Sequence record: NC_001895.1
Direction: 5' to 3' (one strand)
Source: Bacteriophage P2
Length of the DNA stretch: 33,593 nucleotides
Positions within the stretch are counted from its first letter, which is position 1; each line of letters begins with the position of its first letter. The notes under the pieces are model-generated. The model was not told the DNA's origin and ran no database searches. It worked only from the letters and a program-made list of their open reading frames with translations. The translations under genes and the position numbers were made by a program. This document shows, piece after piece, positions 1 through 33,593 of the stretch.

Positions 1-19
1 GGCGAGGCGGGGAAAGCAC
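1..19 (+). repeat. cos: Left cohesive-end (cos) sequence; identical 19 nt recurs at 33575-33593
   Basis: Exact 19-nt identity GGCGAGGCGGGGAAAGCAC at both window termini; P2-type phages have 19-nt 5' cohesive ends. Confidence 0.8.
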
Positions 20-159
20 TGCGCGCTGACGGTGGTGCTGATTGTATTTTTTCAGCGTCTCAGCGCGTCGTGACGGCACTTAGTCTGCCCGTTGAGGCGT
101 TGTGTGTCTGCGGGGTGTTTTGTGCGGTGGTGAGCGTGTGAGGGGGGATGACGGGGTGT

Positions 160-181
160 AAAAAAGCCGCCCGCAGGCGGC
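160..181 (-). terminator. Rho-independent terminator downstream of Q (minus-strand transcript)
   Basis: GC stem GCCGCC(166-171)/GGCGGC(176-181), 4-nt loop, followed on the minus strand by a run of U (A-run 160-165 on plus); lies just after the Q stop. Confidence 0.6.
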
Positions 182-186
182 GATGT

Positions 187-1221
187 TCAGTCGTTGTCAG
201 TGTCCAGTGAGTAGTTTTTAAAGCGGATGACCTCCTGACCGAGCCAGCCGTTTATCTCGCGGATCCTGTCCTGTAACGGGATAAGCTCATTGCGGACAAA
301 GACCTTTGCCACTTTCTCAATATCACCCAGCGACCCGACGTTCTCCGGCTTGCCACCCATCAACTGAAAGGGGATGCGGTGCGCGTCCAGCAGGTCAGCG
401 GCGCTGGCTTTTTTGATATTAAAAAAATCGTCCTTCGTCGCCACTTCACTGAGGGGGATAATTTTAATGCCGTCGGCTTTCCCCTGTGGGGCATAGAGAA
501 ACAGGTTTTTAAAGTTGTTGCGGCCTTTCGACTTGACCATGTTTTCGCGAAGCATTTCGATATCGTTGCGATCCTGCACGGCATCGGTGACATACATGAT
601 GTATCCGGCATGTGCGCCATTTTCGTAATACTTGCGGCGGAACAACGTGGCCGACTCATTCAGCCAGGCAGAGTTAAGGGCGCTGAGATATTCCGGCAGG
701 CCGTACAGCTCCTGATTAATATCCGGCTCCAGCAGGTGAAACACGGAGCCGGGCGCGAAGGCTGTCGGCTCGTTGAAGGACGGCACCCACCAGTAAACAT
801 CCTCTTCCACGCCACGGCGGGTATATTTTGCCGGTGAGGTTTCCAGTCTGATGACCTTACCGGTGGTGCTGTAACGCTTTTCCAGAAACGCATTACCGAA
901 CACCAGAAAATCCAGCACAAAGCGGCTGAAATCCTGCTGGGAAAGCCATGGATGCGGGATAAATGTCGAGGCCAGAATATTGCGTTTGACGTAAATCGGC
1001 GAGCTGTGATGCACGGCAGCCCGCAGGCTTTTTGCCAGACCGGTAAAGCTGACCGGTGGCTCATACCATCTGCCGTTACTGATGCACTCGACGTAATCCA
1101 GAATGTCACGGCGGTCGAGTACCGGCACCGGCTCACCAAAGGTGAATGCCTCCATTTTCGGGCCGCTGGCGGTCATTGTTTTTGCCGCAGGTTGCGGTGT
1201 TTTCCCTTTTTTCTTGCTCAT
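187..1221 (-). CDS. Q: Portal protein (capsid portal vertex)
   Basis: 344-aa ORF, first gene inside left cos on minus strand, ATG at 1219-1221 overlapping P stop; length and position match P2 gpQ. Confidence 0.9.
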   Translation of the reverse strand: MSKKKGKTPQPAAKTMTASGPKMEAFTFGEPVPVLDRRDILDYVECISNGRWYEPPVSFTGLAKSLRAAVHHSSPIYVKRNILASTFIPHPWLSQQDFSRFVLDFLVFGNAFLEKRYSTTGKVIRLETSPAKYTRRGVEEDVYWWVPSFNEPTAFAPGSVFHLLEPDINQELYGLPEYLSALNSAWLNESATLFRRKYYENGAHAGYIMYVTDAVQDRNDIEMLRENMVKSKGRNNFKNLFLYAPQGKADGIKIIPLSEVATKDDFFNIKKASAADLLDAHRIPFQLMGGKPENVGSLGDIEKVAKVFVRNELIPLQDRIREINGWLGQEVIRFKNYSLDTDND

Positions 1222-2993
1222 CAGTAAAACTCCAGAATGGTGGATGTCAGCGGGGTGCTGATACCGGCGGTGAGTGGCTCATTTAACAGGGCGTGCATGG
1301 TCGCCCAGGCGAGGTCGGCGTGGCTGGCTTCCTCGCTGCGGCTGGCCTCATAGGTGGCGCTGCGTCCGCTGCTGGTCATGGTCTTGCGGATAGCCATAAA
1401 CGAGCTGGTGATGTCGGTGGCGCTGACGTCGTATTCCAGACAGCCACGGCGGATAACGTCTTTTGCCTTGAGCACCATTGCGGTTTTCATTTCCGGCGTG
1501 TAGCGGATATCACGCGCGGCGGGATAGAACGAGCGCACGAGCTGGAACACGCCGACACCGAGGCCGGTGGCATCAATACCGATGTATTCGACGTTGTATT
1601 TTTCGGTGAGTTTGCGGATGGATTCCGCCTGGGTGGCAAAGTCCATGCCTTTCCACTGGTGACGCTCAAGTATTCTGAATTTGCCACCGGCCACCACCGG
1701 CGGTGCCAGTACCACGCATCCGGCGCTGTCGCCACGGTGTGACGGGTCGTAACCAATCCATACCGGGCGGGAGCCGAACGGATTGGCGGCAAACGGCGCA
1801 TAGTCTTCCCATTCTTCCAGCGTGTCGACCATGCAGCGTTGCAGCTCCTCGAACGGGAACACCGATGCCTTGTCGTCAACAAATTCACACATGAACAGGT
1901 TTTTAAAATCGTCGGCGCTGTTTTCGCGTTTGAGCTGCTCAATGTCGAACAGCGTGCAGCCGCCTTTCAGGGCGTCCTCAATGGTGACAATCTGTCGCCA
2001 CTGGCCGTCCGCACAGAGAAGCCCACCGGCAAGGGCGTTATGACTGACGTCGATTTCCACGCGTTCGGCGGCGCTGGCGCGTCCCCGGTTAAACAGTTCA
2101 CCCGACCAGAACGGGTAGGCGTCGTGCGCCAGCGTGGACGGGGTGGAGAAATAGGTCGAGCGCAGGTGACTCTGTGAGGCCATACCTGATGCCACCTTAC
2201 GCAGTACCTGAAAATTCGGGATCCAGAAAATCTCATCGACGTACAGGTCGCCGTTATGACTCTGCGCGGTGTTGGAGTTGGTGCCGAGAAAAATCAGTTT
2301 TGCGCCGTTATTGCCCAGGACAATCGGGTCACCGGTCAGGTCAACGTCAACCAGACGGGCAAAGGCGATGATGTATTCGCGGAACACATACGCCTGTGTT
2401 TTACTGGCCGACAGAAAAATCTGGTTATGACCGGTTTTCAGGGCACGCAGCAGCGCCTCGCGGGAAAAATAAAACGTCGCGCCAATCTGGCGGGATTTCA
2501 GGATATCGCGGATGCGGTGCTCAAGCCCGGCACGATACCAGTGCAGCTGATAGTCGAAAGACTGCTCAAAGAAAATCTGCTCCAGCTTTTCGATGGCCTC
2601 GTCACTGAAAAAATTCTTTTTCGGTTTGCGCCGTCCGCCTTTGTTACGGTTAGCGACGTTCGGATTAAGGTCTGCCTCGTTGCCGGTCTGGCTGTAGCGG
2701 TTGACCCGTGCCAGTCGTTCAATCTGGCGTCCCAGCAGGTCAATTTCCTTGAAGTCACCGCCGGTTTTCTGTGGTTTGATGATGAGCTGGGTCAGCCGCG
2801 CTTCCAGACTCATTTCGACACGGCTGATGGGGGCAACGCTGTCCCAGCCGTCGCGCTGTTTCCAGCTCTGCACTGTCGGGCGTTTCATCTGCAACATGGC
2901 GGCAATCTGCGGCACGGAAAACCCCTGCCAGTACAGCAGCGCCGCCTGACGACGCGGGTCGTGTAAAAGAGTGGTGTCTGTGGTGATGGTCAT
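1221..2993 (-). CDS. P: Terminase large (ATPase) subunit
   Basis: ORF track begins at a TTG (3023); ATG at 2993 preceded by GAGGT RBS gives 590 aa (MTITTDTTLL...), the expected gpP length. Confidence 0.9.
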   Translation of the reverse strand: MTITTDTTLLHDPRRQAALLYWQGFSVPQIAAMLQMKRPTVQSWKQRDGWDSVAPISRVEMSLEARLTQLIIKPQKTGGDFKEIDLLGRQIERLARVNRYSQTGNEADLNPNVANRNKGGRRKPKKNFFSDEAIEKLEQIFFEQSFDYQLHWYRAGLEHRIRDILKSRQIGATFYFSREALLRALKTGHNQIFLSASKTQAYVFREYIIAFARLVDVDLTGDPIVLGNNGAKLIFLGTNSNTAQSHNGDLYVDEIFWIPNFQVLRKVASGMASQSHLRSTYFSTPSTLAHDAYPFWSGELFNRGRASAAERVEIDVSHNALAGGLLCADGQWRQIVTIEDALKGGCTLFDIEQLKRENSADDFKNLFMCEFVDDKASVFPFEELQRCMVDTLEEWEDYAPFAANPFGSRPVWIGYDPSHRGDSAGCVVLAPPVVAGGKFRILERHQWKGMDFATQAESIRKLTEKYNVEYIGIDATGLGVGVFQLVRSFYPAARDIRYTPEMKTAMVLKAKDVIRRGCLEYDVSATDITSSFMAIRKTMTSSGRSATYEASRSEEASHADLAWATMHALLNEPLTAGISTPLTSTILEFY

Positions 2994-3023
2994 GAATACC
3001 TCGCCGTGATGAATACACGGCAA

Positions 3024-3166
3024 GGCTACTGAGTCGCGCCCCGCGATTCGCTAAGGTGCTGTTGTGTCAGTGATAAGCCATCCGGGACTGATGGCGGAGG
3101 ATGCGCATCGTCGGGAAACTGATGCCGACATGTGACTCCTCTAATCACTATTCAGGACTCCTGACA
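3024..3166. promoter_or_regulatory. Divergent intergenic region between P and O; expected location of divergent late promoters
   Basis: 143-bp gap between divergently transcribed P and O operons; in P2-type phages Ogr-dependent late promoters lie here; no exact activator dyad could be placed by eye. Confidence 0.4.
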
Positions 3167-4021
3167 ATGGCAAAAAAAGTCTCAAAATTCTTTCGTATCG
3201 GCGTTGAGGGTGACACCTGTGACGGGCGTGTCATCAGTGCGCAGGATATTCAGGAAATGGCCGAAACCTTTGACCCGCGTGTCTATGGTTGCCGCATTAA
3301 CCTGGAACATCTGCGCGGCATCCTGCCTGACGGTATTTTTAAGCGTTATGGCGATGTGGCCGAACTGAAGGCCGAAAAGATTGACGATGATTCGGCGCTG
3401 AAAGGCAAATGGGCGCTGTTTGCGAAAATCACCCCGACCGATGACCTTATCGCGATGAACAAGGCCGCGCAGAAGGTCTACACCTCAATGGAAATTCAGC
3501 CGAACTTTGCCAACACCGGCAAATGTTATCTGGTGGGTCTGGCCGTCACCGATGACCCGGCAAGCCTCGGCACGGAATACCTGGAATTCTGCCGCACGGC
3601 AAAACACAACCCCCTGAACCGCTTCAAATTAAGCCCTGAAAACCTGATTTCAGTGGCAACGCCTGTTGAGCTGGAATTTGAAGACCTGCCTGAAACCGTG
3701 TTCACCGCCCTGACCGAAAAGGTGAAGTCCATTTTTGGCCGCAAACAGGCCAGCGATGATGCCCGTCTGAATGACGTGCATGAAGCGGTGACCGCTGTTG
3801 CTGAACATGTGCAGGAAAAACTGAGCGCCACTGAGCAGCGCCTCGCTGAGATGGAAACCGCCTTTTCTGCACTTAAGCAGGAGGTGACTGACAGGGCGGA
3901 TGAAACCAGCCAGGCATTCACCCGCCTGAAAAACAGTCTCGACCACACCGAAAGTCTGACCCAGCAGCGCCGCAGCAAAGCCACCGGCGGTGGCGGTGAC
4001 GCCCTGATGACGAACTGCTGA
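3167..4021 (+). CDS. O: Capsid scaffolding protein
   Basis: Internal ATG at 3167 (MAKKVSKFF...) gives 284 aa; coiled-coil-like C-terminal half; position between terminase and major capsid genes. Confidence 0.9.
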   Translation: MAKKVSKFFRIGVEGDTCDGRVISAQDIQEMAETFDPRVYGCRINLEHLRGILPDGIFKRYGDVAELKAEKIDDDSALKGKWALFAKITPTDDLIAMNKAAQKVYTSMEIQPNFANTGKCYLVGLAVTDDPASLGTEYLEFCRTAKHNPLNRFKLSPENLISVATPVELEFEDLPETVFTALTEKVKSIFGRKQASDDARLNDVHEAVTAVAEHVQEKLSATEQRLAEMETAFSALKQEVTDRADETSQAFTRLKNSLDHTESLTQQRRSKATGGGGDALMTNC

Positions 4022-4079
4022 CCGGCGTCAGTCAGTCCGGGAAAACCTTCACGATTAACCCTTAATTTCAGGAAAAACT

Positions 4080-5153
4080 ATGCGCCAGGAAACCCGCTTT
4101 AAATTTAATGCCTACCTGTCCCGTGTTGCCGAACTGAACGGCATCGACGCCGGTGATGTGTCGAAAAAATTCACCGTTGAACCGTCGGTCACCCAGACCC
4201 TGATGAACACCATGCAGGAGTCCTCTGACTTTCTGACCCGCATCAATATTGTGCCGGTCAGCGAAATGAAAGGGGAAAAAATTGGTATCGGTGTCACCGG
4301 CTCCATCGCCAGCACTACCGACACTGCCGGTGGTACCGAGCGTCAGCCGAAGGACTTCTCGAAGCTGGCGTCAAACAAGTACGAATGCGACCAGATTAAC
4401 TTCGATTTTTATATCCGCTACAAAACGCTGGACCTGTGGGCGCGTTATCAGGATTTCCAGCTCCGTATCCGTAACGCCATTATCAAACGCCAGTCCCTTG
4501 ATTTCATCATGGCCGGTTTTAACGGCGTGAAGCGTGCCGAAACCTCTGACCGCAGCAGCAATCCGATGTTGCAGGATGTGGCGGTCGGCTGGCTGCAGAA
4601 ATACCGCAATGAAGCACCGGCGCGCGTGATGAGCAAGGTCACTGACGAGGAAGGCCGCACCACCTCTGAGGTTATCCGCGTGGGTAAGGGCGGTGATTAT
4701 GCCAGCCTTGATGCACTGGTGATGGATGCGACCAACAACCTGATTGAACCGTGGTATCAGGAAGACCCTGACCTTGTGGTGATTGTGGGGCGTCAGCTAC
4801 TGGCGGACAAGTATTTCCCCATCGTCAACAAGGAGCAGGACAACAGCGAAATGCTGGCCGCTGACGTCATCATCAGCCAGAAACGCATCGGTAACCTACC
4901 AGCGGTACGCGTCCCGTACTTCCCGGCGGATGCGATGCTCATCACGAAGCTGGAAAACCTGTCCATCTACTACATGGATGACAGCCATCGCCGCGTGATT
5001 GAGGAAAACCCGAAACTCGACCGCGTGGAGAACTACGAGTCAATGAACATTGATTACGTGGTGGAAGACTACGCCGCCGGTTGTCTGGTGGAAAAAATCA
5101 AGGTCGGTGACTTCTCCACACCGGCTAAGGCGACCGCAGAGCCGGGAGCGTAA
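4080..5153 (+). CDS. N: Major capsid protein
   Basis: 357-aa ORF immediately after scaffold gene; length matches P2 gpN. Confidence 0.9.
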   Translation: MRQETRFKFNAYLSRVAELNGIDAGDVSKKFTVEPSVTQTLMNTMQESSDFLTRINIVPVSEMKGEKIGIGVTGSIASTTDTAGGTERQPKDFSKLASNKYECDQINFDFYIRYKTLDLWARYQDFQLRIRNAIIKRQSLDFIMAGFNGVKRAETSDRSSNPMLQDVAVGWLQKYRNEAPARVMSKVTDEEGRTTSEVIRVGKGGDYASLDALVMDATNNLIEPWYQEDPDLVVIVGRQLLADKYFPIVNKEQDNSEMLAADVIISQKRIGNLPAVRVPYFPADAMLITKLENLSIYYMDDSHRRVIEENPKLDRVENYESMNIDYVVEDYAAGCLVEKIKVGDFSTPAKATAEPGA

Positions 5154-5156
5154 CCG

Positions 5157-5900
5157 ATGACGAGTCCCGCACAGCGCCACATGATGCGGGTCTCGGCAGC
5201 GATGACCGCGCAGCGGGAAGCCGCCCCGCTGCGACATGCAACTGTCTATGAGCAGATGCTGGTTAAGCTCGCCGCAGACCAGCGCACACTGAAAGCGATT
5301 TACTCAAAAGAGCTGAAGGCCGCAAAAAAACGCGAACTGCTGCCGTTCTGGTTGCCGTGGGTGAACGGCGTGCTGGAGCTGGGCAAAGGTGCACAGGATG
5401 ACATTCTGATGACGGTCATGCTGTGGCGTCTGGATACCGGCGATATTGCCGGTGCGCTGGAGATTGCCCGTTATGCCCTGAAGTACGGTCTGACCATGCC
5501 GGGTAAACACCGCCGTACCCCGCCGTACATGTTCACCGAGGAGGTAGCGCTTGCGGCCATGCGCGCTCACGCTGCCGGTGAGTCTGTGGATACCCGCCTG
5601 CTGACGGAGACCCTTGAACTGACCGCCACGGCTGACATGCCTGATGAAGTGCGCGCAAAGCTGCACAAAATCACCGGTCTGTTTCTGCGTGACGGTGGTG
5701 ATGCCGCCGGTGCGCTGGCGCACCTGCAACGTGCGACACAGCTCGACTGTCAGGCAGGCGTCAAAAAAGAGATTGAACGACTGGAGCGGGAGCTGAAACC
5801 GAAGCCGGAGCCGCAGCCCAAAGCGGCCACCCGCGCCCCGCGTAAGACCCGGAGCGTGACACCGGCAAAACGTGGACGCCCGAAAAAGAAAGCCAGTTAA
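5157..5900 (+). CDS. M: Terminase small (endonuclease/DNA-recognition) subunit
   Basis: 247-aa ORF after capsid gene; Lys/Pro/Arg-rich basic C-terminal tail (KPKPEPQPKAATRAPRKTR...GRPKKKAS). Confidence 0.85.
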   Translation: MTSPAQRHMMRVSAAMTAQREAAPLRHATVYEQMLVKLAADQRTLKAIYSKELKAAKKRELLPFWLPWVNGVLELGKGAQDDILMTVMLWRLDTGDIAGALEIARYALKYGLTMPGKHRRTPPYMFTEEVALAAMRAHAAGESVDTRLLTETLELTATADMPDEVRAKLHKITGLFLRDGGDAAGALAHLQRATQLDCQAGVKKEIERLERELKPKPEPQPKAATRAPRKTRSVTPAKRGRPKKKAS

Positions 5901-5999
5901 CAACCGAATGCGCCCCGCGCCAGGGCGGCACGCCGGTCAGTGACGGTGAATCACCTGACACTGCACCGGCGTCCACCGCCCGACTTTTCAGAGGTAGTC

Positions 6000-6509
6000 A
6001 TGATGACGCTGATTATTCCGCGAAAGGAGGCTCCCGTGTCCGGTGAGGGTACGGTGGTCATCCCGCAACCGGCAGGCGACGAGCCGGTGATTAAAAACAC
6101 GTTCTTTTTTCCCGATATCGACCCGAAGCGCGTCCGGGAACGTATGCGCCTTGAGCAGACCGTCGCCCCCGCCCGTCTGCGTGAGGCCATCAAGTCAGGC
6201 ATGGCTGAAACGAATGCGGAGCTGTACGAGTACCGCGAACAGAAAATTGCCGCCGGTTTTACGCGTCTGGCTGACGTCCCGGCGGACGATATCGACGGTG
6301 AAAGCATCAAGGTTTTTTACTACGAGCGCGCCGTGTGTGCGATGGCGACCGCGTCGCTTTATGAGCGTTATCGCGGTGTGGATGCCAGTGCGAAAGGCGA
6401 CAAGAAGGCTGACAGCATTGACAGCACCATTGATGAGCTGTGGCGGGATATGCGCTGGGCGGTGGCGCGCATCCAGGGCAAGCCGCGCTGCATCGTGAGT
6501 CAAATCTGA
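6000..6509 (+). CDS. L: Head completion/stabilisation protein
   Basis: ATG pair at 6000/6003 (MMTLIIP...) gives about 169-170 aa; stop TGA overlaps the X start (ATGA at 6507-6511). Confidence 0.85.
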   Translation: MMTLIIPRKEAPVSGEGTVVIPQPAGDEPVIKNTFFFPDIDPKRVRERMRLEQTVAPARLREAIKSGMAETNAELYEYREQKIAAGFTRLADVPADDIDGESIKVFYYERAVCAMATASLYERYRGVDASAKGDKKADSIDSTIDELWRDMRWAVARIQGKPRCIVSQI

Positions 6510-6712
6510 TGAAGACCTTTGCGCTACAGGGCGACACGCTCGACGCCATTTGTGTCCGCTATTACGGGCGCACTGAGGGCGTGGTTGAGACCGTGCTCGC
6601 CGCAAATCCGGGACTGGCTGAACTGGGGGCGGTGCTGCCACACGGCACCGCCGTCGAACTGCCCGACGTTCAGACCGCGCCCGTGGCTGAAACTGTCAAT
6701 CTGTGGGAGTAA
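6509..6712 (+). CDS. X: Tail protein X (small LysM-like protein)
   Basis: 67-aa ORF from ATG 6509 (MKTFALQGDTLDAICVRYYG...); ORF-track upstream extension overlaps L and is rejected. Confidence 0.8.
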   Translation: MKTFALQGDTLDAICVRYYGRTEGVVETVLAANPGLAELGAVLPHGTAVELPDVQTAPVAETVNLWE

Positions 6713-6715
6713 CGC

Positions 6716-6997
6716 ATGACAGCAGAAGAAAAAAGCGTCCTGTCGCTTTTCATGATTGGGGTGCTGATTGTTGTCGGCAAGGTGCTTGCCGGTGGTGAAC
6801 CTATCACCCCGCGTCTGTTTATCGGGCGCATGTTGCTCGGTGGTTTTGTCTCGATGGTTGCCGGTGTTGTTCTGGTGCAGTTTCCTGACCTGTCACTGCC
6901 AGCGGTGTGCGGCATCGGCTCCATGCTGGGTATCGCCGGTTATCAGGTGATTGAGATTGCCATTCAGCGCCGCTTTAAGGGCAGGGGGAAACAGTAA
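6716..6997 (+). CDS. Y: Holin
   Basis: 93-aa protein with hydrophobic transmembrane segments and charged C-terminus, directly upstream of the endolysin. Confidence 0.85.
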   Translation: MTAEEKSVLSLFMIGVLIVVGKVLAGGEPITPRLFIGRMLLGGFVSMVAGVVLVQFPDLSLPAVCGIGSMLGIAGYQVIEIAIQRRFKGRGKQ

Positions 6998-7494
6998 TGC
7001 CGGTAATTAACACGCATCAGAATATCGCCGCCTTTCTCGACATGCTGGCCGTGTCCGAAGGGACGGCGAATCATCCACTGACGAAAAACCGGGGCTATGA
7101 CGTGATAGTCACCGGACTGGACGGGAAGCCGGAAATTTTCACCGACTACAGTGACCACCCGTTCGCACATGGCCGACCGGCGAAGGTGTTTAACCGTCGC
7201 GGTGAAAAATCCACGGCCTCCGGTCGCTATCAGCAGCTTTACCTGTTCTGGCCGCATTACCGCAAACAGCTTGCCCTGCCGGATTTCAGTCCGTTGTCAC
7301 AGGACAGACTCGCCATTCAGTTGATCCGCGAACGCGGAGCACTGGATGACATCCGGGCGGGACGCATTGAGCGCGCCATTTCACGCTGTCGCAATATCTG
7401 GGCGTCCCTGCCGGGTGCCGGTTACGGTCAGCGTGAGCATTCACTGGAAAAACTGGTCACCGTCTGGCGTACCGCTGGCGGCGTACCGGCTTAA
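6997..7494 (+). CDS. K: Endolysin (lysozyme/transglycosylase family)
   Basis: 165-aa ORF following the holin, start overlapping the holin stop; length and position match P2 gpK. Confidence 0.85.
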   Translation: MPVINTHQNIAAFLDMLAVSEGTANHPLTKNRGYDVIVTGLDGKPEIFTDYSDHPFAHGRPAKVFNRRGEKSTASGRYQQLYLFWPHYRKQLALPDFSPLSQDRLAIQLIRERGALDDIRAGRIERAISRCRNIWASLPGAGYGQREHSLEKLVTVWRTAGGVPA

Positions 7495-7508
7495 ACGGAG
7501 TAAATACC

Positions 7509-7934
7509 ATGAAGAAATTATCCCTTTCACTGATGCTGAACGTGTCGCTGGCGCTGATGCTGGCACTGTCCCTGATTTACCCGCAGAGCGTGGCCGTCAA
7601 TTTTGTCGCTGCCTGGGCGATTCTGGCGACGGTTATCTGTGTGGTTGCCGGTGGTGTGGGCGTGTATGCCACTGAGTATGTGCTGGAACGCTACGGGCGG
7701 GAGCTGCCGCCGGAATCGCTGGCCGTGAAGATTGTCACGTCGCTGTTTTTGCAGCCGGTGCCGTGGCGCAGACGGGCGGCGGCTCTGGTAGTGGTGGTGG
7801 CGACGTTTATCTCGCTGGTCGCTGCCGGGTGGATTTTTACCGCGCTGATTTATCTTGTGGTGTCGCTGTTTTTCCGGCTGATACGTAAAGCCTGTCGTCA
7901 GCGTCTTGAGGGGCGGGAACCATGTCAAGGCTGA
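7509..7934 (+). CDS. lysA: Lysis accessory membrane protein LysA
   Basis: 141-aa highly hydrophobic protein with multiple predicted transmembrane helices in the lysis cassette. Confidence 0.8.
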   Translation: MKKLSLSLMLNVSLALMLALSLIYPQSVAVNFVAAWAILATVICVVAGGVGVYATEYVLERYGRELPPESLAVKIVTSLFLQPVPWRRRAAALVVVVATFISLVAAGWIFTALIYLVVSLFFRLIRKACRQRLEGREPCQG

Positions 7935-8347
7935 TGATTGTGCTGGTCGTGTTGTTATCGCTGGCGGTGGCCGGTCTGTTTCTGGTGAAACACAAAAATG
8001 CCAGCCTGCGCGCCTCGCTGGACAGGGCGAACAACGTCGCCAGCGGTCAGCAGACGACCATCACCATGCTGAAAAATCAGCTTCATGTTGCGCTCACCAG
8101 GGCAGATAAAAACGAGCTGGCGCAGGTGGCACTGCGTCAGGAACTGGAGAACGCCGCGAAACGTGAAGCACAGCGCGAGAAAACCATCACGAGGTTACTT
8201 AATGAGAACGAAGATTTTCGCCGCTGGTACGGTGCTGACCTGCCTGATGCTGTGCGCCGGTTGCACCAGCGCCCCGCCTGCACCGACGCCAGTGATTGTC
8301 CCCAACGCATGCCCGAAAGTGAGCCTTTGCCCGATGCCGGGCAGTGA
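7922..8347 (+). CDS. lysB: LysB, Rz-like inner-membrane spanin
   Basis: 141-aa ORF with N-terminal transmembrane helix and coiled-coil-like periplasmic region; contains the nested lysC start. Confidence 0.8.
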   Translation: MSRLMIVLVVLLSLAVAGLFLVKHKNASLRASLDRANNVASGQQTTITMLKNQLHVALTRADKNELAQVALRQELENAAKREAQREKTITRLLNENEDFRRWYGADLPDAVRRLHQRPACTDASDCPQRMPESEPLPDAGQ

Positions 8348-8492
8348 CCCGCAGACGAACGGCGATTTAAGTGCCGATATCCGGCAGCTTGAGAACGCGC
8401 TGGCACGCTGTGCCAGCCAGGTAAAAATGATTAAACACTGTCAGGACGAAAACGATGCTCAAACCCGACAGCCTGCGCAGGGCGCTGACTGA
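8202..8492 (+). CDS. lysC: LysC, Rz1-like outer-membrane lipoprotein spanin, nested in +1 frame of lysB and running into R
   Basis: ATG 8202 preceded by GAGG RBS; MRTKIFAAGTVLTCLMLCAGC... signal peptide with lipobox-like Cys; 96 aa; ORF-track start 8085 rejected. Confidence 0.7.
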   Translation: MRTKIFAAGTVLTCLMLCAGCTSAPPAPTPVIVPNACPKVSLCPMPGSDPQTNGDLSADIRQLENALARCASQVKMIKHCQDENDAQTRQPAQGAD

Positions 8493-8922
8493 TGCCGTCA
8501 CGGTGCTGAAAACTAACCCCGATATGCTGCGGATATTCGTGGATAACGGGAGTATTGCCTCCACACTGGCGGCGTCGCTGTCATTCGAAAAGCGTTACAC
8601 GCTCAATGTGATTGTGACCGACTTTACCGGTGATTTTGACCTGCTCATTGTGCCGGTGCTGGCGTGGCTGCGGGAAAATCAGCCCGACATCATGACCACC
8701 GACGAAGGCCAGAAAAAGGGCTTCACGTTTTATGCAGACATCAACAATGACAGCAGCTTTGATATCAGTATCAGCCTGATGCTGACCGAGCGCACGCTGG
8801 TCAGTGAGGTGGACGGCGCACTGCATGTGAAGAATATCTCGGAACCCCCGCCGCCGGAGCCGGTCACCCGCCCGATGGAGCTGTATATCAATGGCGAACT
8901 GGTGAGTAAGTGGGATGAATGA
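8455..8922 (+). CDS. R: Tail completion protein R
   Basis: 155-aa ORF at the expected position and length. Confidence 0.85.
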   Translation: MLKPDSLRRALTDAVTVLKTNPDMLRIFVDNGSIASTLAASLSFEKRYTLNVIVTDFTGDFDLLIVPVLAWLRENQPDIMTTDEGQKKGFTFYADINNDSSFDISISLMLTERTLVSEVDGALHVKNISEPPPPEPVTRPMELYINGELVSKWDE

Positions 8923-9367
8923 GTTTAAGCGTTTTGAAGACCGGCTGACCGGACTGATTGAATCGCTGTCACCGTCAGGGCGTCGGCGACTGAGTGCCGA
9001 ACTGGCGAAACGTCTGCGGCAGAGTCAGCAGCGTCGGGTGATGGCACAGAAAGCCCCGGACGGCACACCCTACGCGCCACGCCAGCAGCAGAGCGTCAGA
9101 AAAAAGACCGGTCGCGTTAAGCGAAAAATGTTTGCGAAACTTATTACCAGTCGTTTTTTGCATATCCGTGCCAGCCCGGAGCAGGCATCAATGGAATTTT
9201 ACGGCGGGAAGTCGCCGAAAATCGCCAGTGTGCATCAGTTTGGTCTGTCGGAAGAAAACCGGAAAGACGGTAAGAAAATTGATTATCCGGCGCGTCCCCT
9301 GCTCGGCTTTACCGGTGAGGATGTGCAGATGATTGAAGAGATTATCCTGGCTCACCTTGAGCGTTAG
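8915..9367 (+). CDS. S: Tail completion protein S
   Basis: 150-aa ORF overlapping the R stop; expected position and length. Confidence 0.85.
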   Translation: MNEFKRFEDRLTGLIESLSPSGRRRLSAELAKRLRQSQQRRVMAQKAPDGTPYAPRQQQSVRKKTGRVKRKMFAKLITSRFLHIRASPEQASMEFYGGKSPKIASVHQFGLSEENRKDGKKIDYPARPLLGFTGEDVQMIEEIILAHLER

Positions 9368-9396
9368 TTTTATCCAGGCAGAGGCTGATGCGCAAT

Positions 9397-9433
9397 TAAA
9401 CATTGAGCGGCCATGCTGGTCGCTCAATGTTTA
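9397..9433. terminator. Bidirectional hairpin between convergent S and the minus-strand island gene
   Basis: Perfect 13-bp inverted repeat TAAACATTGAGCG / CGCTCAATGTTTA (9397-9409 and 9421-9433) with 11-nt loop, between the S stop (9367) and the orf30 stop (9439). Confidence 0.6.
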
Positions 9434-9438
9434 GAGGT

Positions 9439-10224
9439 TTATGAGTGATTTTTATTTGATGCTTTGTATTCTAAAACCTTCTTATTGGCGTAAAAGAATT
9501 TTGTATATGACAGGAATATAACCAGACCTGAAGTGAAATAGACGAGGGATAGTATTAATAATGCTTTTTTGTGACTGTTATTATCTTTAATCTCCTGGCT
9601 TAACCATTCGGAGTCCTCCTCGTTTAGCTGTAAGAGCTTATTGCAGGCGATCTCAGGAAGTGTGTCTTTTATAAATACGTTTTGCAGTCTCTTGCAATCG
9701 GCAAGGCTATAAGTTTTATTAAATTCAACTGCTTTATTTTTGAAGGATAAAAGAACTTTGTCACTATAAACATAGTACATCATGTTTTTATATGGTATGC
9801 CTGTGGCATCCCTTACTATAACGGATTGTTCGTTGTGTATGTAACATGCGAGGAGAATGTAAAAAATACTGGCCAGAATTACAATTATTGTTTTAATTAT
9901 GTGTGGTGGTTTTGTTATGTCACCCCAGATACGAGTAAGGAAAAAATACGATGTTTTTAGTTTTCCATCAATCAGTCCCTGCTGTATCATTCTCACATTT
10001 TCAATGCCTGATACATTGATTCCGTTAATTATTTTAAATAGTTGAATGTCGCGCCACTCGCGGTCAAGTCTTTTTAATTTTTTGTCTGAATATCCAAAAT
10101 TGAAATAATGTGCAATAAGCCTCATAAGGTTACTTTTACCAAAGCTAAAAAATGCTAATACTGCAAAGCTACAAAGGAAAAAAACGATTAGCCCCCACAC
10201 ATTAGTCACATTATAGCTGACCAT
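9439..10224 (-). CDS. Low-GC accessory (moron) gene: 261-aa membrane protein with about three transmembrane helices, function unknown (P2 orf30 position)
   Basis: ATG at 10222-10224; AT-rich codon usage unlike flanking genes; hydrophobic segments VWGLIVFFLCSFAVLAFFSF, IIKTIIVILASIFYILLACYI, ALLILSLVYFTSGLVIFLSY; opposite strand to the late operons. Confidence 0.75.
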   Translation of the reverse strand: MVSYNVTNVWGLIVFFLCSFAVLAFFSFGKSNLMRLIAHYFNFGYSDKKLKRLDREWRDIQLFKIINGINVSGIENVRMIQQGLIDGKLKTSYFFLTRIWGDITKPPHIIKTIIVILASIFYILLACYIHNEQSVIVRDATGIPYKNMMYYVYSDKVLLSFKNKAVEFNKTYSLADCKRLQNVFIKDTLPEIACNKLLQLNEEDSEWLSQEIKDNNSHKKALLILSLVYFTSGLVIFLSYTKFFYANKKVLEYKASNKNHS

Positions 10225-10307
10225 TACGCTCTCCTTGAATGTTGTCTGGTAGTTCTACAAATGAATCCAGATAGCATAACTTTTATATATTGTGCAATCT
10301 CACATGC

Positions 10308-10943
10308 ATGAACACTCTCGCAAATATTCAGGAACTCGCGCGCGCACTGCGCAACATGATTCGCACTGGCATTATCGTCGAAACCGACCTTAACGCCGGT
10401 CGCTGCCGCGTGCAGACCGGCGGCATGTGCACCGACTGGCTTCAGTGGCTGACCCATCGCGCAGGACGTTCGCGCACATGGTGGGCACCTTCCGTGGGGG
10501 AACAGGTGCTGATTCTGGCCGTGGGTGGTGAACTCGACACGGCGTTCGTTCTGCCGGGGATTTATTCCGGCGATAACCCCTCGCCGTCTGTGTCGGCGGA
10601 TGCCCTGCATATCCGTTTCCCTGACGGGGCGGTGATTGAATATGAACCCGAAACCAGTGCACTCACGGTAAGCGGAATTAAAACGGCCAGCGTGACGGCT
10701 TCCGGTTCTGTTACTGCCACGGTGCCGGTGGTCATGGTGAAAGCATCAACCCGCGTCACCCTGGACACCCCGGAGGTGGTCTGCACCAACAGGCTGATTA
10801 CCGGCACGCTGGAAGTGCAGAAAGGCGGGACGATGCGCGGCAACATTGAACACACCGGCGGTGAACTCTCATCAAACGGTAAGGTACTGCATACCCATAA
10901 ACACCCCGGCGACAGCGGCGGCACAACCGGGAGTCCTTTATGA
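10308..10943 (+). CDS. V: Baseplate spike/assembly protein V
   Basis: ORF track starts at a TTG (10290); ATG at 10308 (MNTLANIQE...) gives 211 aa, matching gpV. Confidence 0.85.
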   Translation: MNTLANIQELARALRNMIRTGIIVETDLNAGRCRVQTGGMCTDWLQWLTHRAGRSRTWWAPSVGEQVLILAVGGELDTAFVLPGIYSGDNPSPSVSADALHIRFPDGAVIEYEPETSALTVSGIKTASVTASGSVTATVPVVMVKASTRVTLDTPEVVCTNRLITGTLEVQKGGTMRGNIEHTGGELSSNGKVLHTHKHPGDSGGTTGSPL

Positions 10944-11287
10944 CAGCGCGTTATCTCGGAATGAATCGCAGTGATGGCCTGACTGTCACTGACCTTGAGC
11001 ATATCAGCCAGAGTATCGGCGATATCCTGCGCACACCGGTCGGCTCACGGGTGATGCGTCGTGATTACGGCTCGTTGCTGGCGTCAATGATTGACCAGCC
11101 GCAGACCCCGGCGCTTGAGTTGCAGATTAAAGTCGCCTGTTACATGGCAGTGCTGAAATGGGAACCCCGCGTCACCCTGTCATCCGTCACCACGGCGCGC
11201 AGTTTTGACGGGCGAATGACGGTCACGTTAACCGGCCAGCACAACGACACCGGCCAGCCACTTTCATTAACCATCCCTGTGAGTTGA
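10940..11287 (+). CDS. W: Baseplate protein W (gp25-like)
   Basis: 115-aa ORF overlapping the V stop; expected order. Confidence 0.85.
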   Translation: MTARYLGMNRSDGLTVTDLEHISQSIGDILRTPVGSRVMRRDYGSLLASMIDQPQTPALELQIKVACYMAVLKWEPRVTLSSVTTARSFDGRMTVTLTGQHNDTGQPLSLTIPVS

Positions 11288-11291
11288 AACC

Positions 11292-12200
11292 ATGCCGATT
11301 ATCGACCTGAACCAGCTACCCGCACCGGATGTGGTCGAGGAGCTGGACTTTGAAAGCATTCTCGCTGAACGCAAGGCGACACTGATTTCCCTTTACCCGG
11401 AAGATCAGCAGGAGGCGGTCGCCCGTACCCTGACACTGGAATCTGAGCCTCTCGTCAAACTGCTGGAAGAAAATGCTTATCGTGAGCTTATCTGGCGTCA
11501 GCGTGTGAATGAGGCCGCACGGGCGGTGATGCTGGCCTGTGCCGCCGGTAATGACCTTGATGTGATTGGTGCCAATTACAACACCACGCGCCTGACTATC
11601 ACCCCGGCAGATGATTCGACCATCCCGCCGACACCGGCAGTGATGGAATCTGACACCGATTATCGTCTGCGTATTCAGCAGGCTTTTGAGGGCTTAAGCG
11701 TCGCCGGGTCAGTGGGAGCCTATCAGTATCATGGTCGCAGTGCTGACGGGCGTGTCGCGGATATTTCTGTCACCAGTCCGTCTCCGGCCTGTGTCACCAT
11801 CTCTGTGCTGTCACGTGAAAATAACGGCGTCGCATCCGAAGACCTGCTGGCTGTGGTGCGTAACGCCCTTAATGGCGAGGACGTCAGGCCGGTGGCCGAC
11901 CGCGTGACCGTGCAGTCTGCCGCCATCGTTGAATACCAGATAAACGCCACGCTTTACCTTTACCCTGGTCCCGAAAGCGAACCCATCCGCGCTGCCGCTG
12001 TGAAAAAGCTGGAAGCGTATATCACGGCACAGCACCGGCTGGGGCGCGACATCCGTCTGTCTGCCATTTATGCCGCTTTGCATGTGGAAGGTGTGCAGCG
12101 TGTCGAACTGGCTGCACCACTGGCCGACATCGTGCTCAACAGTACGCAGGCGTCTTTCTGTACCGAATACCGCGTCGTGACCGGAGGCTCGGATGAGTGA
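11292..12200 (+). CDS. J: Baseplate wedge protein J
   Basis: 302-aa ORF; expected order and length. Confidence 0.85.
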   Translation: MPIIDLNQLPAPDVVEELDFESILAERKATLISLYPEDQQEAVARTLTLESEPLVKLLEENAYRELIWRQRVNEAARAVMLACAAGNDLDVIGANYNTTRLTITPADDSTIPPTPAVMESDTDYRLRIQQAFEGLSVAGSVGAYQYHGRSADGRVADISVTSPSPACVTISVLSRENNGVASEDLLAVVRNALNGEDVRPVADRVTVQSAAIVEYQINATLYLYPGPESEPIRAAAVKKLEAYITAQHRLGRDIRLSAIYAALHVEGVQRVELAAPLADIVLNSTQASFCTEYRVVTGGSDE

Positions 12201-12723
12201 TTCGCGACTGCTGCCGACCGGCTCATCACCGCTTGAGGTCGCCGCCGCAAAAGCCTGTGCGGAAATTGAAAAAACGCCGGTCAGTATTCGTGAACTGTGG
12301 AACCCGGACACCTGTCCGGCAAATCTGCTGCCGTGGCTGGCGTGGGCGTTTTCGGTCGACAGGTGGGATGAAAAGTGGCCGGAAGCGACAAAACGCGCCG
12401 TTATCCGCGATGCCTATTTCATCCACTGTCATAAGGGCACGATAGGTGCAATCCGGCGTGTGGTGGAGCCGCTCGGCTATCTCATCAACGTGACGGAGTG
12501 GTGGGAAAACAGTGACCCGCCCGGCACCTTCCGGCTTGATATTGGTGTACTGGAAAGCGGTATCACAGAGGCAATGTATCAGGAAATGGAACGGCTGATT
12601 GCTGATGCCAAACCTGCAAGCCGTCACCTTATTGGCCTGAACATTACCCGGGACATTCCCGGCTATCTGTTCGCCGGTGGTGTGGCTTACGACGGCGATG
12701 TAATTACGGTTTACCCCGGATAA
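12193..12723 (+). CDS. I: Baseplate protein I
   Basis: 176-aa ORF overlapping the J stop; expected order and length. Confidence 0.85.
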   Translation: MSDSRLLPTGSSPLEVAAAKACAEIEKTPVSIRELWNPDTCPANLLPWLAWAFSVDRWDEKWPEATKRAVIRDAYFIHCHKGTIGAIRRVVEPLGYLINVTEWWENSDPPGTFRLDIGVLESGITEAMYQEMERLIADAKPASRHLIGLNITRDIPGYLFAGGVAYDGDVITVYPG

Positions 12724-12733
12724 GTGAGGAATA

Positions 12734-14743
12734 ATGAGCATAAAATTCAGAACCGTTATCACCACTGCCGGTGCAGCAAAGCTGGCAGCGGCAACCGCGC
12801 CGGGAAGGCGGAAGGTCGGCATTACCACGATGGCCGTCGGGGATGGCGGTGGTAAATTGCCTGTCCCGGATGCCGGACAGACCGGGCTTATCCATGAAGT
12901 CTGGCGACATGCGCTGAACAAAATCAGCCAGGACAAACGAAACAGTAATTATATTATCGCCGAGCTGGTTATTCCGCCGGAGGTGGGCGGTTTCTGGATG
13001 CGTGAGCTTGGCCTGTACGATGATGCGGGAACGTTAATTGCCGTGGCGAACATGGCCGAAAGCTATAAGCCAGCCCTTGCCGAAGGCTCAGGACGTTGGC
13101 AGACCTGTCGCATGGTCATCATCGTCAGCAGTGTGGCCTCAGTGGAGCTGACCATTGACACCACAACGGTGATGGCGACGCAGGATTACGTTGATGACAA
13201 AATTGCAGAGCACGAACAGTCACGACGTCACCCGGACGCCTCGCTGACAGCAAAAGGTTTTACTCAGTTAAGCAGTGCGACCAACAGCACGTCTGAAACA
13301 CTGGCCGCAACGCCGAAAGCGGTAAAGGCCGCGTATGACCTGGCTAACGGGAAATATACCGCACAGGACGCCACCACAGCGCGAAAAGGCCTTGTCCAGC
13401 TTAGTAGCGCCACCAACAGCACGTCTGAAACGCTCGCCGCAACACCAAAAGCCGTTAAGACGGTAATGGATGAAACGAACAAAAAAGCGCCATTAAACAG
13501 CCCTGCACTGACCGGAACGCCAACGACGCCAACTGCGCGACAGGGAACGAATAATACTCAGATCGCAAACACGGCTTTCGTTATGGCCGCGATTGCCGCC
13601 CTTGTAGACTCGTCGCCTGACGCACTGAATACGCTGAACGAGCTGGCGGCGGCGCTGGGCAATGACCCGAATTTTGCTACCACCATGACTAATGCGCTTG
13701 CGGGTAAGCAACCGAAAGATGCTACCCTGACGGCGCTGGCGGGGCTTGCTACTGCGGCAGACAGGTTTCCGTATTTTACGGGGAATGATGTTGCCAGCCT
13801 GGCGACCCTGACAAAAGTCGGGCGGGATATTCTGGCTAAATCGACCGTTGCCGCCGTTATCGAATATCTCGGTTTACAGGAAACGGTAAACCGAGCCGGG
13901 AACGCCGTGCAAAAAAATGGCGATACCTTGTCCGGTGGACTTACTTTTGAAAACGACTCAATCCTTGCCTGGATTCGAAATACTGACTGGGCGAAGATTG
14001 GATTTAAAAATGATGCCGATGGTGACACTGATTCATACATGTGGTTTGAAACGGGGGATAACGGCAATGAATATTTCAAATGGAGAAGCCGCCAGAGTAC
14101 CACAACAAAAGACCTGATGACGTTGAAATGGGATGCACTAAATATTCTTGTTAATGCCGTCATTAATGGCTGTTTTGGAGTTGGTACGACGAATGCACTA
14201 GGTGGTAGCTCTATTGTTCTTGGTGATAATGATACCGGATTTAAACAGAATGGAGACGGTATTCTTGATGTTTATGCTAACAGTCAGCGTGTATTCCGTT
14301 TTCAGAATGGAGTGGCTATTGCTTTTAAAAATATTCAGGCAGGTGATAGTAAAAAGTTCTCGCTATCCAGCTCTAATACATCCACGAAGAATATTACCTT
14401 TAATTTATGGGGTGCTTCCACCCGTCCAGTGGTTGCAGAGTTAGGCGATGAGGCCGGATGGCATTTCTATAGCCAGCGAAATACAGATAACTCGGTAATA
14501 TTTGCTGTTAACGGTCAGATGCAACCCAGCAACTGGGGAAATTTTGATTCCCGCTATGTGAAAGATGTTCGCCTGGGTACGCGAGTTGTTCAATTGATGG
14601 CGCGAGGTGGTCGTTATGAAAAAGCCGGACACACGATTACCGGATTAAGAATCATTGGTGAAGTAGATGGCGATGATGAAGCCATCTTCAGGCCGATACA
14701 AAAATACATCAATGGCACATGGTATAACGTTGCGCAGGTGTAA
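12734..14743 (+). CDS. H: Tail fibre protein
   Basis: 669-aa ORF; internal tandem QLSSATNSTSETLAATPKAVK motif typical of tail fibres; C-terminal third is AT-richer than the N-terminal part. Confidence 0.9.
   Translation: MSIKFRTVITTAGAAKLAAATAPGRRKVGITTMAVGDGGGKLPVPDAGQTGLIHEVWRHALNKISQDKRNSNYIIAELVIPPEVGGFWMRELGLYDDAGTLIAVANMAESYKPALAEGSGRWQTCRMVIIVSSVASVELTIDTTTVMATQDYVDDKIAEHEQSRRHPDASLTAKGFTQLSSATNSTSETLAATPKAVKAAYDLANGKYTAQDATTARKGLVQLSSATNSTSETLAATPKAVKTVMDETNKKAPLNSPALTGTPTTPTARQGTNNTQIANTAFVMAAIAALVDSSPDALNTLNELAAALGNDPNFATTMTNALAGKQPKDATLTALAGLATAADRFPYFTGNDVASLATLTKVGRDILAKSTVAAVIEYLGLQETVNRAGNAVQKNGDTLSGGLTFENDSILAWIRNTDWAKIGFKNDADGDTDSYMWFETGDNGNEYFKWRSRQSTTTKDLMTLKWDALNILVNAVINGCFGVGTTNALGGSSIVLGDNDTGFKQNGDGILDVYANSQRVFRFQNGVAIAFKNIQAGDSKKFSLSSSNTSTKNITFNLWGASTRPVVAELGDEAGWHFYSQRNTDNSVIFAVNGQMQPSNWGNFDSRYVKDVRLGTRVVQLMARGGRYEKAGHTITGLRIIGEVDGDDEAIFRPIQKYINGTWYNVAQV
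13265..13460 (+). repeat. Imperfect direct repeat (about 64 nt, twice, period 132 nt) inside tail fibre gene H
   Basis: 13265-13328 and 13397-13460 are near-identical at nucleotide level; they encode the duplicated peptide QLSSATNSTSETLAATPKAVK; the minus-strand shadow ORF 13264-13482 shows the same duplication. Confidence 0.8.
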
Positions 14744-14746
14744 GTT

Positions 14747-15274
14747 ATGCAGCATTTAAAGAACATTAAGTCAGGTAATCCAAAAACAAAAGAGCAATAT
14801 CAGCTAACAAAGAATTTTGATGTTATCTGGTTATGGTCCGAAGACGGAAAAAACTGGTATGAGGAAGTGAAGAACTTTCAGCCAGACACAATAAAGATTG
14901 TTTACGATGAAAATAATATTATTGTCGCTATCACCAGAGATGCTTCAACGCTTAATCCTGAAGGTTTTAGCGTTGTTGAGGTTCCTGATATTACCTCCAA
15001 CCGACGTGCTGACGACTCAGGTAAATGGATGTTTAAGGATGGTGCTGTGGTTAAACGGATTTATACGGCAGATGAACAGCAACAACAGGCAGAATCACAA
15101 AAGGCCGCGTTACTTTCCGAAGCGGAAAACGTTATTCAGCCACTGGAACGCGCTGTCAGGCTGAATATGGCGACGGATGAGGAACGTGCACGACTGGAGT
15201 CATGGGAACGTTACAGCGTTCTGGTCAGCCGTGTGGATCCTGCAAATCCTGAATGGCCGGAAATGCCGCAATAA
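14747..15274 (+). CDS. G: Tail fibre assembly chaperone
   Basis: 175-aa ORF immediately downstream of H; AT-richer composition shared with the 3' part of H. Confidence 0.85.
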
Positions 15275-15674
15275 GTTGTATGACCTCTGTTGTGAACTTA
15301 CATATCTATGGCACAGAGTAAAGCCTAATCTGAAGTCCACTCTGTGCCAAAAGCGGACCTTATAAACAAGAACAATGGTCATATCAGTGTGTTTTGATTG
15401 CATAGCTAACGTGCGTCTTCCTGTACAGAATCATAAGATGATAGGGCATAGGAGATGATTATTATCGCGTGTTTTAAAAATAGCTTTCTGCATCAAGTGT
15501 CACTTGCGAAGAGGTATTGGCGCTATGATTGGCATCACTCAGTTCAGATAATATTTTAAATATTTGGTAAATGTTCAGATTACACAATTCGGTCTGCGTC
15601 CCGTTAAAATTATCTACTATTAGTTATTACTATGAGGTGAATGGCAAGTGTTTTCCACTCGCCATTTTTGTTTT

Positions 15675-17261
15675 TTATTTTTTTAAAGCCTTTCCGACGT
15701 TTAAGGATTTTGCCAAGCCATAAAATATTTGATATTTCATTCCTGTTTTTATTTTTGGTGAGATATTTGCGTAACTTCTTTCTCTAAAACACCAACGTAT
15801 AAACCTATTATTATCTTCGGTTGTTTCTATATAGCATATTACATTGAGACCAAAAAGAAACTGAAGGAAGTCATTTGCAGTTGTCATGAATTTTGGTTTT
15901 GTTGTGGAAATGGAACTAATATGAGTTTCAAGTTGTTTATATGCTAAGAGGTATTCAGCGTAATCAAAAGTATCTTTTCCAGAGAGGAATTCAAAGAACT
16001 TTAAAAAAATCTCATAATGTTCACTTCCATAATAAAATGATAAATGATCTTTTATTTCTCCAAGTAAATAGTTAGAGTAATCTCTTTGCATGCTAGGACT
16101 TTCAAAGTCATCTAGACTAAATTGATTTTTCCCATCATCACCGCTGGCGTGTGATTTGATAATTTCGAGCATCCGTAATATATCTCTTGGGCGATAATAT
16201 GACCAGCGAAGGAAATTAATAAATGATGTGGGGTGGTTATAATTATCATGGACGTTGGGTGAATCCCAAGGGAAATAATGGTCCCATGCCTGTCCCTTTT
16301 TAAGGGCCATGTCTTGCTGAGTCCTAAGCAGATGATCTAATACCTCAAATAATTGAGAGCTACGGTGGTTAACATATTCTGTCCGCCAGTCCAAGAATAC
16401 TGAATTATCTCTGATTTTTGCGTTTTGATTTTGTAATCCTATGGATTCAAATATATCTGGCCTGATCAAGAGAACGGCCTTCATTCTCCCTTTTCCTCCC
16501 TTTATACTTGGGAAGAAATCGTTGTTAATCTCCCAGACTGCGTGAGCTAATCCTTTTATACATTCTAGATAATCATCGTATGGAATTGAGGAAGGGCGGA
16601 TATCAATACCATCGATAAATAAAATATGATTTTGAGATAAACGTATTTGGCTAAAGGCCTCTTCAAATTTTTTTTGTATATAAAATAAATTTATCTGAAA
16701 TCTGCTCTCAGAAAAAGATAAAGACTCTCTTTCTTCACCTTTTAAGGTTGCATGCTTATGAAGTAGTTCGGCTGCAACTTTTGACTCTTGAACAAAACTG
16801 AGGGCTTGAATTATTTCTGGTGAAAATGCCTTAAGATAATACTCATCTATTGCATCATTAAGTGATGAGAATTTTGAATAATTTAGTAACTTTGAAATTT
16901 TCCCTTCTTTATCTAATACTTGTTTTGATATTAATAAATATAGAATAACTTTCCATATGCCAGAGAAGTCAGACAAATTTAAATGCTTTTCAGATTTAAG
17001 AGTGATAAATTTTTGATATTCTGTCTCTCTTATATATTTAGTTGTAGCTAGCGTATTGTTAATATTGTTATTTGAGAGATAGATAGAGTATGCGGTTTTA
17101 CCAGTACCTTTCTCTCCTACAAGAAACGATATATTTGGTTCACATAATCTAGATAGGTGATTATCACGTATGAACACTTTGTTAAGTAATTCTTTATTCT
17201 CCCTTCTCTTATAATTTTCAGCATCAGCATAGCCAAGAGTTAGATCTTTGATTGGTATCAT
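15675..17261 (-). CDS. fun: Low-GC accessory gene: 528-aa P-loop NTPase (Walker A GEKGTGKT; candidate Walker B ILFIDGIDIR), candidate phage-exclusion protein at the Z/fun position
   Basis: ATG at 17259-17261 with GAGGT RBS; strongly AT-rich; minus strand between plus-strand G and FI; flanked by about 400-bp AT-rich non-coding regions; gene symbol assigned from position in the P2 map, not from sequence comparison. Confidence 0.75.
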   Translation of the reverse strand: MIPIKDLTLGYADAENYKRRENKELLNKVFIRDNHLSRLCEPNISFLVGEKGTGKTAYSIYLSNNNINNTLATTKYIRETEYQKFITLKSEKHLNLSDFSGIWKVILYLLISKQVLDKEGKISKLLNYSKFSSLNDAIDEYYLKAFSPEIIQALSFVQESKVAAELLHKHATLKGEERESLSFSESRFQINLFYIQKKFEEAFSQIRLSQNHILFIDGIDIRPSSIPYDDYLECIKGLAHAVWEINNDFFPSIKGGKGRMKAVLLIRPDIFESIGLQNQNAKIRDNSVFLDWRTEYVNHRSSQLFEVLDHLLRTQQDMALKKGQAWDHYFPWDSPNVHDNYNHPTSFINFLRWSYYRPRDILRMLEIIKSHASGDDGKNQFSLDDFESPSMQRDYSNYLLGEIKDHLSFYYGSEHYEIFLKFFEFLSGKDTFDYAEYLLAYKQLETHISSISTTKPKFMTTANDFLQFLFGLNVICYIETTEDNNRFIRWCFRERSYANISPKIKTGMKYQIFYGLAKSLNVGKALKK

Positions 17262-17651
17262 TATTACCTCAACTAAAGCAATTGAAAAACATATGGTTAT
17301 AAAAACATAGCGCTGCTCTGTCGCATATTGTGGATATCAACATATGAAATGTAAAGGAACTATTTGTGGATGAATGAACCGAATCGCTGTAGCTTCGGTA
17401 GTCATCTTTCAGACTTGTATAAATGAACAACTTCCGCTTCTCGCTCAAAGGAAACTGTCAGATTTGATAGCTTTTGGGCTATGTAAACTGTCAGTCGGAA
17501 AATGAGTGAGTACAAATCAGGGCAGGTGAGCGAATTGCCCGCCTTTTCTTTACCGGTGGTTGTGCTGTCGATTAGCCAACCGGGACAAATAGCCTGACAT
17601 CTCCGGCGCAACTGAAAATACCACTCACCCATTAACCACGGAGTTAAACGG
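17262..17651. promoter_or_regulatory. Divergent intergenic region: promoter of the minus-strand NTPase gene and late promoter for the FI operon
   Basis: 390-bp non-coding gap between divergent genes; P2-type late promoter for the tail sheath operon is expected upstream of FI; exact elements not resolved by eye. Confidence 0.4.
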
Positions 17652-18842
17652 ATGAGTGACTATCATCACGGCGTGCAGGTGCTGGAGATTAACGAGGGCA
17701 CCCGCGTCATTTCCACCGTATCCACGGCCATTGTCGGCATGGTCTGCACGGCCAGCGATGCAGATGCGGAAACCTTCCCCCTCAATAAACCTGTGCTGAT
17801 TACCAATGTGCAGAGCGCAATTTCAAAGGCCGGTAAAAAAGGCACGCTGGCGGCATCGTTGCAGGCCATCGCTGACCAGTCAAAACCGGTCACCGTTGTC
17901 ATGCGCGTGGAAGACGGCACCGGTGATGACGAGGAAACGAAACTCGCGCAGACCGTTTCCAATATCATCGGCACCACCGATGAAAACGGTCAGTACACCG
18001 GACTAAAAGCCATGCTGGCGGCGGAGTCGGTAACCGGTGTTAAACCGCGTATTCTCGGCGTGCCGGGACTGGATACCAAAGAGGTGGCTGTTGCACTGGC
18101 ATCAGTCTGTCAGAAGCTGCGTGCTTTCGGGTATATCAGCGCATGGGGCTGTAAAACCATTTCCGAGGTGAAAGCCTATCGTCAGAATTTCAGCCAGCGT
18201 GAGCTGATGGTCATCTGGCCGGATTTCCTCGCATGGGATACGGTCACCAGTACCACCGCCACCGCGTATGCCACCGCCCGTGCGCTGGGGCTGCGCGCTA
18301 AAATCGACCAGGAGCAGGGCTGGCATAAAACGCTGTCCAATGTCGGGGTGAACGGTGTTACCGGCATCAGCGCATCTGTATTCTGGGATTTGCAGGAGTC
18401 CGGCACCGATGCTGACCTGCTTAACGAGTCAGGCGTCACTACGCTGATTCGCCGCGACGGTTTCCGCTTCTGGGGTAACCGTACCTGCTCTGATGACCCG
18501 CTGTTCCTCTTTGAAAACTACACCCGCACCGCGCAGGTCGTGGCCGACACGATGGCTGAGGCGCACATGTGGGCGGTGGACAAGCCCATCACTGCAACGC
18601 TGATTCGCGACATCGTTGACGGCATCAATGCCAAATTCCGTGAGCTGAAAACAAACGGCTATATCGTGGATGCGACCTGCTGGTTCAGCGAAGAATCCAA
18701 CGATGCGGAAACCCTCAAGGCCGGAAAACTGTATATCGACTACGACTATACACCGGTGCCTCCTCTCGAAAACCTGACCCTGCGCCAGCGTATTACCGAT
18801 AAATACCTGGCAAATCTGGTCACCTCGGTTAACAGCAATTAA
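17652..18842 (+). CDS. FI: Contractile tail sheath protein
   Basis: 396-aa ORF; expected position and length. Confidence 0.9.
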   Translation: MSDYHHGVQVLEINEGTRVISTVSTAIVGMVCTASDADAETFPLNKPVLITNVQSAISKAGKKGTLAASLQAIADQSKPVTVVMRVEDGTGDDEETKLAQTVSNIIGTTDENGQYTGLKAMLAAESVTGVKPRILGVPGLDTKEVAVALASVCQKLRAFGYISAWGCKTISEVKAYRQNFSQRELMVIWPDFLAWDTVTSTTATAYATARALGLRAKIDQEQGWHKTLSNVGVNGVTGISASVFWDLQESGTDADLLNESGVTTLIRRDGFRFWGNRTCSDDPLFLFENYTRTAQVVADTMAEAHMWAVDKPITATLIRDIVDGINAKFRELKTNGYIVDATCWFSEESNDAETLKAGKLYIDYDYTPVPPLENLTLRQRITDKYLANLVTSVNSN

Positions 18843-18854
18843 GGAGCCTGACCG

Positions 18855-19373
18855 ATGGCAATGCCGCGCAAACTCAAGTTAATGAACGTCTTTCTGAACG
18901 GCTACAGCTATCAGGGCGTTGCAAAGTCCGTCACGCTGCCAAAACTGACCCGTAAGCTCGAAAACTATCGCGGTGCGGGGATGAACGGCAGCGCACCGGT
19001 AGACCTCGGCCTTGATGACGATGCGCTGTCAATGGAGTGGTCGCTCGGTGGCTTCCCGGATTCGGTTATCTGGGAGCTTTACGCCGCAACCGGTGTGGAT
19101 GCCGTGCCGATTCGTTTTGCAGGCTCTTACCAGCGCGACGATACCGGCGAAACGGTGGCCGTCGAAGTGGTCATGCGTGGACGTCAGAAAGAAATCGACA
19201 CCGGCGAGGGTAAACAGGGAGAAGACACTGAGTCGAAAATCTCCGTGGTCTGCACCTATTTCCGGCTGACGATGGACGGTAAGGAGCTGGTCGAAATTGA
19301 CACCATCAACATGATTGAGAAGGTGAACGGCGTCGATCGGCTGGAGCAACACCGCCGCAATATCGGCCTGTGA
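18855..19373 (+). CDS. FII: Tail tube protein
   Basis: 172-aa ORF following the sheath gene. Confidence 0.9.
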   Translation: MAMPRKLKLMNVFLNGYSYQGVAKSVTLPKLTRKLENYRGAGMNGSAPVDLGLDDDALSMEWSLGGFPDSVIWELYAATGVDAVPIRFAGSYQRDDTGETVAVEVVMRGRQKEIDTGEGKQGEDTESKISVVCTYFRLTMDGKELVEIDTINMIEKVNGVDRLEQHRRNIGL

Positions 19374-19429
19374 TTTTCATCCGGTCAGCCTGGCTGGCCG
19401 GTTAACCCTGATTCAGAAGTGAGAAAACC

Positions 19430-19705
19430 ATGAACAAAGAAAATGTCATTACCCTGGACAATCCGGTCAAACGTGGTGAGCAGGTTATCGAACAGGTCAC
19501 GCTGATGAAACCCAGTGCCGGGACGCTACGCGGTGTCAGTCTGGCTGCGGTTGCAAACTCCGAAGTCGATGCACTGATTAAGGTGCTGCCGCGCATGACG
19601 GCACCGATGCTGACCGAGCAGGAAGTCGCCGCGCTGGAACTGCCTGACCTTGTGGCGCTGGCCGGTAAGGTGGTCGGTTTTTTGTCGCCGAACTCGGTGC
19701 AGTGA
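19430..19705 (+). CDS. E: Tail assembly chaperone E
   Basis: 91-aa ORF between tube and tape measure genes; contains slippery GGTTTTTTG near its 3' end. Confidence 0.85.
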   Translation: MNKENVITLDNPVKRGEQVIEQVTLMKPSAGTLRGVSLAAVANSEVDALIKVLPRMTAPMLTEQEVAALELPDLVALAGKVVGFLSPNSVQ

Positions 19706-19857
19706 CGTTTCCGAAAAATCTCTCGGTCGATGACCTGATGGCGGATGTGGCAGTGATATTTCACTGGCCGCCATCAGAACTGTATCCCATGAGCCTGACC
19801 GAACTCATCACATGGCGCGAAAAGGCGCTCCGGCGAAGCGGAAACACGAATGAGTAA
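19430..19857 (+). CDS. E': E+E' fusion produced by programmed -1 translational frameshift (about 142 aa)
   Basis: T6-G slippery run at 19678-19684; the -1 frame is open from the slip site to TAA at 19855-19857 (…FPKNLSVDDLMADVAVIFHWPPSELYPMSLTELITWREKALRRSGNTNE), ending overlapped with the T start. Confidence 0.8.
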
Positions 19858-22297
19858 CAATGTAAAATTACAGGTATTGCTCAGGGCTGTTGACCAGGCA
19901 TCCCGCCCGTTTAAATCCATCCGCACAGCGAGCAAGTCGCTGTCGGGGGATATCCGGGAAACACAAAAATCACTGCGCGAGCTGAACGGTCACGCATCCC
20001 GTATTGAGGGATTCCGCAAGACCAGTGCACAGCTCGCCGTGACTGGTCATGCACTTGAAAAGGCACGGCAGGAGGCCGAAGCCCTTGCCACACAGTTTAA
20101 AAACACCGAACGTCCGACCCGTGCTCAGGCGAAAGTCCTGGAATCCGCAAAGCGTGCGGCGGAGGACTTACAGGCGAAATATAACCGCCTGACAGATTCC
20201 GTTAAACGCCAGCAGCGGGAACTGGCCGCTGTGGGAATTAATACCCGCAATCTTGCACATGATGAGCAGGGACTGAAAAACCGTATCAGTGAAACCACCG
20301 CACAGCTTAACCGTCAGCGTGATGCGCTGGTGCGTGTCAGTGCGCAACAGGCAAAACTTAACGCAGTAAAACAGCGTTATCAGGCCGGAAAGGAACTGGC
20401 CGGAAATATGGCCTCAGTGGGCGCTGCCGGTGTGGGGATTGCGGCGGCGGGAACGATGGCCGGTGTTAAGCTACTGATGCCCGGTTATGAGTTTGCGCAG
20501 AAAAACTCAGAATTACAGGCTGTGATCGGAGTGGCAAAAGACTCCGCCGAAATGGCCGCACTCCGCAAGCAGGCGCGCCAGCTCGGCGACAATACCGCCG
20601 CCTCGGCAGATGATGCAGCCGGTGCGCAGATTATTATTGCGAAAGCCGGTGGGGATGTTGATGCCATTCAGGCGGCAACGCCGGTCACGCTGAACATGGC
20701 GCTGGCGAACCGTCGCACAATGGAAGAAAACGCCGCCCTGCTGATGGGGATGAAATCCGCCTTTCAGCTTTCAAACGATAAGGTCGCTCATATCGGGGAT
20801 GTTCTCTCCATGACGATGAACAAAACCGCCGCCGATTTTGACGGCATGAGCGATGCGCTGACCTATGCCGCACCTGTGGCAAAAAATGCCGGTGTCAGCA
20901 TTGAAGAAACCGCCGCAATGGTCGGGGCGCTGCATGATGCAAAAATCACAGGCTCAATGGCGGGGACGGGAAGCCGTGCCGTGTTAAGCCGCCTGCAGGC
21001 ACCGACGGGAAAAGCATGGGATGCACTCAAAGAGCTTGGAGTGAAAACCTCAGACAGCAAAGGAAACACCCGGCCAATATTTACCATTCTGAAAGAAATG
21101 CAGGCCAGTTTTGAGAAAAACCGGCTCGGTACTGCCCAGCAGGCTGAATACATGAAAACTATTTTCGGGGAGGAGGCCAGCTCAGCCGCTGCCGTGCTGA
21201 TGACTGCCGCCTCAACCGGAAAGCTGGACAAACTGACCGCTGCGTTTAAAGCCTCAGACGGGAAGACCGCCGAGCTGGTAAATATCATGCAGGACAACCT
21301 AGGCGGTGACTTTAAAGCGTTTCAGTCCGCTTATGAGGCGGTGGGGACTGACCTGTTTGACCAGCAGGAAGGCGCGCTGCGTAAGCTCACGCAGACGGCC
21401 ACAAAGTATGTGTTAAAACTCGACGGCTGGATACAGAAAAACAAATCACTGGCGTCAACCATCGGCATCATTGCCGGCGGTGCACTGGCGCTTACTGGCA
21501 TCATCGGTGCCATTGGCCTCGTAGCCTGGCCGGTTATCACCGGCATCAATGCCATCATCGCGGCAGCAGGCGCAATGGGGGCAGTCTTCACGACGGTTGG
21601 CAGTGCTGTTATGACCGCCATCGGGGCTATTAGCTGGCCGGTTGTGGCCGTGGTGGCTGCCATTGTCGCCGGTGCGTTGCTTATCCGTAAATACTGGGAG
21701 CCTGTCAGCGCATTCTTTGGTGGTGTGGTTGAAGGGCTGAAAGCGGCATTTGCGCCGGTGGGGGAACTGTTCACGCCACTTAAACCGGTTTTTGACTGGC
21801 TGGGCGAAAAGTTACAGGCCGCGTGGCAGTGGTTTAAAAACCTGATTGCCCCGGTCAAAGCCACCCAGGACACCCTGAACCGTTGCCGTGACACGGGCGT
21901 CATGTTCGGGCAGGCACTGGCTGACGCGTTGATGCTGCCGCTTAATGCGTTCAACAAACTGCGCAGTGGTATTGACTGGGTACTGGAAAAACTCGGTGTT
22001 ATCAACAAAGAGTCAGACACACTTGACCAGACCGCCGCCAGAACTCATACCGCCACGTATGGTACCGGTGACTATATTCCGGCGACCAGCTCTTATGCAG
22101 GCTATCAGGCTTATCAGCCGGTCACGGCACCGGCTGGCCGCTCTTATGTAGACCAGAGTAAAAACGAATATCACATCAGCCTGACGGGGGGGACTGCGCC
22201 GGGGACACAGCTTGACCGCCAGTTACAGGATGCGCTCGAAAAATACGAGCGGGATAAACGTGCGCGCGCCCGTGCCAGCATGATGCATGACGGTTAA
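19850..22297 (+). CDS. T: Tail tape measure protein
   Basis: 815-aa ORF with coiled-coil N-terminal half and Gly/Ala-rich hydrophobic central segment; expected position. Confidence 0.9.
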   Translation: MSNNVKLQVLLRAVDQASRPFKSIRTASKSLSGDIRETQKSLRELNGHASRIEGFRKTSAQLAVTGHALEKARQEAEALATQFKNTERPTRAQAKVLESAKRAAEDLQAKYNRLTDSVKRQQRELAAVGINTRNLAHDEQGLKNRISETTAQLNRQRDALVRVSAQQAKLNAVKQRYQAGKELAGNMASVGAAGVGIAAAGTMAGVKLLMPGYEFAQKNSELQAVIGVAKDSAEMAALRKQARQLGDNTAASADDAAGAQIIIAKAGGDVDAIQAATPVTLNMALANRRTMEENAALLMGMKSAFQLSNDKVAHIGDVLSMTMNKTAADFDGMSDALTYAAPVAKNAGVSIEETAAMVGALHDAKITGSMAGTGSRAVLSRLQAPTGKAWDALKELGVKTSDSKGNTRPIFTILKEMQASFEKNRLGTAQQAEYMKTIFGEEASSAAAVLMTAASTGKLDKLTAAFKASDGKTAELVNIMQDNLGGDFKAFQSAYEAVGTDLFDQQEGALRKLTQTATKYVLKLDGWIQKNKSLASTIGIIAGGALALTGIIGAIGLVAWPVITGINAIIAAAGAMGAVFTTVGSAVMTAIGAISWPVVAVVAAIVAGALLIRKYWEPVSAFFGGVVEGLKAAFAPVGELFTPLKPVFDWLGEKLQAAWQWFKNLIAPVKATQDTLNRCRDTGVMFGQALADALMLPLNAFNKLRSGIDWVLEKLGVINKESDTLDQTAARTHTATYGTGDYIPATSSYAGYQAYQPVTAPAGRSYVDQSKNEYHISLTGGTAPGTQLDRQLQDALEKYERDKRARARASMMHDG

Positions 22298-22311
22298 GGA
22301 GGTGACGAAAA

Positions 22312-22791
22312 ATGATGCTCGCGTTAGGTATGTTTGTTTTTATGCGCCAGACGCTGCCACACCAGACCATGCAGCGTGAATCAGATTATCGCTGGCCGTC
22401 AAATTCCCGTATCGGTAAACGGGATGCCTTTCAGTTTCTCGGTGTGGGTGAGGAAAACATCACGCTGGCCGGTGTGCTTTATCCCGAACTGACCGGCGGC
22501 AAGCTGACGATGACCACGCTCAGGCTGATGGCAGAGGAGGGGCGGGCGTGGCCGTTGCTGGATGGCACCGGCATGATTTACGGCATGTATGTCATCAGCA
22601 GGGTGAGTGAAACAGGGAGTATTTTCTTTGCAGACGGCACACCCCGGAAAATTGATTTTACGCTGTCACTCACCCGCGTTGATGAATCACTGGCCGCGCT
22701 TTATGGCGATATCGGTAAACAGGCGGAATCGCTCATCGGTAAGGCCGGCAGTATGGCGACCAGATTCACAGGTATGACGGGGGCGGGATAA
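22312..22791 (+). CDS. U: Tail protein U
   Basis: 159-aa ORF with AAGGAGG RBS; expected position and length. Confidence 0.85.
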   Translation: MMLALGMFVFMRQTLPHQTMQRESDYRWPSNSRIGKRDAFQFLGVGEENITLAGVLYPELTGGKLTMTTLRLMAEEGRAWPLLDGTGMIYGMYVISRVSETGSIFFADGTPRKIDFTLSLTRVDESLAALYGDIGKQAESLIGKAGSMATRFTGMTGAG

Positions 22792-23954
22792 TGCTGGATG
22801 CGCTGACATTTGATGCAGGCAGTACGCTGACGCCGGATTACATGCTGATGCTCGACAGCAGGGATATTACCGGCAATATCAGCGACCGTCTGATGAGCAT
22901 GACCCTGACGGATAACCGGGGCTTTGAGGCTGACCAGCTTGATATTGAACTGAACGATGCCGACGGGCAGGTCGGGCTGCCGGTTCGTGGCGCTGTCCTG
23001 ACGGTGTATATCGGCTGGAAAGGTTTTGCCCTGGTATGCAAAGGGAAATTTACCGTTGATGAGGTTGAACACCGGGGCGCACCGGATGTAGTCACCATCC
23101 GCGCCCGGAGTGCAGATTTTCGCGGGACGCTCAATTCCCGCCGGGAAGGCTCCTGGCATGACACCACGCTCGGTGCGATTGTTAAGGCGATAGCCACCCG
23201 TAACAGGCTGGAAGCCAGTGTCGCTCCGTCACTGGCCGGAATAAAAATTCCACACATCGACCAGTCGCAGGAGTCTGATGCGAAATTCCTGACCCGTCTT
23301 GCAGAACGCAACGGCGGTGAGGTGTCGGTAAAAATGGGAAAACTGTTGTTTCTCAAAGCGGGGCAGGGAGTGACGGCCAGCGGTAAAAAAATCCCGCAGG
23401 TCACCATAACCCGCAGCGACGGCGACCGCCATCATTTTGCGATTGCTGACCGTGGAGCCTACACCGGTGTAACGGCAAAATGGCTACACACTAAAGACCC
23501 GAAGCCGCAAAAGCAGAAGGTAAAACTGAAACGCAAAAAGAAAGAGAAACACCTGCGCGCACTGGAGCACCCGAAAGCGAAACCGGTCAGGCAGAAGAAA
23601 GCGCCTAAAGTACCGGAAGCGCGTGAAGGTGAATACATGGCCGGTGAGGCTGACAACGTTTTTGCCCTGACCACGGTATATGCCACGAAAGCGCAGGCCA
23701 TGCGCGCCGCTCAGGCGAAGTGGGATAAACTGCAACGGGGCGTTGCGGAGTTCTCTATCAGCCTGGCTACCGGTCGGGCAGATATTTACACGGAAACACC
23801 GGTCAAAGTGTCTGGCTTTAAGCGCGTCATAGACGAGCAGGACTGGACAATCACTAAGGTGACACATTTTCTGAATAATAGCGGCTTCACGACGTCCTTA
23901 GAGCTTGAGGTCAGGCTTTCTGATGTGGAGTACGAAACAGAAGATGATGAGTGA
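22791..23954 (+). CDS. D: Tail protein D (late gene D)
   Basis: 387-aa ORF overlapping the U stop; contains a Lys-rich low-complexity insert. Confidence 0.85.
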   Translation: MLDALTFDAGSTLTPDYMLMLDSRDITGNISDRLMSMTLTDNRGFEADQLDIELNDADGQVGLPVRGAVLTVYIGWKGFALVCKGKFTVDEVEHRGAPDVVTIRARSADFRGTLNSRREGSWHDTTLGAIVKAIATRNRLEASVAPSLAGIKIPHIDQSQESDAKFLTRLAERNGGEVSVKMGKLLFLKAGQGVTASGKKIPQVTITRSDGDRHHFAIADRGAYTGVTAKWLHTKDPKPQKQKVKLKRKKKEKHLRALEHPKAKPVRQKKAPKVPEAREGEYMAGEADNVFALTTVYATKAQAMRAAQAKWDKLQRGVAEFSISLATGRADIYTETPVKVSGFKRVIDEQDWTITKVTHFLNNSGFTTSLELEVRLSDVEYETEDDE

Positions 23955-24035
23955 TGTTTTTGTTTTATCTGTTTGTTTTGTAAGGATAAATTAACTAAAA
24001 TGGCACCATCAACAAAACCGGAAGAGGTGCTCGCG

Positions 24036-24254
24036 ATGTTTCATTGTCCTTTATGCCAGCATGCCGCACATGCGCGTACAAGTCGCTATATCACTGACAC
24101 GACAAAAGAGCGTTATCATCAGTGCCAGAACGTGAATTGCAGCGCCACGTTCATCACTTATGAGTCGGTACAGCGATACATCGTGAAGCCGGGAGAAGTC
24201 CACGCCGTAAGGCCGCACCCGTTGCCATCAGGGCAGCAAATTATGTGGATGTAA
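24036..24254 (+). CDS. ogr: Late-gene transcription activator, Cys4 zinc finger
   Basis: ATG 24036 gives 72 aa (MFHCPLCQHAAH...CQNVNC...); C-x2-C ... C-x4-C motif; position between D and attP. Confidence 0.85.
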   Translation: MFHCPLCQHAAHARTSRYITDTTKERYHQCQNVNCSATFITYESVQRYIVKPGEVHAVRPHPLPSGQQIMWM

Positions 24255-24264
24255 TTACAAACAG

Positions 24265-24291
24265 AAAGCCCCTCAGTCGAGGGGCTTTTTT
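24265..24291 (+). terminator. Rho-independent terminator after ogr
   Basis: Stem AGCCCCTC (24267-24274) / GAGGGGCT (24279-24286), 4-nt loop AGTC, followed by T-run 24286-24291. Confidence 0.75.
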
Positions 24292-24293
24292 GT

Positions 24294-24490
24294 CGATGTG
24301 GTCAATGTGTGGACGTGACCAGAAATAAATCCTTTTATTTCAATTTATTGTACGTAAAAAATAAGCCCGTGTAAGGGAGATTTAGGGTGTCACCAGTAGG
24401 GGCTTTCAACGGTACAATGCGGGTTTGAGCGGCATAAATTACCACTGAAAGCCCTTAAACGTTACTCTACTGTGGACACTGTGTGGACAC
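24294..24490. other. attP: Phage attachment site attP: core around 24356-24382 flanked by arm-type integrase binding repeats
   Basis: Core AAAAAATAAGCCCGTGTAAGGGAGATT at 24356-24382; direct repeats TGTGGACA at 24471 and 24483 and related TGTGGACG/TGTGGTCA at 24308/24297; right-arm repeats overlap the 3' end of int. Confidence 0.7.
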
Positions 24491-25475
24491 TCTCGGCCTC
24501 AGTACCACCTCTTAGCGGATTAAGAGAAATGGCGTCCTGAAGGTACTCTGGCGCAAAATGAGCGTAAACCATAGTTTGCTCAATCCGCGTGTGACCTAGT
24601 ATCCGTTGTAGCGTGATAATACTTCCTCCATTAATCATGAAATGAGTGGCAAAGCTGTGCCTTAGTGCATGTGTGGCTTGCCCCATTGGCAAATCCGGTT
24701 TTATTGCTTTCATTGTTCGTCTGAAGCGAGGGTAATCAGCATCAGGGAATAAAAAACCTCGTTTGTTATCCGCGATCATTTTGGCAACAGCCTCTGAGAT
24801 CGGGACGGTGCGTGGTTTGTTTGTTTTCGTTTTAACAAACGTGACGCGGTTATGGATGATATTTTCTGCTTTCAAACGAGCTGCTTCTCCCCAACGTGCT
24901 CCTGTACTCAGGCAAAGAATCGCAATCTTTTTATTGTCGCCGTCAAGTGCTGCAAGCAGTAAGGCAATTTCTTCCTGTGTTAGATAGCCTGTTTCTGGTT
25001 TTTCCTCCTTAAGCCTTTTTGTCCCTCTGATAGGGTGCTCACCAAAGAATAACTCCGCTTCAATCAGGGCTGTAAACATGCCGCTAATACATGTTAAATC
25101 ACGATTGATACTCGAAGGTTTAATACCCTGACTTCTTCGGGTGGCGCAGTACTGGCTGATAAGCGATTTCGTAATTTGAAATGCGCATGGGTCATTCGTT
25201 ATTTTTGTGAAGATTTCAATTTTTCCAAGATTAGATTTCCCATGCTCTTCGTGTTTACCCTTTAAATCCCACCAGATCTGTGTCAGCTCCGACAGACGTC
25301 GCTTGTCTGTTGGTTTTGATAGCCATTCTTTATTGTGGTGGTTGTACAACGTGTATTTCTCGAAAGCGACAGCTTCGCTTTTCTTATCAAACTTCCTACG
25401 GATGCGTTTTCCATTACGTCCAGTAGGGCGGATGTCCACTTCATATCGACCATCATCGAGTTTTTTGATTGCCAT
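24462..25475 (-). CDS. int: Tyrosine integrase
   Basis: 337-aa ORF, ATG at 25473-25475 with GGAGGG RBS; C-terminal catalytic signature ...HALRHSFATHF...LGHTRIEQTMVYAHF. Confidence 0.9.
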   Translation of the reverse strand: MAIKKLDDGRYEVDIRPTGRNGKRIRRKFDKKSEAVAFEKYTLYNHHNKEWLSKPTDKRRLSELTQIWWDLKGKHEEHGKSNLGKIEIFTKITNDPCAFQITKSLISQYCATRRSQGIKPSSINRDLTCISGMFTALIEAELFFGEHPIRGTKRLKEEKPETGYLTQEEIALLLAALDGDNKKIAILCLSTGARWGEAARLKAENIIHNRVTFVKTKTNKPRTVPISEAVAKMIADNKRGFLFPDADYPRFRRTMKAIKPDLPMGQATHALRHSFATHFMINGGSIITLQRILGHTRIEQTMVYAHFAPEYLQDAISLNPLRGGTEAESVHTVSTVE

Positions 25476-25590
25476 CAGAAAACCCTCCGAGTGGTGTGTT
25501 TTTTTGCGACTACTAATCGCTTTTTTCGTGGTGGCTGAAATTTAGCCACCAATAGTAGGCACTTGTGATGAATATATTCACGATGAATTG

Positions 25591-25890
25591 TTAACCAGTC
25601 TTTTGACCGGAGTGGGGCGACGTTGTTTCGTTTTGCCCAAAGTGTGCGAGAGCGGGCGCAATTTGCCCGGACTCAGGAGCGATCTGATTGGTCATGAACC
25701 ATAAAGTGTATTTGGTGAATTGTGGGGTCTGCAGGATGTTCATCATGACATCTGTTGGAGGTGTTGAACGACCACTTTCATAGTAACTCAGCGTGCCATA
25801 CGGAACCCCTGTTAAATCAGCAAGTTGTTGTCTGCTCAAATACTCTGATTTTCGCATTAAGACTATCTTCTCGCTTATCGTGTTTGACAT
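25591..25890 (-). CDS. C: Immunity repressor C (helix-turn-helix)
   Basis: 99-aa ORF with HTH-like segment LSRQQLADLTGVPYGTLSYYESG; divergent from cox. Confidence 0.85.
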   Translation of the reverse strand: MSNTISEKIVLMRKSEYLSRQQLADLTGVPYGTLSYYESGRSTPPTDVMMNILQTPQFTKYTLWFMTNQIAPESGQIAPALAHFGQNETTSPHSGQKTG

Positions 25891-26004
25891 GGTGTTTAGA
25901 TCTCAATAGTATTTAGTTTAGATGTAGATTGTTTAGTGCTTGGATGTGGGCACTAAAAGGCATTATAAGACATTAAACGCAATTCATGAGGGCTAGAGGA
26001 CGAC
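25891..26004. promoter_or_regulatory. Divergent early/repressor promoter region with directly repeated operator half-sites
   Basis: Direct repeats GTTTAGAT at 25894 and 25916 (22 bp apart) plus a third related copy TGTTTAGTG near 25930, between divergent C and cox. Confidence 0.65.
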
Positions 26005-26280
26005 ATGAGCAAGCAAGTAACACTCATGACTGATGCGATTCCTTATCAGGAGTTCGCAAAACTAATAGGAAAATCGACAGGAGCGGTTCGTCGGATGATC
26101 GATAAAGGAAAGCTGCCTGTAATTGATATGACCGATCCACAATCAGCTTCAGGTCGTGCAGGTGAATATTGGGTATACCTTCCGGCATGGAATAACGGAC
26201 TAAAACTGGCTTATGAAAGCCGCCCTAAAGAGATTCGTGACGGCTGGTTGATGTGGTTAGGTCTCGGTGAACCACGTTAA
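26005..26280 (+). CDS. cox: Cox: excisionase / directionality factor and repressor of the C promoter
   Basis: 91-aa first gene of the rightward early operon, opposite C. Confidence 0.85.
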   Translation: MSKQVTLMTDAIPYQEFAKLIGKSTGAVRRMIDKGKLPVIDMTDPQSASGRAGEYWVYLPAWNNGLKLAYESRPKEIRDGWLMWLGLGEPR

Positions 26281-26290
26281 GGAGAACCGT

Positions 26291-26461
26291 ATGAATGAGC
26301 CTCGTTGTATTGCTCAGTTACTGCGTAACGAAAGCCCCAGGGCGATTGACTTCACCATCACCCACGGTAAGGGGCGTAAGGGAATCATTATCCGCACCAA
26401 AAAACAGAGTCCGTTAAAAAAGGCTCTGACCTTTCTGAAAAGCCGGAGGGTATGGAAATGA
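26291..26461 (+). CDS. Small early protein of unknown function (P2 orf78 position)
   Basis: ORF track starts at a GTG (26267); ATG 26291 with AAGGAGAA RBS gives 56 aa. Confidence 0.6.
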   Translation: MNEPRCIAQLLRNESPRAIDFTITHGKGRKGIIIRTKKQSPLKKALTFLKSRRVWK

Positions 26462-26958
26462 CAGTGATGACGCTCAATCTCGTTGAAAAACAGCCAGCAG
26501 CTATGCGCCGGATAATTGGTAAGCATCTTGCCGTTCCTCGCTGGCAGGATACATGTGATTATTATAATCAGATGATGGAGCGCGAACGGTTAACGGTTTG
26601 CTTCCATGCTCAGTTAAAACAGCGTCACGCAACGATGTGTTTTGAAGAAATGAACGACGTCGAACGTGAACGACTGGTATGTGCAATTGATGAATTGCGT
26701 GGTGCATTCTCAAAACGCCGTCAGGTTGGCGCAAGTGAGTATGCATATATTAGTTTTTTAACAGTCAGTCAGCGTCGTACTTTATTTATGCATGCCGGAT
26801 TGACTGAAAAAGAATTCAACCAGCCATACTGGCGAATTAATGAAGAGTCATGTTACTGGCGTGATGCTTTATTCCGTGCATTACGTGAATTATTCAGTCT
26901 GTTTGAGTATGCACCGACAATTCTGACGTCGGTAAAACCGGAGCAATATCTGCATTAA
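26458..26958 (+). CDS. B: Replication protein B (helicase-loader-like, needed for lagging strand synthesis)
   Basis: ATG 26458 has better RBS spacing (GGAGGG 26445-26450) than 26452 and gives 166 aa; position before the replication initiator. Confidence 0.8.
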   Translation: MTVMTLNLVEKQPAAMRRIIGKHLAVPRWQDTCDYYNQMMERERLTVCFHAQLKQRHATMCFEEMNDVERERLVCAIDELRGAFSKRRQVGASEYAYISFLTVSQRRTLFMHAGLTEKEFNQPYWRINEESCYWRDALFRALRELFSLFEYAPTILTSVKPEQYLH

Positions 26959-27021
26959 GTAATTAACCAGAGTTTTTAACGCACTTAATTGTGCGGGGCT
27001 TCTTTTTGCCTGGAGAAAGTT

Positions 27022-27246
27022 ATGCATACAGTTTCTGAAAATCAGTGCGGTATATACGCATTACTGCTGCAACAGGCCAGAACCGAAGCACAGGCCGACG
27101 CTGCGACGCGCTTTTCTTCTCATCTTGATGCCATGATTCGCCACATCACAAAGGCGGAGTTATCCCGCGTGGAGATAGTCGAGCTGCTCAGTCAGGAGTC
27201 GGAAAAATTTCACAATATCGGATTGTCTCGCGGGGAGGTGCTTTGA
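27022..27246 (+). CDS. Small early protein of unknown function (orf80 position)
   Basis: ATG 27022 with GGAGAAA RBS at 27012-27018; ORF-track upstream extension has no RBS. Confidence 0.6.
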
Positions 27247-27548
27247 TGTTCTGTTCTCGTGCAGTTGTATTACTGAATAACGCCTTAAAAATCGCCGTTA
27301 TGAAAAATGGCGATTTGTCTCTTATTCAACTTGGTCTTGATAAAGAAAAACGCGAAATAACTGAATCTGTTATCGCGATTTATCAGAGTGAATTAAACCT
27401 CCTGTCTGATGTGGTCAATTTACTTGTTAAACGCGCTGTATTTCACAAGCAAATTTCCTCCGTGGATGAACTGACGAAATTAACGACAGAAATCGCCAGC
27501 TATTGCGCTGATGAATTTAAAAAACTGAACGACAAAAGGAACTGGTAA
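27246..27548 (+). CDS. Small early protein of unknown function (orf81 position)
   Basis: ORF track begins at a TTG (27243); ATG 27246 overlaps the preceding stop (TGATG); 100 aa. Confidence 0.6.
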   Translation: MFCSRAVVLLNNALKIAVMKNGDLSLIQLGLDKEKREITESVIAIYQSELNLLSDVVNLLVKRAVFHKQISSVDELTKLTTEIASYCADEFKKLNDKRNW

Positions 27549-27772
27549 TGCCGGACAACGTAGATTTTATTCAGGAACAACAGGCTGAATTACTGGAGCG
27601 CCAGATTAACGCGGCAAGGGTAAAACATTGCGGTGCTTCTGCGCTGGTTTGCGAAGAGTGTGACGCGCCAATACCTGCTGCCCGTCGTGCGGCTTACCCG
27701 TCAGCCACGCGTTGTGTTTCCTGTCAGTCAGTCTTTGAAGCAAAAAACAAACATTACCGGAGAACGGCATGA
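27548..27772 (+). CDS. Small C4 zinc-finger protein, TraR/DksA-like (orf82 position)
   Basis: 74 aa with C-x2-C ... C-x2-C arrangement (CEECDAPIPAARRAAYPSATRCVSCQ), typical of TraR/DksA-type zinc fingers. Confidence 0.65.
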   Translation: MPDNVDFIQEQQAELLERQINAARVKHCGASALVCEECDAPIPAARRAAYPSATRCVSCQSVFEAKNKHYRRTA

Positions 27773-28044
27773 GTATTCGTATTGAAATTGGCGAACGTTA
27801 TGTCGTTACCAGTGACAGCTTTCAGTTTATTCTCCACGAGAAAAAGAGAGCGGAAAGCGGTAAAAACGCCGGTCAGGAATGGCTGGCGGTGGTTGGTTAT
27901 TACCCGAAATTAAGCCAGCTCGTTTCAGGCCTGATGCATCACGATATTCTGACCGGAAGCGCAAAGTCTTTTGCTGATTTAAACGTGCAGGTTGAGCAAC
28001 TCAGCAAGCGTTGTTCAGAGGCTTTTGGCTCATATGGCCGTTAA
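27769..28044 (+). CDS. Small early protein of unknown function (orf83 position)
   Basis: 91-aa ORF overlapping the preceding stop; translationally coupled to A. Confidence 0.6.
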   Translation: MSIRIEIGERYVVTSDSFQFILHEKKRAESGKNAGQEWLAVVGYYPKLSQLVSGLMHHDILTGSAKSFADLNVQVEQLSKRCSEAFGSYGR

Positions 28045-30319
28045 AGCCTCCGGGCGTTTTGTCCCTCCGTCAGCATTTGCCGCAGGCACCGGTAAGATGT
28101 TTACCGGTGCTTATGCATGGAACGCGCCACGCGAGGCCGTCGGGCGCGAAAGACCCCTTACACGTGACGAGATGCGTCAGATGCAAGGTGTTTTATCCAC
28201 GATTAACCGCCTGCCTTACTTTTTGCGCTCGCTGTTTACTTCACGCTATGACTACATCCGGCGCAATAAAAGCCCGGTGCACGGGTTTTATTTCCTCACA
28301 TCCACTTTTCAGCGTCGTTTATGGCCGCGCATTGAGCGTGTGAATCAGCGCCATGAAATGAACACCGACGCGTCGTTGCTGTTTCTGGCAGAGCGTGACC
28401 ACTATGCGCGCCTGCCGGGAATGAATGACAAGGAGCTGAAAAAGTTTGCCGCCCGTATCTCATCGCAGCTTTTCATGATGTATGAGGAACTCAGCGATGC
28501 CTGGGTGGATGCACATGGCGAAAAAGAATCGCTGTTTACGGATGAGGCGCAGGCTCACCTCTATGGTCATGTTGCTGGCGCTGCACGTGCTTTCAATATT
28601 TCCCCGCTTTACTGGAAAAAATACCGTAAAGGACAGATGACCACGAGGCAGGCATATTCTGCCATTGCCCGTCTGTTTAACGATGAGTGGTGGACTCATC
28701 AGCTCAAAGGCCAGCGTATGCGCTGGCATGAGACGTTACTGATTGCTGTCGGGGAGGTGAATAAAGACCGTTCTCCTTATGCCAGTAAACATGCCATTCG
28801 TGATGTGCGTGCACGCCGCCAAGCAAATCTGGAATTTCTTAAATCGTGTGACCTTGAAAACAGGGAAACCGGCGAGCGCATCGACCTTATCAGTAAGGTG
28901 ATGGGCAGTATTTCTAATCCTGAAATTCGCCGGATGGAGCTGATGAACACCATTGCCGGTATTGAGCGTTACGCCGCCGCAGAGGGTGATGTGGGGATGT
29001 TTATCACGCTTACCGCGCCTTCAAAGTATCACCCGACACGTCAGGTCGGAAAAGGCGAAAGTAAAACCGTCCAGCTAAATCACGGCTGGAACGATGAGGC
29101 ATTTAATCCAAAGGATGCGCAGCGTTATCTCTGCCATATCTGGAGCCTGATGCGCACGGCATTCAAAGATAATGATTTACAGGTCTACGGTTTGCGTGTC
29201 GTCGAGCCACACCACGACGGAACGCCGCACTGGCATATGATGCTTTTTTGTAATCCACGCCAGCGTAACCAGATTATCGAAATCATGCGTCGCTATGCGC
29301 TCAAAGAGGATGGCGACGAAAGAGGAGCCGCGCGAAACCGTTTTCAGGCAAAACACCTTAACCAGGGCGGTGCTGCGGGGTATATCGCGAAATACATCTC
29401 AAAAAACATCGATGGCTATGCACTGGATGGTCAGCTCGATAACGATACCGGCAGACCGCTGAAAGACACTGCTGCGGCTGTTACCGCATGGGCGTCAACG
29501 TGGCGCATCCCACAATTTAAAACGGTTGGTCTGCCGACAATGGGGGCTTACCGTGAACTACGCAAATTGCCTCGCGGCGTCAGCATTGCTGATGAGTTTG
29601 ACGAGCGCGTCGAGGCTGCACGCGCCGCCGCAGACAGTGGTGATTTTGCGTTGTATATCAGCGCGCAGGGTGGGGCAAATGTCCCGCGCGATTGTCAGAC
29701 TGTCAGGGTCGCCCGTAGTCCGTCGGATGAGGTTAACGAGTACGAGGAAGAAGTCGAGAGAGTGGTCGGCATTTACGCGCCGCATCTCGGCGCGCGTCAT
29801 ATTCATATCACCAGAACGACGGACTGGCGCATTGTGCCGAAAGTTCCGGTCGTTGAGCCTCTGACTTTAAAAAGCGGCATCGCCGCGCCTCGGAGTCCTG
29901 TCAATAACTGTGGAAAGCTCACCGGTGGTGATACTTCGTTACCGGCTCCCACACCTTCTGAGCACGCCGCAGCAGTGCTTAATCTGGTTGATGACGGTGT
30001 TATTGAATGGAATGAACCGGAGGTCGTGAGGGCGCTCAGGGGCGCATTAAAATACGACATGAGAACGCCAAACCGTCAGCAAAGAAACGGAAGCCCGTTA
30101 AAACCGCATGAAATTGCACCATCTGCCAGACTGACCAGGTCTGAACGATTGCAGATCACCCGTATCCGCGTTGACCTTGCTCAGAACGGTATCAGGCCTC
30201 AGCGATGGGAACTTGAGGCGCTGGCGCGTGGAGCAACCGTAAATTATGACGGGAAAAAATTCACGTATCCGGTCGCTGATGAGTGGCCGGGATTCTCAAC
30301 AGTAATGGAGTGGACATGA
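28034..30319 (+). CDS. A: Rolling-circle replication initiator (HUH endonuclease family)
   Basis: ATG 28034 (MAVKAS...) gives 761 aa; HUH-like metal-binding motif PHWHMMLF and tyrosine pair in AAGYIAKYISKNIDGY. Confidence 0.85.
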   Translation: MAVKASGRFVPPSAFAAGTGKMFTGAYAWNAPREAVGRERPLTRDEMRQMQGVLSTINRLPYFLRSLFTSRYDYIRRNKSPVHGFYFLTSTFQRRLWPRIERVNQRHEMNTDASLLFLAERDHYARLPGMNDKELKKFAARISSQLFMMYEELSDAWVDAHGEKESLFTDEAQAHLYGHVAGAARAFNISPLYWKKYRKGQMTTRQAYSAIARLFNDEWWTHQLKGQRMRWHETLLIAVGEVNKDRSPYASKHAIRDVRARRQANLEFLKSCDLENRETGERIDLISKVMGSISNPEIRRMELMNTIAGIERYAAAEGDVGMFITLTAPSKYHPTRQVGKGESKTVQLNHGWNDEAFNPKDAQRYLCHIWSLMRTAFKDNDLQVYGLRVVEPHHDGTPHWHMMLFCNPRQRNQIIEIMRRYALKEDGDERGAARNRFQAKHLNQGGAAGYIAKYISKNIDGYALDGQLDNDTGRPLKDTAAAVTAWASTWRIPQFKTVGLPTMGAYRELRKLPRGVSIADEFDERVEAARAAADSGDFALYISAQGGANVPRDCQTVRVARSPSDEVNEYEEEVERVVGIYAPHLGARHIHITRTTDWRIVPKVPVVEPLTLKSGIAAPRSPVNNCGKLTGGDTSLPAPTPSEHAAAVLNLVDDGVIEWNEPEVVRALRGALKYDMRTPNRQQRNGSPLKPHEIAPSARLTRSERLQITRIRVDLAQNGIRPQRWELEALARGATVNYDGKKFTYPVADEWPGFSTVMEWT

Positions 30320-30645
30320 TGGCAAAAATTCACGAGGTAAAGCTGCACGCAAAATATTTCGACCTTGTACTGGAAGGAAAGAAACGCGCAGAGTTTCGGA
30401 AAAAAGATCGTAATTATGAGCGCGGGGACACGTTGATTTTGCATGAATGGGTGCAGGGTGTGTTTACGGGGCGAAAGGTTGAAGCCCGGATAACAGATGT
30501 TACTGACCTGTCAGACTGGCTGGAAGATTATGTCTTGCTGCACAGAATACTAGGTGAGATACTGCCGCTGACTGTCAAGCTGGCAGTATCCTCCACATTT
30601 TTTATAAATCTAAGGCGAAGAACGGTGGCAATATATTTGCTTTAA
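30316..30645 (+). CDS. ASCH/DUF3850-like small protein (orf91 position)
   Basis: ATGATG at 30316-30321 overlapping the A stop; pattern KIHEVKLHAKYFDLVLEGKKRAEFRKKDRNYERGDTLILHEW resembles ASCH/DUF3850 (PUA-like) domain proteins. Confidence 0.65.
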   Translation: MMAKIHEVKLHAKYFDLVLEGKKRAEFRKKDRNYERGDTLILHEWVQGVFTGRKVEARITDVTDLSDWLEDYVLLHRILGEILPLTVKLAVSSTFFINLRRRTVAIYLL

Positions 30646-30683
30646 ATTGTAAATAAGCAAATTATTCTAAGCCACAAATGATA

Positions 30684-31445
30684 TCAATTGAGTATCGATT
30701 TTCGTTCGAATATAACCATAACGCCAAGCGTCAAATGTAAGTCATCTATATGTGATTCGTATTCATATTGGTCAGCATCAGGAGATAGTAAATGCTCTGC
30801 TGCTGTAAAAACATCAATTGTAACAGATATATCGTCTGGAATTTCTTCATTTAATTCGGATATGTATTTTTTATATTTGTTTTTTAATTTCCTTATCATG
30901 TCTTCCTTATGGTGGATTGTAGTGCAGTAATTTTTTTTAGTTGAATCATTGTATGAATGGAATGAACAGTTTAATGCTAGGCCAAGACTTGAATTTCCTG
31001 TAGGGCCTGTGTGTTTAAAGTATTCAAGATTTCTTCTTATGTCAGAAAATAAAAGACTTTTACAGGGGGCATTTCCTTTAACTTCTATTGCACATATTGG
31101 AATGTCGAAAAATGGTCTGCTGTCCAATATGGCAATATCAATTCTGCCTGATCTTGTTGTGTTTGTGTTTTTTCTGACAGTTTTTTTTGAGAATATTTTT
31201 TGGGGGTCAGACCGTTTCGATAAAGGAACTGTTGCATTAATGAATTTATTTGTATGGTACTCAAATATAACTTTGTAATCACCATGGCGAAAAGATTTTA
31301 TTTCTAACAACGATAGACCTATAGATACGGTAGCTACATATTCAGTGTTTATTTTTGCACCAGACCTGAAATCCATTAAATAAGTTGCGTCGGCTGACTT
31401 TTTCATTCCATCTTTTACAGCTTTCACAATATCCATGTTATTCAT
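30684..31445 (-). CDS. tin: Low-GC accessory gene: 253-aa protein at the tin position (T-even phage inhibition), with a possible PD-(D/E)xK-like motif
   Basis: ATG at 31443-31445 with AGGTG RBS; AT-rich; minus strand downstream of old; motif IDIAILD...x13...EVK in residues about 101-123; gene symbol assigned from position in the P2 map. Confidence 0.75.
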   Translation of the reverse strand: MNNMDIVKAVKDGMKKSADATYLMDFRSGAKINTEYVATVSIGLSLLEIKSFRHGDYKVIFEYHTNKFINATVPLSKRSDPQKIFSKKTVRKNTNTTRSGRIDIAILDSRPFFDIPICAIEVKGNAPCKSLLFSDIRRNLEYFKHTGPTGNSSLGLALNCSFHSYNDSTKKNYCTTIHHKEDMIRKLKNKYKKYISELNEEIPDDISVTIDVFTAAEHLLSPDADQYEYESHIDDLHLTLGVMVIFERKSILN

Positions 31446-31619
31446 ATCAACACCTTTTATATTCCAGAATTATAAATCTTAATGATTGATTTGTTTGTGT
31501 GTTTAGGTTACTAGATTGACGTACTTATAGCACATTCTGATTTTGAAATCACCATCCTTGGGTAAAGCACAGCCTATCACTATTGGTTTAGTACTGTGCT
31601 GTAATAGTATCAGATTAAG

Positions 31620-33380
31620 TTAAATCCATTTTATGAAATCTTCCATTTCATCATATTTTTTTATTACTGCTCTAACATCTTTGCTTTCATCACATAAACA
31701 ATCTAAAAGACTATCCCATTCAGTTTGTTTTTTACCAAATCCATAAACAGCCTCTATATCACCGGATTTCCATATATAGATTCCGTTATCTTTCAATTTT
31801 TGATGTATTTCATGTATATGCTTTTGTGTTTTTTCATGGTTACATATTTTGATGAAGTCTTTGCTTGAAATGCTTTTGAATGACTCAAAAGTAGTAACTT
31901 TTGTATTTAAACTAAGCTCTCCTGAGTTGATTGATTCAATCAAAGCAGTCAATAGATTATCACATTCAGTACTAAGTAAGTCTTTATGCTCTGTTAATAG
32001 AATATTTGATAAGAAATCACAATCAGCTAGAATCCTTGTTTTTATGCCGATGGCATTGATGATTTGTGACATCTTAAATAAACTACCCTTACCGTCAACG
32101 GCAACAATGCAGATTTTACTCGGGTTGAGTTCATGTCCGTTAATTTTTTTATAAAGTGCATATAGAACGTTTGTCTCTGTTTTCCCTTCAACAAGCAAAA
32201 CTTCTTCAGAAAATAAAAGGTATGATGAATTAGAAAGCGTGAATGCTGAGTGCAATTGCGGTGATGAAGATTTATATAATTCTTCGATTTTTTCAGATAT
32301 AGTCTTCCTTGCTATGGTTCCATTAGAATCCTTACAAACCTGAATCGCATTTGCTGCATGCTTTGCAGAAAGCATACTGGCTGAGTGAGTTGATATTATA
32401 ACCTGATACCCTGATTCACTTAATGTGACAAGTGATTCTCTGACAGAATTAATGGCTGAAGGGTGTAAATATAACTCAGGTTCATCAATGAAAATCAAAG
32501 TGTTTGATTTTTTTGATTCGCTGTTTTCTTTTTTTATTTCGGCCAGGTATTGAATTAATGCCATTTGAATGGAACGTTGTGTTCCGTGACCAAATCGGCT
32601 GATATCTCTCATTACCGGTTCATCTTCCCGAGACTCAAAAACTTTCAGAGTGCCGGATTTAAATATCTCATCTAATGTCGGTGTGGGAAAGTGTAACTTT
32701 ACACTTACGTCAGGAAAAAATTGGTTTACTTTTTTATTTACACCTGAGTCTATTTTATTAAGGCTTTCTAATCTGTTCTCACCGTTGTGAGAAAGATATT
32801 TACCTATTTCTGATATGTTTTTTGAAAATTTTTCTTCGTGTTCTTGTTTTATTTCAGAAACAATTGCGGAAAGTATCTTTCCTATTGTGGTCGTGTTTTT
32901 GCATTTTGTTGAGTCTTCGACAGCGTCAGACATTGCAGGGATATGAATTGGTTCCGGAAATATATTGGAGATTGCACCATCTATGCCGCCAGGGTTTTTC
33001 TTCCACGTGGTACCGTCATATACATCCAGACTTTTTTTGGCTTTTCCTGTTTCCTTATTAAATTCCTGTCTTCTTGCAAAGGTAAGAGTCCCGTCAATTA
33101 TAAACGGAGCTATTTTTTGTTGATTCTCTTCTGTTAACAAAGACAGAGTATCATCTGTTATACCTTGAATAACGCCTTCAACGGATACGGGGTGTGTAGG
33201 ATCGTACACATCTGATTCTGAAATCAAAGAGCCATCTAACAGCCACTTAATTGCTAAGATAATATTTGATTTTCCTGCGTTATTATAACCAACTAAAGCA
33301 GTGAAGGGGCGCAAAATAGCCGATGTTGACTTACAAGAACGAAAGTTGCTAATTGAAACTGAAGCAAGACGTACAGTCAT
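31620..33380 (-). CDS. old: OLD-family nuclease: N-terminal ABC-type ATPase fused to C-terminal TOPRIM domain (anti-phage / overcoming lysogenisation defect)
   Basis: 586 aa; Walker A GYNNAGKSN near N-terminus; Walker B LIFIDEPELYLHP; TOPRIM-like LLVEGKTETNVL and DxD in ILADCDFLS; AT-rich; last gene before right cos. Confidence 0.85.
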   Translation of the reverse strand: MTVRLASVSISNFRSCKSTSAILRPFTALVGYNNAGKSNIILAIKWLLDGSLISESDVYDPTHPVSVEGVIQGITDDTLSLLTEENQQKIAPFIIDGTLTFARRQEFNKETGKAKKSLDVYDGTTWKKNPGGIDGAISNIFPEPIHIPAMSDAVEDSTKCKNTTTIGKILSAIVSEIKQEHEEKFSKNISEIGKYLSHNGENRLESLNKIDSGVNKKVNQFFPDVSVKLHFPTPTLDEIFKSGTLKVFESREDEPVMRDISRFGHGTQRSIQMALIQYLAEIKKENSESKKSNTLIFIDEPELYLHPSAINSVRESLVTLSESGYQVIISTHSASMLSAKHAANAIQVCKDSNGTIARKTISEKIEELYKSSSPQLHSAFTLSNSSYLLFSEEVLLVEGKTETNVLYALYKKINGHELNPSKICIVAVDGKGSLFKMSQIINAIGIKTRILADCDFLSNILLTEHKDLLSTECDNLLTALIESINSGELSLNTKVTTFESFKSISSKDFIKICNHEKTQKHIHEIHQKLKDNGIYIWKSGDIEAVYGFGKKQTEWDSLLDCLCDESKDVRAVIKKYDEMEDFIKWI

Positions 33381-33574
33381 TATTTTTCCTTAAATGTGCT
33401 ATTTGTATGCAATGAGTTCATACGAAACGCTTTTTTACATTTTATAGTCGTTGCATTCAAGGGTGCATGAGATTGCATTAAGGGAAACTGTGATATGGCT
33501 TGGCTTTTGACTGGAAATACTGATGGCTCATTAGTTTTATTAAGGTGCATTAAAACCGCCCCGTGAAGCGGGCG

Positions 33575-33593
33575 GGCGAGGCGGGGAAAGCAC
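33575..33593 (+). repeat. cos: Right cohesive-end (cos) sequence, identical to 1-19
   Basis: Exact 19-nt identity with the window start; preceded by GC-rich palindrome CCGCCC...GGGCGG at about 33557-33577. Confidence 0.8.

Follow-up and report, generated by a model that had tools for sequence, protein, structure and literature searches.

The window (the whole stretch of DNA that was analysed, 33,593 bp) represents, with a probability of about 97%, the reference genome of the E. coli bacteriophage P2 (Peduovirus P2; NC_001895/AF063097), written out from one cos end to the other in the form of the mature linear virion chromosome. Exact-sequence look-up returned P2 entries for six encoded proteins: Old (VOLD_BPP2), Int (VINT_BPP2), Cox (VCOX_BPP2), the portal protein Q (PORTL_BPP2/AAD03268.1), Tin (AAD03308.1) and the C protein. 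NC_001895.1 has been published as 33593 bp with 50.2% GC (Table 1 of PMC5285337), and the GC content computed for the window was 50.17%. From the six exact proteins, together with length and GC content, we infer that the window would match NC_001895 base for base. In the searched phage collection, which lacks NC_001895, the closest relatives reached 96 to 97% identity over 85 to 87%. Comparison with the P2 reference in length, GC content, cos 19-mer, attP core, gene order and the six proteins detected no differences, and no evidence contradicting the P2 cos-to-cos reading was found in this analysis. The observation is correct but ordinary, being already known and fully documented.

Gene content of the window

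The initial annotation had described a full P2-type genome, and the description was borne out: gene content was that of a complete P2-type set in the same order as in P2 (Table 1), with agreement among Pfam families, Tin and Old profiles and the genes of colinear prophages. Comparison with P2-family references, which had been proposed as a check, likewise gave a cos position, flanks and gene order in agreement with a P2-type unit. A capsid family was also detected in the window (Pfam), and old was additionally recognized by the PADLOC Old profile (1.3e-214). The limits listed for gene P are those of a mechanical open reading frame (ORF), and its real start is probably at an internal ATG. Prophage genes colinear with M are annotated as “terminase endonuclease subunit”, and by Pfam assignment the cognate terminase (gpM small, gpP large) and the portal gpQ are encoded beside cos. 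Scans of the window against Rfam and for tRNAs returned no matches.

Table 1. Positions of the features discussed in the text (coordinates of the window; strand “.” where no strand is assigned).
Feature	Position	Strand	Remarks
cos, left cohesive end	1..19	+	5' single-stranded tail of virion DNA, top strand
Short conserved flank TGCGCGC, right of cos	20..26	.	7 nt; from P4 comparison and conservation profile
Predicted intrinsic terminator of leftward P-Q late operon	166..181	-	GCCGCC-TGCG-GGCGGC then TTTTTT, 5 nt past the Q stop
Q, portal protein	187..1221	-	Pfam Phage_portal; exact PORTL_BPP2/AAD03268.1
P, terminase large (ATPase/nuclease) subunit	1221..3023	-	Pfam Terminase_6N, Terminase_6C, Terminase_5 (gpP-like)
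M, terminase small subunit	5157..5900	+	Pfam Phage_term_smal
ogr, late-gene activator	23973..24254 (ORF limits)	+	Pfam Ogr_Delta, residues 24-70
attP core, AAAAAATAAGCCCGTGTAAGGGAGATT	24356..24382	.	27 bp; once in window, between ogr and int
int, tyrosine integrase	24462..25475	-	Pfam Int_N and Phage_integrase; exact VINT_BPP2
A, rolling-circle replication initiator	27992..30319 (ORF limits)	+	Pfam Phage_GPA
tin, phage-exclusion gene, cos-adjacent hotspot	30684..31445	-	PADLOC Tin 6.9e-98; exact AAD03308.1
old, ATPase-TOPRIM nuclease, phage-exclusion gene	31620..33380	-	Pfam AAA_15 and OLD-like_TOPRIM; exact VOLD_BPP2
Long conserved cos flank, TGCATTAAAACCGCCCCGTGAAGCGGGCG	33546..33574	.	29 nt; long arm of 55-bp P2/P4 cos core
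Imperfect GC-rich palindrome CCGCCC-(8 nt)-GGGCGG	33556..33575	.	Overlaps top-strand nick; TTTT next on minus strand
Second written copy of the 19 nt	33575..33593	+	Stands for complementary 5' tail, bottom strand, right end

Cohesive ends at the termini

Comparison of the ends gave exactly GGCGAGGCGGGGAAAGCAC at bases 1 to 19 and again at bases 33575 to 33593, as the initial annotation had claimed of the two termini. When the window ends were compared, prefix equalled suffix only at k = 19, and the 19-mer occurred twice in the window (both strands, up to 3 mismatches) and in none of 100 dinucleotide shuffles. Such a match of prefix and suffix is classically expected of a circular contig, and physical ends are invisible in sequence, both of which would suit an assembly artefact in the form of an overlap left by an opened circular assembly. 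Nineteen is, however, not a usual k-mer overlap of assemblers. An artefact is also highly improbable on other grounds: chemical sequencing of the P2 cohesive end gave exactly this 19-mer, the repeat starts at the base where curated entries for 186, PSP3, Wphi and fiAA91-ss start, with explicit cos annotation, and it lies at the centre of a block conserved with satellite P4. In PMC3931495 (citing Padmanabhan, Wu and Calendar 1974) the P2 cohesive end is given as 5'-GGCGAGGCGGGGAAAGCAC-3', 19 nt long and 5'-protruding, and the 19-mer of the window is identical to this chemically sequenced end of 1974 as quoted there. The two 19-mers represent the two complementary 5' single-stranded tails and no duplex repeat, the physical overhang being taken from the literature. 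Because the 19-mer is written twice to stand for both tails, the unique genome amounts to 33,574 bp. The repetition is a writing convention, and the right copy does not exist as a distinct sequence once the genome is circular or integrated.

The written repeat is all that speaks for a true double-stranded direct terminal repeat of 19 bp (T7-like, and very short) or for headful packaging. Either would be most surprising given the single-stranded 5' tails described in PMC3931495, the staggered cuts of top and bottom strands described in the 186 record, the single copy of the 19-mer in circular and integrated forms, and a terminase and cos core common to P4, a unit-length genome packaged by the same site. 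The linear virion chromosome with its cohesive end written at both termini, as originally proposed, agrees with the way in which related sequences are recorded: a single, uninterrupted cos is found in prophages and in permuted phage records. In the records of 186, Wphi and P4 cos is written once, and in that of fiAA91-ss twice, with cosR annotated. Base 1 of the window is also the exact first base of at least 14 related phage records, and others read through one cos. For many of these cos-starting records the choice of ends probably followed P2 by analogy, and they therefore provide no independent physical evidence for the ends. In the prophages of DA33137 (L001) and RS571 (L002) and in all fetched IMG/VR loci cos was single-copy, matching the P2/186/P4 type of cos, which occurs once when the genome ends are joined in the circular or integrated form.

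Conserved cos core and GC-rich palindromes

A 55-bp core comprising positions 33546-33574, the 19-mer and positions 20-26 recurs in satellite P4 with the 19-mer identical and 3 mismatches in total; the long flank is nearly identical there, differing only in the hairpin loop (33564-65). A cos region of 55 bp is described in PMC3931495 with reference to Ziermann and Calendar 1990. For 84 distinct cos loci, median identity was 90% in the long flank and 28% further left, and the conservation profile had the same extent as the block common to P2 and P4. Homology with other P2-like phages starts exactly at 33546, and the neighbouring island differs. The long flank is presumed to be the terminase recognition side. 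On the other side, the bottom strand of 20-26 reads GCGCGCA^G and the top-strand nick context GCGGGCG^G, a similarity by which the short flank may resemble the nick context as a half-site. A hairpin-like site on the plus strand (23-38) lies outside the conserved block.

Both GC-rich palindromes that had been reported next to cos are present, although the right one lies at 33556-33575 and not at about 33557-33577. Their treatment as equivalent cos elements survived for the right palindrome, which falls within the cos core, and failed for the left one, which belongs with the Q operon as its putative terminator. In the right dyad, 6 G-C pairs enclose a loop of 8 nt, and the dyad ends on the base with which the right cos copy starts. 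Its 3' arm was invariant across relatives (84 distinct loci), pair 33557-33574 was kept in 42/84 and pair 33559-33572 in 50/84, and no compensatory changes were found in the 5' arm among these loci. Against shuffled GC-rich sequence, neither the dyad nor the 166-181 hairpin had a significantly better fold (z about −1.6). Because mismatches were uncompensated and fold energy was unremarkable, 33556-33575 was rejected as a conserved hairpin; the dyad is part of the 55-bp core and is conserved as sequence. Together with TTTT on the minus strand, the dyad could conceivably form a tandem with 166-181 in circular or prophage DNA, as a back-up intrinsic terminator, though we consider this unlikely. 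If it were so, the old-tin hotspot, which shares the leftward direction of transcription, would be shielded from late P-Q transcription running past the operon end, and the packaging signal would also serve as a transcriptional insulator at the hotspot border.

The left palindrome is exact (GCCGCC-CGCA-GGCGGC on the plus strand; 6 G-C pairs, 4-nt loop) and presents on the coding strand the GC-rich stem-loop and T-run, just past a stop codon, of an intrinsic terminator. Of the 87 loci in which gpQ adjoins cos, 77 carried it, with a constant stem and a variable loop (TGCG, GCA, TCCG, TCA, GTAT and others), whereas 0 of 31 loci lacking gpQ did, and the positional equivalent in phage 186 is annotated as “terminator tW” (164-187). 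Judged by sequence and position, 166-181 is predicted to be the terminator of the portal/terminase operon and no part of cos. It was rejected as a cos element because it travels with gene Q and is missing from P4-like loci.

attP and the integrated form

The intact internal attP claimed for the window was confirmed, with the 27-bp core AAAAAATAAGCCCGTGTAAGGGAGATT found whole; this core is identical in sequence to the 3' terminator of the host small RNA gene cyaR. The RS571 prophage has one copy of the core at either end, as attL and attR; the core is exactly where its colinearity with the window is lost (breakpoints 24355/24382), and cos is internal. The contiguous ogr-attP-int stretch was absent from all 5,426 Escherichia coli genomes searched. 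The old/portal junction across cos was present over its full 619 nt in 17 genomes and in part in 2,153 of the 5,426. Annotated prophages with a single cos between the two gene groups confirm that the tin-old island adjoins the portal and terminase genes in the integrated form, as had been predicted.

A short direct repeat at both ends also resembles attL/attR cores, as would be seen if the window were an excised or predicted prophage with the 19-mer as its att core duplication. We regard this as extremely unlikely, since real prophages are bounded by another sequence, the 27-bp core at 24356-24382 of the window, and have a single internal 19-mer, located between old and Q. The window itself contains no host DNA and no split att with a duplicated core at its borders, and its ogr-attP-int region is uninterrupted. 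With cos present once and the 27-bp core at both borders of prophages, the window is therefore a cos-linearised permutation and not a prophage, which upholds the initial annotation on this point. In the DA33137 prophage the match starts 64 nt left of the core and the right flank is pflB. Alignment identified the additional 64-nt stretch as a decayed, P-arm-like relic lying on the host side, and the right end without a core points to a rearranged or hybrid locus. As a contradiction of the 27-bp core this locus was dismissed, given the host-side relic and the clean case provided by RS571.

Comparison with related systems

Phages 186, Wphi, PSP3, fiAA91-ss and other Peduoviridae share the cos position, its 19-nt length and the adjoining portal gene with P2, and across the family the flanks (−29 to +26) and the terminator past the portal gene are conserved as in P2. 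The 186 record annotates its own positions 1-19 as “cos; cohesive end”; ends of the 186 type (GGCGTGGCGGGGAAAGCAT) depart from the P2 sequence at 2 of 19 positions, as well as at the base preceding the nick. To the left of cos these phages carry other cargo than P2; of 94 IMG/VR loci with Q, only 1 had Old. In P4, everything beyond the 55 bp differs from P2: P4 has neither a portal gene nor a terminator at +166, and cos is flanked by psu/delta and gop/int. P4 has the same 55 bp and would therefore be packaged by the same terminase, and its packaging by the P2 terminase has been reported (PMC9122126).

The conserved flank of P2 cos, at only about 29 nt, also sets it apart from lambda cos. As in P2, staggered nicks at lambda cos (cosN/cosB) yield 5' cohesive ends, although these are 12 nt long in lambda versus 19 in P2 and have no sequence similarity. 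An asymmetric recognition flank and partial two-fold symmetry of the nick contexts would be further features common to both, the symmetry in P2 following from the half-site reading of 20-26. Lambda terminase uses concatemers, whereas P2 terminase packages by preference from monomeric circles.

Proposed life cycle of the ends

Particle DNA would consist of about 33,555 bp of duplex and two complementary 19-nt 5' single-stranded tails, and writing both tails on one strand would give 33,593 positions with an apparent 19-nt terminal repeat. After injection, the tails would anneal and be ligated into a circle in which old/tin lie beside Q/P across a single cos. In lysogeny, Int would recombine the 27-bp attP core with a host site, giving the prophage permutation int...A-tin-old-cos-Q-P...D-ogr. 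For packaging, the terminase (gpM and gpP) would recognise the cos core of ∼55 bp, with the dyad 33556-33575 presumably part of the sequence recognised and nicked, and introduce two nicks 19 bp apart before threading the DNA through the gpQ portal.

Implications

The finding matters only as bookkeeping and opens no new questions. The P2 record over-counts the genome by 19 bp, and software that screens for circularity or terminal repeats has to read the 19-mer as a cohesive end and not as a duplication. The genes at the two ends of the record, old/tin and Q/P, are neighbours in vivo, and the cos-adjacent position of old/tin has already been recognised as a defence hotspot common to P4 satellites (Rousset et al. 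2022).

Identity of the genome and its termini

Judging by exact proteins, length and GC content, the window is bacteriophage P2 itself: all six encoded proteins submitted to exact-sequence look-up were on record (see table), and the window measures 33,593 bp at 50.17% GC, NC_001895.1 being tabulated at 33,593 bp and 50.2% GC (PMC5285337). The closest phage matches were relatives such as Wphi, L-413C and R18C, just 96-97% identical, and the tin-old island occurred in no record of the phage collection searched, in both cases because that collection does not include NC_001895. Family scans identified portal, large terminase (gpP-type N-terminal domain), GPO scaffold, P2-type capsid and small terminase, together with Ogr, integrase, the GPA replication protein and an OLD-type ATPase-TOPRIM nuclease; PADLOC recognized both Tin and Old, and the other morphogenetic and lysis genes were colinear with annotated P2-type prophages at 96-98% identity, bearing out the P2-type gene content proposed in the initial annotation.

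Bases 1-19 and the last 19 bases were both GGCGAGGCGGGGAAAGCAC, 19 being the only length at which prefix equals suffix. These two terminal copies were the only ones in the window (both strands, ≤3 mismatches), and none arose in 100 dinucleotide-preserving shuffles, confirming the identical termini first noted. Because the end is written at both termini, unique sequence amounts to 33,574 bp. P2-type phages carry 19-nt 5′ tails and a 55-bp cos (PMC3931495): the cohesive end of P2-related phages is 5′-GGCGAGGCGGGGAAAGCAC-3′, 5′-protruding (PMC3931495, citing Padmanabhan, Wu and Calendar 1974), and the cos region needed for packaging spans 55 bp (PMC3931495, citing Ziermann and Calendar 1990). In the curated record of phage 186, bases 1-19 carry the annotation [quoted passage not shown]. 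Searching with the circular junction showed that no fewer than 14 records of relatives (including Wphi, 186, PSP3, fiAA91-ss, R18C, HQ103, EtG and SEN1) start at the base equal to window position 1, and those linearized at other points read uninterrupted through one cos copy. Unlike the window, the curated 186, Wphi and P4 records write the 19-mer once, whereas fiAA91-ss, like the window, has it at both ends, annotated as cosL and cosR. Given these two conventions, the terminal “repeat” is thus notation for two complementary single-stranded tails, the 19-mer being written twice rather than duplicated as duplex sequence. Published end sequence, 186 annotation and relatives' start base all support the claimed linear genome with a cohesive end at both termini.

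Prophage form and attachment site

A test junction for the circle (last 300 nt, one cos, next 300 nt; 619 nt) was contiguous at full length in 17 complete E. coli genomes, all 17 annotating it as “ATP-dependent nuclease” beside “phage portal protein”; partial matches occurred in 2,153 of 5,426 genomes, and the ogr-attP-int stretch (24150-24650) was contiguous at ≥80% coverage in 0 of 5,426. In RS571 (prophage region L002), yegR and yegQ flank a P2-type prophage whose order is int...A-tin-old-cos-Q-P...D-ogr, with the 27-bp core AAAAAATAAGCCCGTGTAAGGGAGATT (window 24356-24382) at each border, colinearity with the window ending at 24355 and 24382, and a single, internal 19-mer. Every IMG/VR contig retrieved by the cos core likewise held the 19-mer once. 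The intact internal attP of the initial annotation, whose core is present at both borders in RS571, therefore stands, as do its claims that the window is not an attL/attR-bounded prophage and that tin-old adjoins the portal and terminase genes once the ends are joined. The terminal identity could otherwise be an assembly-overlap artefact, a pair of attL/attR ends, or a short duplex terminal repeat or the product of headful packaging. All three conflict with the published P2 end sequence, with the single internal 19-mer in prophages and with the att core, which differs in sequence and lies internally, and even jointly we regard them as very improbable. Elements of the cohesive-end reading seen here were a single cos per unit, joined ends, the permuted order of the prophage, how far the conserved core extends, and terminase and portal genes close by. 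P2 terminase (gpM and gpP) reportedly prefers monomeric closed circles as the substrate for cutting cos, in work attributed to Pruss and Calendar and to Bowden and Modrich in 1985. Everything in this cos-to-cos account is already known.

In reverse complement, the attP core equals the 3′ terminator of cyaR, a host sRNA gene (L002 36339-36427; Rfam CyaR_RyeE, 100.7 bits, at 36342-36427 on the minus strand); P2 therefore integrates where cyaR ends and provides a new 3′ end in its place, which the CyaR literature has probably recorded already. Next to yegR, the host side of attL carries the P2 ogr-side arm in decayed form (L002 2660-2716; 3590-3648 in L001, the DA33137 prophage region), with ATCGATGTGGTCAATG identical to P2 and the remainder diverged. 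This arm, which looks like a relic of an older P2-type attR, is why many E. coli matches to the attP region begin 64 nt to the left of the core. In DA33137 (L001, NZ_CP029579.1 4492000-4533000), the P2-type prophage is flanked by yegR beside int and by pflB/focA beside ogr; at the latter end no core copy was found and P2 homology stops at window 24342, which suggests either that the chromosome was rearranged between two P2-like prophages or that the locus is a hybrid carrying another att arm. A strong hairpin and T-run (24268-24291, AAAGCCCCTCAGTCGAGGGGCTTTTTT) directly follows ogr and abuts the attP arm, and TGTGGAC repeats on either side of the core (24309-24315 and 24474-24490) are candidate Int arm-type sites.

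Anatomy of cos and its palindromes

P4 uses the P2 terminase (PMC9122126), and the two genomes align without gaps over 33546-33574 (29 nt), the 19-mer and 20-26 (7 nt), a 55-bp block with three mismatches beyond which P4 is unrelated to P2. The same limits recur in other P2-like phages, whose homology begins at 33546, and in 84 distinct cos loci, where median identity to P2 was 90% at -29..-1 and 100% at +20..+26, against 28% further left and ~50% further right. Top-strand (AGCGGGC(G/A)^G) and bottom-strand ((A/G)GCGCGCA^(G/A)) nick contexts resemble each other. This resemblance suggests that the two are partly two-fold symmetric, as in lambda cosN, a point that may already stand in older literature. 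Across the 84 IMG/VR loci, the base preceding the top-strand nick (G/A) tends to change together with those at cos position 5 (A/T), cos position 19 (C/T) and +27 (t/c), dividing the loci into P2-type and 186-type cos with a few mixed variants; this could reflect terminase specificity or simply lineage.

The palindromes beside cos reported at both ends were both present, the left one exactly as placed, but their roles differ. On the minus strand, the left palindrome forms a hairpin of six G-C pairs followed by TTTTTT, 5 nt past the Q stop. Its positional equivalent in 186 is annotated as terminator tW, and a perfect hairpin and T-run, of constant stem and varying loop, occupied this place in 77 of 87 loci with gpQ beside cos and 0 of 31 without. 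It also lies outside the P2/P4 block. This combination argues for a predicted terminator of the leftward P-Q late operon; a role as a cos element was rejected on the block limits and the 0 of 31.

Situated inside the conserved block, the right palindrome overlaps the top-strand nick, its final base being the first of the right cos copy. Its nick-side 3′ arm is invariant across relatives and its 5′ arm varies without compensation (pair 33557-33574 retained in 42/84 loci, 33559-33572 in 50/84), P2/P4 differences are confined to the loop, and folding energy was not unusual for its composition (z = -1.6). A conserved hairpin was not supported, given the uncompensated changes and ordinary energy; the element is best read as a putative protein-recognized sequence that happens to form a full palindrome in P2. 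In the circle or prophage, leftward transcription from Q meets both sites as tandem terminator-like hairpins with T-runs (minus strand) flanking cos and preceding the old promoter region, old being transcribed in the same direction.

Features of the window and exact protein matches
Feature	Coordinates	Strand	Sequence or record
Left palindrome	166-181		GCCGCC-CGCA-GGCGGC, exact position
Right palindrome	33556-33575		CCGCCC, 8 nt, GGGCGG
Low-GC island 1	9439-10224	-	
Low-GC island 2	15675-17261	-	
Low-GC island 3	30684-33380	-	tin/old
Old			VOLD_BPP2, exact match
Int			VINT_BPP2, exact match
Cox			VCOX_BPP2, exact match
Q			PORTL_BPP2 / AAD03268.1, exact match
Tin			AAD03308.1, exact match

Variable islands and the cos-adjacent slot

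Three low-GC islands (0.31-0.37 versus ~0.55 in flanks) each hold minus-strand ORFs inserted between conserved modules. PADLOC gave no match for islands 1 and 2, which we take to be orf30 and fun(Z) of the P2 map. Relatives carry other cargo in or near variable slots (L001 28763-29989; L002 6412-7419 and 27822-29123): the slot of the 15.6-17.4 kb island, between the tail-fibre assembly gene and FI, holds a Shedu immune nuclease in DA33137 and a hypothetical protein in RS571, where a PAPS-reductase-family gene is also inserted immediately before gene A.

Rousset et al. 2022 (PMC9122126) have already reported this cos-adjacent slot as a defence hotspot in P2 (old, tin) and in P4. Among 120 IMG/VR cos loci, gpQ lay right of cos in 94, 67 of which additionally had gpA ≤6 kb to the left; ~19 were P4-type satellites, in which psu/delta and P4 int lie on opposite sides, and Old was found in just one of the loci. 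The junction in E. coli genomes and these gene neighbors therefore establish that the adjacency of the right-end island and the portal gene is real and general, while its cargo varies.

What the first reader, a model, noticed from the sequence alone, without database searches (positions are those of the whole stretch)
9368..10307. Third AT-rich moron: 261-aa three-helix membrane protein inserted in opposite orientation between S and V
A minus-strand, AT-rich gene interrupts the otherwise co-directional late tail operons. It is isolated by a perfect 13-bp hairpin on one side and by the V promoter region on the other. The protein has an N-terminal and two further hydrophobic helices and Lys/Asn-rich loops, with no motif I can assign. 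Membrane-anchored morons at such positions are often superinfection-exclusion or abortive-infection effectors. Its function appears uncharacterised.
Basis: partly seen in the sequence, partly recalled or inferred. Interest (0 to 1): 0.65.

Follow-up and report, generated by a model that had tools for sequence, protein, structure and literature searches.

The report
Phage P2 orf30 membrane protein gene
This is the long-annotated but still uncharacterised gene orf30 of phage P2: an optional, AT-rich gene for a three-helix inner-membrane protein that sits at a fixed variable site between two tail genes and most likely takes part in phage-versus-phage conflict, though no function has been shown.

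Summary
Window 9439-10224 (-) is an intact 261-aa ORF with GC 0.34, against about 0.55-0.60 in the flanks. It has three hydrophobic helices. A 13-bp perfect hairpin lies on the S side and the V late-promoter element on the other.

It is not new. It is P2 orf30, listed in the literature as "unknown" and as one of three horizontally acquired regions of P2.

What I add:
- The family is tiny (44 representatives at 50% clustering) and weakly related to Pfam DUF6216.
- Even homologs of 21-25% identity, in six named genera of Enterobacterales, sit between V and S on the opposite strand.
- In E. coli the site is polymorphic: orf30 in 460 of 1587 genomes that match the S-V query, an empty site in most others, and other cargo in a few.
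- Alleles are intact and under purifying selection (dN/dS 0.44, against about 0.1 in the flanking genes).
- The predicted topology is N-out/C-in. The periplasmic domain carries two cysteines present in all 29 aligned members.
- The fold matches nothing solved.
- A 2026 preprint reports H-NS binding and silencing of a "DUF6216" gene in the E. coli B P2 remnant, probably this gene.

My best guess at function is superinfection exclusion at the inner membrane, by analogy with P22 SieA. This is inferred, not shown.

The parts
9368..10307 (.). AT-rich S-V segment (GC 0.35). In most related E. coli prophages a 66-bp GC-rich spacer takes its place.
   Evidence: Composition. Comparison with the empty site in L004.
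9397..9433 (.). Inverted repeat between the convergent stop codons of S and orf30. It has a 13-bp perfect core, 17-nt arms and a 3-nt loop. It is a candidate bidirectional terminator.
   Evidence: Folding: -30.3 kcal/mol (+) and -22.4 kcal/mol (-), z = -6.1 and -4.8. Stem invariant and loop variable in 8 alleles. The consensus terminator scan did not list it, because no T-run follows directly.
9439..10224 (-). orf30 coding sequence: 261 aa plus stop, PHROG 2407, distantly related to DUF6216.
   Evidence: Intact at 786 bp in 9 of 9 alleles, dN/dS 0.44.
10141..10197 (-). TM1 (residues 10-28). The N-tail (residues 1-9) is acidic or uncharged across the family and is predicted to be periplasmic.
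   Evidence: Hydropathy. Family charge statistics.
9895..10140 (-). Loop 1 (residues 29-110), a helical domain predicted to be cytoplasmic (family net charge +5.6). It holds the best-conserved motif, D59-x-Q-L-F-[KR]-x-x-N-G-I-N-V, plus D76 and G87.
   Evidence: dN/dS 0.31.
9832..9894 (-). TM2 (residues 111-131).
9562..9831 (-). Loop 2 (residues 132-221), predicted to be periplasmic: a four-stranded sheet (140-173) plus helices. It has exactly two Cys (C177, C194) in all 29 family members, 14-19 residues apart, so a disulfide is likely.
   Evidence: dN/dS 0.34.
9499..9561 (-). TM3 (residues 222-242), continuous with a long helix spanning residues 202-260.
9442..9498 (-). Basic C-terminal tail (residues 243-261), predicted to be cytoplasmic. 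K254 is nearly invariant (at least 90% of the 29 sequences); N247 is conserved only within the closer sub-alignments.
   Evidence: dN/dS 0.18.
10231..10236 (-). Shine-Dalgarno sequence AAGGAG, 6 nt upstream of the orf30 ATG.
   Evidence: Read from the sequence. AAGGAG-like sites lie upstream of most homologs.
10240..10259 (+). Upstream element of the V late promoter (TGTTGTCTGGTAGTTCTACA). Its GTTGT lies exactly 67 nt before the V ATG, only 16 nt from the orf30 start codon.
   Evidence: Similar GTTGTG elements upstream of O and FI. The same 67-nt spacing occurs in the empty-site phage, and the element is kept with all alternative cargos. Its complement CACAAC recurs upstream of distant homologs. 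Its role as the Ogr-dependent activator site comes from my memory of the P2 literature and was not tested here.
8915..9367 (+). Gene S (tail completion), the left border of the site.
   Evidence: PF05069, 5.5e-44.
10308..10943 (+). Gene V (baseplate spike), the right border of the site.
   Evidence: PF04717, PF18715 and a weak PF18946 match.

Best explanation
The feature is gene orf30 of phage P2, or of a near-identical P2 genome. It is a dispensable accessory gene with its own transcription unit. It lies between the stop codon of S and the V late promoter, on the opposite strand, and ends at a strong hairpin.

It encodes a 261-aa inner-membrane protein with three transmembrane helices. The predicted topology is N-terminus out and C-terminus in. 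An ~80-residue conserved helical domain faces the cytoplasm. A ~90-residue beta/alpha domain faces the periplasm and is probably disulfide-bonded.

The gene belongs to a small, fast-diverging family that is distantly related to DUF6216. The family has stayed at this one locus in P2-like phages across Enterobacterales. Its AT-rich DNA is probably bound and silenced by H-NS in the lysogen.

The most likely function is superinfection exclusion. In this model the prophage-made protein sits in the inner membrane and interferes, by protein-protein contact, with the DNA-delivery step of an incoming phage, as P22 SieA does.

Shown here: gene identity, intactness, purifying selection, locus conservation, presence/absence polymorphism and lack of any known domain. 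Predicted: topology, disulfide and fold. Inferred by analogy only: the exclusion function and its target.
For: Identity and reality of the gene:
- Position, strand and size match 'Orf30, unknown' between S and V in P2. A 98.7%-identical copy is annotated 'putative 30.4 kDa protein'.
- The gene is present in 464 of 5426 complete E. coli genomes, and 460 of them carry at least 80% of the segment.
- All 9 alleles examined are 786 bp without stops or indels.
- dN/dS is 0.44 overall and 0.31, 0.34 and 0.18 in the two loops and the tail. S, V and W give 0.09-0.13.

Dispensable cargo at a variable site:
- Only 460 of 1587 genomes that match the S-V query carry it. Most others have a 66-bp spacer.
- A few carry unrelated AT-rich genes: a 247-aa protein, a 357-aa protein with two TM helices, and a 246-aa weakly HNH-like protein. 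The last corresponds to the 741-bp ORF reported in phage R18C (PMC6823313).

Locus-locked family:
- Searches place homologs between V and S. Flanking proteins are 44-85% identical while Orf30 is 21-25% identical.
- One locus has two tandem paralogs that are 26% identical to each other.

Independence from tail genes:
- A family member lies in a degraded P4-like satellite beside an AAA_21 + HNH gene pair.
- Intact copies persist in decayed prophages in E. coli B and Serratia rubidaea.

Topology:
- Family-wide charges are N-tail -0.7, loop 1 +5.6, loop 2 0.0 and C-tail +1.9.
- There are exactly two Cys in loop 2 in 29 of 29 sequences.
- The AF2 model has pLDDT 84.7 and pTM 0.76.
- No invariant catalytic-type residues were found. 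The invariant positions are G68, G87, C194 and I212, and C177 once alignment jitter is allowed for. This favours a binding or structural role.

Context prior:
- The other AT-rich cargo loci of P2 (old, tin, Z/fun) are anti-phage genes.

Close architectural analogues:
- P22 sieA encodes a 3-TM inner-membrane protein. It is an opposite-strand gene immediately after a late ejection-protein gene, and its sequence types are under 30% identical.
- e14 YmfE (Kunado) is an H-NS-silenced TM protein that blocks T5-like phages after adsorption.

Regulation:
- In the BL21 P2-like remnant, H-NS ChIP peaks fall on RT, Ndt and a 'DUF6216' gene. These are the lowest-GC regions, and all are up-regulated in the hns/stpA double mutant.
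- E. coli B strains carry an intact orf30 allele in that remnant.
Against: - No experiment links orf30 to any phenotype. I found none in the searchable literature.
- There is no sequence homology to SieA (hhalign probability 0.2%) or to YmfE (0.1%).
- PADLOC gave no hit. Accession searches of the DefensePredictor supplement found nothing.
- No convincing sigma-70 promoter was found for orf30. If H-NS silences the gene, the protein may be scarce in ordinary lysogens.
- In the sampled hit lists, genomes with orf30 are not visibly depleted of a second P2-like S-V region: 5 of 18 orf30 rows against 6 of 40 other rows have two places. This is a small sample and is biased by the ranking. It is weak evidence against exclusion of P2-like phages themselves.
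- The link between the preprint's 'DUF6216' gene and orf30 is my inference. No supplement was available to check it.
Confidence: 0.4

Rival explanations
1. Abortive-infection effector. The conserved cytoplasmic domain senses an infection cue, and the three helices oligomerise into a pore that depolarises and kills the infected cell. This would be comparable to RexB-type or 2TM/SLATT-type membrane effectors.
For: - It is a single-gene membrane protein at a site that also holds nuclease-like cargo (an HNH-like protein, and a protein with an R-x4-H motif).
- One family member is named by UniRef 'SMODS and SLOG-associating 2TM effector domain-containing protein'.
- H-NS silencing is the pattern reported for toxic immunity genes.
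- The most conserved part of the protein is the cytoplasmic loop.
Against: - The SLATT name could not be reproduced. No SLATT model matched in Pfam or NCBIfam, even at E <= 10.
- The helices are separated by 80-90-residue domains and do not form a 2TM hairpin.
- There is no partner sensor or antitoxin gene at the locus.
- Intact copies are kept in decayed prophages. This fits a harmless resident protein better than a poised toxin.
Confidence: 0.2
2. Lysogenic conversion of the host envelope unrelated to phage exclusion. Examples would be altered LPS or outer-membrane properties, stress tolerance, or colonisation fitness, mediated by the periplasmic domain.
For: - The predicted periplasmic disulfide domain is conserved across the family.
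- The gene is retained in degraded prophages, where phage functions are lost.
- The neighbouring variable locus of the E. coli B remnant carries a glycosyltransferase.
Against: - No enzyme family or catalytic-type invariant residues were found.
- The family is confined to P2-like phages and one satellite, and is not found in host islands generally.
- Divergence is very fast compared with the flanking genes. That is more typical of conflict genes.
Confidence: 0.12
3. An accessory function in the phage's own lytic cycle. Examples would be modulating lysis timing, preventing re-adsorption or abortive injection of progeny into lysing cells, or assisting tail or baseplate assembly at the membrane.
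For: - The locus is fixed between the tail-completion and baseplate genes in many genera.
- The start codon is 16 nt from the V late-promoter element, so expression could be coupled to late transcription.
Against: - The gene is absent from about 70% of E. coli S-V regions, and from most of the 93 phage records that matched the S-V query: 18 carry the full segment.
- It is on the opposite strand to the late operons.
- It occurs in a P4-like satellite remnant without tail genes.
- Unrelated genes replace it at the same site.
Confidence: 0.08
4. No current function: a decaying or selfish remnant that persists by linkage to essential tail genes.
For: - No phenotype is known and no domain matches.
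- The gene is dispensable.
- dN/dS of 0.44 is relaxed compared with the neighbours.
Against: - Nine of nine alleles are intact with identical length. In 460 of 464 E. coli genomes with a match, at least 80% of the 940-bp segment is covered.
- dN/dS is 0.18-0.34 in the soluble parts.
- Architecture, motif and the Cys pair are preserved down to about 17% identity.
- The model is confident (pLDDT 84.7).
Confidence: 0.03

Closest known systems
Phage P2 orf30 (ORF of unknown function between S and V; literature lists 'Orf30 unknown')
   Same: Same position, strand, length and low GC. It matches PHROG 2407 at 2.9e-148. Near-identical copies occur in P2-like phages and prophages. This is the same gene.
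   Different: Nothing differs. The public record gives no function. The locus-wide and family-wide analysis here is additional.
P22 SieA (superinfection exclusion, inner membrane)
   Same: - A predicted 3-TM inner-membrane protein encoded by a prophage.
- The gene lies on the opposite strand, embedded in the late structural region next to DNA-delivery genes.
- Sequence types are under 30% identical at one locus.

   Different: - No detectable homology (hhalign probability 0.2%).
- SieA is 162-164 aa with short loops. Orf30 is 261 aa with two ~80-90-residue domains.
- SieA's function and targets (gp16, gp20) are shown experimentally. Orf30's are not.
e14 YmfE (Kunado), an H-NS-silenced prophage membrane protein that blocks T5-like phages after adsorption
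   Same: An AT-rich prophage cargo gene for a transmembrane protein. H-NS binding and derepression in hns/stpA mutants are reported for both YmfE and the 'DUF6216' gene of the E. coli B P2 remnant.
   Different: No homology (hhalign probability 0.1%). The prophage and locus differ. A phenotype is known only for YmfE.
Pfam DUF6216 (PF19723)
   Same: Nine of 29 family members hit it. One (P0031, Sodalis) hits over its full length at 28.9 bits, above the 27.3-bit gathering score. A preprint uses this name for the gene in BL21.
   Different: The window protein itself gives no Pfam hit at E <= 1. DUF6216 has no known function, so membership adds no mechanism.
P2 old, tin and Z/fun (anti-phage lysogenic-conversion genes of P2)
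   Same: - Low GC (0.33-0.35).
- Minus strand.
- Located at variable loci where relatives carry other cargo.

   Different: They are unrelated soluble proteins with known targets. The S-V site is not among the P2 defence hotspots named in the three hotspot papers I searched (PMC9122126, 10.1101/2024.10.15.618418, 10.64898/2026.02.27.708500).
SLATT / 2TM membrane effectors of nucleotide-signalling defence systems
   Same: Small membrane proteins in conflict systems. One family member carries this name in UniRef.
   Different: No SLATT model matches. Orf30 has three widely spaced helices and no associated nucleotide synthetase gene.

Membership tests
Phage P2 orf30 | ORF between tail-completion gene S and baseplate gene V, transcribed opposite to both | tested here: met
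   Literature table in PMC3091744.
Phage P2 orf30 | About 30-kDa (261-aa) product, low GC, near-identical in P2-like coliphages | tested here: met
   261 aa, GC 0.34. 80-98.5% identical copies in 19 phage records, one annotated 'putative 30.4 kDa protein'. PHROG 2407 at 2.9e-148.
Pfam DUF6216 (PF19723) | Score above the Pfam gathering cut-off (27.3 bits) over the full-length profile | tested here: inconclusive
   The window protein has no hit. Family member P0031 scores 28.9 bits over profile positions 10-265 of 270. Eight others hit weakly. Homology is therefore transitive only.
P22 SieA superinfection-exclusion family | Sequence homology to SieA, including the conserved cytoplasmic motif FxRYPxEAxxFNK | tested here: not met
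   hhalign of the 29-sequence profile against P22 SieA gives probability 0.2%. The motif is described in PMC10883804.
P22 SieA superinfection-exclusion family | Inner-membrane protein with three transmembrane helices | tested here: inconclusive
   Three helices are predicted by hydropathy and AF2. Membrane localisation cannot be tested here.
P22 SieA superinfection-exclusion family | Blocks DNA injection of superinfecting phage | not testable with these tools
   Needs plating, potassium-efflux or DNA-entry assays.
Kunado (YmfE) | Sequence homology to e14 YmfE | tested here: not met
   hhalign probability 0.1%.
SLATT 2TM effector domain | Match to a SLATT profile; two closely spaced TM helices | tested here: not met
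   No SLATT hit for P0059 or other members in Pfam or NCBIfam at E <= 10. The helices are 80-90 residues apart.
Known anti-phage defence systems (PADLOC-DB v2) | Match to any defence protein model | tested here: not met
   0 families at E <= 10.
Intrinsic (rho-independent) terminator | Stable GC-containing stem-loop followed directly by a U-tract | tested here: inconclusive
   The stem is very stable and conserved. No T-run follows directly, and the consensus scan did not call it. U residues lie within the base of the stem (UGUUUA).
Moron / accessory cargo at a phage variable locus | Dispensable, own transcription signals, deviant composition, replaced by other genes in relatives | tested here: met
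   A promoter was not identified.

The most novel reading that the evidence does not exclude
Orf30/DUF6216 would found a previously unrecognised class of prophage immunity protein. It would be an H-NS-gated, disulfide-bonded three-helix inner-membrane protein kept beside the baseplate-spike gene of P2-like phages across Enterobacterales. It would block genome delivery by incoming contractile-tail or other phages. The S-V junction would then be an unlisted fourth defence locus of P2-like phages, exchanging cassettes with P4-like satellites.
Probability: 0.3. Interest if true: 0.6.

Novelty: already known. Interest (0 to 1): 0.38.

Why it matters
P2 is a reference temperate phage. Its other AT-rich cargo genes (old, tin, fun) each opened a line of work on anti-phage defence. 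orf30 is the remaining uncharacterised one.

This work shows that orf30 is a conserved, selected, locus-locked membrane-protein family with an orphan fold. The gene is carried by about 8.5% of complete E. coli genomes. The S-V junction is a cassette site that also holds nuclease-like genes and shares a family member with a P4-like satellite. Together these make orf30 a concrete, cheap candidate for a new exclusion or defence function.

The gain is modest. The gene and its foreign character are already in the literature, and nothing here establishes its function.

Tried and rejected
- Sequence families: Pfam, NCBIfam and PADLOC gave nothing for the window protein. A PDB sequence search with the family profile gave only chance hits.
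- Structure:
  - The afdb50 library was unavailable.
- SLATT lead from a UniRef name: not reproduced.
- Homology to SieA and to YmfE: rejected.
- Promoter for orf30: no convincing sigma-70 match in the 83-bp spacer. The best candidate is TTGCGA-16-(TG)GAGATT inside the start of V. No shared promoter position exists among homologs.
- TGT-N12-ACA, recalled from memory as the late-promoter dyad, is not matched exactly at P_V, P_O or P_F. I therefore relied on the shared GTTGT element.
- Literature: searches for orf30, for RefSeq protein accessions and in the DefensePredictor supplement found no functional data. The Christie & Calendar P2 review and Brenes & Laub 2025 are not held.
- Searches of genome and viral contigs with the whole-family alignments A2 and A6 failed for lack of a conserved stretch. 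I used sub-alignment A3 instead.
- I considered and rejected a small-toxin (type I TA) reading, because the protein is far too large, and an enzyme reading, because there are no invariant catalytic residues.
Full report
**1. What is in the sequence**

The window is 33,593 bp. Its gene order is that of phage P2:
- portal and terminase genes on the minus strand at the left end;
- then capsid, lysis and tail genes on the plus strand.

From memory, the length equals that of the P2 reference genome, which does not appear to be in the phage collection. The best phage hits are P2-like peduoviruses at 93-98.5% identity.

The finding covers the segment between S and V. S is at 8915-9367 (+) and matches PF05069 at 5.5e-44. 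V is at 10308-10943 (+) and matches PF04717 and PF18715. A single long ORF lies there on the minus strand at 9439-10224, encoding 261 aa.

- GC is 0.34 for the ORF and 0.35 for 9368-10307. The whole window is 0.50, and flanking 400-bp windows are 0.53-0.62.
- Three hydrophobic stretches lie at about residues 10-28, 111-131 and 222-242. Lys is 9.6% and Asn 7.3%.
- Between the convergent stops of S and the ORF is an inverted repeat at 9397-9413/9417-9433, with a perfect 13-bp core. As RNA it folds to -30.3 kcal/mol on the + strand (z = -6.1) and -22.4 kcal/mol on the - strand (z = -4.8).
- An AAGGAG lies 6 nt upstream of the ATG.

**2. It is a known gene**

The position, strand and size are those of P2 orf30. 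A comparative paper on P2-like phages lists 'Orf30, unknown' between V and S. It also names P2 orf30 as one of three regions, with the TO region and the Z region, where relatives carry other, horizontally acquired genes (PMC3091744).

- Another paper notes that phage R18C has a 741-bp ORF at this place instead of ORF30 (PMC6823313).
- A 98.7%-identical copy is annotated 'putative 30.4 kDa protein'.
- The three P2 hotspot papers I searched do not mention orf30. Where they name loci, these are the old/tin and Z/fun loci and a few others; Vassallo et al. likewise describe only those two loci.

I found no functional data on orf30 anywhere in the searchable library.

**3. It is a real, selected gene**

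The 940-bp segment occurs in 464 of 5426 complete E. coli genomes, always on chromosomes. In 460 of them at least 80% of the segment is covered, at 90-100% identity.

I took nine alleles with their flanks: the window, seven E. coli loci and Yersinia phage YpM_46.
- All nine are exactly 786 bp with no internal stop.
- Pairwise Nei-Gojobori dN/dS is 0.44 for orf30 (mean dN 0.075, mean dS 0.17). S gives 0.10, V 0.13 and W 0.09.
- By region, dN/dS is 1.1 for the N-terminus plus TM1, 0.79 for TM2 and 0.58 for TM3. It is 0.31 and 0.34 for the two loops and 0.18 for the C-tail.

So the soluble parts are under purifying selection. The protein as a whole changes about seven times faster than its neighbours. 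The caveats are that pairs are not independent and recombination was not modelled.

The non-coding flanks are more conserved than the coding sequence, at 98-99% against 90-92%. The hairpin stem is invariant and its loop is variable. This points to constrained signals at both ends.

**4. The family and its locus**

The word-indexed search found only five clusters. An exhaustive profile search of 1.84 billion representatives found 44 proteins. The full-length ones (more than half) are 239-272 aa; the rest are fragments of 37-222 aa.

A 29-sequence alignment spans 16-87% identity to the window protein. It shows:
- invariant G68, G87, C194 and I212;
- near-invariant Q61, D76 and K254;
- the motif D-x-Q-L-F-[KR]-x-x-N-G-I-N-V.

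Nine members weakly hit Pfam DUF6216. One of them (P0031) hits over its full length, above the gathering score.

The genomic context is strikingly constant. Homologs of 21-25% identity lie between V and S on the opposite strand in:
- Serratia nevei, and a Serratia rubidaea prophage remnant;
- Yersinia frederiksenii;
- two Enterobacter assemblies;
- an unclassified enterobacterium;
- Rahnella and Sodalis;
- a Logan (public sequencing-run) assembly;
- 11 of 12 IMG/VR contigs (the twelfth is cut off by the contig end before S would appear).

In the same loci V is 60-85% identical to P2 V, R is 50-79% and S is 44-56%.

All homologs are AT-rich, at GC 0.30-0.38 against 0.48-0.63 in the flanks. Low GC is therefore a maintained property of the family and not a mark of recent arrival in P2.

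- One locus carries two tandem paralogs that are 26% identical to each other.
- Another locus has two extra small genes between V and the homolog.

There are two exceptions to the S-V rule.
- A 39% homolog sits at a contig end in Enterobacter with non-phage neighbours.
- A Leclercia copy lies in a degraded P4-like satellite. That locus has Psu and fragments of sid and alpha, next to an AAA_21 ATPase plus an HNH nuclease gene pair and the host boundary.

**5. The site is a cassette site**

Of 1587 E. coli genomes that match the S-V query, 460 have the orf30 segment. In an evenly spaced sample of 60 records:
- most of the rest have a 66-bp GC-rich spacer;
- four have other cargo.

The alternative cargos found were:
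- a 247-aa soluble protein with an R-x4-H motif, on the minus strand;
- a 357-aa protein with two C-terminal helices, on the minus strand;
- a 246-aa protein with a weak HNH-like match, on the plus strand.

All have GC 0.33-0.36, and none matches a known family at significant level.

In every haplotype a GTTGT-containing element is kept upstream of V (read); where I counted, in the orf30 and empty-site haplotypes, it lies 67 nt before the V start. It resembles the elements upstream of O and FI in this window. From my memory of the P2 literature this is the Ogr-responsive part of late promoter P_V.

Cargo therefore always sits between the S stop and P_V. The minus-strand cargos start 16-20 nt from that element.

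**6. The protein**

Family-wide charge statistics are as follows:
- N-tail: net -0.7;
- loop 1: net +5.6;
- loop 2: net 0.0;
- C-tail: net +1.9.

By the positive-inside rule this gives N-out/C-in, with loop 1 cytoplasmic and loop 2 periplasmic. All 29 sequences have exactly two cysteines in loop 2, 14-19 residues apart. This fits a periplasmic disulfide.

With the 29-sequence alignment, AlphaFold2 gives pLDDT 84.7 and pTM 0.76. The model contains:
- a long TM1 helix;
- a helical loop-1 domain;
- TM2;
- a four-stranded sheet at residues 140-173;
- two short helices carrying the two cysteines;
- a 58-residue helix that includes TM3.

**7. Regulation**

I found no convincing sigma-70 promoter for orf30. 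Whatever promoter exists must overlap P_V or the start of V.

A 2026 preprint reports three H-NS ChIP-seq peaks in the P2-like prophage remnant of BL21-AI, on the retron RT, on Ndt and on a 'DUF6216' gene. These are the lowest-GC regions, and all are up-regulated in the hns/stpA double mutant (10.64898/2026.09.05.749240).

E. coli B strains carry an intact orf30 allele in exactly such a remnant, beside a truncated S and a truncated portal gene. I infer that this is the DUF6216 gene of the preprint. I could not confirm it, because no supplement is held.

**8. Most likely mechanism**

The following is shown here. This is a dispensable, independently organised, selected gene for a membrane protein. 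It behaves as exchangeable cargo and is not tied to tail function.

The following is inferred. The protein most likely acts in conflict between phages.
- The other AT-rich cargo loci of P2 are all anti-phage genes.
- The same site holds nuclease-like genes.
- A family member sits in a satellite's accessory region next to an ATPase-nuclease pair.
- The family diverges fast and can be duplicated in tandem.

Among conflict mechanisms I favour superinfection exclusion at the inner membrane, for four reasons:
- the protein has no enzyme signature;
- it has no partner gene;
- it is retained intact in decayed prophages;
- its architecture and gene placement parallel P22 SieA.

SieA is a 3-TM inner-membrane protein. 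Its gene is on the opposite strand directly after a late ejection-protein gene, and its sequence types are under 30% identical. The e14 protein YmfE (Kunado) is a second parallel. Neither is homologous to Orf30, so the claim is 'may work like', not 'is a member of'.

My confidence in the exclusion mechanism is about 0.4. The rivals are:
- an abortive-infection pore (0.2);
- envelope conversion unrelated to phages (0.12);
- a role in P2's own cycle (0.08);
- no function (0.03).

The remainder is for something not considered.

**9. Verdict**

The feature is already known as P2 orf30, with function still unknown.

The new points are the locus-locked family, the predicted topology with a conserved Cys pair, the orphan fold, the DUF6216 link, the cassette nature of the S-V site, and the probable H-NS silencing. 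These sharpen a testable hypothesis but do not resolve the function. Interest is moderate to low (0.38).

Noticed in passing
window 15675-17261 (-), 30684-31445 (-), 31620-33380 (-): Three other long minus-strand ORFs have GC 0.33-0.35 in a genome of GC 0.50. By position and size they correspond to Z/fun, tin and old of P2. That assignment is from memory and was not checked with a family search.
   Followed up: partly
window 10240-10259; L004 about 769-786; L001-L003 upstream of V: A GTTGT-containing element lies exactly 67 nt upstream of the V start codon in both the orf30-bearing and the empty-site haplotype, and is read at about the same place with all alternative cargos, although the sequence between it and V differs completely. 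The late promoter architecture is conserved while its sequence is swapped together with the cargo.
   Followed up: partly
L004 about 803-824 (empty-site S-V spacer): Phages without cargo have a GC-rich hairpin (GCCGCCGG-tatgac-CCGGCGGC) between the GTTGT element and V, that is, inside the presumed promoter or leader of V. Its role is unknown.
   Followed up: no
L001 973-1716 (-), L002 872-1945 (-), L003 786-1526 (+): Alternative AT-rich cargos occur at the S-V site in E. coli prophages. They are a 247-aa soluble protein with an LRNILTH (R-x4-H, HEPN-like) motif, a 357-aa protein with two C-terminal TM helices, and a 246-aa protein with CxxC...H...CxxC and a weak HNH_5 hit. All fall in PHROGs of unknown function.
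   Followed up: partly
L003 316-774: In the prophage with the HNH-like cargo, S is only 57% identical to P2 S, while R, V and W are 97-100% identical. A mosaic breakpoint lies at this junction.
   Followed up: no
L011 51-5750 (Leclercia adecarboxylata): A family member (42% identical to the Yersinia type) lies in a degraded P4-like satellite. The locus has Psu (PF07455) and fragments of sid and alpha, beside an AAA_21/AAA_15 ATPase plus an HNH nuclease gene pair, next to host xanthine-dehydrogenase genes.
   Followed up: partly
L024 4102-4872 and 5001-5759: Two tandem paralogs of the family, 26% identical to each other, lie between V and S in one assembly.
   Followed up: yes
L034 1465-2399: Two extra small ORFs lie between V and the family member in an IMG/VR contig: a 180-aa protein with no Pfam hit and a 133-aa DUF7480 protein.
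   Followed up: no
L038 (E. coli B REL606, 2100409-2116397): The P2-like remnant of E. coli B keeps ogr, sheath, fibre, baseplate, V and an intact orf30 allele, but has truncated S, portal, tube and D genes. It carries a family-2 glycosyltransferase at the Z/fun position, and an AAA ATPase plus ABC-three-component-system genes beyond the portal fragment.
   Followed up: no
L001 1800-2435: In E. coli strain 504838, gene V next to the alternative cargo is annotated as a pseudogene with an internal stop.
   Followed up: no
window 10224-10610 (-): A 128-aa minus-strand ORF overlaps the start of V antisense and abuts the orf30 start codon. It is GC-rich and looks like a mechanical ORF on the reverse strand of V, not a gene.
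   Followed up: no

What the first reader, a model, noticed from the sequence alone, without database searches (positions are those of the whole stretch)
13265..13460. Near-identical 64-nt direct repeat inside tail fibre gene H
Two copies (13265-13328 and 13397-13460) encode the duplicated peptide QLSSATNSTSETLAATPKAVK. This is a widely shared tail-fibre motif and a plausible substrate for homologous exchange of distal fibre modules, or for repeat expansion and contraction that would change fibre length.
Basis: seen in the sequence. Interest (0 to 1): 0.45.

Follow-up and report, generated by a model that had tools for sequence, protein, structure and literature searches.

The report
Known tail-fibre repeat, module-swapping joint
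The duplicated peptide in phage P2's tail-fibre gene H is two tandem copies of the already catalogued "phage tail fibre repeat", and comparison with relatives shows it is the place where fibre tips get swapped and where the number of repeat units goes up and down, which is real but long-recognised biology.

Summary
The window is the phage P2 genome, and the gene is P2 gpH (exact match to FIBH_BPP2).

**Observation.** The repeat is real but overstated. The two 21-aa peptides are identical. The DNA copies share only 52/64 nt (81%). All 11 differences within the 21 codons are synonymous. The true unit is 132 nt / 44 aa, in two tandem copies placed directly after the N-terminal domain (PF12571).

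**Identity.** It is Pfam PF03406, "Phage tail fibre repeat". It also occurs in lambda Stf, Mu S, P1 S and Stx-phage fibres.

- In 59 of 80 close P2-type contigs, ~96% DNA identity to P2 collapses to random exactly after the last codon of copy 2 (window 13459/13460).
- Other relatives change divergence level at the start of the array or at the start of copy 2.
- Copy number is 1–5 in H homologues and about 15 in one P1-like S gene, always in 132-nt steps.
- One single-copy relative is a copy-1/copy-2 chimera.
- Two contigs with ≥99% identical flanks carry 3 versus 5 units.
- A published functional lambda-Stf::P2-H chimera is joined 9 residues after copy 2.

**Not shown.** Whether the repeat causes the exchanges or merely marks a domain boundary is inferred, not shown. 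Any effect on fibre length is untested.

**Verdict.** Already known; low-to-moderate interest.

The parts
12734..14743 (+). Gene H, P2 tail fibre protein (669 aa)
   Evidence: ORF. Exact sequence match to FIBH_BPP2 / NP_046775.1. Pfam PF12571 + PF03406 x2 + PF21446.
12734..13186 (+). N-terminal tail-collar fibre domain (aa 1-151), the conserved part of H upstream of the repeats
   Evidence: PF12571 at 193 bits. AF2 model is confident for aa 1-135. Mean pairwise identity is ~70% among 103 unique homologues.
13241..13372 (+). Repeat unit 1 (aa 170-213): lead SLTAKGFT, core, linker AAYDLANGKYTAQDA
   Evidence: PF03406 stretch aa 170-210. HMM built from the two units matches aa 170-213.
13265..13327 (+). 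Core of unit 1, QLSSATNSTSETLAATPKAVK (aa 178-198)
   Evidence: Many relatives start matching P2 at H nt 531-547.
13373..13504 (+). Repeat unit 2 (aa 214-257): lead TTARKGLV, core, exit sequence TVMDETNKKAPLNSP
   Evidence: Second PF03406 stretch. HMM match aa 214-257.
13397..13459 (+). Core of unit 2 (aa 222-242). Its last codon is the sharp similarity boundary with multi-copy relatives.
   Evidence: Identity falls from ~95% to random after H nt 726.
13460..13486 (+). Exit motif TVMDETNKK (aa 243-251), shared with lambda Stf (VVMDETNRK). This is the fusion point of the published lambda-P2 chimera.
   Evidence: lambda alignment. (PMC11338833: lambda STF 1-393 + P2 H 251 onwards).
13857..13884 (+). 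gix-like relic site (25/28 match to the Mu G-segment boundary site). It is a second, separate mosaic junction in H and not part of the repeat.
   Evidence: Mu, P1 and D108 DNA homology starts at H nt ~1117.
14747..15274 (+). Gene G, tail fibre assembly protein, co-transferred with the distal part of H
   Evidence: PF02413 Caudo_TAP at 130.7 bits. Relatives with other distal modules match G only weakly, at 75-86%.

Best explanation
The feature is a two-unit tandem array (period 132 nt / 44 aa) of the Pfam PF03406 'phage tail fibre repeat' in P2 tail-fibre protein gpH. It sits immediately after the conserved N-terminal domain (PF12571).

Shown:
- Selection acts on the peptide, not the DNA. The two 21-aa cores are identical, while 11 of 21 codons differ synonymously.
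- The core is 95-100% conserved across 103 distinct H homologues.
- Sequence conservation collapses within about 10-20 residues after the last core.
- At least 11-20 unrelated distal modules are attached at exactly that point.
- The same unit occurs in fibres with quite different N-terminal domains (lambda-type Stf with PF08400, Mu S, P1 S).
- Copy number changes in whole 132-nt units, even between otherwise ≥99% identical genes.
- One single-copy relative is a copy-1/copy-2 chimera, with the switch inside the core.

Inferred:
- Each unit is a self-contained structural segment of the trimeric fibre shaft, so adding or removing units is tolerated.
- Because the core is the one stretch shared by otherwise unrelated fibre genes, homologous or relaxed-homology recombination within it joins a resident proximal part to a foreign distal receptor-binding part plus its chaperone gene. 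Candidate machinery is host RecA or Rad52-type prophage recombinases.
- In-register unequal recombination or slippage between units expands and contracts the array.
For: - Family assignment and architecture.
- Peptide-level selection.
- Conservation profile anchored on the array.
- Sharp boundary after K242: (59 of 80 close relatives).
- 11-20 distinct distal modules directly after the last core, with copy number varying inside each multi-member cluster.
- Junctions at the array start and at the start of unit 2.
- Natural lambdoid Stf::P2-H-type fibre (L130) with one unit at the joint.
- Copy-number variants of 1, 3, 4 and ~15. Range 1-4 in 41 prophages from the one-genome-per-species collection, plus three phage records. 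Range 1-5 in 74 complete P2-type genes.
- Variants also occur in complete E. coli genomes, seen as record spans 132 nt shorter or longer than the query: hits H125-H127 and H139.
- Chimeric single copy in NC_070904.1.
- 3 versus 5 units with 99.6% / 99.0% identical flanks, and a 127/132-identical adjacent unit pair.
- Functional engineered chimera joined 9 residues after core 2: (PMC11338833).
- Published L-413C hybrid boundary at aa 207, 9 residues after core 1: (PMC7460101, citing Garcia et al. 2008).
Against: - A similarity boundary shows where conserved sequence meets variable sequence. It does not show where strands crossed. Exchange between P2-like phages could equally occur anywhere in the conserved upstream genes.
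- P2's own copies share only 81% identity with a 20-nt longest exact run, which is marginal for RecA-dependent recombination. In the chimeric relative the switch lies in only 5-8 nt of identity relative to present-day P2 copies.
- About 84-86% nt identity of the core between unrelated fibres is no higher than between P2's two paralogous copies. The isolated 'island' hits may therefore reflect peptide constraint plus codon bias rather than recent transfer.
- Endpoint counts are not independent events, because many relatives share one ancestral junction.
- H has other junction clusters: nt ~220, ~1117-1142, ~1403-1437, ~1804-1813 and ~1956-1966. The repeat is one hotspot among several.
- No structure of the unit is available. 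The AF2 monomer model has pLDDT below 50 there, and the Mu cryo-EM model covers only the fibre N-terminus, residue range not given. The 'independent structural segment' and 'fibre length' steps are therefore unverified.
Confidence: 0.75

Rival explanations
1. The repeat is only a conserved structural element marking the end of the constant proximal part of the fibre. New distal modules are joined by illegitimate recombination, or by recombination elsewhere, and selection for fibres that still fold leaves only junctions at this domain boundary. On this view the DNA repeat plays no causal role.
For: - All divergence between the two copies is synonymous, so selection is on the peptide.
- The boundary is as sharp at protein level as at DNA level.
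- P2's copies are poor recombination substrates, at 81% identity with a 20-nt longest exact run.
- Engineered fusions work at this point without any homology-driven step.
Against: - The single-copy relative is an in-register chimera of copy-1 and copy-2 variants.
- All copy-number changes are exact multiples of 132 nt.
- The two homology tracts that make up P2 H overlap only in unit 2: the P2-type tract runs to nt 726 and the Stf-type tract starts at nt 642-651. That overlap is what a crossover inside the unit predicts.
Confidence: 0.2
2. Exchange of fibre modules here is driven by site-specific DNA invertases of the Din family (Gin/Cin/Pin), as proposed for tail-fibre gene exchange among unrelated phages, rather than by the repeat.
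For: - De Paepe et al. 2014 attribute stf-type exchanges to invertases, citing Sandmeier 1994.
- P2 H carries a gix-like site at 13857-13884, a 25/28 match to Mu, exactly where Mu/P1/D108 homology begins.
- Several relatives carry an invertase and inverted fibre segments downstream.
Against: - The gix-like site is about 400 nt downstream of the repeat, and it is the only such site in the window.
- It explains the junction at nt ~1117, but not the junctions at nt 519-547, 642-664 and 719-728, and not the 132-nt copy-number steps.
Confidence: 0.04
3. The copy-number differences are assembly artefacts, with collapsed or expanded repeats in short-read assemblies.
For: - Most top protein hits are 'partial' proteins ending at contig ends in or after the array.
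- One P1-like record has its S gene split into four frameshifted fragments across about 15 units.
Against: - Variants with 1, 3 and 4 units occur in records deposited as complete phage genomes.
- They also occur in complete E. coli chromosomes (hits H125-H127 and H139).
- Units within an array are mostly 58-92% identical, which is easy to assemble.
- All variant genes keep an intact reading frame.
Confidence: 0.01

Closest known systems
Pfam PF03406 (Phage_fiber_2, 'Phage tail fibre repeat'; InterPro IPR005068), first recognised in lambda Stf
   Same: P2 H matches the model at 129 bits in two stretches. Lambda orf-401 carries one unit with the identical 21-aa core followed by the same MDETN exit motif. 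Mu S has one unit and P1 S has one plus a degenerate one.
   Different: Nothing essential differs. P2 simply has two units placed after a PF12571 N-domain, instead of after the PF08400 N-domain and Ala/Ser-rich stalk of Stf-type fibres.
Repeated elements a0/a1 in the constant part (Sc) of the phage P1 tail-fibre gene S, annotated in NC_005856 from GenBank M81956
   Same: Element a1 is 132 nt, the same period as here, and it corresponds to the PF03406 unit at S aa 215-258. Element a0 is a partial copy.
   Different: P1 has one full and one degenerate unit. Its variable distal part is switched by Cin inversion at cixR, about 600 nt downstream of the a1 unit, not at the repeat.
Mosaic tail-fibre genes of P2, Mu, P1, lambda and T-even phages (Haggard-Ljungquist, Halling & Calendar 1992, PMID 1531648; Sandmeier et al. 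1992, PMID 1534556; Sandmeier 1994, PMID 8065255). Cited; I could not read them.
   Same: The same gene and the same conclusion: H is a patchwork sharing segments with unrelated phages' fibres.
   Different: Whether the 1992-94 papers already singled out this repeat as a junction could not be checked.
Recombination between conserved motifs flanking variable segments in T-even gp37 adhesins (Tetart, Desplats & Krisch 1998; recalled from memory, and its text was not read)
   Same: The logic is the same: short conserved motifs inside fibre genes act as homology patches that allow receptor-binding segments to be swapped.
   Different: Those are different motifs in a different part of the fibre (the distal tip rather than the proximal shaft). 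There is no sequence relationship, and no experimental recombinants were examined here.
Length polymorphism of collagen-like and coiled-coil segments in EHEC prophage side tail fibres (Ghosh et al. 2012, PMC3368898)
   Same: Prophage fibres vary in length by whole structural repeats. Some of these proteins also carry a PF03406 ('Pf2') unit between stalk segments.
   Different: The varying repeats there are Gly-X-Y triplets and heptads, not the 44-aa unit. [quoted passage not shown]

Membership tests
Pfam PF03406 Phage_fiber_2 (phage tail fibre repeat) | Score above the curated gathering threshold | tested here: met
   129.4 bits against a cut-off of 22, with two stretches.
Pfam PF03406 Phage_fiber_2 (phage tail fibre repeat) | Tandem units of about 40 residues | tested here: met
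   Two adjacent 44-aa units at aa 170-213 and 214-257, with 132-nt spacing.
Pfam PF03406 Phage_fiber_2 (phage tail fibre repeat) | Host protein is a phage tail fibre | tested here: met
   Exact match to FIBH_BPP2. PF12571 N-domain, and a Caudo_TAP chaperone gene immediately downstream.
Pfam PF03406 Phage_fiber_2 (phage tail fibre repeat) | Forms a defined structural unit of a trimeric fibre | tested here: inconclusive
   AF2 monomer model has pLDDT below 50 over aa 159-300. No solved chain other than Mu S contains the motif, and the Mu cryo-EM model covers only the fibre N-terminus, residue range not given.
Recombination-linker motifs in fibre genes (conserved patch between exchangeable modules) | Conserved patch flanked by unrelated sequence on one or both sides in different phages | tested here: met
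   N-domains differ (PF12571 versus PF08400 versus the Mu and P1 types). There are 11-20 different distal modules after the last core. Some hits are confined to H nt 531-728.
Recombination-linker motifs in fibre genes (conserved patch between exchangeable modules) | Crossovers map inside the patch | tested here: inconclusive
   There is one clear in-register chimera, and the two homology tracts overlap only in unit 2. Most of the remaining evidence consists of similarity boundaries, not mapped crossovers.
Recombination-linker motifs in fibre genes (conserved patch between exchangeable modules) | Recombinants arise experimentally at the patch | not testable with these tools
   This needs phage crosses. 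Only an engineered fusion at this point is documented.
Din-invertase crossover site (gix/cix) | Match to the ~26-28 nt crossover-site sequence at the junction in question | tested here: not met
   The only gix-like site in the window is 13857-13884, about 400 nt downstream of the repeat. No such site lies at 13241-13504.

The most novel reading that the evidence does not exclude
The 21-aa core, with its sharp edges, is kept nearly invariant across fibres of contractile-tailed (P2, Mu, P1), lambda-like and Stx-converting phages because it acts as a shared docking standard. Lineages that keep it can acquire any distal receptor-binding module by recombination, which would be second-order selection for evolvability. 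In addition, the consistently high synonymous divergence between neighbouring units would be selected to stabilise arrays against deletion. Copy number would then tune fibre reach to the thickness of the host surface layers.
Probability: 0.12. Interest if true: 0.5.

Novelty: already known. Interest (0 to 1): 0.25.

Why it matters
This junction is where P2-type, lambda-type and P1/Mu-type fibres naturally exchange their receptor-binding parts. That makes it a practical, nature-validated fusion point for host-range engineering, and a published lambda–P2 chimera already uses it.

Two practical consequences follow:
- Draft assemblies often break or mis-annotate fibre genes at this array.
- HMM counts of the repeat can fail in low-complexity fibres.

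The biology itself is established: mosaic fibre genes, a catalogued repeat, and variable repeat number.

Tried and rejected
- **AF2 monomer model of H aa 1-300 with a 34-sequence alignment.** The N-domain is confident but the repeat region has pLDDT below 50, so no fold search was run on it.
- **Sequence search of the PDB with the repeat region alone.** Only Mu S entries matched. The Mu cryo-EM paper built only the N-terminus of the fibre, residue range not given.
- **Primary papers not held.** Haggard-Ljungquist 1992, Sandmeier 1992, and Christie & Calendar 2016 could not be read. Searches for the peptide strings MDETNR, ADAKKS and SAGDAS found nothing.
- **Top 120 protein-database hits.** These are ranked by summed repeat score and are mostly truncated, so they were rejected as an unbiased sample of copy number. 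The one-genome-per-species set and the viral contigs were used instead.
- **My first core regex.** It matched nothing because of a spacing error and was corrected.
- **Argument from nucleotide identity, dropped.** I considered arguing that 84-86% nt identity of the core between unrelated fibres proves recent transfer. P2's own paralogous cores are equally similar (83%), so the argument does not hold.
- **Other readings checked.** Only small mechanical ORFs overlap the repeat in other frames, and there is no third copy elsewhere in the genome.
Full report
**What the window is.** The 33,593-base window has the P2 gene order. The 669-aa product of ORF 12734-14743 (+) is an exact match to FIBH_BPP2 / NP_046775.1, the tail fibre protein gpH of phage P2. 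Pfam finds three families in it:
- PF12571, the tail-collar fibre N-terminal domain, at aa 1-151.
- PF03406, the 'Phage tail fibre repeat', in two stretches at 129 bits against a cut-off of 22.
- PF21446 at aa 419-481.

The next gene, 14747-15274, is a Caudo_TAP tail-fibre assembly protein.

**Checking the observation.** Both encode QLSSATNSTSETLAATPKAVK (aa 178-198 and 222-242). At DNA level they are not near-identical:
- They share 52 of 64 nt (81%), with a longest exact run of 20 nt.
- Eleven of the 21 codons differ, and every difference is synonymous. That is 0 changes in about 47 non-synonymous sites and 11 in about 16 synonymous sites.
- The repeat finder extends the pair to 76 nt at 79% identity with 132-nt spacing.

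The real unit is 44 aa, consisting of a short lead, the 21-aa core, and a linker (AAYDLANGKYTAQDA). The second unit is followed instead by an exit sequence (TVMDETNKKAPLNSP). The similarity is far beyond chance, and there is no third copy in any frame of the genome. Only trivial ORFs overlap it in other frames. The pattern of substitutions shows that selection acts on the peptide.

**How widespread it is.** tblastn of the two-unit region finds it in 422 of 50,697 phage records, covering P2-like, Mu-like, P1-like, lambda-like and Stx-converting phages, plus Haemophilus and Erwinia phages.
- Lambda orf-401 (the N part of Stf) has one unit with the identical 21-aa core, followed by VVMDETNRK.
- Mu S has one unit.
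- P1 S has one full and one degenerate unit. The P1 GenBank record already annotates 'repeated element a0 (36 nt)' and 'a1 (132 nt)' there.
- Some part of H matches 2,746 of 5,426 complete E. coli genomes, but only 118 cover at least 80% of the gene. Many hits cover just H nt ~531-728, which is the array alone, inside lambdoid side-tail-fibre genes.

**Do mosaic junctions coincide with the repeat?** I fetched 80 viral contigs whose H N-domain is at least 96% identical to P2. The ~96% DNA-identity tract that starts in gene I ends at these positions:

| End of high-identity tract (H nt) | Contigs |
|---|---|
| 719-728 (last codons of core 2; window 13452-13461) | 59 |
| 1403-1425 | 11 |
| 594, resuming at 664 (single-copy alleles) | 3 |
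| Runs through the whole gene | 7 |

Base-by-base, identity drops from about 95% to random immediately after the AAG codon of K242. Other junctions fall at the array edges too:
- A divergent P2-like prophage (L131) is 74% identical to P2 upstream and 92.5% identical from H nt 519 to the end of the gene.
- Lambda similarity starts at H nt 642.
- A lambdoid prophage Stf gene (L130) has a PF08400 N-domain, a long Ala/Ser-rich stalk and a single repeat unit. It is 91.5% identical to P2 H from nt 651 to 1425. It is a natural counterpart of an engineered chimera.
- Mu S shares only an island at the repeat, then resumes near-identity at aa 375.

Among listed match endpoints, 57 of 98 in the E. coli sample and 21 of 67 in the phage sample lie within 16 nt of a core edge, against 6.6% expected. 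These counts are descriptive, because lineages are not independent.

I anchored 103 distinct H proteins on the array. Mean pairwise identity is about 70% in the N-domain and 95-100% in the core. It falls to about 28% by 10 residues and about 15% by 22 residues after the last core. Between 11 and 20 unrelated distal modules, depending on the clustering threshold, are attached at that point.

**Copy-number variation.**
- Complete phage genomes carry 1 unit (NC_070904.1), 3 (P88) and 4 (vB_EcoM-12474III). A P1-like phage has about 15.
- In 41 prophages from the one-genome-per-species collection, together with three phage records, the counts are 1 unit in 7, 2 in 19, 3 in 13 and 4 in 5. The array always starts at about aa 170.
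- Among 74 complete close P2-type genes the counts are 1 unit in 2, 2 in 17, 3 in 3, 4 in 45 and 5 in 7.
- Copy number varies within every multi-member distal-module cluster.
- Complete E. coli chromosomes show the same ±132-nt differences.

The single unit of NC_070904.1 carries copy-1-specific synonymous variants up to CCGAAAGC, then copy-2-specific variants and the copy-2 downstream flank. It is therefore an in-register chimera whose switch lies inside the core. Contigs L050 and L106 have flanks 99.6% and 99.0% identical but carry 5 and 3 units. In L050 two adjacent internal units are 127/132 identical, which is the signature of a recent tandem duplication. Elsewhere, units within an array are 58-95% identical, and adjacent internal units are the most alike.

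**Literature.**
- PF03406 ('Pf2') was noted by Ghosh et al. 2012 as first identified in lambda Stf, with 'little known' about its structure or function.
- It is listed among repeat families without a known structure.
- De Paepe et al. 2014 cite Haggard-Ljungquist 1992 and Sandmeier 1992/1994 for fibre-gene exchange among unrelated phages, and attribute it to invertases. I could not read those primary papers.
- Garcia et al. 2008, as cited in PMC7460101, placed the P2-like part of L-413C GpH at the N-terminal 207 residues, which is 9 residues after core 1. This agrees with my DNA result.
- Brödel et al. 2024 built a functional chimera from lambda STF 1-393 and P2 H 251-669. In my alignment both end-points lie in the shared MDETN(R/K)K exit motif, 9 residues after the core.

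**Mechanism.**
- Shown: peptide-level purifying selection; the position of the array between the conserved N-terminal domain and the variable part; junction clustering at both array edges and between units; whole-unit copy-number changes; one chimeric allele; a working engineered joint.
- Inferred: each unit is a separable segment of the trimeric shaft. The shared core provides the homology at which recombination joins a resident proximal part to a foreign distal part and its chaperone gene. In-register unequal recombination or slippage changes unit number.

The main rival is that the array merely marks a domain boundary and that selection, not homology, places the junctions there. P2's own copies (81% identity, 20-nt longest exact run) are indeed poor substrates, and boundaries are not crossovers. 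Against this rival stand three observations. The single-copy allele is an in-register chimera. Copy number changes in exact 132-nt steps. The P2-type tract (to nt 726) and the Stf-type tract (from nt 642-651) overlap only in unit 2.

Invertase-mediated exchange explains a different junction. P2 H has a gix-like site at 13857-13884, a 25/28 match to Mu, exactly where Mu/P1 homology begins. It is the only such site in the window.

The structure remains unknown. The AF2 monomer model is confident only for aa 1-135. The Mu cryo-EM paper built only the N-terminus of the fibre, residue range not given. The effect on fibre length is untested.

**Verdict.** The element is a catalogued repeat in a textbook mosaic gene, its 132-nt period is already annotated in P1, and its junction is already exploited in engineering. 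It is therefore already known, and the new content here is quantitative.

Noticed in passing
window 13857-13884 (+): A gix-like site sits inside gene H. TTATCGAATATCTCGGTTTACAGGAAAC matches the Mu G-segment boundary site at 25/28 positions and is the only such site in the window. It lies exactly where DNA homology to Mu, D108 and P1 variable fibre segments begins (H nt ~1117), although P2 has no invertase. It looks like a relic of an invertible-segment ancestor.
   Followed up: partly
proteins P0001-P0120: Most database proteins that best match the N-terminal 260 aa of H are annotated 'partial' and end at contig ends within or just after the repeat array. This suggests that short-read assemblies commonly break there.
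   Followed up: partly
L004 4887-8405 (Escherichia phage vB_EcoM-813R1, P1-like): The tail-fibre gene S is annotated as four consecutive 'fragment' CDSs. About 15 repeat units of two alternating types (44 and 56 aa) are spread over all three frames. This is either frameshift or assembly error in a very long array, or a genuine pseudogene.
   Followed up: partly
L130 2107-4986 (E. coli ES6 lambdoid prophage): The stf gene is annotated as an incomplete pseudogene, although the ORF is continuous (959 aa). Both hmmscan and hmmsearch fail to report its single, clearly present repeat unit (aa ~462-492), probably because of composition-bias filtering in this Ala/Ser-rich protein.
   Followed up: yes
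L127 2600-2636 (phage lambda orf-401 end): In the lambda reference sequence, orf-401 leaves the Stf reading frame (…MDETNRKA then HWTVRH-stop) immediately after the repeat's exit motif. P2 H continues there with PLNSPALTG.
   Followed up: partly
window 12734-14743, H nt ~220, ~1403-1437, ~1804-1813, ~1956-1966: Relatives show further recurrent similarity boundaries in H at these positions. The gene therefore has at least five other mosaic joints besides the repeat and the gix-like site.
   Followed up: no
window 15675-17261 (-) and 9439-10224 (-): Two minus-strand ORFs interrupt the plus-strand tail gene block. One is 528 aa and contains a Walker-A-like GEKGTGKT. The other is 261 aa with hydrophobic stretches. 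They look like inserted accessory genes.
   Followed up: no
window 13511-13850 (H aa 260-372): The segment after the repeats (…ALVDSSPDALNTLNELAAALGNDPNFATT…) matches a solved 'tail collar fibers gp4' chain (9d93, E = 4e-10). It is shared with lambda-type Stf genes, but Mu S lacks it.
   Followed up: no

Follow-up and report, generated by a model that had tools for sequence, protein, structure and literature searches.

The AT-rich tract in the tail-fibre operon of phage P2 is very probably (we would put it at roughly 90%) the variable, host-range half of that operon, that is, an Sv+U cassette consisting of the distal 295 codons of gene H together with gene G. Its limits would be a 26-bp crossover site at 13857-13882 on the left and the G stop codon at 15274 on the right. 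We propose that the cassette moves across family lines among enterobacterial phages and would thereby keep the GC of a shared pool (about 0.42-0.47, with a GC3 of about 0.40), without approaching the ~0.57 typical of P2 late genes, while the H sequence 5' of the site would stay with each backbone and have adopted its composition. Exchange presumably proceeds by recombination in conserved flanks and at internal joints, the candidates being the 76-nt repeats, the crossover-site motif, 14158-14170, 14537 and the G domain boundary; the outcome would be a set of nested, swappable sub-modules, not a single block. By analogy to the Mu S-U structure and published work, the collar domain at the H N-terminus would anchor the trimer to the baseplate and distal H would bind the cell-surface receptor, while the N-terminal domain of G would bind the H tip and its helical C-terminal domain would drive trimerisation and folding.

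The window, i.e. the whole stretch of 33,593 nucleotides that was analysed (NC_001895.1), is phage P2, and both genes are exact matches to database entries (FIBH_BPP2 for H, also identical to NP_046775.1, and TFA_BPP2 for G). Gene H (12734..14743) is an open reading frame for a tail fibre protein of 669 aa with matches to Pfam PF12571, PF03406 and a fragment of PF21446; gene G (14747..15274), which starts 4 nt past the H stop codon, codes for a tail fibre assembly chaperone (Tfa) of 175 aa. The features described here lie on the plus strand, with the exception of the cargo hotspot, to which no strand is assigned, and of the reading frames within it that are marked as minus-strand.

The composition break within H

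In sliding windows, GC amounts to 0.55-0.60 over 10.35-13.95 kb and drops to 0.36-0.48 over 13.95-15.15 kb. A single-change-point likelihood scan of the range 10290-15274, with 200 codon-block shuffles as null, placed the maximum-likelihood GC change point at 13911 (2-unit support interval 13809-13950), with a GC of 0.571 to the left and 0.432 to the right. The log-likelihood ratio is 38.8, whereas the shuffles (n = 200) averaged 2.9 and did not exceed 11.1. A preliminary description of this DNA had H become AT-richer from about 13.9 kb and had named sliding-window GC and codon usage as the check; its start at 13900 falls inside the support interval and the shift is significant. It had also assigned the low GC to the 3' third of H: an AT-rich 3' end is indeed present, but it takes up the last ~42% of the gene.

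GC at codon positions 1 and 2 is likewise lower in distal H, which implies that amino-acid content contributes to the shift, and the higher GC of the G C-terminal domain also lies mainly at these two positions. Both observations would suit an explanation without any transfer, in which low GC merely follows from the amino-acid make-up or the structural constraints of beta-rich tips and their chaperone. We regard this as highly improbable, because GC3 falls as well, from 0.594 in H codons 1-374 to 0.395 in H codons 375-669 (Fisher p = 1.7e-8 with the first 100 G codons pooled into the latter group); the composition shift is more than amino-acid content alone. At synonymous sites it also holds through G, as the preliminary description had claimed: whole-gene GC is 0.438, and in the last ~230 nt GC3 is still 0.447 (as compared to 0.60-0.69 in V, W, J, I, FI and FII) despite an overall GC of up to 0.51-0.53. 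A second GC change point within the cassette is not significant (13911-15365, p = 0.23) and is borderline in G alone (log-likelihood ratio of 7.3 versus a null maximum of 7.2), and a return of the 3' third of G to backbone composition is accordingly not claimed.

Mosaic layout of the fibre and its chaperone

H has the layout of a gpH-type mosaic fibre, and its different stretches match 74 different PHROG families. The protein starts with a collar or baseplate-anchor domain at residues 1-151 (PF12571, 193 bits); behind it come the fibre repeats, with PF03406 (Phage_fiber_2) matching in two stretches (129 bits), then a shaft and finally a variable distal part. Two direct repeats of 76 nt at 13252-13327 and 13384-13459 (region 13252..13459), spaced 132 nt, encode Phage_fiber_2 repeats; Tandem Repeats Finder reported nothing in H-G, and the fibre repeats are seen only as a two-copy dispersed family. 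The backbone-level similarity (~97%) of 10 Peduovirus relatives stops at 13327/13339 or at 13458-13461, i.e. at the ends of the repeat copies, and several Peduovirus relatives carry extra copies, a pattern that points to the repeats as a hotspot of recombination and copy-number change among Peduoviruses.

Next comes a constant shaft segment (13484..13856), which has homologues in lambdoid side tail fibres and in Sc, the constant part of P1 gene S. It yields tblastn matches to lambdoid stf and P1 Sc and is 69% identical at the DNA level to the Sc of P1 and D6, ending at their cixR sites. Its GC3 of 0.581, as compared to 0.403 in the homologous P1 segment, fits the composition of the P2 backbone.

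Beyond the crossover site, the proximal variable region (Sv, 13883..14170, GC 0.441) shares 87-90% DNA identity with D108, P1, D6, P88 and vB_YpM_3, and H residues 375-477 are 86% identical to residues 166-268 of D108 S. Similarity mapping then delimits a hypervariable core of the distal fibre (14171..14536, GC 0.423), which is common in full only to Wphi, R18C, HQ103, Shae_phiSM and vB_YpM_3. In D108, P1, D6, P88, P2_AC1, pro147 and OU784549, similarity is lost at 14158-14170 and sustained again from 14525-14699, with a few of these phages retaining short patches of 81% or regaining similarity from 14351. The encoded residues 478-585 have only 32% amino-acid identity to D108 S, and fragments of the core match fibres of the T-even gp37 type. 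Judging from this variability, the core is likely the specificity-determining segment, and it appears to be swapped independently of G. The extreme C-terminus of H (14537..14743) is conserved again, with 87-91% DNA identity to P1, D108, D6 and P88 and 73% amino-acid identity to the C-terminus of D108 S, and presumably serves as the docking region for the chaperone.

The assignment of G as a Tfa chaperone relies on a PF02413 (Caudo_TAP) match over residues 40-175 (130.7 bits versus a curated cut-off of 22.1), on phrog_136 "tail fiber assembly protein" (E = 1e-81) and on an alignment with Mu U (PDB 5YVQ chain B) over the whole length of G (E = 2e-107); the amino-acid identity to D108 U amounts to 95%. 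Homology and the domain roles ascribed to Tfa proteins (fibre binding by the N-terminal and helical trimerisation by the C-terminal domain; North et al. 2019, as relayed in passages of PMC7882524 and PMC9608196) suggest a fibre-binding domain at about 14747-15046 and a helical trimerisation domain at about 15047-15274. PHROGs likewise divide G, into residues 1-93 and 101-175. Since similarity to vB_YpM_3 breaks off within the gene, at 15075, this position seems to be an independent recombination breakpoint.

The divergence of the last 80 H residues tracks that of the G N-terminal domain (Mantel r = 0.85, p = 5e-4, 27 gene pairs), which suggests that these ~80 residues travel with that domain. 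The preliminary description had the receptor-binding tip and its chaperone acquired together, and this stands for the H tip and the G N-terminal domain; it does not extend to the core at 14171-14536 and the G C-terminal domain, which appear to recombine independently. P2 deleted for both genes (delta-HG) is complemented in trans by H+G or by a chimera together with U' (PMC9942202).

Carriers of the cassette, its crossover site and its flank

By sequence comparison, the low-GC tract at 13853-15274 is the counterpart of the host-range cassette, Sv+U, found within the invertible segments of Mu/D108, P1, D6 and Xuanwuviruses. DNA identity is 87-91%, or 84% across the entire Shae_phiSM H-G match. 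Similarity to vB_YpM_3 (a Muvirus), D108, P1 and D6 begins at 13850-13877 and in most of them ends 0-7 nt from the G stop codon (15267-15274 for Mu-like, P1-like and Xuanwu phages, with vB_YpM_3 as the exception noted above), and the matches in these four phages sit inside annotated invertible segments beside hin, gin or cin. Mu-like phages, P1-like phages and D6 are carriers outside the kin of P2; P88 and Shae_phiSM, both Xuanwuviruses, come from its own family, the Peduoviridae. The backbones of the carriers show no detectable DNA similarity to P2 or only ~71%. Such sharing of the same DNA between otherwise dissimilar phages again speaks against amino-acid make-up as the sole source of the low GC, and it supports the exchangeable module of receptor-binding tip and chaperone that the preliminary description had suggested.

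The cassette has a GC of 0.42-0.47 in every carrier, with backbones ranging from 0.43 to 0.57 (Mu-like 0.53-0.54, P1 0.47, D6 0.43, Xuanwu 0.57, P2 0.57). The contrast is illustrated by P1 and P2, in which the Sc homologues are 69% identical with diverged GC3, whereas the cassette segments are 87-90% identical with a GC of 0.42-0.46. In 18 phages the GC break coincides with the allele boundary. Among 5426 complete E. coli genomes, 1616 furthermore contain pieces of the cassette, located on chromosomes as well as plasmids.

A single recent acquisition by P2 itself from a low-GC donor could account for the sharpness of the composition step and for the position of the tract next to a cargo hotspot with other AT-rich insertions. 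However, H-G of Wphi, R18C and HQ103 is 96.6-97.2% identical to that of P2, equal to the backbone identity (96-97%), and the allele must therefore be older than their split from P2. In addition, all 15 Peduoviruses examined have a low-GC H 3' end (0.43-0.47) and a low-GC G (0.44-0.46), different alleles included, which makes the position an old, repeatedly refilled slot. A recent gain is thus improbable; the low GC is a property of the cassette itself and extends across the genus. The gene trees attest to the exchange: J+I give the clades {L413C, P22H1, P24B2}, {12474II, P22H4} and {Wphi, pro147} at 100% bootstrap, and these are contradicted by a G clade {P22H1, P22H4, fiAA91}, also at 100%. 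The G gene of pro147 falls, with 98% support, into one group with U of P1, D108 and D6 and G of P88 and Shae_phiSM. The phylogenetic incongruence foreseen in the preliminary description is thereby found, and it likewise disagrees with an explanation without transfer.

At the left edge of the cassette, alignment with the annotated D108 gix repeats and the annotated P1 cixR and cixL revealed a putative orphan crossover site of the Din family (gix/cix-type), 26 bp in length (TTATCGAATATC-TC-GGTTTACAGGAA, 13857..13882), which spans H codons 375-383 (VIEYLGLQE) and lies within the GC change-point interval. It is the sole site of its kind in the window at <=3 mismatches on both strands (0 in 100 shuffles). 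Core and inner half equal Mu gix at 12/12 positions, while the outer half agrees at 10/12 positions with P1 cixR versus 8/12 with Mu; the protein is split in the same way, being P1 Sc-like upstream and Mu Sv-like downstream of the site, which would make it a P1/Mu hybrid junction. Recent Peduovirus breakpoints fall at the repeats (13327-13461) and at 14158-14170 and not at the site, which suggests that it is an older junction. In a search of the open-access literature, nothing relevant turned up on a gix/cix-like site in P2 H, although one may already have been reported.

The H-side site of P88 and Shae_phiSM agrees with that of P2 at 25/26 positions, and both phages have a partner site and an invertase, which presumably acts on this site 1 nt different from the P2 one. 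P2 itself might thus be a decayed invertible segment (an ancestral H-G-G'-H'v-invertase arrangement that lost its second half) or the result of a half-segment capture. It fits this idea that these two members of the Peduoviridae have the full system and that H+G of Shae_phiSM matches P2 from H nt 220 on at 84-89% identity. Traces of a lost half were nevertheless absent where they were sought: a second, inverted crossover site was not found in the window (both strands, <=3 mismatches), Gin, Cin and the P88 invertase, used as tblastn queries on the whole window, gave no match better than E = 2.0, tblastx of 15275-17651 for U', S' or invertase remnants 3' of G gave nothing below E = 0.5, and U' and S' proteins, as probes for an alternate Sv'-U' set, matched only G and the H end across the whole window. 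Moreover, an invertase is annotated next to G in 0/15 Peduovirus loci, and Peduovirus-specific sequence follows directly after the G stop codon. We consider such an origin possible but doubtful; the idea bears only on how the P2 arrangement arose and does not conflict with the Sv+U cassette reading. As P2 lacks the partner site, Sv'-U' and an invertase, the cassette is fixed in one orientation, with no switching by inversion. That Din invertases supplied in trans (e14 Pin, Gin from a Mu sharing the cell or Cin from a P1 plasmid) could use the site is unlikely; if they did, a P2 prophage could swap Sv-G with elements in the same cell by site-specific instead of homologous recombination, and the hybrid half-sites would be the scar of such an exchange.

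On the right, the limits of similarity in relatives define a Peduovirus-specific segment (15275..15364) between cassette and cargo hotspot: similarity is kept to 15346-15364 in 14/15 Peduovirus relatives, and that to P37 stops at the G stop codon, 15274. The segment contains an 11-bp perfect inverted repeat (15309-15319 / 15339-15349) and thus a hairpin 3' of G, located by eye and by folding (-26.1 kcal/mol, z = -2.3); a consensus terminator scan of 15200-17700 returned none. The adjoining variable hotspot (15365..17425), which the preliminary description had placed next to the cassette, is real and lies outside it. The relatives carry different genes there, and similarity resumes at 17426-17465 in most Peduovirus relatives and at 17534 in P37, which is without a cargo insert. 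In P2 the hotspot, which we take to be the Z/fun locus, holds a minus-strand ORF of 528 aa (15675-17261, GC about 0.32) that matches phrog_13260, a family of unassigned function in PHROGs. PADLOC gave nothing credible for two AT-rich minus-strand ORFs.

Relation to known systems

The mosaic nature of P2 H-G has been known since 1992 and is a textbook case of phage mosaicism. Haggård-Ljungquist, Halling and Calendar (J Bacteriol 174:1462, 1992; listed among the references of PMC13100340) reportedly noted that the C-terminal part of P2 H resembles the tail fibres of Mu and P1 and that G resembles Mu U and U', a resemblance they are said to have read as horizontal transfer among unrelated phages. 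Their locus is the one treated here, and the present analysis does not differ from theirs in substance. Added to that account are the quantification of the composition break and its coincidence with a putative orphan hybrid crossover site, the constant GC of the cassette across carriers, and nested breakpoints mapped with present-day genomes; these details are useful but unsurprising and open no new biological question. The locus represents a classic case of host-range change in phages by swaps of fibre tip and chaperone across families.

The closest counterparts are the invertible segments of the Din family, namely the G segment of Mu/D108 (gin), the C segment of P1/D6 (cin) and the segments of P88 and Shae_phiSM. 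They share homologous Sv+U with P2 and have a crossover site at the corresponding codon, where the constant part passes into the variable one. While these segments switch by inversion, P2 has one such site and is without a second one, Sv'-U' or an invertase. In the Mu S-U complex (PDB 5YVQ), Mu S (chain A) can be aligned to H over residues 375-477 and 586-669, and the two-domain logic of Tfa is common to P2 G. The intervening residues 478-585 diverge from S of Mu/D108 to the extent given above for the core, so that the receptor-contacting surface probably differs.

The same joint is now used to retarget P2/P4 delivery particles. For the design of chimeric fibres, the natural boundary would run from 13857-13882 to 15274 and enclose separately swappable sub-modules of one composition in all carriers, with the G N-terminal domain co-varying with the last ~80 H residues. 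In the best P2-P1(S') fusion, P2 H residue 370 was joined to P1 S residue 446, and the chimeras work; the constructs included the cognate chaperone gene U', as possibly needed for folding (PMC9942202). The engineered junction thus lies 4-5 codons before the crossover site, and these man-made chimeras demonstrate exchangeability, not the natural route by which the cassette moves.

Composition of the distal H gene and G

The window holds a P2-type (Peduovirus) genome, the first ~24 kb of which are 95–97 % identical to many Peduovirus records. The products of H (12734–14743; 669 aa) and G (14747–15274; 175 aa) exactly match FIBH_BPP2 (NP_046775.1) and TFA_BPP2, respectively; gene I (12193–12723) lies upstream, FI (17652–18842) downstream. 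V, W, J, I, and the 5' part of H have GC contents of 0.55–0.60, while values from ~13.95 to 15.15 kb range from 0.36 to 0.48. A likelihood change-point scan of 10290–15274 placed the break at 13911 (support 13809–13950; GC 0.571 to the left vs. 0.432 to the right), with an LLR of 38.8, whereas none of 200 codon-block shuffles exceeded 11.1. GC3 in H falls from 0.594 (codons 1–374) to 0.395 (codons 375–669; Fisher p = 1.7e-8 with the first 100 G codons joined to the latter), and the shift is thus also present at synonymous sites. Sliding-window GC, change point, and GC3 accordingly confirm the preliminary description, which had noted AT-richer DNA from ~13.9 kb through G. The last ~230 nt of G show a GC content of 0.51–0.53 and a GC3 of 0.447, the latter far under that of neighbouring late genes (0.60–0.69). 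The composition step in G near 14924–15139 matches the boundary between its two domains; a second change point within the low-GC tract was non-significant (p = 0.23).

A second AT-rich island (9300–10300; GC 0.33–0.39) is located between the tail-completion genes and V and carries minus-strand ORFs at 9439–10224 and 10224–10610, the 261-aa one matching only phrog_2407 (unknown function). It is present in P2_AC1, OU784549, 12474II, VB-YPM-4, and YpM_115, missing from Wphi, pro147, L-413C, and HQ103, and occupied by a different plus-strand gene in R18C; it is a second cargo slot. Low GC (~0.32–0.37) also marks 30000–33593, where tin and old of P2 are located, and the early region (24000–27500) has ~0.43–0.47.

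Downstream of G, a perfect 11-bp inverted repeat (15309–15319/15339–15349; 19-nt loop, −26.1 kcal/mol, z = −2.3) marks the extreme end of the Peduovirus-conserved post-G segment, bordering the cargo hotspot, and is unlike an intrinsic terminator because no T-run follows. A GC-rich hairpin at 15640–15695 (GGCAAGTG...CACTCGCC), followed by a long plus-strand T-run, looks like a terminator for late-operon read-through; it escaped the consensus terminator scan owing to a single mismatch in the stem. It lies just beyond the 3' end of a minus-strand 528-aa cargo ORF (15675–17261; GC ~0.32), which matches phrog_13260 (unknown function) over its full length, lacks a match in Pfam, scored no better than chance in PADLOC, and is replaced by a different gene in each Peduovirus relative.

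A nested module refilled from a shared pool

Neighbour-joining trees (200 bootstraps) of J+I and of G support conflicting clades. The J+I tree groups {L413C,P22H1,P24B2}, {12474II,P22H4}, and {Wphi,pro147}, each at 100 %, the G tree {P22H1,P22H4,fiAA91} at 100 %. With genes from outside Peduovirus added, pro147 G groups with U of P1, D108, and D6 and G of P88 and Shae_phiSM (98 %), and the P22H1/P22H4/fiAA91 group joins the clade of the alternate chaperone U' (96 %). The phylogenies are therefore incongruent, as had been anticipated for an exchangeable module. In Wphi, R18C, and HQ103, the entire H–G is 96.6–97.2 % identical to P2, equal to backbone identity.

The cassette (13853–15274; distal H plus G) has a GC content of 0.42–0.47 in every carrier genome, at backbone values of 0.43 (D6), 0.47 (P1), 0.53–0.54 (the Mu-like vB_YpM_3 and D108), and 0.57 (P2 and the Xuanwuviruses P88 and Shae_phiSM). 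The constant shaft (13484–13856) differs in GC3 (0.581 in P2 vs. 0.403 in the P1 homologue, 69 % identity), each version being adapted to its own genome, while cassette segments of P2, P1, and D108 have GC 0.42–0.46 at 87–90 % identity. All 15 Peduovirus relatives show GC 0.43–0.47 at the H 3' end and 0.44–0.46 in G, different alleles included. Across 18 phages, the change point tracks the allele boundary: it falls near H nt 1180–1235 where a gix-type site is at ~nt 1124, at nt 1046 in OU784549 (site starting at nt 992), and at ~nt 512 in L-413C, whose allele departs from that of P2 at nt 606. Given this constant GC and the tracking of alleles, the step represents the border of a slot whose contents are replenished from a common pool and not a P2-specific event. 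Of 5426 complete E. coli genomes, 1616 contain pieces of the cassette (2101 chromosomal and 166 plasmid places), 205 of these with at least 80 % of it covered. Horizontal transfer at H–G is already known as a phenomenon; Haggård-Ljungquist et al. reportedly ascribed the likeness of P2 H and G to Mu and P1 fibre genes to it in 1992.

The proposal that fibre tip and chaperone form one exchangeable module is supported, with sharper boundaries and a nested structure. Close Peduoviruses match P2 at backbone level up to one of two places: the ends of a pair of 76-nt fibre repeats (13327/13339 or 13458–13461) or 14158–14170. The core (14171–14536) is fully shared only with Wphi, R18C, HQ103, Shae_phiSM, and vB_YpM_3, its flanks and G far more widely. 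The last 80 H residues co-vary in divergence with the G N-domain (Mantel r = 0.85, p = 5e-4) and less strongly with the C-domain (r = 0.62), and PHROGs split G at residues 93/101. This pattern fits the published two-domain Tfa model, which assigns fibre-tip binding to a variable N-domain and the driving of trimerisation to a conserved C-domain (PMC7882524, PMC9608196). In the Muvirus vB_YpM_3 (L003, 4895–5428), a P2-like H tip accompanies a chimeric chaperone, its N-domain of P2 type and its C-domain of U' type, which shows recombination inside the chaperone gene. In published trans-complementation of a delta-HG P2, the most successful P2–P1(S') chimera had its junction between residue 370 of P2 H and residue 446 of P1 S, with the cognate U' on the same plasmid for a possible folding need (PMC9942202). 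This joint is 4–5 codons upstream of a crossover site in both H and S.

The crossover site and comparison with invertible segments

The left boundary of the cassette is this crossover site, TTATCGAATATC-TC-GGTTTACAGGAA (13857–13882; codons 375–383, VIEYLGLQE), which can be aligned with the gix repeats annotated in D108 (TTATCCAAAACG-TC-GGTTTACAGGAA) and with P1 cixR (TTATCCAATACC-TT-GGTTTAAGAGAA). The core and inner half are those of Mu gix (12/12, as against 9/12 for P1), and the outer half has more positions in common with P1 cixR (10/12) than with Mu (8/12), making the site a P1/Mu hybrid. The protein mirrors this split, as H resembles the constant part of P1 S upstream of the site (PYFTG..VGRDILAK..AVI.YLGL) and the variable part of Mu S (Sv) downstream (QETVNRAGNAVQK). 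The site occurs once in the window, and no invertase, U', or alternate Sv' was found anywhere in it; P2 thus holds half an invertible segment in fixed orientation. Lacking three defining features of such segments, the locus should not be classed as one. The composition step coincides with this orphan, hybrid, near-intact site; a description of the coincidence was not found in the accessible literature, though an earlier report is quite possible.

Mu-like vB_YpM_3 and P1-like D6 match only from 13850–13877 on (megablast). In these phages, P1, and D108, the matching DNA (87–91 % identity, local blastn) comprises Sv and the chaperone gene U inside annotated invertible segments adjoining hin, cin, or gin. 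D108, P1, D6, and P88 remain similar precisely up to the G stop codon (15274), Shae_phiSM up to 15267, and vB_YpM_3 up to 15075, within G. G shares 95 % amino-acid identity with D108 U and aligns with Mu U (PDB 5YVQ) over its full length (E = 2e-107); D108 S is 86 % identical to H residues 375–477 (its residues 166–268), 32 % to 478–585, and 73 % to 586–669. P88 and Shae_phiSM, which belong to the Peduoviridae like P2, match P2 H from nt 220 on (84–89 % identity), and their H-side site differs from that of P2 by 1 nt. Both also possess a partner site, an invertase, and a G'/H'v set, of which only G' is annotated in Shae_phiSM. Their invertible fibre segment is complete, with the fibre genes on one side and the tape-measure gene on the other. 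For the locked P2 arrangement, these Xuanwuviruses provide the nearest "switchable" counterparts.

What the first reader, a model, noticed from the sequence alone, without database searches (positions are those of the whole stretch)
15275..17651. AT-rich opposite-strand island between tail fibre chaperone G and sheath FI encodes a 528-aa P-loop NTPase (Z/fun hotspot)
A single 528-aa minus-strand gene sits between the plus-strand tail fibre and tail sheath operons, flanked by about 400 bp of AT-rich non-coding DNA on each side. Its codon composition is clearly foreign to the rest of the phage. The protein has an N-terminal Walker A (GEKGTGKT) and a candidate Walker B of the hhhhDGxDxR type (ILFIDGIDIRP), which is reminiscent of KAP-type NTPases such as PifA-like exclusion proteins, with a long C-terminal region lacking motifs I can name. 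In the P2 family this position is the Z/fun locus (T5 exclusion) and a known variable hotspot for anti-phage cargo. The mechanism of a protein like this is not established, so it is the strongest candidate for an under-described defence function here.
Basis: partly seen in the sequence, partly recalled or inferred. Interest (0 to 1): 0.8.

Follow-up and report, generated by a model that had tools for sequence, protein, structure and literature searches.

The report
Phage P2 Fun/Z exclusion ATPase gene
This is the long-known fun(Z) gene of phage P2, a single imported ATPase that protects lysogens against T5 and other large phages; its identity and position are ordinary, but how it works is still unknown.

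Summary
A 528-aa minus-strand ORF (15675-17261) lies between tail-fibre chaperone G and sheath FI. Its GC is 33% and GC3 27%, against GC3 67-69% in FI/FII. Walker A (49-56) and Walker B (213-223) are invariant across the family.

The window is phage P2 (it also encodes Old and Tin), so this gene is P2's own fun(Z). Published work shows that cloned Fun/Z blocks T5-like, T-even, rV5-like and other phages above about 60 kb, with no known mechanism as of 2025. The G-FI interval is a real defence hotspot: relatives carry PD-T7-1, PD-T7-3, a Lit-like peptidase or other cargo there, between conserved inverted repeats.

The KAP/PifA-like idea is not supported. There is no KAP Pfam hit in 30 diverse members and no membrane segment. 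The protein belongs to NCBIfam "P-loop ATPase, Sll1717 family". A good AlphaFold model resembles DNA-binding AAA+ ATPases (TnsC, Cdc6/Orc1, ORC, MuB, BrxC), with a lid and a basic winged helix and no enzymatic effector domain. Homologues are solo genes, often at prophage edges.

My best guess, which is inference, is an ATP-driven switch that assembles on phage DNA or replication machinery. The gene is already known; interest is moderate-low.

The parts
15675..17261 (-). fun(Z) coding sequence, 528 aa: a solo P-loop/AAA+ ATPase (NCBIfam NF047389, Sll1717 family). Layout: N-terminal conserved segment 1-44; nucleotide-binding domain about 45-300, with a helical insertion at 79-205 between helix alpha2 and the Walker B strand; lid about 300-375; helical plus winged-helix region about 380-528.
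17094..17117 (-). Codons for Walker A, GEKGTGKT (residues 49-56).
   Evidence: K51/G52/G54/K55/T56 are invariant in the diverse family alignment.
16593..16625 (-). Codons for Walker B, ILFIDGIDIRP (residues 213-223). This is the hhhhDGxD type found in STAND/NACHT-like ATPases.
   Evidence: D217 and D220 are invariant and P223 is at least 90% conserved.
16455..16472 (-). Codons for LLIRPD (residues 264-269). Invariant R267 lies at the end of the strand at residues 260-266, taken to be AAA+ strand beta4, which is the sensor-1 position. An Arg at this position is typical of STAND ATPases.
   Evidence: secondary structure. The assignment as sensor 1 is inferred from topology.
16182..16199 (-). Codons for YYRPRD (residues 355-360) at the start of a lid helix. 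P358 and R359 are invariant. Candidate sensor-2 arginine.
   Evidence: The function is inferred.
15362..17428 (.). Cargo segment unique to P2. It has no homology to other P2-like phages: funZ plus 313 bp downstream and 167 bp upstream.
   Evidence: blastn of 15100-17800 against the G-FI regions of Wphi, vB_YpM_46, fiAA91-ss, P2-EC30 and P2-EC46. Backbone homology stops at 15361 and resumes at 17429.
15247..15359 (.). Left inverted repeat of the P2-family Z-region. It overlaps the last 28 nt of G.
   Evidence: Maps onto the annotated 'left inverted repeat' (3-115) of AJ512680/AJ512676 at 91.5% identity.
17435..17525 (.). Right inverted repeat of the Z-region. The inner core 17433-17464 is the imperfect reverse complement (24 of 32) of 15327-15357.
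   Evidence: Maps onto the annotated 'right inverted repeat' of AJ512680 (3166-3256). Core alignment.
17269..17272 (-). Shine-Dalgarno GAGG, 7 nt upstream of the ATG.
   Evidence: Read from the sequence. It lies within the 41 bp upstream that are still conserved with the Proteus prophage copy.
17327..17355 (-). Candidate sigma-70 promoter (TTTACA-17-CACAAT). Weak evidence.
   Evidence: Consensus scan, 9 of 12 matches. Such sites are no more frequent here than in shuffles (13 found against 8.7 +/- 3.0), so this is only a candidate.
15640..15666 (-). Stem-loop of 11 bp starting 9 nt after the stop codon, with no U tract. Possible 3' end or stabiliser hairpin.
   Evidence: RNA fold -17.7 kcal/mol; shuffles average -4.8 +/- 2.2; z = -5.9. 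Not reported by the terminator scan because there is no T run.

Best explanation
Shown: the island is the fun(Z) lysogenic-conversion gene of phage P2. It is a horizontally acquired single-gene anti-phage system carried in the Z-region cassette between G and FI. The protein has invariant Walker A and B motifs.

Predicted from the structure model and from sequence motifs: the protein is a stand-alone AAA+ ATPase of the STAND/ORC-Cdc6/TnsC kind. It has an Arg at the sensor-1 position and a PR(D) sensor-2 motif. A 125-residue soluble helical insertion sits where initiator-clade ATPases carry their DNA-contacting insertion. A lid and a basic C-terminal winged helix follow. No nuclease, protease, TIR, SIR2, membrane or other effector domain was found.

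Inferred mechanism: FunZ is made in the lysogen and sits as an inactive monomer. When a large phage infects, FunZ binds ATP and self-assembles on nucleic acid, meaning phage DNA or a replication or recombination intermediate, or on a replisome component. Contact would be through the AAA+ insertion and the winged helix. The assembly itself would be the effector: it blocks phage genome replication or expression, much as MuB, TnsC and ORC coat or clamp DNA. Whether the cell survives is not known.

My probabilities: identity about 0.97; architecture about 0.85; nucleic-acid or replisome-directed self-assembly as the mechanism about 0.35-0.4.
For: Identity:
- Gene order H-G-(funZ)-FI-FII.
- Old (712 bits) and Tin (325 bits) are encoded in the same window.
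- A 99.7-100% identical gene sits at the same G-FI position in P2 prophages of 13 of 5426 complete E. coli genomes.
- NCBI names close relatives 'funZ protein'.

Phenotype (literature):
- P2 fun gives immunity to T5 and is flanked by inverted repeats (PMC8987985).
- Cloned Fun/Z inhibits all Tevenvirinae, Vequintavirinae and Markadamsvirinae tested, plus a Felixounavirus (PMC8594841).
[quoted passage not shown] 60 kb' (PMC11990801).

Architecture:
- AF2 model with pLDDT 81.8 and pTM 0.80.
- Foldseek: RdrA, ORC4/5 and SSO1545.
- The C-terminal model matches winged-helix domains: MukF 6.5, SSO1545 6.2, JetA/B, ORC1, MCM8-WH, NB-ARC. It matches no enzyme fold.
- Sub-threshold Pfam hits among 30 relatives: nSTAND3 10, ORC-CDC6-like 8, AAA_16 5.

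Nucleic-acid lead:
- Most of the best structural neighbours, and every one named above apart from the uncharacterised SSO1545, are ATP-dependent dsDNA-binding AAA+ proteins.
- The last 58 residues are basic (pI 9.8) and contain R495, K503 and K505, which are invariant among the close relatives (identity 62% or more to P2 FunZ).
- Two 50%-identity cluster representatives carry a C-terminal cold-shock (OB-fold nucleic-acid-binding) domain, just under Pfam's cut-off (25.5 and 23.2 bits against 27).

Solo system:
- No conserved neighbour in Proteus, Shewanella, Pseudomonas, Chromohalobacter, Thermodesulfobacteriota or metagenome loci.
- Homology between the P2 and Proteus copies covers only the ORF plus 41 bp upstream.
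Against: - Nothing here shows DNA binding, oligomerisation or ATP hydrolysis.
- Winged helices in STAND proteins mostly serve autoinhibition and oligomer contacts, not DNA binding.
- No arginine finger is conserved across the family. R284 is invariant only among close relatives. This fits a STAND-type exchange switch better than a processive DNA-dependent motor.
- The literature files Fun/Z as an abortive-infection system. That would call for a killing activity which the domain content does not explain.
- The size-dependent target range could equally reflect a protein trigger shared by large phages, or simply their longer latent period.
Confidence: 0.4

Rival explanations
1. FunZ is a minimal STAND-like sensor that recognises a phage protein, not nucleic acid. 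A protein common to large phages, for example a replication, nucleotide-metabolism or host-takeover factor, would bind the helical insertion or the winged helix. This would trigger ATP-dependent oligomerisation. Infection would then abort through ATP consumption, through sequestration (poisoning) of that phage protein, or through an unlinked host effector.
For: - STAND-type motifs: hhhhDGxD Walker B, invariant Arg at the sensor-1 position, and no family-wide arginine finger.
- nSTAND3 and NPHP3_N are the commonest weak Pfam hits.
- One relative has an N-terminal Ser/Thr kinase fused to the FunZ ATPase module, as in effector-STAND architectures.
- The literature classifies Fun/Z as abortive infection.
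- By analogy, P2 Tin, per the cited review, poisons the phage SSB protein.
Against: - There is no repeat-type or other dedicated sensor domain and no effector domain.
- No conserved partner gene is present.
- The very broad target range across unrelated large phages is harder to explain with a single protein ligand.
- The kinase fusion is a single cluster representative. It stops within the lid, 28 residues after its last FunZ-matching residue, and may be a truncated gene call.
Confidence: 0.33
2. One reading: a KAP-type, PifA-like membrane-associated NTPase that excludes phages by acting at the membrane.
For: - Walker A plus a hhhhD-x-x-D-x-R-like Walker B.
- A large insertion lies between Walker A and Walker B, where, from my recollection of the original KAP family description and not checked here, KAP NTPases carry their inserted transmembrane helices.
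- The BASEL paper reports earlier work suggesting that PifA triggers host cell death by membrane depolarisation.
Against: - KAP_NTPase was not reported for P2 FunZ at E<=10 or for any of 30 diverse relatives at E<=0.01.
- The insertion is made of soluble helices. The highest 19-residue Kyte-Doolittle mean in the protein is 1.24, below the usual transmembrane threshold.
- The PADLOC library gave only a P-loop-level match to PDC-M28C (E 0.003).
Confidence: 0.04
3. The gene is not primarily an anti-phage gene. It would be a housekeeping or regulatory ATPase (the family is named after the cyanobacterial protein Sll1717) that P2 carries incidentally.
For: - Many homologues sit alone in ordinary chromosomal contexts, such as Shewanella between flagellar and chemotaxis genes, Chromohalobacter, and next to a phn operon.
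- The family is spread across phyla at 60-78% identity.
Against: - The cloned P2 gene gives strong, broad phage resistance.
- It occupies a hotspot whose alternative cargo matches defence-system models: PD-T7-1, PD-T7-3, the candidate PDC-S51, Lit, and nuclease effectors.
- Other copies lie next to prophage integrases and a type II-like methyltransferase and near the ends of viral contigs.
- Distribution is patchy: 0.24% of complete E. coli genomes. Together with the very AT-rich composition, this indicates horizontal transfer.
Confidence: 0.03

Closest known systems
Phage P2 Fun/Z (fun, Z gene; 'Z-region' lysogenic conversion gene)
   Same: It is this gene: same phage, same position between G and FI, same inverted-repeat-flanked cassette, same AT-rich composition. 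The anti-T5 and broad anti-large-phage phenotype is published.
   Different: Nothing differs.
NCBIfam NF047389 'P-loop ATPase, Sll1717 family'
   Same: Full-length match of 209 bits against a cut-off of 75. RefSeq annotates the identical E. coli prophage gene with this name.
   Different: The family name carries no functional information. No paper in the searchable library mentions Sll1717.
DNA-binding AAA+ ATPases of the initiator / transposition-target-selector type (Cdc6/Orc1, ORC subunits, TnsC, MuB, DnaA)
   Different: Sequence identity is only 9-13%. No member of these Pfam families is hit above threshold. The FunZ insertion is far larger, at about 125 residues and five helices. No arginine finger is conserved family-wide. 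No origin, transposase or helicase partner is present.
STAND-type defence NTPases (Avs/AVAST, bacterial NACHT, nSTAND families)
   Different: FunZ has neither an N-terminal effector domain nor a C-terminal repeat sensor, and is only 528 aa. All Pfam STAND hits are below the gathering score. It did not match any Avs or NACHT model in PADLOC.
RADAR RdrA and BREX BrxC (defence-system AAA+ ATPases)
   Different: Both work with partner proteins (RdrB deaminase; BrxB/PglZ and others) and are much larger. FunZ has no partner. TM-scores are low (0.17-0.29).
KAP NTPases / F-plasmid PifA
   Same: A P-loop NTPase acting as a single-gene phage exclusion determinant, with an insertion between Walker A and Walker B.
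   Different: No KAP_NTPase Pfam match and no transmembrane segment. It should not be filed as KAP.

Membership tests
Phage P2 fun(Z) gene | Located between tail-fibre assembly gene G and sheath gene FI of P2, on the opposite strand. | tested here: met
   ORF map. The same arrangement is annotated in E. coli P2 prophages with a 99.7-100% identical gene.
Phage P2 fun(Z) gene | The genome is P2: it carries the other P2 exclusion genes, old and tin. | tested here: met
   PADLOC Old 712 bits (31620-33380, -) and Tin 325 bits (30684-31445, -). That the window length of 33,593 bp equals the P2 reference length is my recollection and was not checked.
Phage P2 fun(Z) gene | Cassette flanked by the Z-region inverted repeats. 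| tested here: met
   Window 15247-15359 and 17435-17525 align to the annotated left and right inverted repeats of AJ512680/AJ512676. The within-P2 core complementarity is weak, 24 of 32.
Phage P2 fun(Z) gene | Confers exclusion of T5 and other phages. | not testable with these tools
   Literature only: PMC8987985, PMC8594841, PMC11990801.
NCBIfam NF047389, P-loop ATPase Sll1717 family | Whole-protein score above the curated cut-off, over the full model. | tested here: met
   209.3 bits against cut-off 75; residues 9-518 on model positions 1-452 of 454.
KAP NTPase (PF07693; PifA, Kidins220) | Match to the KAP_NTPase profile. | tested here: not met
   No hit at E<=10 for P2 FunZ. 0 of 30 diverse relatives hit at E<=0.01.
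KAP NTPase (PF07693; PifA, Kidins220) | Transmembrane helices inserted in the NTPase domain (typical of the family, though not universal; from my recollection of the KAP family description). | tested here: not met
   The insertion 79-205 is predicted as soluble helices. The highest 19-residue hydropathy mean is 1.24.
STAND NTPases | Walker B of the hhhhD[GD]hD type and a conserved Arg at the end of strand 4 (sensor-1 position). | tested here: met
   LFIDGID with D217 and D220 invariant. LLIRPD with R267 invariant, following strand 260-266.
STAND NTPases | NBD, helical domain and winged-helix module. | tested here: met
STAND NTPases | Fused effector domain and C-terminal repeat or other sensor domain. 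| tested here: not met
   No further domain in 528 aa. Only about 44 residues precede the P-loop strand.
STAND NTPases | Profile match above threshold to a STAND family (NACHT, NB-ARC, nSTAND). | tested here: inconclusive
   nSTAND3 was hit by 10 of 30 relatives (best E 4.2e-5 among those 30). An additional relative, P0091, scored 26.6 bits against the gathering score of 27.2, and no relative reached it.
Initiator-clade AAA+ (ORC/Cdc6/DnaA) and TnsC/MuB | AAA+ fold similarity with lid, and with a winged helix for Cdc6/Orc1. | tested here: met
Initiator-clade AAA+ (ORC/Cdc6/DnaA) and TnsC/MuB | Conserved arginine finger (box VII) for inter-subunit ATP hydrolysis. | tested here: inconclusive
   R284 is invariant among relatives of 62% identity or more but not across the wider family. 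There the loop consensus is N-x-N-x-K-x-x-D-N, with N278 invariant.
Initiator-clade AAA+ (ORC/Cdc6/DnaA) and TnsC/MuB | ATP-dependent DNA binding. | not testable with these tools
   Indirect hints only: a basic C-terminal winged helix (pI 9.8) and cold-shock-domain fusions in two relatives.
Abortive-infection system | The infected cell dies or arrests without releasing phage. | not testable with these tools
   The classification as Abi comes from the literature. No toxic domain was recognised here.

The most novel reading that the evidence does not exclude
FunZ represents an undescribed defence principle: a stripped-down ORC/STAND-like AAA+ ATPase with no enzymatic effector, whose own ATP-driven assembly on phage DNA or on the phage replisome is the antiviral act. 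It could work as a DNA-coating filament or clamp like MuB/TnsC, or as a decoy loader that traps a phage replication protein. This would explain why it hits nearly all phages above about 60 kb regardless of family.
Probability: 0.25. Interest if true: 0.7.

Novelty: already known. Interest (0 to 1): 0.35.

Why it matters
The gene, its position, its AT-rich foreign character, the variability of the locus and the phage-exclusion phenotype are all in the literature, so the finding is a rediscovery. What remains open is the mechanism. Fun/Z has one of the broadest target ranges of any single-gene E. coli defence tested on the BASEL collection, yet its molecular basis 'has remained unknown' (PMC11990801, 2025). 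It is also absent from PADLOC-DB 2.0.0, although that library holds Old and Tin.

The analysis here narrows the question. FunZ is not KAP-like. It has no recognisable effector domain or partner gene. It looks like a DNA-binding AAA+/STAND switch with a winged helix. That turns 'unknown mechanism' into a few direct experiments: ATP-dependent DNA binding and oligomerisation, point mutants of named residues, and mapping of escape mutants. If the assembly itself is the effector, it would be a new mode of immunity.

Tried and rejected
1. KAP/PifA membership: tested with Pfam on P2 FunZ and on 30 relatives, and with a hydropathy scan. Rejected.

2. Known defence-system models: PADLOC gave only a P-loop-level hit to the candidate PDC-M28C (E 0.003, residues 17-74). 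Rejected as uninformative.

3. Sequence search of the PDB with a family profile: no hit even at E<=10.

5. A second gene in the cassette: the 59-aa TTG ORF (17269-17448, -) directly upstream of funZ was considered as a partner or leader. It was rejected because homology with the Proteus copy begins only 41 bp upstream of the ATG and the ORF end overlaps the ribosome-binding site.

6. Conserved neighbour: large ORFs downstream of funZ in two distant loci (1241 and 1255 aa) were compared and are unrelated.

7. Structured RNAs in the flanks: Rfam found nothing at E<=1.

8. Long exact inverted repeats around the island: the generic repeat finder found none. The published repeats are recognisable only by homology to other P2-like phages.

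9. Other phages with FunZ: tblastn against 50,697 phage records found none. The P2 reference record itself is evidently not in that collection.

10. Literature on mechanism: seven completed full-text searches (three more attempts were rejected for term-format errors), including 'Sll1717' and 'funZ', found no mechanistic study. The Christie & Calendar 2016 review and Odegrip 2006 are not held.
Full report
**1. Observation**

A 528-aa ORF runs on the minus strand from 17261 (ATG) to 15675 (stop). It sits between the plus-strand genes for a 175-aa tail-fibre assembly protein (G, 14747-15274) and a 396-aa sheath protein (FI, 17652-18842). That leaves 400 bp of non-coding DNA on the left and 390 bp on the right.

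The composition is clearly foreign:
- The ORF has GC 0.328 and GC3 0.270, against 0.560/0.673 for FI and 0.563/0.688 for FII.
- 400-nt windows drop to 0.28-0.37 inside the island.

The quoted motifs are present: GEKGTGKT at residues 49-56 and ILFIDGIDIRP at 213-223. They are not chance matches. K51, G52, G54, K55, T56, D217 and D220 are invariant in an alignment of 30 relatives that reach down to 24% identity.

**2. Identity**

The window is phage P2.
- It has the P2 tail gene order. At its right end it encodes full-length matches to the PADLOC models for Old (712 bits) and Tin (325 bits).
- The 1,587-bp ORF occurs at 99.7-100% identity in 13 of 5,426 complete E. coli genomes. It is always chromosomal. 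In the two loci I opened it sat at the same G-FI position of a P2 prophage, annotated 'P-loop ATPase, Sll1717 family'.
- NCBI names the 91%-identical Salmonella cluster 'funZ protein'.

So this is the fun(Z) gene of P2, not merely something at the Z/fun position. The phage collection available here evidently lacks the P2 reference record, because the best phage hits match only the flanks. That the window length equals the P2 reference length is my own recollection.

**3. What is already published**

- P2 carries three exclusion genes, fun, tin and old. [quoted passage not shown]
- The Z-region is one of three loci where P2-like phages carry non-P2 genes (PMC3091744).
- Cloned Fun/Z inhibits all Tevenvirinae, Vequintavirinae and Markadamsvirinae of the BASEL collection, plus a Felixounavirus (PMC8594841).
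[quoted passage not shown] 60 kb, but the molecular basis ... has remained unknown' (PMC11990801, April 2025).
- Seven completed full-text searches found no mechanistic paper.

**4. The cassette and the hotspot**

I compared 15100-17800 with the G-FI regions of other P2-like phages. Backbone homology ends at 15361 and resumes at 17429, so the P2-specific cargo is 15362-17428. The segments just outside the cargo correspond to the inverted repeats annotated in AJ512680 and AJ512676: left at about 15247-15359, overlapping the end of G, and right at about 17435-17525. Within P2 the two arms share only an imperfect 32-nt core (24 of 32). This is why a generic repeat search missed them.

The interval is variable, and its other occupants are defence genes:

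| Phage | Cargo in the G-FI interval |
|---|---|
| vB_YpM_46 | PD-T7-1 (E 1.5e-156) |
| P2-EC30 | PD-T7-3 (E 3.5e-168) |
| fiAA91-ss | PDC-S51 / DUF3800 protein |
| P2-EC46 | Lit-like U49 peptidase plus a protein with an endonuclease-effector N-terminus |
| Wphi | Unknown 299-aa protein |
| pro483 | Invertible tail-fibre segment with a DNA invertase |

**5. The family**

FunZ matches NCBIfam NF047389 over its full length (209 bits against a cut-off of 75) and PHROG 13260, a family of unknown function. It matches no Pfam family above threshold.

The family is large and widely spread. There are 1,804 hits in the 90%-identity database, with 60-78% identity in Pseudomonas, Shewanella, Methylobacter, Chromohalobacter and Thermodesulfobacteriota. 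At 50% identity there are 685 clusters with E<=0.001.

Nearly all members are about 520-550 aa and stand alone. In seven genomic contexts I found no conserved neighbour.
- The gene sits beside prophage integrases in Proteus and Pseudomonas.
- It sits alone in chromosomal backbone in Shewanella, Chromohalobacter, a Thermodesulfobacteriota genome and a metagenome contig.
- Two large downstream ORFs are unrelated to each other.

Homology between the P2 and Proteus copies covers only the ORF plus 41 bp upstream. In IMG/VR, 16 viral contigs encode relatives; on five of the six long non-P2 contigs the gene lies within about 5 kb of a contig end. No other record in the GenBank phage collection encodes a homologue.

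Rare fusions exist: a C-terminal cold-shock domain in two cluster representatives (25.5 and 23.2 bits, just under Pfam's 27) and an N-terminal Ser/Thr kinase in one.

**6. Structure**

An AlphaFold2 model built on 64 sequences is confident (pLDDT 81.8, pTM 0.80). Its topology is an AAA+ core with these elements:
- strand 46-48, the P-loop, and helix 55-64;
- strand 70-76;
- a five-helix insertion at 79-205;
- the Walker B strand 211-217;
- strand 260-266, ending in invariant R267;
- a poorly ordered but highly conserved loop at 275-294 (QNQNxKxRDN);
- a helical lid carrying the invariant P358-R359 of the YYRPRD motif;
- further helices and a three-stranded wing at 475-512.

A separate model of residues 296-528 (pLDDT 72) matches winged-helix domains: MukF 6.5, SSO1545 6.2, JetA/JetB, ORC1, MCM8-WH, NB-ARC and TubR. 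It matches no enzyme fold.

Scanning 30 diverse relatives against Pfam gives sub-threshold hits to nSTAND3 (10), ORC-CDC6-like (8), AAA_16 (5) and NPHP3_N (4), and none to KAP_NTPase. There is no transmembrane-like segment.

So FunZ is a minimal NBD-lid-winged-helix ATPase of the STAND/ORC kind, and the KAP/PifA comparison fails.

**7. Mechanism**

Shown:
- It is a single-gene defence (literature).
- The ATP-binding motifs are under strict conservation.

Predicted (from the model and the profile and fold searches):
- There is no recognisable catalytic effector and no membrane domain.

Inferred: the protein is a nucleotide-driven switch whose assembly is itself the antiviral act. I favour assembly on phage DNA, replication intermediates or the replisome (about 0.35-0.4), for four reasons.
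- Most of the closest folds are ATP-dependent dsDNA binders.
- The insertion occupies the position of the DNA-contacting initiator-specific motif.
- The C-terminal winged helix is basic (pI 9.8) and carries R495, K503 and K505, which are invariant among the close relatives.
- Some relatives add a cold-shock nucleic-acid-binding domain.

The main rival (about 0.33) is a STAND-like protein sensor that oligomerises on a protein shared by large phages and either poisons that protein or aborts the infection. The STAND-type motifs, the lack of a family-wide arginine finger, the kinase fusion and the literature's Abi label all favour this rival. Neither model is tested here.

**8. Other features of the cassette**

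- A GAGG ribosome-binding site lies 7 nt upstream of the ATG.
- A weak sigma-70-like site lies at 17327-17355. It matches 9 of 12 positions, and such sites are not enriched over shuffles.
- An 11-bp stem-loop lies 9 nt after the stop codon (-17.7 kcal/mol, z = -5.9) with no U tract.
- Rfam finds nothing in the region.

**9. Verdict**

The gene is already known and its phenotype is published, so novelty is 'already known'. Interest comes only from the unresolved mechanism and the sharper, testable picture given here. I score interest at 0.35.

Noticed in passing
window 9200-10400 (ORF 9439..10224, -, 261 aa): A second AT-rich opposite-strand island (GC 0.36-0.43) lies inside the tail and baseplate genes. 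This is the position of P2 orf30. Its 261-aa product has no PADLOC hit (E<=0.001) and no NCBIfam hit (E<=1e-5). It may be another unexplained piece of cargo.
   Followed up: partly
window 30400-33400 (ORFs 30684..31445 - and 31620..33380 -): A third AT-rich island (GC 0.29-0.38) encodes Tin (PADLOC 325 bits) and Old (712 bits). This confirms the window is P2.
   Followed up: yes
PADLOC-DB 2.0.0: The library has dedicated models for P2 Old and Tin but none that recognises Fun/Z. Standard defence-finder annotation with this version would therefore miss the third P2 exclusion gene and its 1,800 or more homologues.
   Followed up: partly
window 14001-15274 (3' third of H, and G): The C-terminal part of tail fibre gene H and the chaperone gene G are also lower in GC (0.40-0.44; G has GC3 0.40) than the rest of the tail operon. 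This suggests the receptor-binding tip and its chaperone form a separately exchanged module next to the Z-region.
   Followed up: no
L010 (E. coli APEC O1, NC_008563.1 945243-949020): In this P2 prophage the sheath gene FI, immediately next to funZ, is split by an IS21-family element (ISEc12). The prophage is defective but keeps an intact, 100% identical funZ.
   Followed up: no
window 15362-15674: This is 313 bp of cargo-specific, AT-rich DNA downstream of funZ. It has no convincing ORF, no Rfam match, and no homology to the Proteus copy or to other P2-like phages. It begins with a strong hairpin (15640-15666). Its origin and role are unexplained.
   Followed up: partly
P0123 (693 aa), P0125 (623 aa), P0202 (760 aa), P0247 (727 aa): Rare FunZ relatives carry extra domains. 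P0123 and P0125 have a C-terminal cold-shock domain. P0202 has an N-terminal Ser/Thr protein kinase. P0247 has a 168-residue N-terminal extension with no Pfam hit. These could point to the ligand or to the output of the module.
   Followed up: partly
L015 (phage pro483, NC_028943.1 20278-22449): In some P2-like phages the G-FI interval holds an invertible alternative tail-fibre and chaperone segment with a DNA invertase instead of a defence gene. The same junction therefore serves both host-range switching and defence cargo.
   Followed up: no
window residues 275-294 of FunZ (codons about 16380-16439): The loop GLQNQNAKIRDNSVFLDW is among the most conserved stretches of the family: N278 and W292 are invariant, and D285 and N286 are at least 90% conserved. 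Yet it is the least confident part of the monomer model (pLDDT about 41). This is the pattern expected for an inter-subunit or ligand-contact loop.
   Followed up: no

What the first reader, a model, noticed from the sequence alone, without database searches (positions are those of the whole stretch)
19672..19857. Programmed -1 ribosomal frameshift site (GGTTTTTTG) producing an E+E' tail chaperone
Near the 3' end of E there is a T6-G slippery run at 19678-19684. The -1 frame is open from there for about 58 codons and terminates at TAA 19855-19857, inside the ATG-overlap with the tape measure gene T. This mirrors the conserved G/GT-type frameshift of tail assembly chaperones placed just upstream of tape measure genes.
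Basis: partly seen in the sequence, partly recalled or inferred. Interest (0 to 1): 0.5.

Follow-up and report, generated by a model that had tools for sequence, protein, structure and literature searches.

The report
Phage P2 E/E+E' tail-chaperone frameshift

The parts
17652..18842 (+). FI, tail sheath gene (context; first gene of the FETUD operon)
   Evidence: 396-aa ORF. Pfam Phage_sheath_1, Phage_sheath_1C and Gp18_domIII_N.
18855..19373 (+). FII, tail tube gene, immediately upstream of E
   Evidence: 172-aa ORF. Pfam Phage_tube, E 2e-60.
19430..19705 (+). Gene E, zero-frame product gpE (91 aa), tail assembly chaperone
19666..19668 (+). TAA stop in the -1 frame; upstream limit of the 37-nt window in which the shift must happen
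   Evidence: The 37-nt overlap is also quoted from Christie 2002 in PMC3931495.
19668..19672 (+). AGGTG, Shine-Dalgarno-like element; candidate (unproven) upstream frameshift stimulator
   Evidence: AAGGTGGTCG pairs with the 16S 3' tail at -12.8 kcal/mol, top 1% of the locus. Codons AAG and GTG have synonymous variability of 0.06 and 0.17 against a background mean of 0.49. Matches AGGKG with 6 nt before the motif's second base, which is Sharma 2014's criterion. The synonymous-resampling null is only weak: P2 p = 0.043, Fisher p = 0.037.
19678..19684 (+). Slippery heptamer T_TTT_TTG, the -1 shift site
   Evidence: In phase with E. Present in 165 of 171 related sequences, with T-run variants in 4 more. 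Synonymous sites are fixed: GGT 44/44, TTT 44/44, TTG 42/44. Named as the P2 shift site in PMC3091744.
19684..19857 (+). E', the -1-frame extension (57 codons plus TAA) read after the slip; E+E' = 19430-19684 joined to 19684-19857, 142 aa
   Evidence: Translation. Pfam PF06528 Phage_P2_GpE, 76.3 bits, on fusion residues 104-139. phrog_1756 covers residues 82-142, across the junction. The -1 peptide is conserved from the first codon after the heptamer.
19702..19704 (+). GTG used by many database records as an independent start of E'; not a conserved start
   Evidence: Annotated as a CDS start in RefSeq relatives. Present in only 1 of 44 de-replicated relatives (P2 itself); 30 of 44 have no start codon between the slip site and the DDLMAD motif.
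19850..22297 (+). Gene T, tape measure protein; its ATG overlaps the E' stop (ATGAGTAA)
   Evidence: 815-aa ORF. Pfam PhageMin_Tail, E 2e-45. The E'-stop/T-start overlap is conserved in relatives.

Best explanation
This is the programmed -1 ribosomal frameshift of phage P2 gene E. Most ribosomes translating E read GGT TTT TTG and stop six codons later at TGA 19703, giving the 91-aa gpE. A minority slip back one base on T_TTT_TTG (19678-19684). The P-site tRNA-Phe re-pairs from UUU (19679-81) to UUU (19678-80), and the A-site tRNA re-pairs from UUG to UUU (19681-83). These ribosomes then read GTC GCC GAA... in the -1 frame to TAA 19855, giving the 142-aa gpE+E'. By analogy with lambda gpG/gpGT, the shared E module binds the tape measure protein gpT, and the E' module recruits the tube protein gpFII so that the tube polymerises around the tape measure. 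The shift frequency sets a fixed E:E+E' ratio. Shown here: sequence geometry, domain content of both frames, chaperone-like fold, gene position, deep conservation of the two-frame arrangement, and nucleotide-level conservation of the heptamer. Taken from the literature: that the fusion is made by a -1 shift at this site, and that P2's efficiency is two- to threefold higher than lambda's. Inferred: the binding partners of each module, tandem rather than P-site-only slippage, and any role for the upstream AGGTG.
Against: Nothing argues against the frameshift itself. Open points on mechanism: U_UUU_UUG is intrinsically weak in E. coli reporters, at 0.118% with no stimulator, 0.247% with the IS911 stimulators and 0.765% with the IS3 pseudoknot (PMC4066793 Table S3). 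No significant downstream structure was found (z = -0.99; also PMC3091744). So the reported efficiency of several percent is unexplained. The junction residue is unresolved, since databases hold both F-L-V (Wphi gpE+E') and F-F-V (QTN08932.1) versions. I could not read the primary paper, so experimental claims rest on secondary citations. The roles of the E and E' modules are by analogy with lambda.
Confidence: 0.95

Rival explanations
1. E' is an independent small gene translated from GTG 19702 (51 aa), as annotated in many RefSeq and PGAP records, with no frameshift.
For: A mechanical ORF runs 19702-19857. RefSeq phage records and E. coli genomes annotate exactly this CDS as 'tail protein' or 'GpE family phage tail protein'.
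Against: The GTG occurs in only 1 of 44 de-replicated relatives, and 30 of 44 have no ATG/GTG/TTG at all between the slip site and the DDLMAD motif. The -1-frame peptide F-V-A/T-E/G-F/L-G is conserved upstream of that GTG. phrog_1756 aligns from fusion residue 82, across the junction. The literature says E' lacks a ribosome binding site (PMC3931495).
Confidence: 0.02
2. The -1 product arises from transcriptional slippage: RNA polymerase adds an extra U in the T6 run, so a subset of mRNAs encodes E+E' in one frame.
For: The site is a homopolymeric T6 run. Fusion-protein assays alone would not separate RNA-level from ribosome-level slippage.
Against: T6 is shorter than the runs generally associated with efficient RNA polymerase slippage (my knowledge). 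Even U7 gave only 0.33% total shifting without a stimulator in E. coli reporters (PMC4066793 Table S3). Distant relatives keep the -1 arrangement with non-homopolymeric heptamers (GGGAAAG, CCCTTTC, AAATTTT) that support tRNA re-pairing but not polymerase stuttering. The codon phase of the run is invariant.
Confidence: 0.03
3. The shift is ribosomal, but by P-site-only slippage while the A site waits for the scarce UUG-reading tRNA-Leu, rather than by tandem slippage. The junction would then read F-F-V instead of F-L-V.
For: The U_UUU_UUG heptamer performs poorly as a tandem-slippage motif in E. coli, and the U_UUG tetramer is barely above background (PMC4066793). TTG, not the commoner CTG, is fixed at this Leu codon, in 42 of 44 relatives. 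Both junction versions are deposited in databases.
Against: The same reporter data show no strong P-site-only activity for U_UUG either. The G is also constrained by coding, since it gives Leu in E and the first base of Val in E'. Distant lineages use classic tandem heptamers.
Confidence: 0.15
4. It is a chance coincidence of a T-run and an open alternative frame with no function.
For: Fourteen mechanical heptamer-plus-long-(-1)-frame cases exist in this window alone.
Against: The -1 frame encodes a Pfam family at 76 bits and is conserved across Peduoviridae from many host genera. The heptamer is fixed at synonymous sites. Published experiments are cited.
Confidence: 0.005

Closest known systems
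Phage P2 E / E+E' programmed -1 frameshift (Christie, Temple, Bartlett & Goodwin 2002, J Bacteriol 184:6522)
   Same: Everything. It has the same genome, the same TTTTTTG, E of 91 aa and E+E' of 142 aa, a 37-nt overlap, a possible GUG about 20 nt downstream, and an E' end that overlaps the T start.
   Different: Nothing. This is that site. I could reach the primary paper only through secondary citations.
Phage lambda G / GT tail assembly chaperone frameshift (Levin 1993; Xu, Hendrix & Duda 2004, 2013, 2014)
   Same: A -1 shift near the 3' end of a small gene between the major tail gene and the tape measure gene. It gives a short abundant product and a rare C-terminally extended one, neither found in the virion, and the ratio matters for assembly (PMC5009743).
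   Different: There is no sequence similarity. P2 has a contractile tail, so E' presumably recruits the tube protein FII. The heptamer differs (lambda uses G_GGA_AAG, from my memory). P2's efficiency is reported as two- to threefold higher.
Phage 186 orf51/orf52 (gene H) and other Peduoviridae E/E' pairs (KS5, Mana, phiCTX, RSY1 and others)
   Same: These are orthologous pairs with the same TTTTTTG in phase, and they are annotated as frameshift products.
   Different: Amino-acid identity is only 38-75%. The most distant members use other heptamers: TTTTTTC, TTTTTTT, GGGAAAG, CCCTTTC, AAATTTT.
E. coli dnaX and IS911-type -1 frameshift signals with an upstream Shine-Dalgarno-like stimulator
   Same: P2 has AGGTG with 6 nt before the motif's second base. 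That sequence and spacing fall in the class shown experimentally to stimulate -1 shifting (PMC4066793 methods).
   Different: dnaX and IS911 use A_AAA_AAG plus a downstream hairpin or pseudoknot. P2 uses the much weaker U_UUU_UUG and has no detectable downstream structure. Stimulation by the P2 element has not been tested.
HK97 tail assembly chaperone structure (PDB 2OB9)

Membership tests
G/GT-type tail assembly chaperone frameshift pair (Xu, Hendrix & Duda 2004) | Located between the major tail (tube) gene and the tape measure gene | tested here: met
   FII (Phage_tube) 18855-19373, E 19430-19705, T (PhageMin_Tail) 19850-22297.
G/GT-type tail assembly chaperone frameshift pair (Xu, Hendrix & Duda 2004) | Second ORF overlaps the 3' end of the first in the -1 frame and lacks its own conserved start | tested here: met
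   The -1 frame is open 19669-19857. The GTG at 19702 is found in 1 of 44 relatives, and 30 of 44 have no start codon.
G/GT-type tail assembly chaperone frameshift pair (Xu, Hendrix & Duda 2004) | In-phase X_XXY_YYZ slippery heptamer inside the overlap | tested here: met
   T_TTT_TTG at 19678-19684, in phase. Conserved in 165 of 171 sequences, with variants in others. Synonymous sites are fixed.
G/GT-type tail assembly chaperone frameshift pair (Xu, Hendrix & Duda 2004) | Fusion protein actually made at a low, fixed ratio and required for tail assembly | not testable with these tools
   Literature only: PMC3091744, PMC5009743 and PMC3931495, all citing Christie 2002.
Pfam PF10109 Phage_TAC_7 plus PF06528 Phage_P2_GpE | Score above the curated gathering threshold | tested here: met
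   PF10109 scores 47.8 bits (cut-off 25) on E. PF06528 scores 76.3 bits (cut-off 23) on the -1 extension.
Tail assembly chaperone fold (HK97 TAC, PDB 2OB9) | Structural similarity of the E module to a solved tail assembly chaperone | tested here: met
SD-stimulated -1 frameshift signals (dnaX / IS911 type) | [quoted passage not shown] | tested here: met
   AGGTG at a 6-nt gap in P2. Present in 40 of 44 enterobacterial relatives and 13 of 19 genus-level lineages, against a 14% background.
SD-stimulated -1 frameshift signals (dnaX / IS911 type) | Selection on the SD-like nucleotides beyond what the encoded peptide requires | tested here: inconclusive
   Synonymous variability at AAG and GTG is 0.06 and 0.17 against a background of 0.49, and K, Q and E variants all keep xAG. 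However, the codon-resampling null is weak: 3 of 17 lineages at p < 0.05, Fisher p = 0.037.
SD-stimulated -1 frameshift signals (dnaX / IS911 type) | Downstream stimulatory hairpin or pseudoknot | tested here: not met
   The 86 nt downstream fold with z = -0.99. The consensus fold has a covariation term of -0.51. The literature reports no hairpin.
Transcriptional slippage sites | Long homopolymeric run conserved irrespective of codon phase | tested here: not met
   The run is only T6. Its phase is invariant, and distant relatives use heteropolymeric heptamers.

The most novel reading that the evidence does not exclude
The P2-type shift site may not be stimulator-free, as it is usually described. 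Its intrinsically weak U_UUU_UUG motif gives about 0.1% shifting alone and under 1% even with a strong pseudoknot in E. coli reporters. It may reach several percent because a conserved Shine-Dalgarno-like AGGUG (19668-19672), 6 nt before the motif's second base, pairs with the 16S rRNA 3' tail of the translating ribosome, as at dnaX and IS911. Alternatively, some other unrecognised context feature accounts for a gap of about 10- to 100-fold. I found no mention of this element in the searchable literature, but I could not read the primary 2002 paper.
Probability: 0.35. Interest if true: 0.3.

Novelty: already known. Interest (0 to 1): 0.12.

Why it matters
As a discovery it does not matter, because this is the founding example of the tail-chaperone frameshift in contractile-tailed temperate phages. 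Two practical points remain. First, the same locus occurs in 1,583 of 5,426 complete E. coli genomes, and the records I inspected annotate it as two separate genes, with E' starting at a GTG that is not conserved. So the 142-aa E+E' protein appears to be widely missing from proteomes. Second, published reporter data make U_UUU_UUG look far too weak to explain P2's shift level. The site is therefore a compact, genetically tractable case for asking what sets frameshift efficiency without a downstream RNA structure.

Tried and rejected
1. I tried to read Christie 2002 by DOI and PMC135442, and Christie & Calendar 2016 by PMC4836473. None is held, so I relied on secondary citations.

2. Downstream stimulatory structure: single-sequence folding of 19685-19770 gave z = -0.99. 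RNAalifold on 30 relatives gave a covariation term of -0.51. Rejected.

3. A long-range helix between AGGU.GUCGG (19668-19677) and UCGAUGACCU (19727-19736) has 95.6% of cells paired, but covariation is no better than shuffles (298 of 500). It would also straddle a ribosome sitting on the heptamer. Not supported, but not excluded as a reason for AGGTG conservation.

4. Anti-SD energy test against synonymous-codon resampling: only 3 of 17 lineages reach p < 0.05. Much of the SD-like signal follows from the conserved (K/E)-V-(V/I) peptide, which downgraded the SD idea to unproven.

5. Foldseek against the PDB gave no meaningful match, best E = 4.4. A sequence search of the PDB gave nothing.

6. 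Rfam found no family anywhere in the window.

7. Independent initiation at GTG 19702 was rejected.

8. The P2 reference record itself seems absent from the phage collection, where the best match over FI-D was 97.3%. I established identity through gpE = TAP_BPP2, the identical 19-nt ends and the genome length.

Full report
**What is in the sequence**

The stretch 19676-19684 reads GGTTTTTTG. Gene E starts at ATG 19430 and ends at TGA 19703-19705, giving 91 aa. In its frame the codons are GGT (19676), TTT (19679) and TTG (19682), so the heptamer 19678-19684 is T_TTT_TTG in the X_XXY_YYZ phase that tandem -1 slippage needs. The -1 frame is closed by TAA at 19666-19668 and then open from 19669 to TAA 19855-19857. 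That leaves a 37-nt window in which a shift must occur. The -1 stop lies inside ATGAGTAA, where the 815-aa tape measure gene T begins (ATG 19850).

**Is it more than chance?**

The pattern alone is not. A mechanical scan of this window finds 90 in-phase X_XXY_YYZ heptamers in ORFs of at least 80 aa. Fourteen of them have a -1 frame running at least 30 codons past the zero-frame stop. Most are shadow ORFs overlapping real genes. The case therefore rests on the evidence below.

**What the window is**

- The window is 33,593 bases and carries the same 19-mer, GGCGAGGCGGGGAAAGCAC, at both ends.
- Its gpE is residue-for-residue identical to UniProt TAP_BPP2, 'Tail assembly protein E' of phage P2.
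- The gene order is sheath (FI), tube (FII), E, tape measure (T), U, D, each with the expected Pfam family.
- From memory, 33,593 bp is the length of the P2 genome and the 19-mer is its cohesive end.
- I conclude that the window is the complete phage P2 genome. The P2 reference record seems to be missing from the phage collection searched, where the best hit over FI-D was 97.3%.

**Both frames encode real, related-function protein modules**

- E matches Pfam PF10109, 'Phage tail assembly chaperone proteins, E, or 41 or 14' (47.8 bits).
- The -1 extension matches PF06528 Phage_P2_GpE (76.3 bits).
- PHROGs gives two tail families. phrog_103 covers residues 1-88, and phrog_1756 covers 82-142, aligning across the junction.
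- An AlphaFold model built from natural fused homologues has a mean pLDDT of 73. It shows a reasonably confident E module, a disordered linker at residues 89-95 just after the junction, and a helical E' module.
- Foldseek against the PDB found nothing.

**Comparative evidence**

A tblastn search with the fusion finds 422 phage records. 399 of them cover at least 80% of it, and in every such row listed the match comes as two pieces, meaning two frames. The hosts include Escherichia, Klebsiella, Yersinia, Burkholderia, Ralstonia, Pseudomonas, Vibrio, Mannheimia and Zymomonas.

I analysed 171 sequences: the window, phage records, 80 viral contigs and 80 species-representative bacterial genomes.

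- In 169, E' is in the -1 frame with an in-phase T-run heptamer in the overlap.
- 165 of these carry exactly TTTTTTG; the others have TTTTTTA, TTTTTTC or TTTTTTT.
- The two remaining sequences are a Mannheimia phage with GGGAAAG and a frame-broken copy in a Symbiopectobacterium symbiont.

Across 19 genus-level lineages the -1 relation is universal. The most distant lineages use other heptamers: TTTTTTC, TTTTTTT, GGGAAAG, CCCTTTC and AAATTTT. What is conserved is therefore the recoding event, not one string. This also argues for tRNA re-pairing rather than polymerase stuttering.

**Nucleotide-level selection**

I scanned 44 de-replicated enterobacterial relatives. The measure was the fraction of same-amino-acid pairs that use different codons. 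Across 62 upstream E codons it averages 0.49, with a minimum of 0.10.

| Codon | Value | Codon use at this position |
|---|---|---|
| GGT | 0.00 | GGT 44 of 44 |
| TTT | 0.00 | TTT 44 of 44 |
| TTG | 0.09 | TTG 42 of 44 |

Other Leu codons in the segment are mostly CTG, and other Gly and Phe codons vary freely.

**The independent-start rival fails**

Many RefSeq and PGAP records annotate E' as its own CDS from the GTG equivalent to 19702, or omit it altogether. That GTG is present only in P2 among the 44 de-replicated relatives. Thirty of the 44 have no ATG, GTG or TTG between the slip site and the invariant DDLMAD motif. The -1 peptide is nevertheless conserved from the first codon after the heptamer (F-V-A/T-E/G-F/L-G...).

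**Literature**

- Lynch et al. 2010 (PMC3091744) state that in P2 the -1 frameshift occurs at TTTTTTG and produces the 91-aa E and the 142-aa E+E' from one start. They add that no downstream hairpin exists in P2. They cite Christie et al. 2002 and Xu et al. 2004.
- Lee et al. [quoted passage not shown] All of this matches the window.
- Atkins et al. 2016 (PMC5009743) describe the lambda G/GT mechanism. The shared G part binds the tape measure, the T part binds the major tail protein, and the products are made at about 30:1. They note that efficiency in P2 and its relatives is two- to threefold higher.
- My memory of the Christie abstract is a frequency of about 10% and proof by complementation and fusion polypeptides. 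I could not open that paper.
- Phage 186, KS5, Mana and FLC10 records already annotate the frameshift.

**Mechanism**

The best-supported account is a programmed -1 ribosomal frameshift by slippage on T_TTT_TTG. It yields a fixed minority of E+E' alongside gpE. By analogy with lambda, E binds gpT and E' recruits the tube protein. The E' stop overlaps the T start in nearly all lineages, by 8 nt in P2, 186, YenM56.17 and ST437phi4.1 and by 4 nt in Mana, KS5 and phiE12-2. This suggests possible translational coupling of T to the -1 frame, which is an inference.

The junction residue is not settled by sequence. Tandem slippage predicts F-L-V, as in the deposited Wphi gpE+E'. P-site-only slippage predicts F-F-V, a version that is also deposited.

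**A loose end**

Sharma et al. 2014 (PMC4066793, Table S3) measured U_UUU_UUG in E. coli reporters.

| Context | -1 frameshifting |
|---|---|
| No stimulator | 0.118% |
| IS911 stimulators | 0.247% |
| IS3 pseudoknot | 0.765% |

The motif is not among the efficient E. coli motifs. The 86 nt downstream of the P2 site fold no better than shuffles (z = -0.99), and the consensus fold of 30 relatives has negligible covariation. Something else must raise the efficiency by 10- to 100-fold.

The candidate is AGGTG at 19668-19672.

- AAGGTGGTCG pairs with the 16S 3' tail at -12.8 kcal/mol, in the top 1% of the locus.
- The two codons that carry it, AAG and GTG, have synonymous variability of 0.06 and 0.17, while the flanking codons are ordinary at 0.60 and 0.50.
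- Lysine there is AAG 34 to AAA 1, against AAA 64 to AAG 30 elsewhere in E.
- K, Q and E variants all keep xAG.
- AGGTG matches AGGKG with a 6-nt gap. That is one of the sequences, and within the 6-17-nt spacing range, that Sharma et al. list as experimentally stimulatory.
- By that criterion 40 of 44 enterobacterial relatives and 13 of 19 genus-level lineages qualify, against a 14% background.

Two results cut the other way. A synonymous-codon resampling null is only weakly significant: P2 p = 0.043, 3 of 17 lineages below 0.05, Fisher p = 0.037. Much of the signal therefore follows from the conserved (K/E)-V-(V/I) peptide. The alternative pairing with downstream GAUGACCU is well formed but shows no covariation. 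I rate the SD-like stimulator as plausible but unproven. I found no mention of it in the searchable literature.

**Verdict**

The feature is already known: it is the type example for Peduoviridae. Interest is low. The residual value lies in the annotation gap and the unexplained efficiency of a weak heptamer. The locus is in 1,583 of 5,426 complete E. coli genomes, and the records I inspected annotate it as two genes.

Noticed in passing
window 1-19 and 33575-33593: The same 19-mer, GGCGAGGCGGGGAAAGCAC, is at both ends of the window. Together with the 33,593-bp length, this indicates a complete linear P2 genome deposited with both cohesive ends. The cos assignment is from memory.
   Followed up: partly
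window 15675-17261 (minus strand), within the low-GC island at about 14000-17500: A 528-aa ORF on the opposite strand sits between the tail-fibre genes and FI. The region has 34-41% GC against about 56% in the flanks, and the ORF has no Pfam hit. From memory this is the P2 Z/fun position, a known hotspot for accessory or defence cargo.
   Followed up: partly
window about 30500-33593: A second low-GC island (32-42% GC) is dense in T6 runs. From memory this is the tin/old accessory region of P2. I did not examine it.
   Followed up: no
window 19668-19672 (AGGTG), with 19667-19675 AAGGTGGTC: [quoted passage not shown] Its synonymous variability is unusually low (0.06 and 0.17 against a background of 0.49). 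It fits published criteria for -1 frameshift stimulators, but support from a codon-resampling null is only weak.
   Followed up: yes
window 19702-19857; L001 1823-1978; L181 623-778: The RefSeq phage and E. coli records I inspected annotate E' as a stand-alone 51-aa CDS starting at a GTG found only in P2 among 44 relatives, or they omit E' entirely (S164). The 142-aa E+E' is therefore missing from those annotations. The locus is present in 1,583 of 5,426 complete E. coli genomes.
   Followed up: yes
window 19850-19857 (ATGAGTAA) and the equivalent positions in L003, L004, L005, L171, L173, L176: The E' stop overlaps the tape measure start codon in nearly all lineages, by 8 nt or 4 nt. This raises the possibility that T translation is coupled to ribosomes arriving in the -1 frame. 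FLC10 is an exception, with a 2-nt gap.
   Followed up: partly
window 19668-19677 paired with 19727-19736: RNAalifold proposes a helix between the SD-like element and a downstream GAUGACCU, which itself resembles the 16S anti-SD tail. 95.6% of cells pair across 30 relatives, but there is no covariation beyond shuffles.
   Followed up: yes
L007 (Ralstonia phage RSY1) 349-819: ORF30 is annotated as a single 471-nt CDS. It appears to be the long open -1 frame of a GC-rich genome rather than the true E / E+E' pair, and the in-phase TTTTTTG is present at L007 646.
   Followed up: partly
L145 (Candidatus Symbiopectobacterium endolongispinus): This is the only relative in which E' is in the +1 frame, with no overlap and no heptamer. 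It is probably a decaying prophage in a symbiont genome.
   Followed up: no
proteins P0001 (QTN08932.1) and P0020 (Wphi gpE+E'): Databases hold two versions of the junction...GFFVAELG... and ...GFLVAELG.... Annotators have placed the slip at different bases, and the true residue has not been settled by anything I could access.
   Followed up: partly

What the first reader, a model, noticed from the sequence alone, without database searches (positions are those of the whole stretch)
24294..24490. attP architecture: 27-bp core flanked by TGTGGACA-type arm repeats, right arm overlapping the int 3' end
The core candidate AAAAAATAAGCCCGTGTAAGGGAGATT (24356-24382) lies between the ogr terminator and int. 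Two tandem TGTGGACA copies at 24471 and 24483 sit within the last codons and stop of int, and two related copies (TGTGGTCA, TGTGGACG) lie at 24297-24315. Such direct arm-type repeats on both sides of a core are the expected integrase arm-binding sites. The overlap with the int C-terminus implies integration alters or separates int from its downstream sequence.
Basis: partly seen in the sequence, partly recalled or inferred. Interest (0 to 1): 0.5.

Follow-up and report, generated by a model that had tools for sequence, protein, structure and literature searches.

The report
Phage P2 attachment site attP

Summary
The 27-bp core is at 24356-24382. Two exact TGTGGACA copies lie at 24471-78 and 24482-89, and two one-mismatch copies at 24297-304 and 24308-315. 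All four are on the + strand, and each pair is spaced 11 bp. In 1000 simulated sequences, four same-strand copies within 200 bp occurred once, and two such pairs never occurred.

Prophage junctions in E. coli, Shigella and E. ruysiae break exactly at the two core edges. An unoccupied site carries the identical 27 bp. So the core is the common core of attP, attB, attL and attR.

Eight att modules whose integrases are only 50-80% identical to this one (seven compared on each arm) keep two 11-bp-spaced direct repeats in the arms. In several, the motif changes in parallel on both arms. Held literature gives the P2 arm-site consensus as tgTGGaCa.

The integrase is 100% identical over residues 46-337 to PDB 5c6k.

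Two corrections. The repeats lie in the last nine sense codons of int, not in the stop codon. Integration leaves int intact, because the core ends 79 bp past the stop.

Extra context: the host site is the 3' end of the cyaR small-RNA gene.

Verdict: already known, low interest.

The parts
24036..24254 (+). ogr, the late-gene activator. It is the left neighbour of attP and ends up next to attR in the prophage.
   Evidence: Pfam PF04606 Ogr_Delta, E 1.1e-21. Annotated ogr/ogrK in matching phage and E. coli records.
24265..24288 (.). G+C-rich hairpin between ogr and the P arm. It looks like a terminator on both strands, so it could end ogr (+) transcripts and, in the unintegrated phage, int (-) transcripts.
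   Evidence: Perfect 10-bp inverted repeat I4. Terminator-like on the minus strand. Folds at -20.3 and -21.3 kcal/mol on the two strands, z -5.3 and -5.6.
24297..24304 (+). P-arm arm-type Int site 1, TGTGGTCA.
   Evidence: Conserved in register in other P arms. Consensus tgTGGaCa in PMC3448106.
24308..24315 (+). P-arm arm-type Int site 2, TGTGGACG, 11 bp after site 1.
24322..24350 (+). A/T-rich dyad (GAAATAAA/TTTATTTC) followed by an IHF-like site, TTTCAATTTATTG, at 24338-24350.
   Evidence: One mismatch to WATCAANNNNTTR. An IHF-like site with at most 1 mismatch sits at the same offset (+48 to +50 from the arm start) in 5 of 8 P arms compared. IHF is required for P2 integration (PMC7581858, citing Sylwan 2010). 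Binding was not tested here.
24356..24382 (.). 27-bp common core (O), the region of strand exchange. It is identical to the host attB, which is the loop, 3' stem half and U-tract of the cyaR sRNA terminator.
   Evidence: Junction mapping. Rfam RF00112 CyaR_RyeE covers the empty site and attR at 100.7 bits.
24383..24470 (.). P' arm spacer with cox-box-like sequences. It includes an 18-nt inverted repeat (24397-24414 and 24440-24457) that carries two facing TGAAAGCCC boxes.
   Evidence: 7 sites with at most 2 mismatches to TTAAASNCM against about 2.4 expected from the window average, and 2 sites with at most 1 mismatch. Inverted repeat I1. PMC3936717 reports six cox boxes facing two ways in attP. 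The individual boxes were not matched to the published figure.
24471..24478 (+). P'-arm arm-type Int site 1, TGTGGACA, inside the int ORF.
24482..24489 (+). P'-arm arm-type Int site 2, TGTGGACA, 11 bp after site 1, inside the int ORF.
24462..25475 (-). int, a heterobivalent tyrosine integrase of 337 aa. Its last 9 sense codons run through the P' arm-type sites.
   Evidence: ORF. Pfam PF24624 Int_N and PF00589 Phage_integrase. 100% identical over residues 46-337 to PDB 5c6k.

Best explanation
The region 24297-24489 is the attachment site attP (P-O-P') of coliphage P2 or a near-identical Peduovirus.

Mechanism, shown or inferred:
- The adjacent gene encodes a heterobivalent tyrosine integrase. 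Its N-terminal domain binds the arm-type repeats TGTGGNCN. There are two per arm, 11 bp apart, all in one orientation. Its core-binding and catalytic domains bind the 27-bp core.
- IHF is inferred to bend the A/T-rich P arm at about 24338-24350, so that arm-bound Int can reach the core.
- Strand exchange with the identical 27 bp at the host site inserts the phage. The host site is the 3' end of cyaR, between yegR and trhP/yegQ.
- The products are attL (host flank, core, P' arm, int) and attR (ogr, P arm, core, cyaR body). attR rebuilds a complete cyaR gene.
- For excision, Cox is reported to bind the cox boxes of the P' arm (24383-24470).

The overlap of the P' repeats with the last codons of int comes from tight packing in this lineage. 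It is not a conserved part of the design.

Shown here: the core boundaries, the four att sites, the conservation and co-variation of the repeats, and the identity of Int.

Taken from literature or inferred: physical binding of Int, IHF and Cox, and the order of events.
For: 1. Junctions. Of the E. coli genomes, 2083 of 5426 match the region. Int-side matches start at query 256/257 (window 24355/6). Ogr-side matches of the K-12-type remnant end at query 283 (window 24382).
2. All four att sites were read directly. attL and attR come from remnant L003, attB from the empty site L101, and attP from the window. The core is identical in all four and the flanks swap as expected.
3. Seventy-seven IMG/VR prophage ends with this int all carry the core (at most 2 mismatches) and diverge from the phage P-arm sequence at its edge. 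They include a second, unrelated flank (L055, L059; also E. ruysiae L115).
4. The core occurs exactly in Escherichia, Shigella, Enterobacter hormaechei and about 12 Kluyvera genomes. The cyaR body is on one side in every case except the one attL (L115).
5. The clustering and 11-bp phasing of the repeats are far beyond chance.
6. In att modules whose Int is only 50-80% identical, with different cores, two direct repeats 11 bp apart occur on each arm. The motif changes in parallel on both arms: TGTAGACA in phiT5282H, CGTGGACA in P88_4B11, TGTGGACA in fiAA91-ss and FSL SP-004.
7. Literature: PMC3448106 describes the arm sites, the consensus and N-domain recognition. PMC3936717 describes the cox boxes in attP and attL.
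8. Int carries the Pfam integrase domains and is 100% identical to PDB 5c6k over residues 46-337.
Against: - No binding experiment can be run here, and the primary footprinting papers (Yu and Haggard-Ljungquist 1993) are not held.
- Pfam does not recognise the first 60 residues of Int as an arm-binding domain.
- The cox-box consensus is short and degenerate, so that part of the anatomy rests mainly on the literature.
- One relative, ev239, has its P' repeats inverted or palindromic rather than direct. The layout is therefore not invariant.
- The P2 reference record is not in the phage collection. The best hit is 98.7% identical over 601 bp. Naming the window 'P2' rests on the 100% match of Int to PDB 5c6k and on my memory that the P2 genome is 33,593 bp.
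Confidence: 0.96

Rival explanations
1. The right-hand TGTGGACA pair is only a by-product of a repetitive peptide at the Int C-terminus (VHT/VST). The left-hand pair is a chance resemblance, and neither binds Int.
For: The right pair lies in coding sequence and gives the repetitive tail SVHTVSTVE. The 8-mer is not enriched genome-wide.
Against: In Kp4849-1, fiAA91-ss, FSL SP-004 and phiT5282H the same DNA pair lies 5-29 bp downstream of the int stop codon. The DNA is therefore conserved and the peptide is not. The motifs co-vary between arms. Two phased pairs never arose in 1000 simulations. The literature names these as the arm sites. In one lysogen (L007) a spacer substitution changes Int residue 332 but leaves both 8-mers intact.
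Confidence: 0.01
2. The repeats are real protein-binding sites, but for another phage protein such as Cox or the C repressor. Int would recognise only the core.
For: Cox also binds 10-11-bp-phased repeats in attP. No binding data could be generated here.
Against: The cox-box consensus TTAAA(G/C)NC(A/C) is unrelated to TGTGGACA. The repeat motif tracks the integrase type: tgTGGaCa in P2-type and tgccGCCActt in 186-type Int, together with discriminating N-domain residues (PMC3448106). Repeats on both arms around a core are the signature of heterobivalent integrases.
Confidence: 0.02
3. The 27-bp identity is not the crossover region. It would be a shared sequence retained for another reason, for example a cyaR terminator fragment captured by the phage, with exchange happening elsewhere.
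For: The core is a piece of a host sRNA terminator.
Against: Phage and host sequences switch exactly at the two edges of the 27 bp in every junction read. This holds with two unrelated left flanks and a conserved right flank. That pattern is what conservative exchange inside the identity predicts. The exact cleavage positions within the 27 bp were not determined.
Confidence: 0.01

Closest known systems
Bacteriophage P2 attP (POP') with P2 Int, IHF and Cox. Sources: Yu, Bertani and Haggard-Ljungquist 1989; Yu and Haggard-Ljungquist 1993 (recalled from memory; not held). Summarised in PMC3448106 and PMC3936717.
   Same: Everything tested matches:
- the position between ogr and int;
- a 27-bp core shared with the host site;
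- two direct arm-type repeats per arm, consensus tgTGGaCa;
- an IHF-like site in the ogr-side arm;
- cox boxes in the int-side arm;
- Int 100% identical to the crystallised P2 integrase fragment (PDB 5c6k).
   Different: Nothing found. This appears to be the same object, not a relative.
Bacteriophage lambda attP (P1, P2, P'1-3 arm sites; C/C' core sites; IHF, Xis and Fis sites)
   Same: - A heterobivalent tyrosine integrase with arm-type sites on both sides of a core.
- An IHF bend between arm and core.
- A directionality factor that binds phased repeats in one arm.
- int lies next to the P' arm, so integration separates int from sequences beyond the core. In lambda that sequence is sib.
   Different: - The lambda core identity is 15 bp and lies between gal and bio.
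- Lambda arm sites number 2 + 3 and have a different consensus.
- Xis binds the P arm (attR), whereas P2 Cox binds the int-proximal arm (attL).
- Lambda int does not overlap its arm sites.
- P2 int is transcribed from the lysogenic promoter and cox from the lytic one (PMC2951348).
att sites of other P2-like phages (WPhi/L-413C type, fiAA91-ss type, P88, 186, HP1)
   Same: - The same gene order: ogr or another left neighbour, then attP, int, C, cox.
- Paired 11-bp-phased arm repeats.
- A conserved P-arm layout with an IHF-like site at a fixed offset.
   Different: - Different cores and host targets.
- Variant arm motifs: TATGGACR, TGTAGACA, CGTGGACA; 186 type tgccGCCActt.
- In about half of them the P' repeats lie downstream of the int stop rather than inside the ORF.

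Membership tests
P2-type attP (Peduovirus heterobivalent tyrosine-integrase attachment site) | An adjacent tyrosine integrase with core-binding and catalytic domains. | tested here: met
   PF24624 Int_N (E 1.3e-24) and PF00589 (E 8.7e-22). 100% identity over residues 46-337 to PDB 5c6k.
P2-type attP (Peduovirus heterobivalent tyrosine-integrase attachment site) | A common core identical in attP and attB and present at both prophage junctions, with flanks exchanged at its edges. | tested here: met
   attP, attB (L101), and attL and attR (L003) were read side by side. BLAST break points fall at 24355/6 and 24382. 77 IMG/VR prophage ends and 21 genome loci agree.
P2-type attP (Peduovirus heterobivalent tyrosine-integrase attachment site) | At least two direct arm-type repeats on each side of the core, consensus tgTGGaCa. 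| tested here: met
   Four sites at 24297, 24308, 24471 and 24482, same strand, 11-bp pairs. Beyond chance. Definition taken from PMC3448106.
P2-type attP (Peduovirus heterobivalent tyrosine-integrase attachment site) | Int physically binds the arm and core sites. | not testable with these tools
   Needs EMSA or footprinting. The primary papers are not held. Indirect support comes from co-variation of the motif on both arms across integrase lineages.
P2-type attP (Peduovirus heterobivalent tyrosine-integrase attachment site) | An IHF site in the P arm between the arm-type sites and the core. | tested here: met
   Met at the sequence level only. TTTCAATTTATTG at 24338-24350 has 1 mismatch to WATCAANNNNTTR. 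An IHF-like site with at most 1 mismatch sits at the same offset in 5 of 8 P arms.
P2-type attP (Peduovirus heterobivalent tyrosine-integrase attachment site) | Cox boxes TTAAA(G/C)NC(A/C) in the int-proximal arm. Six are reported, facing two ways. | tested here: inconclusive
   7 sites with at most 2 mismatches in 88 bp against about 2.4 expected, and 2 facing sites with at most 1 mismatch. The consensus is too degenerate to assign six boxes without the published figure.
Integration into the 3' end of a structured small-RNA gene with regeneration of the gene (as for tRNA and tmRNA targets) | attB overlaps the 3' end of an RNA gene, and the phage core restores it at one junction. | tested here: met
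   Rfam RF00112 CyaR_RyeE is full length at 100.7 bits at both the empty site (L101 1263-1348) and attR (L003 3775-3860). The core covers the last 24 model positions plus 3 nt.

The most novel reading that the evidence does not exclude
The present-day E. coli and Shigella attB is itself a fossil attR. The yegR-side flank is a decayed copy of the P2 P arm, 75-76% identical over 50-55 bp in the same register to the core. It keeps an exact TCGATGTGGTCAATG that includes arm-type site 1. If that relic still binds the Int N-domain, the preferred host site would not be a 'simple' attB. That could contribute to the strong preference for this site, or alter attL excision geometry, compared with hosts such as E. 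ruysiae whose flank is unrelated.
Probability: 0.1. Interest if true: 0.35.

Novelty: already known. Interest (0 to 1): 0.08.

Why it matters
The finding re-derives from raw sequence a classic, experimentally characterised recombination site, so it has little discovery value. It does show that the first-stage reader can recognise an attP architecture correctly.

The side observations are more useful to a specialist, though probably not new in substance:
- The host target is the terminator end of the cyaR sRNA gene and is rebuilt on integration.
- The E. coli flank looks like a worn-down P arm.
- The int ORF reads through the arm sites in only some lineages.

Tried and rejected
- The primary footprinting and regulation papers are not in the held library: J Bacteriol 175:1239, J Bacteriol 175:7848 (PMC206961), J Virol 68:4220 (PMC236345) and De Lay and Gottesman (PMC2620814). 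The supplement of PMC3448106 with the arm-site alignment is not held either. Int, IHF and Cox binding is therefore cited second-hand.
- The search for related loci with Int in IMG/VR returned only 99-100% identical copies. These were useful for junctions but not for diversity. Diversity came from tblastn against the phage collection.
- Pfam found no arm-binding domain in Int residues 1-60, even at E up to 10.
- I first took the end of the tblastn match as the int stop in Kp4849-1 and placed its repeats inside the ORF. Translation showed they lie 5 and 16 bp past the stop. tblastn had also extended past the annotated stop in fiAA91-ss (match to 1717, CDS end 1681).
- I considered that the core might act as a terminator for int. 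On the int strand in attP the 5' stem half is missing and only a 3-bp stem forms, so I rejected this.
- A possible third arm-like site, TGTGGATG at 24244-24251 (D3), has 2 mismatches and lies in conserved ogr codons. I did not pursue it.
- Literature searches for an explicit statement that the P2 attB is the cyaR 3' end found none in the held library. I recall it being noted in the sRNA literature but could not verify that.

Full report
**What is in the sequence**

Reading 23800-25800 and listing ORFs gives this order:
- ogr (24036-24254, +);
- a G+C-rich hairpin (24265-24288);
- the feature under study;
- int (24462-25475, minus strand, 337 aa);
- the C repressor (25591-25890, minus strand);
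- cox (26005-26280, +).

Pfam assigns Ogr_Delta, Int_N plus Phage_integrase, HTH_3 and Phage_Cox to these four proteins. Int is 100% identical over residues 46-337 to PDB entry 5c6k, 'Integrase'. The region is 98-98.7% identical to several Peduovirus genomes. No 100% record is in the phage collection. I name the window P2, or a near-identical phage, on three grounds: the Int identity, the gene order, and my memory that the P2 genome is 33,593 bp, which is the window length.

**Check of the observation**

The core AAAAAATAAGCCCGTGTAAGGGAGATT is at 24356-24382. TGTGGTCA is at 24297-24304 and TGTGGACG at 24308-24315. All four are on the + strand, and both pairs are 11 bp start to start, which is one helical turn.

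Over the whole window the 8-mer with at most 1 mismatch is not enriched (16 found, 26.6 expected). However, the only two exact copies are neighbours, and 4 of the 16 sites fall within 193 bp. In 1000 Markov simulations, at least 4 same-strand sites within 200 bp occurred at frequency 0.001. Two pairs spaced 10-11 bp never occurred.

The int stop codon is 24462-24464. The right-hand repeats sit in the codons for S-V-H-T-V-S-T and do not reach the stop.

**The core is the recombination core**

A 601-bp query across the site matched 2083 of 5426 complete E. coli genomes.
- Matches on the int side start at query 256/257, which is window 24355/24356.
- Matches on the ogr side in the K-12-type ogrK remnant end at query 283, which is window 24382.

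A small remnant in strain Z226-5 (L003) holds both junctions, and strain JNEC-KY177 (L101) has the empty site. Placed side by side, attP, attB, attL and attR share the identical 27 bp and swap flanks at its edges.

Among 80 IMG/VR contigs with this int, the 77 with downstream sequence all carry the core (at most 2 mismatches) followed by host-type flank rather than the P arm. That includes a second, unrelated flank (L055, L059).

A scan of one genome per species found the exact core in Escherichia, Shigella, Enterobacter hormaechei and about a dozen Kluyvera genomes. E. ruysiae carries a complete prophage with attL (L115) and attR (L117).

**The arms**

Held literature states that P2-type integrases bind a core and two arm sequences. 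[quoted passage not shown]

I tested this independently on att modules whose Int is only about 50-80% identical to this one and whose cores differ.

| Module | P arm (ogr side) | P' arm (int side) |
|---|---|---|
| fiAA91-ss, FSL SP-004 | TGTGGACGctaTGTGGACA | TGTGGACActaTGTGGACA |
| phiT5282H | TGTAGTCAagaTGTAGACG | TGTAGACAagaTGTAGACA |
| P88_4B11 | TGTGGTCAttgCGTGGACA | CGTGGACActgCGTGGACA |
| WPhi/L-413C type | as in P2 | TATGGACGcatTATGGACA |
| Kp4849-1 | at the far end of the record, not read | TGTGGACAtaaTGTGGACA |
| 705R2 | not in the stretch read (host flank) | GATGGACAgttTATGGACA |

The 11-bp spacing holds throughout, and in several modules the motif changes in parallel on both arms. 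That is what one DNA-binding domain reading both arms predicts. One relative, ev239, has inverted or palindromic P' copies, so the layout is not absolute.

**Other parts of the site**

The P arm has a conserved register: repeat, 3 nt, repeat, about 9 nt, ATAAATCCWTTTAT, then an IHF-like site. In this window that site is TTTCAATTTATTG at 24338-24350, with one mismatch to WATCAANNNNTTR. An IHF-like site with at most 1 mismatch is at the same offset in 5 of 8 P arms. IHF is needed for P2 integration (PMC7581858, citing Sylwan 2010).

Between the core and the P' repeats there are 7 sequences with at most 2 mismatches to the cox-box consensus TTAAA(G/C)NC(A/C), against about 2.4 expected. Two facing TGAAAGCCC boxes lie within an 18-nt inverted repeat. 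PMC3936717 reports six cox boxes facing two ways in attP, and Cox action at attL. That fits Cox sites lying in the int-proximal arm. I could not assign the six boxes individually.

**The overlap with int**

All the integrases compared share a C-terminal motif, LNP(L/V) followed in most by (K/R/G)GG, and then diverge.
- In P2, P88_4B11, 705R2 and the WPhi type, the ORF reads on through the P' repeats. In P2 the tail is TEAESVHTVSTVE.
- In Kp4849-1, fiAA91-ss, FSL SP-004, phiT5282H and ev239, the ORF stops first, and the repeats lie 5-29 bp downstream.

So the DNA sites are the conserved element, and the overlap is a lineage-specific read-through. It is not a conserved part of the design in these relatives.

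Integration does not alter int. The core ends 79 bp beyond the stop, and six lysogens encode a full 337-aa Int with 0-2 substitutions. In one of them (L007) a change in the 3-nt spacer alters residue 332 but leaves both 8-mers intact.

Integration does move the P arm and the hairpin 24265-24288 away from int. That hairpin folds strongly on both strands (z -5.3 and -5.6) and scores as terminator-like on the int strand. In the free phage it could end int transcripts, while in the prophage int would read into host DNA. That step is inference. A 1994 paper on P2 int regulation exists (reference 45 in PMC11789052), but I could not read it.

**What the host site is**

The sequence to the right of the core at attB and attR is conserved across genera. 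Rfam identifies it, together with the core, as the CyaR/RyeE small RNA (RF00112). The match is full length at 100.7 bits, both at the empty site (L101 1263-1348, minus strand) and at attR (L003 3775-3860). On the cyaR strand the core reads AATCTCCCTTACACGGGCTTATTTTTT. That is the loop, the 3' half of the terminator stem and the U-tract. The phage therefore carries a copy of the sRNA gene's 3' end and rebuilds the gene on integration, as tRNA-targeting phages do. I recall this link being noted in the sRNA literature but found no explicit statement in the held library.

**A fossil arm in the host flank**

In E. coli and Shigella, the yegR-side flank of attB resembles the phage P arm in the same register to the core. 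With the core excluded:
- L101: 41 of 55 identical, E 2e-6;
- Escherichia sp. MOD1 (L122): 38 of 50 identical, E 8e-8.

The flank includes an exact TCGATGTGGTCAATG. The second repeat is destroyed. E. ruysiae, Enterobacter and Kluyvera have unrelated left flanks. The simplest reading is that today's E. coli attB descends from the ogr-side end of an older P2-like prophage that was deleted down to its P arm. The K-12 ogrK remnant would be an earlier stage of the same decay. Whether the relic has any function is unknown.

**Verdict**

The feature is the attP of phage P2, characterised experimentally decades ago. Novelty: already known. Interest: low.

Noticed in passing
window 24356-24382; L101 1260-1348; L003 3772-3860: The host attachment site is the 3' end of the cyaR/ryeE sRNA gene. 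The 27-bp core equals the loop, the 3' terminator stem half and the U-tract. Rfam RF00112 is full length (100.7 bits) at both the empty site and attR, so integration regenerates the gene.
   Followed up: yes
L101 1187-1259; L122; L004 about 1430-1501 (the yegR-side flank of attB and attL): The E. coli and Shigella flank left of attB is a decayed copy of the phage P arm. It is 75-76% identical over 50-55 bp in the same register, and keeps an exact TCGATGTGGTCAATG that includes arm-type site 1. The preferred attB therefore looks like a fossil attR. E. ruysiae, Enterobacter and Kluyvera flanks are unrelated.
   Followed up: partly
window 24465-24491; L094-L100, L011 (int 3' ends): The int ORF reads through the P' arm-type repeats in P2, P88_4B11, 705R2 and WPhi-type phages. 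It stops 5-29 bp before them in Kp4849-1, fiAA91-ss, FSL SP-004, phiT5282H and ev239. The C-terminal tail of P2 Int (…SVHTVSTVE) therefore looks like a by-product of the DNA sites.
   Followed up: yes
window about 24342; L010, L011, L013 about 2243: Many P2-like phages and prophages are 98% identical to the window through ogr and the P-arm repeats, and then diverge abruptly at about 24342, inside the IHF-like site. Beyond that point they have a different core and a 53%-identical int. This is a mosaic joint inside attP. These phages pair P2's P-arm sites (TGTGGTCA/TGTGGACG) with TATGGACR sites in their own P' arm.
   Followed up: partly
window 24397-24414 and 24440-24457: An 18-nt inverted repeat (83% complementary) lies just downstream of the int stop, in the cox-box region. 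It forms a 15-bp stem on the int-strand RNA with no U-tract after it. It may simply reflect cox boxes that face each other.
   Followed up: no
L094, L096, L097, L099 (between the two arm pairs): Four other att modules share the core-region sequence caccatccctgtcttcccccacatgatgtggggg followed by a T-run. This also looks like an intrinsic terminator hairpin, suggesting that terminator ends are a recurrent target of P2-type integrases.
   Followed up: no
L103 and L121 (left of the core): E. coli ECDA1023 and Kluyvera intermedia carry attR junctions with a P arm only about 80% identical to P2. The arm still has two 11-bp-spaced repeats: AGTGGTCAatgTGTGGACA and TGTGGTAAatgCGTGGACA. L081 has a similar diverged arm and a core with two substitutions, at core positions 13 and 15.
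   Followed up: no
L002 (E. coli 13TMH22 prophage): A P2 prophage at this site has IS3 inserted in int. It also has an IS26-bounded block carrying aac(3)-IIe and oqxAB that replaces its tail end.
   Followed up: no
window 24244-24251: A third arm-like 8-mer, TGTGGATG (2 mismatches), overlaps the last ogr codons, 53 bp upstream of P-arm site 1. It is conserved wherever ogr is conserved, so it is probably coding coincidence.
   Followed up: no
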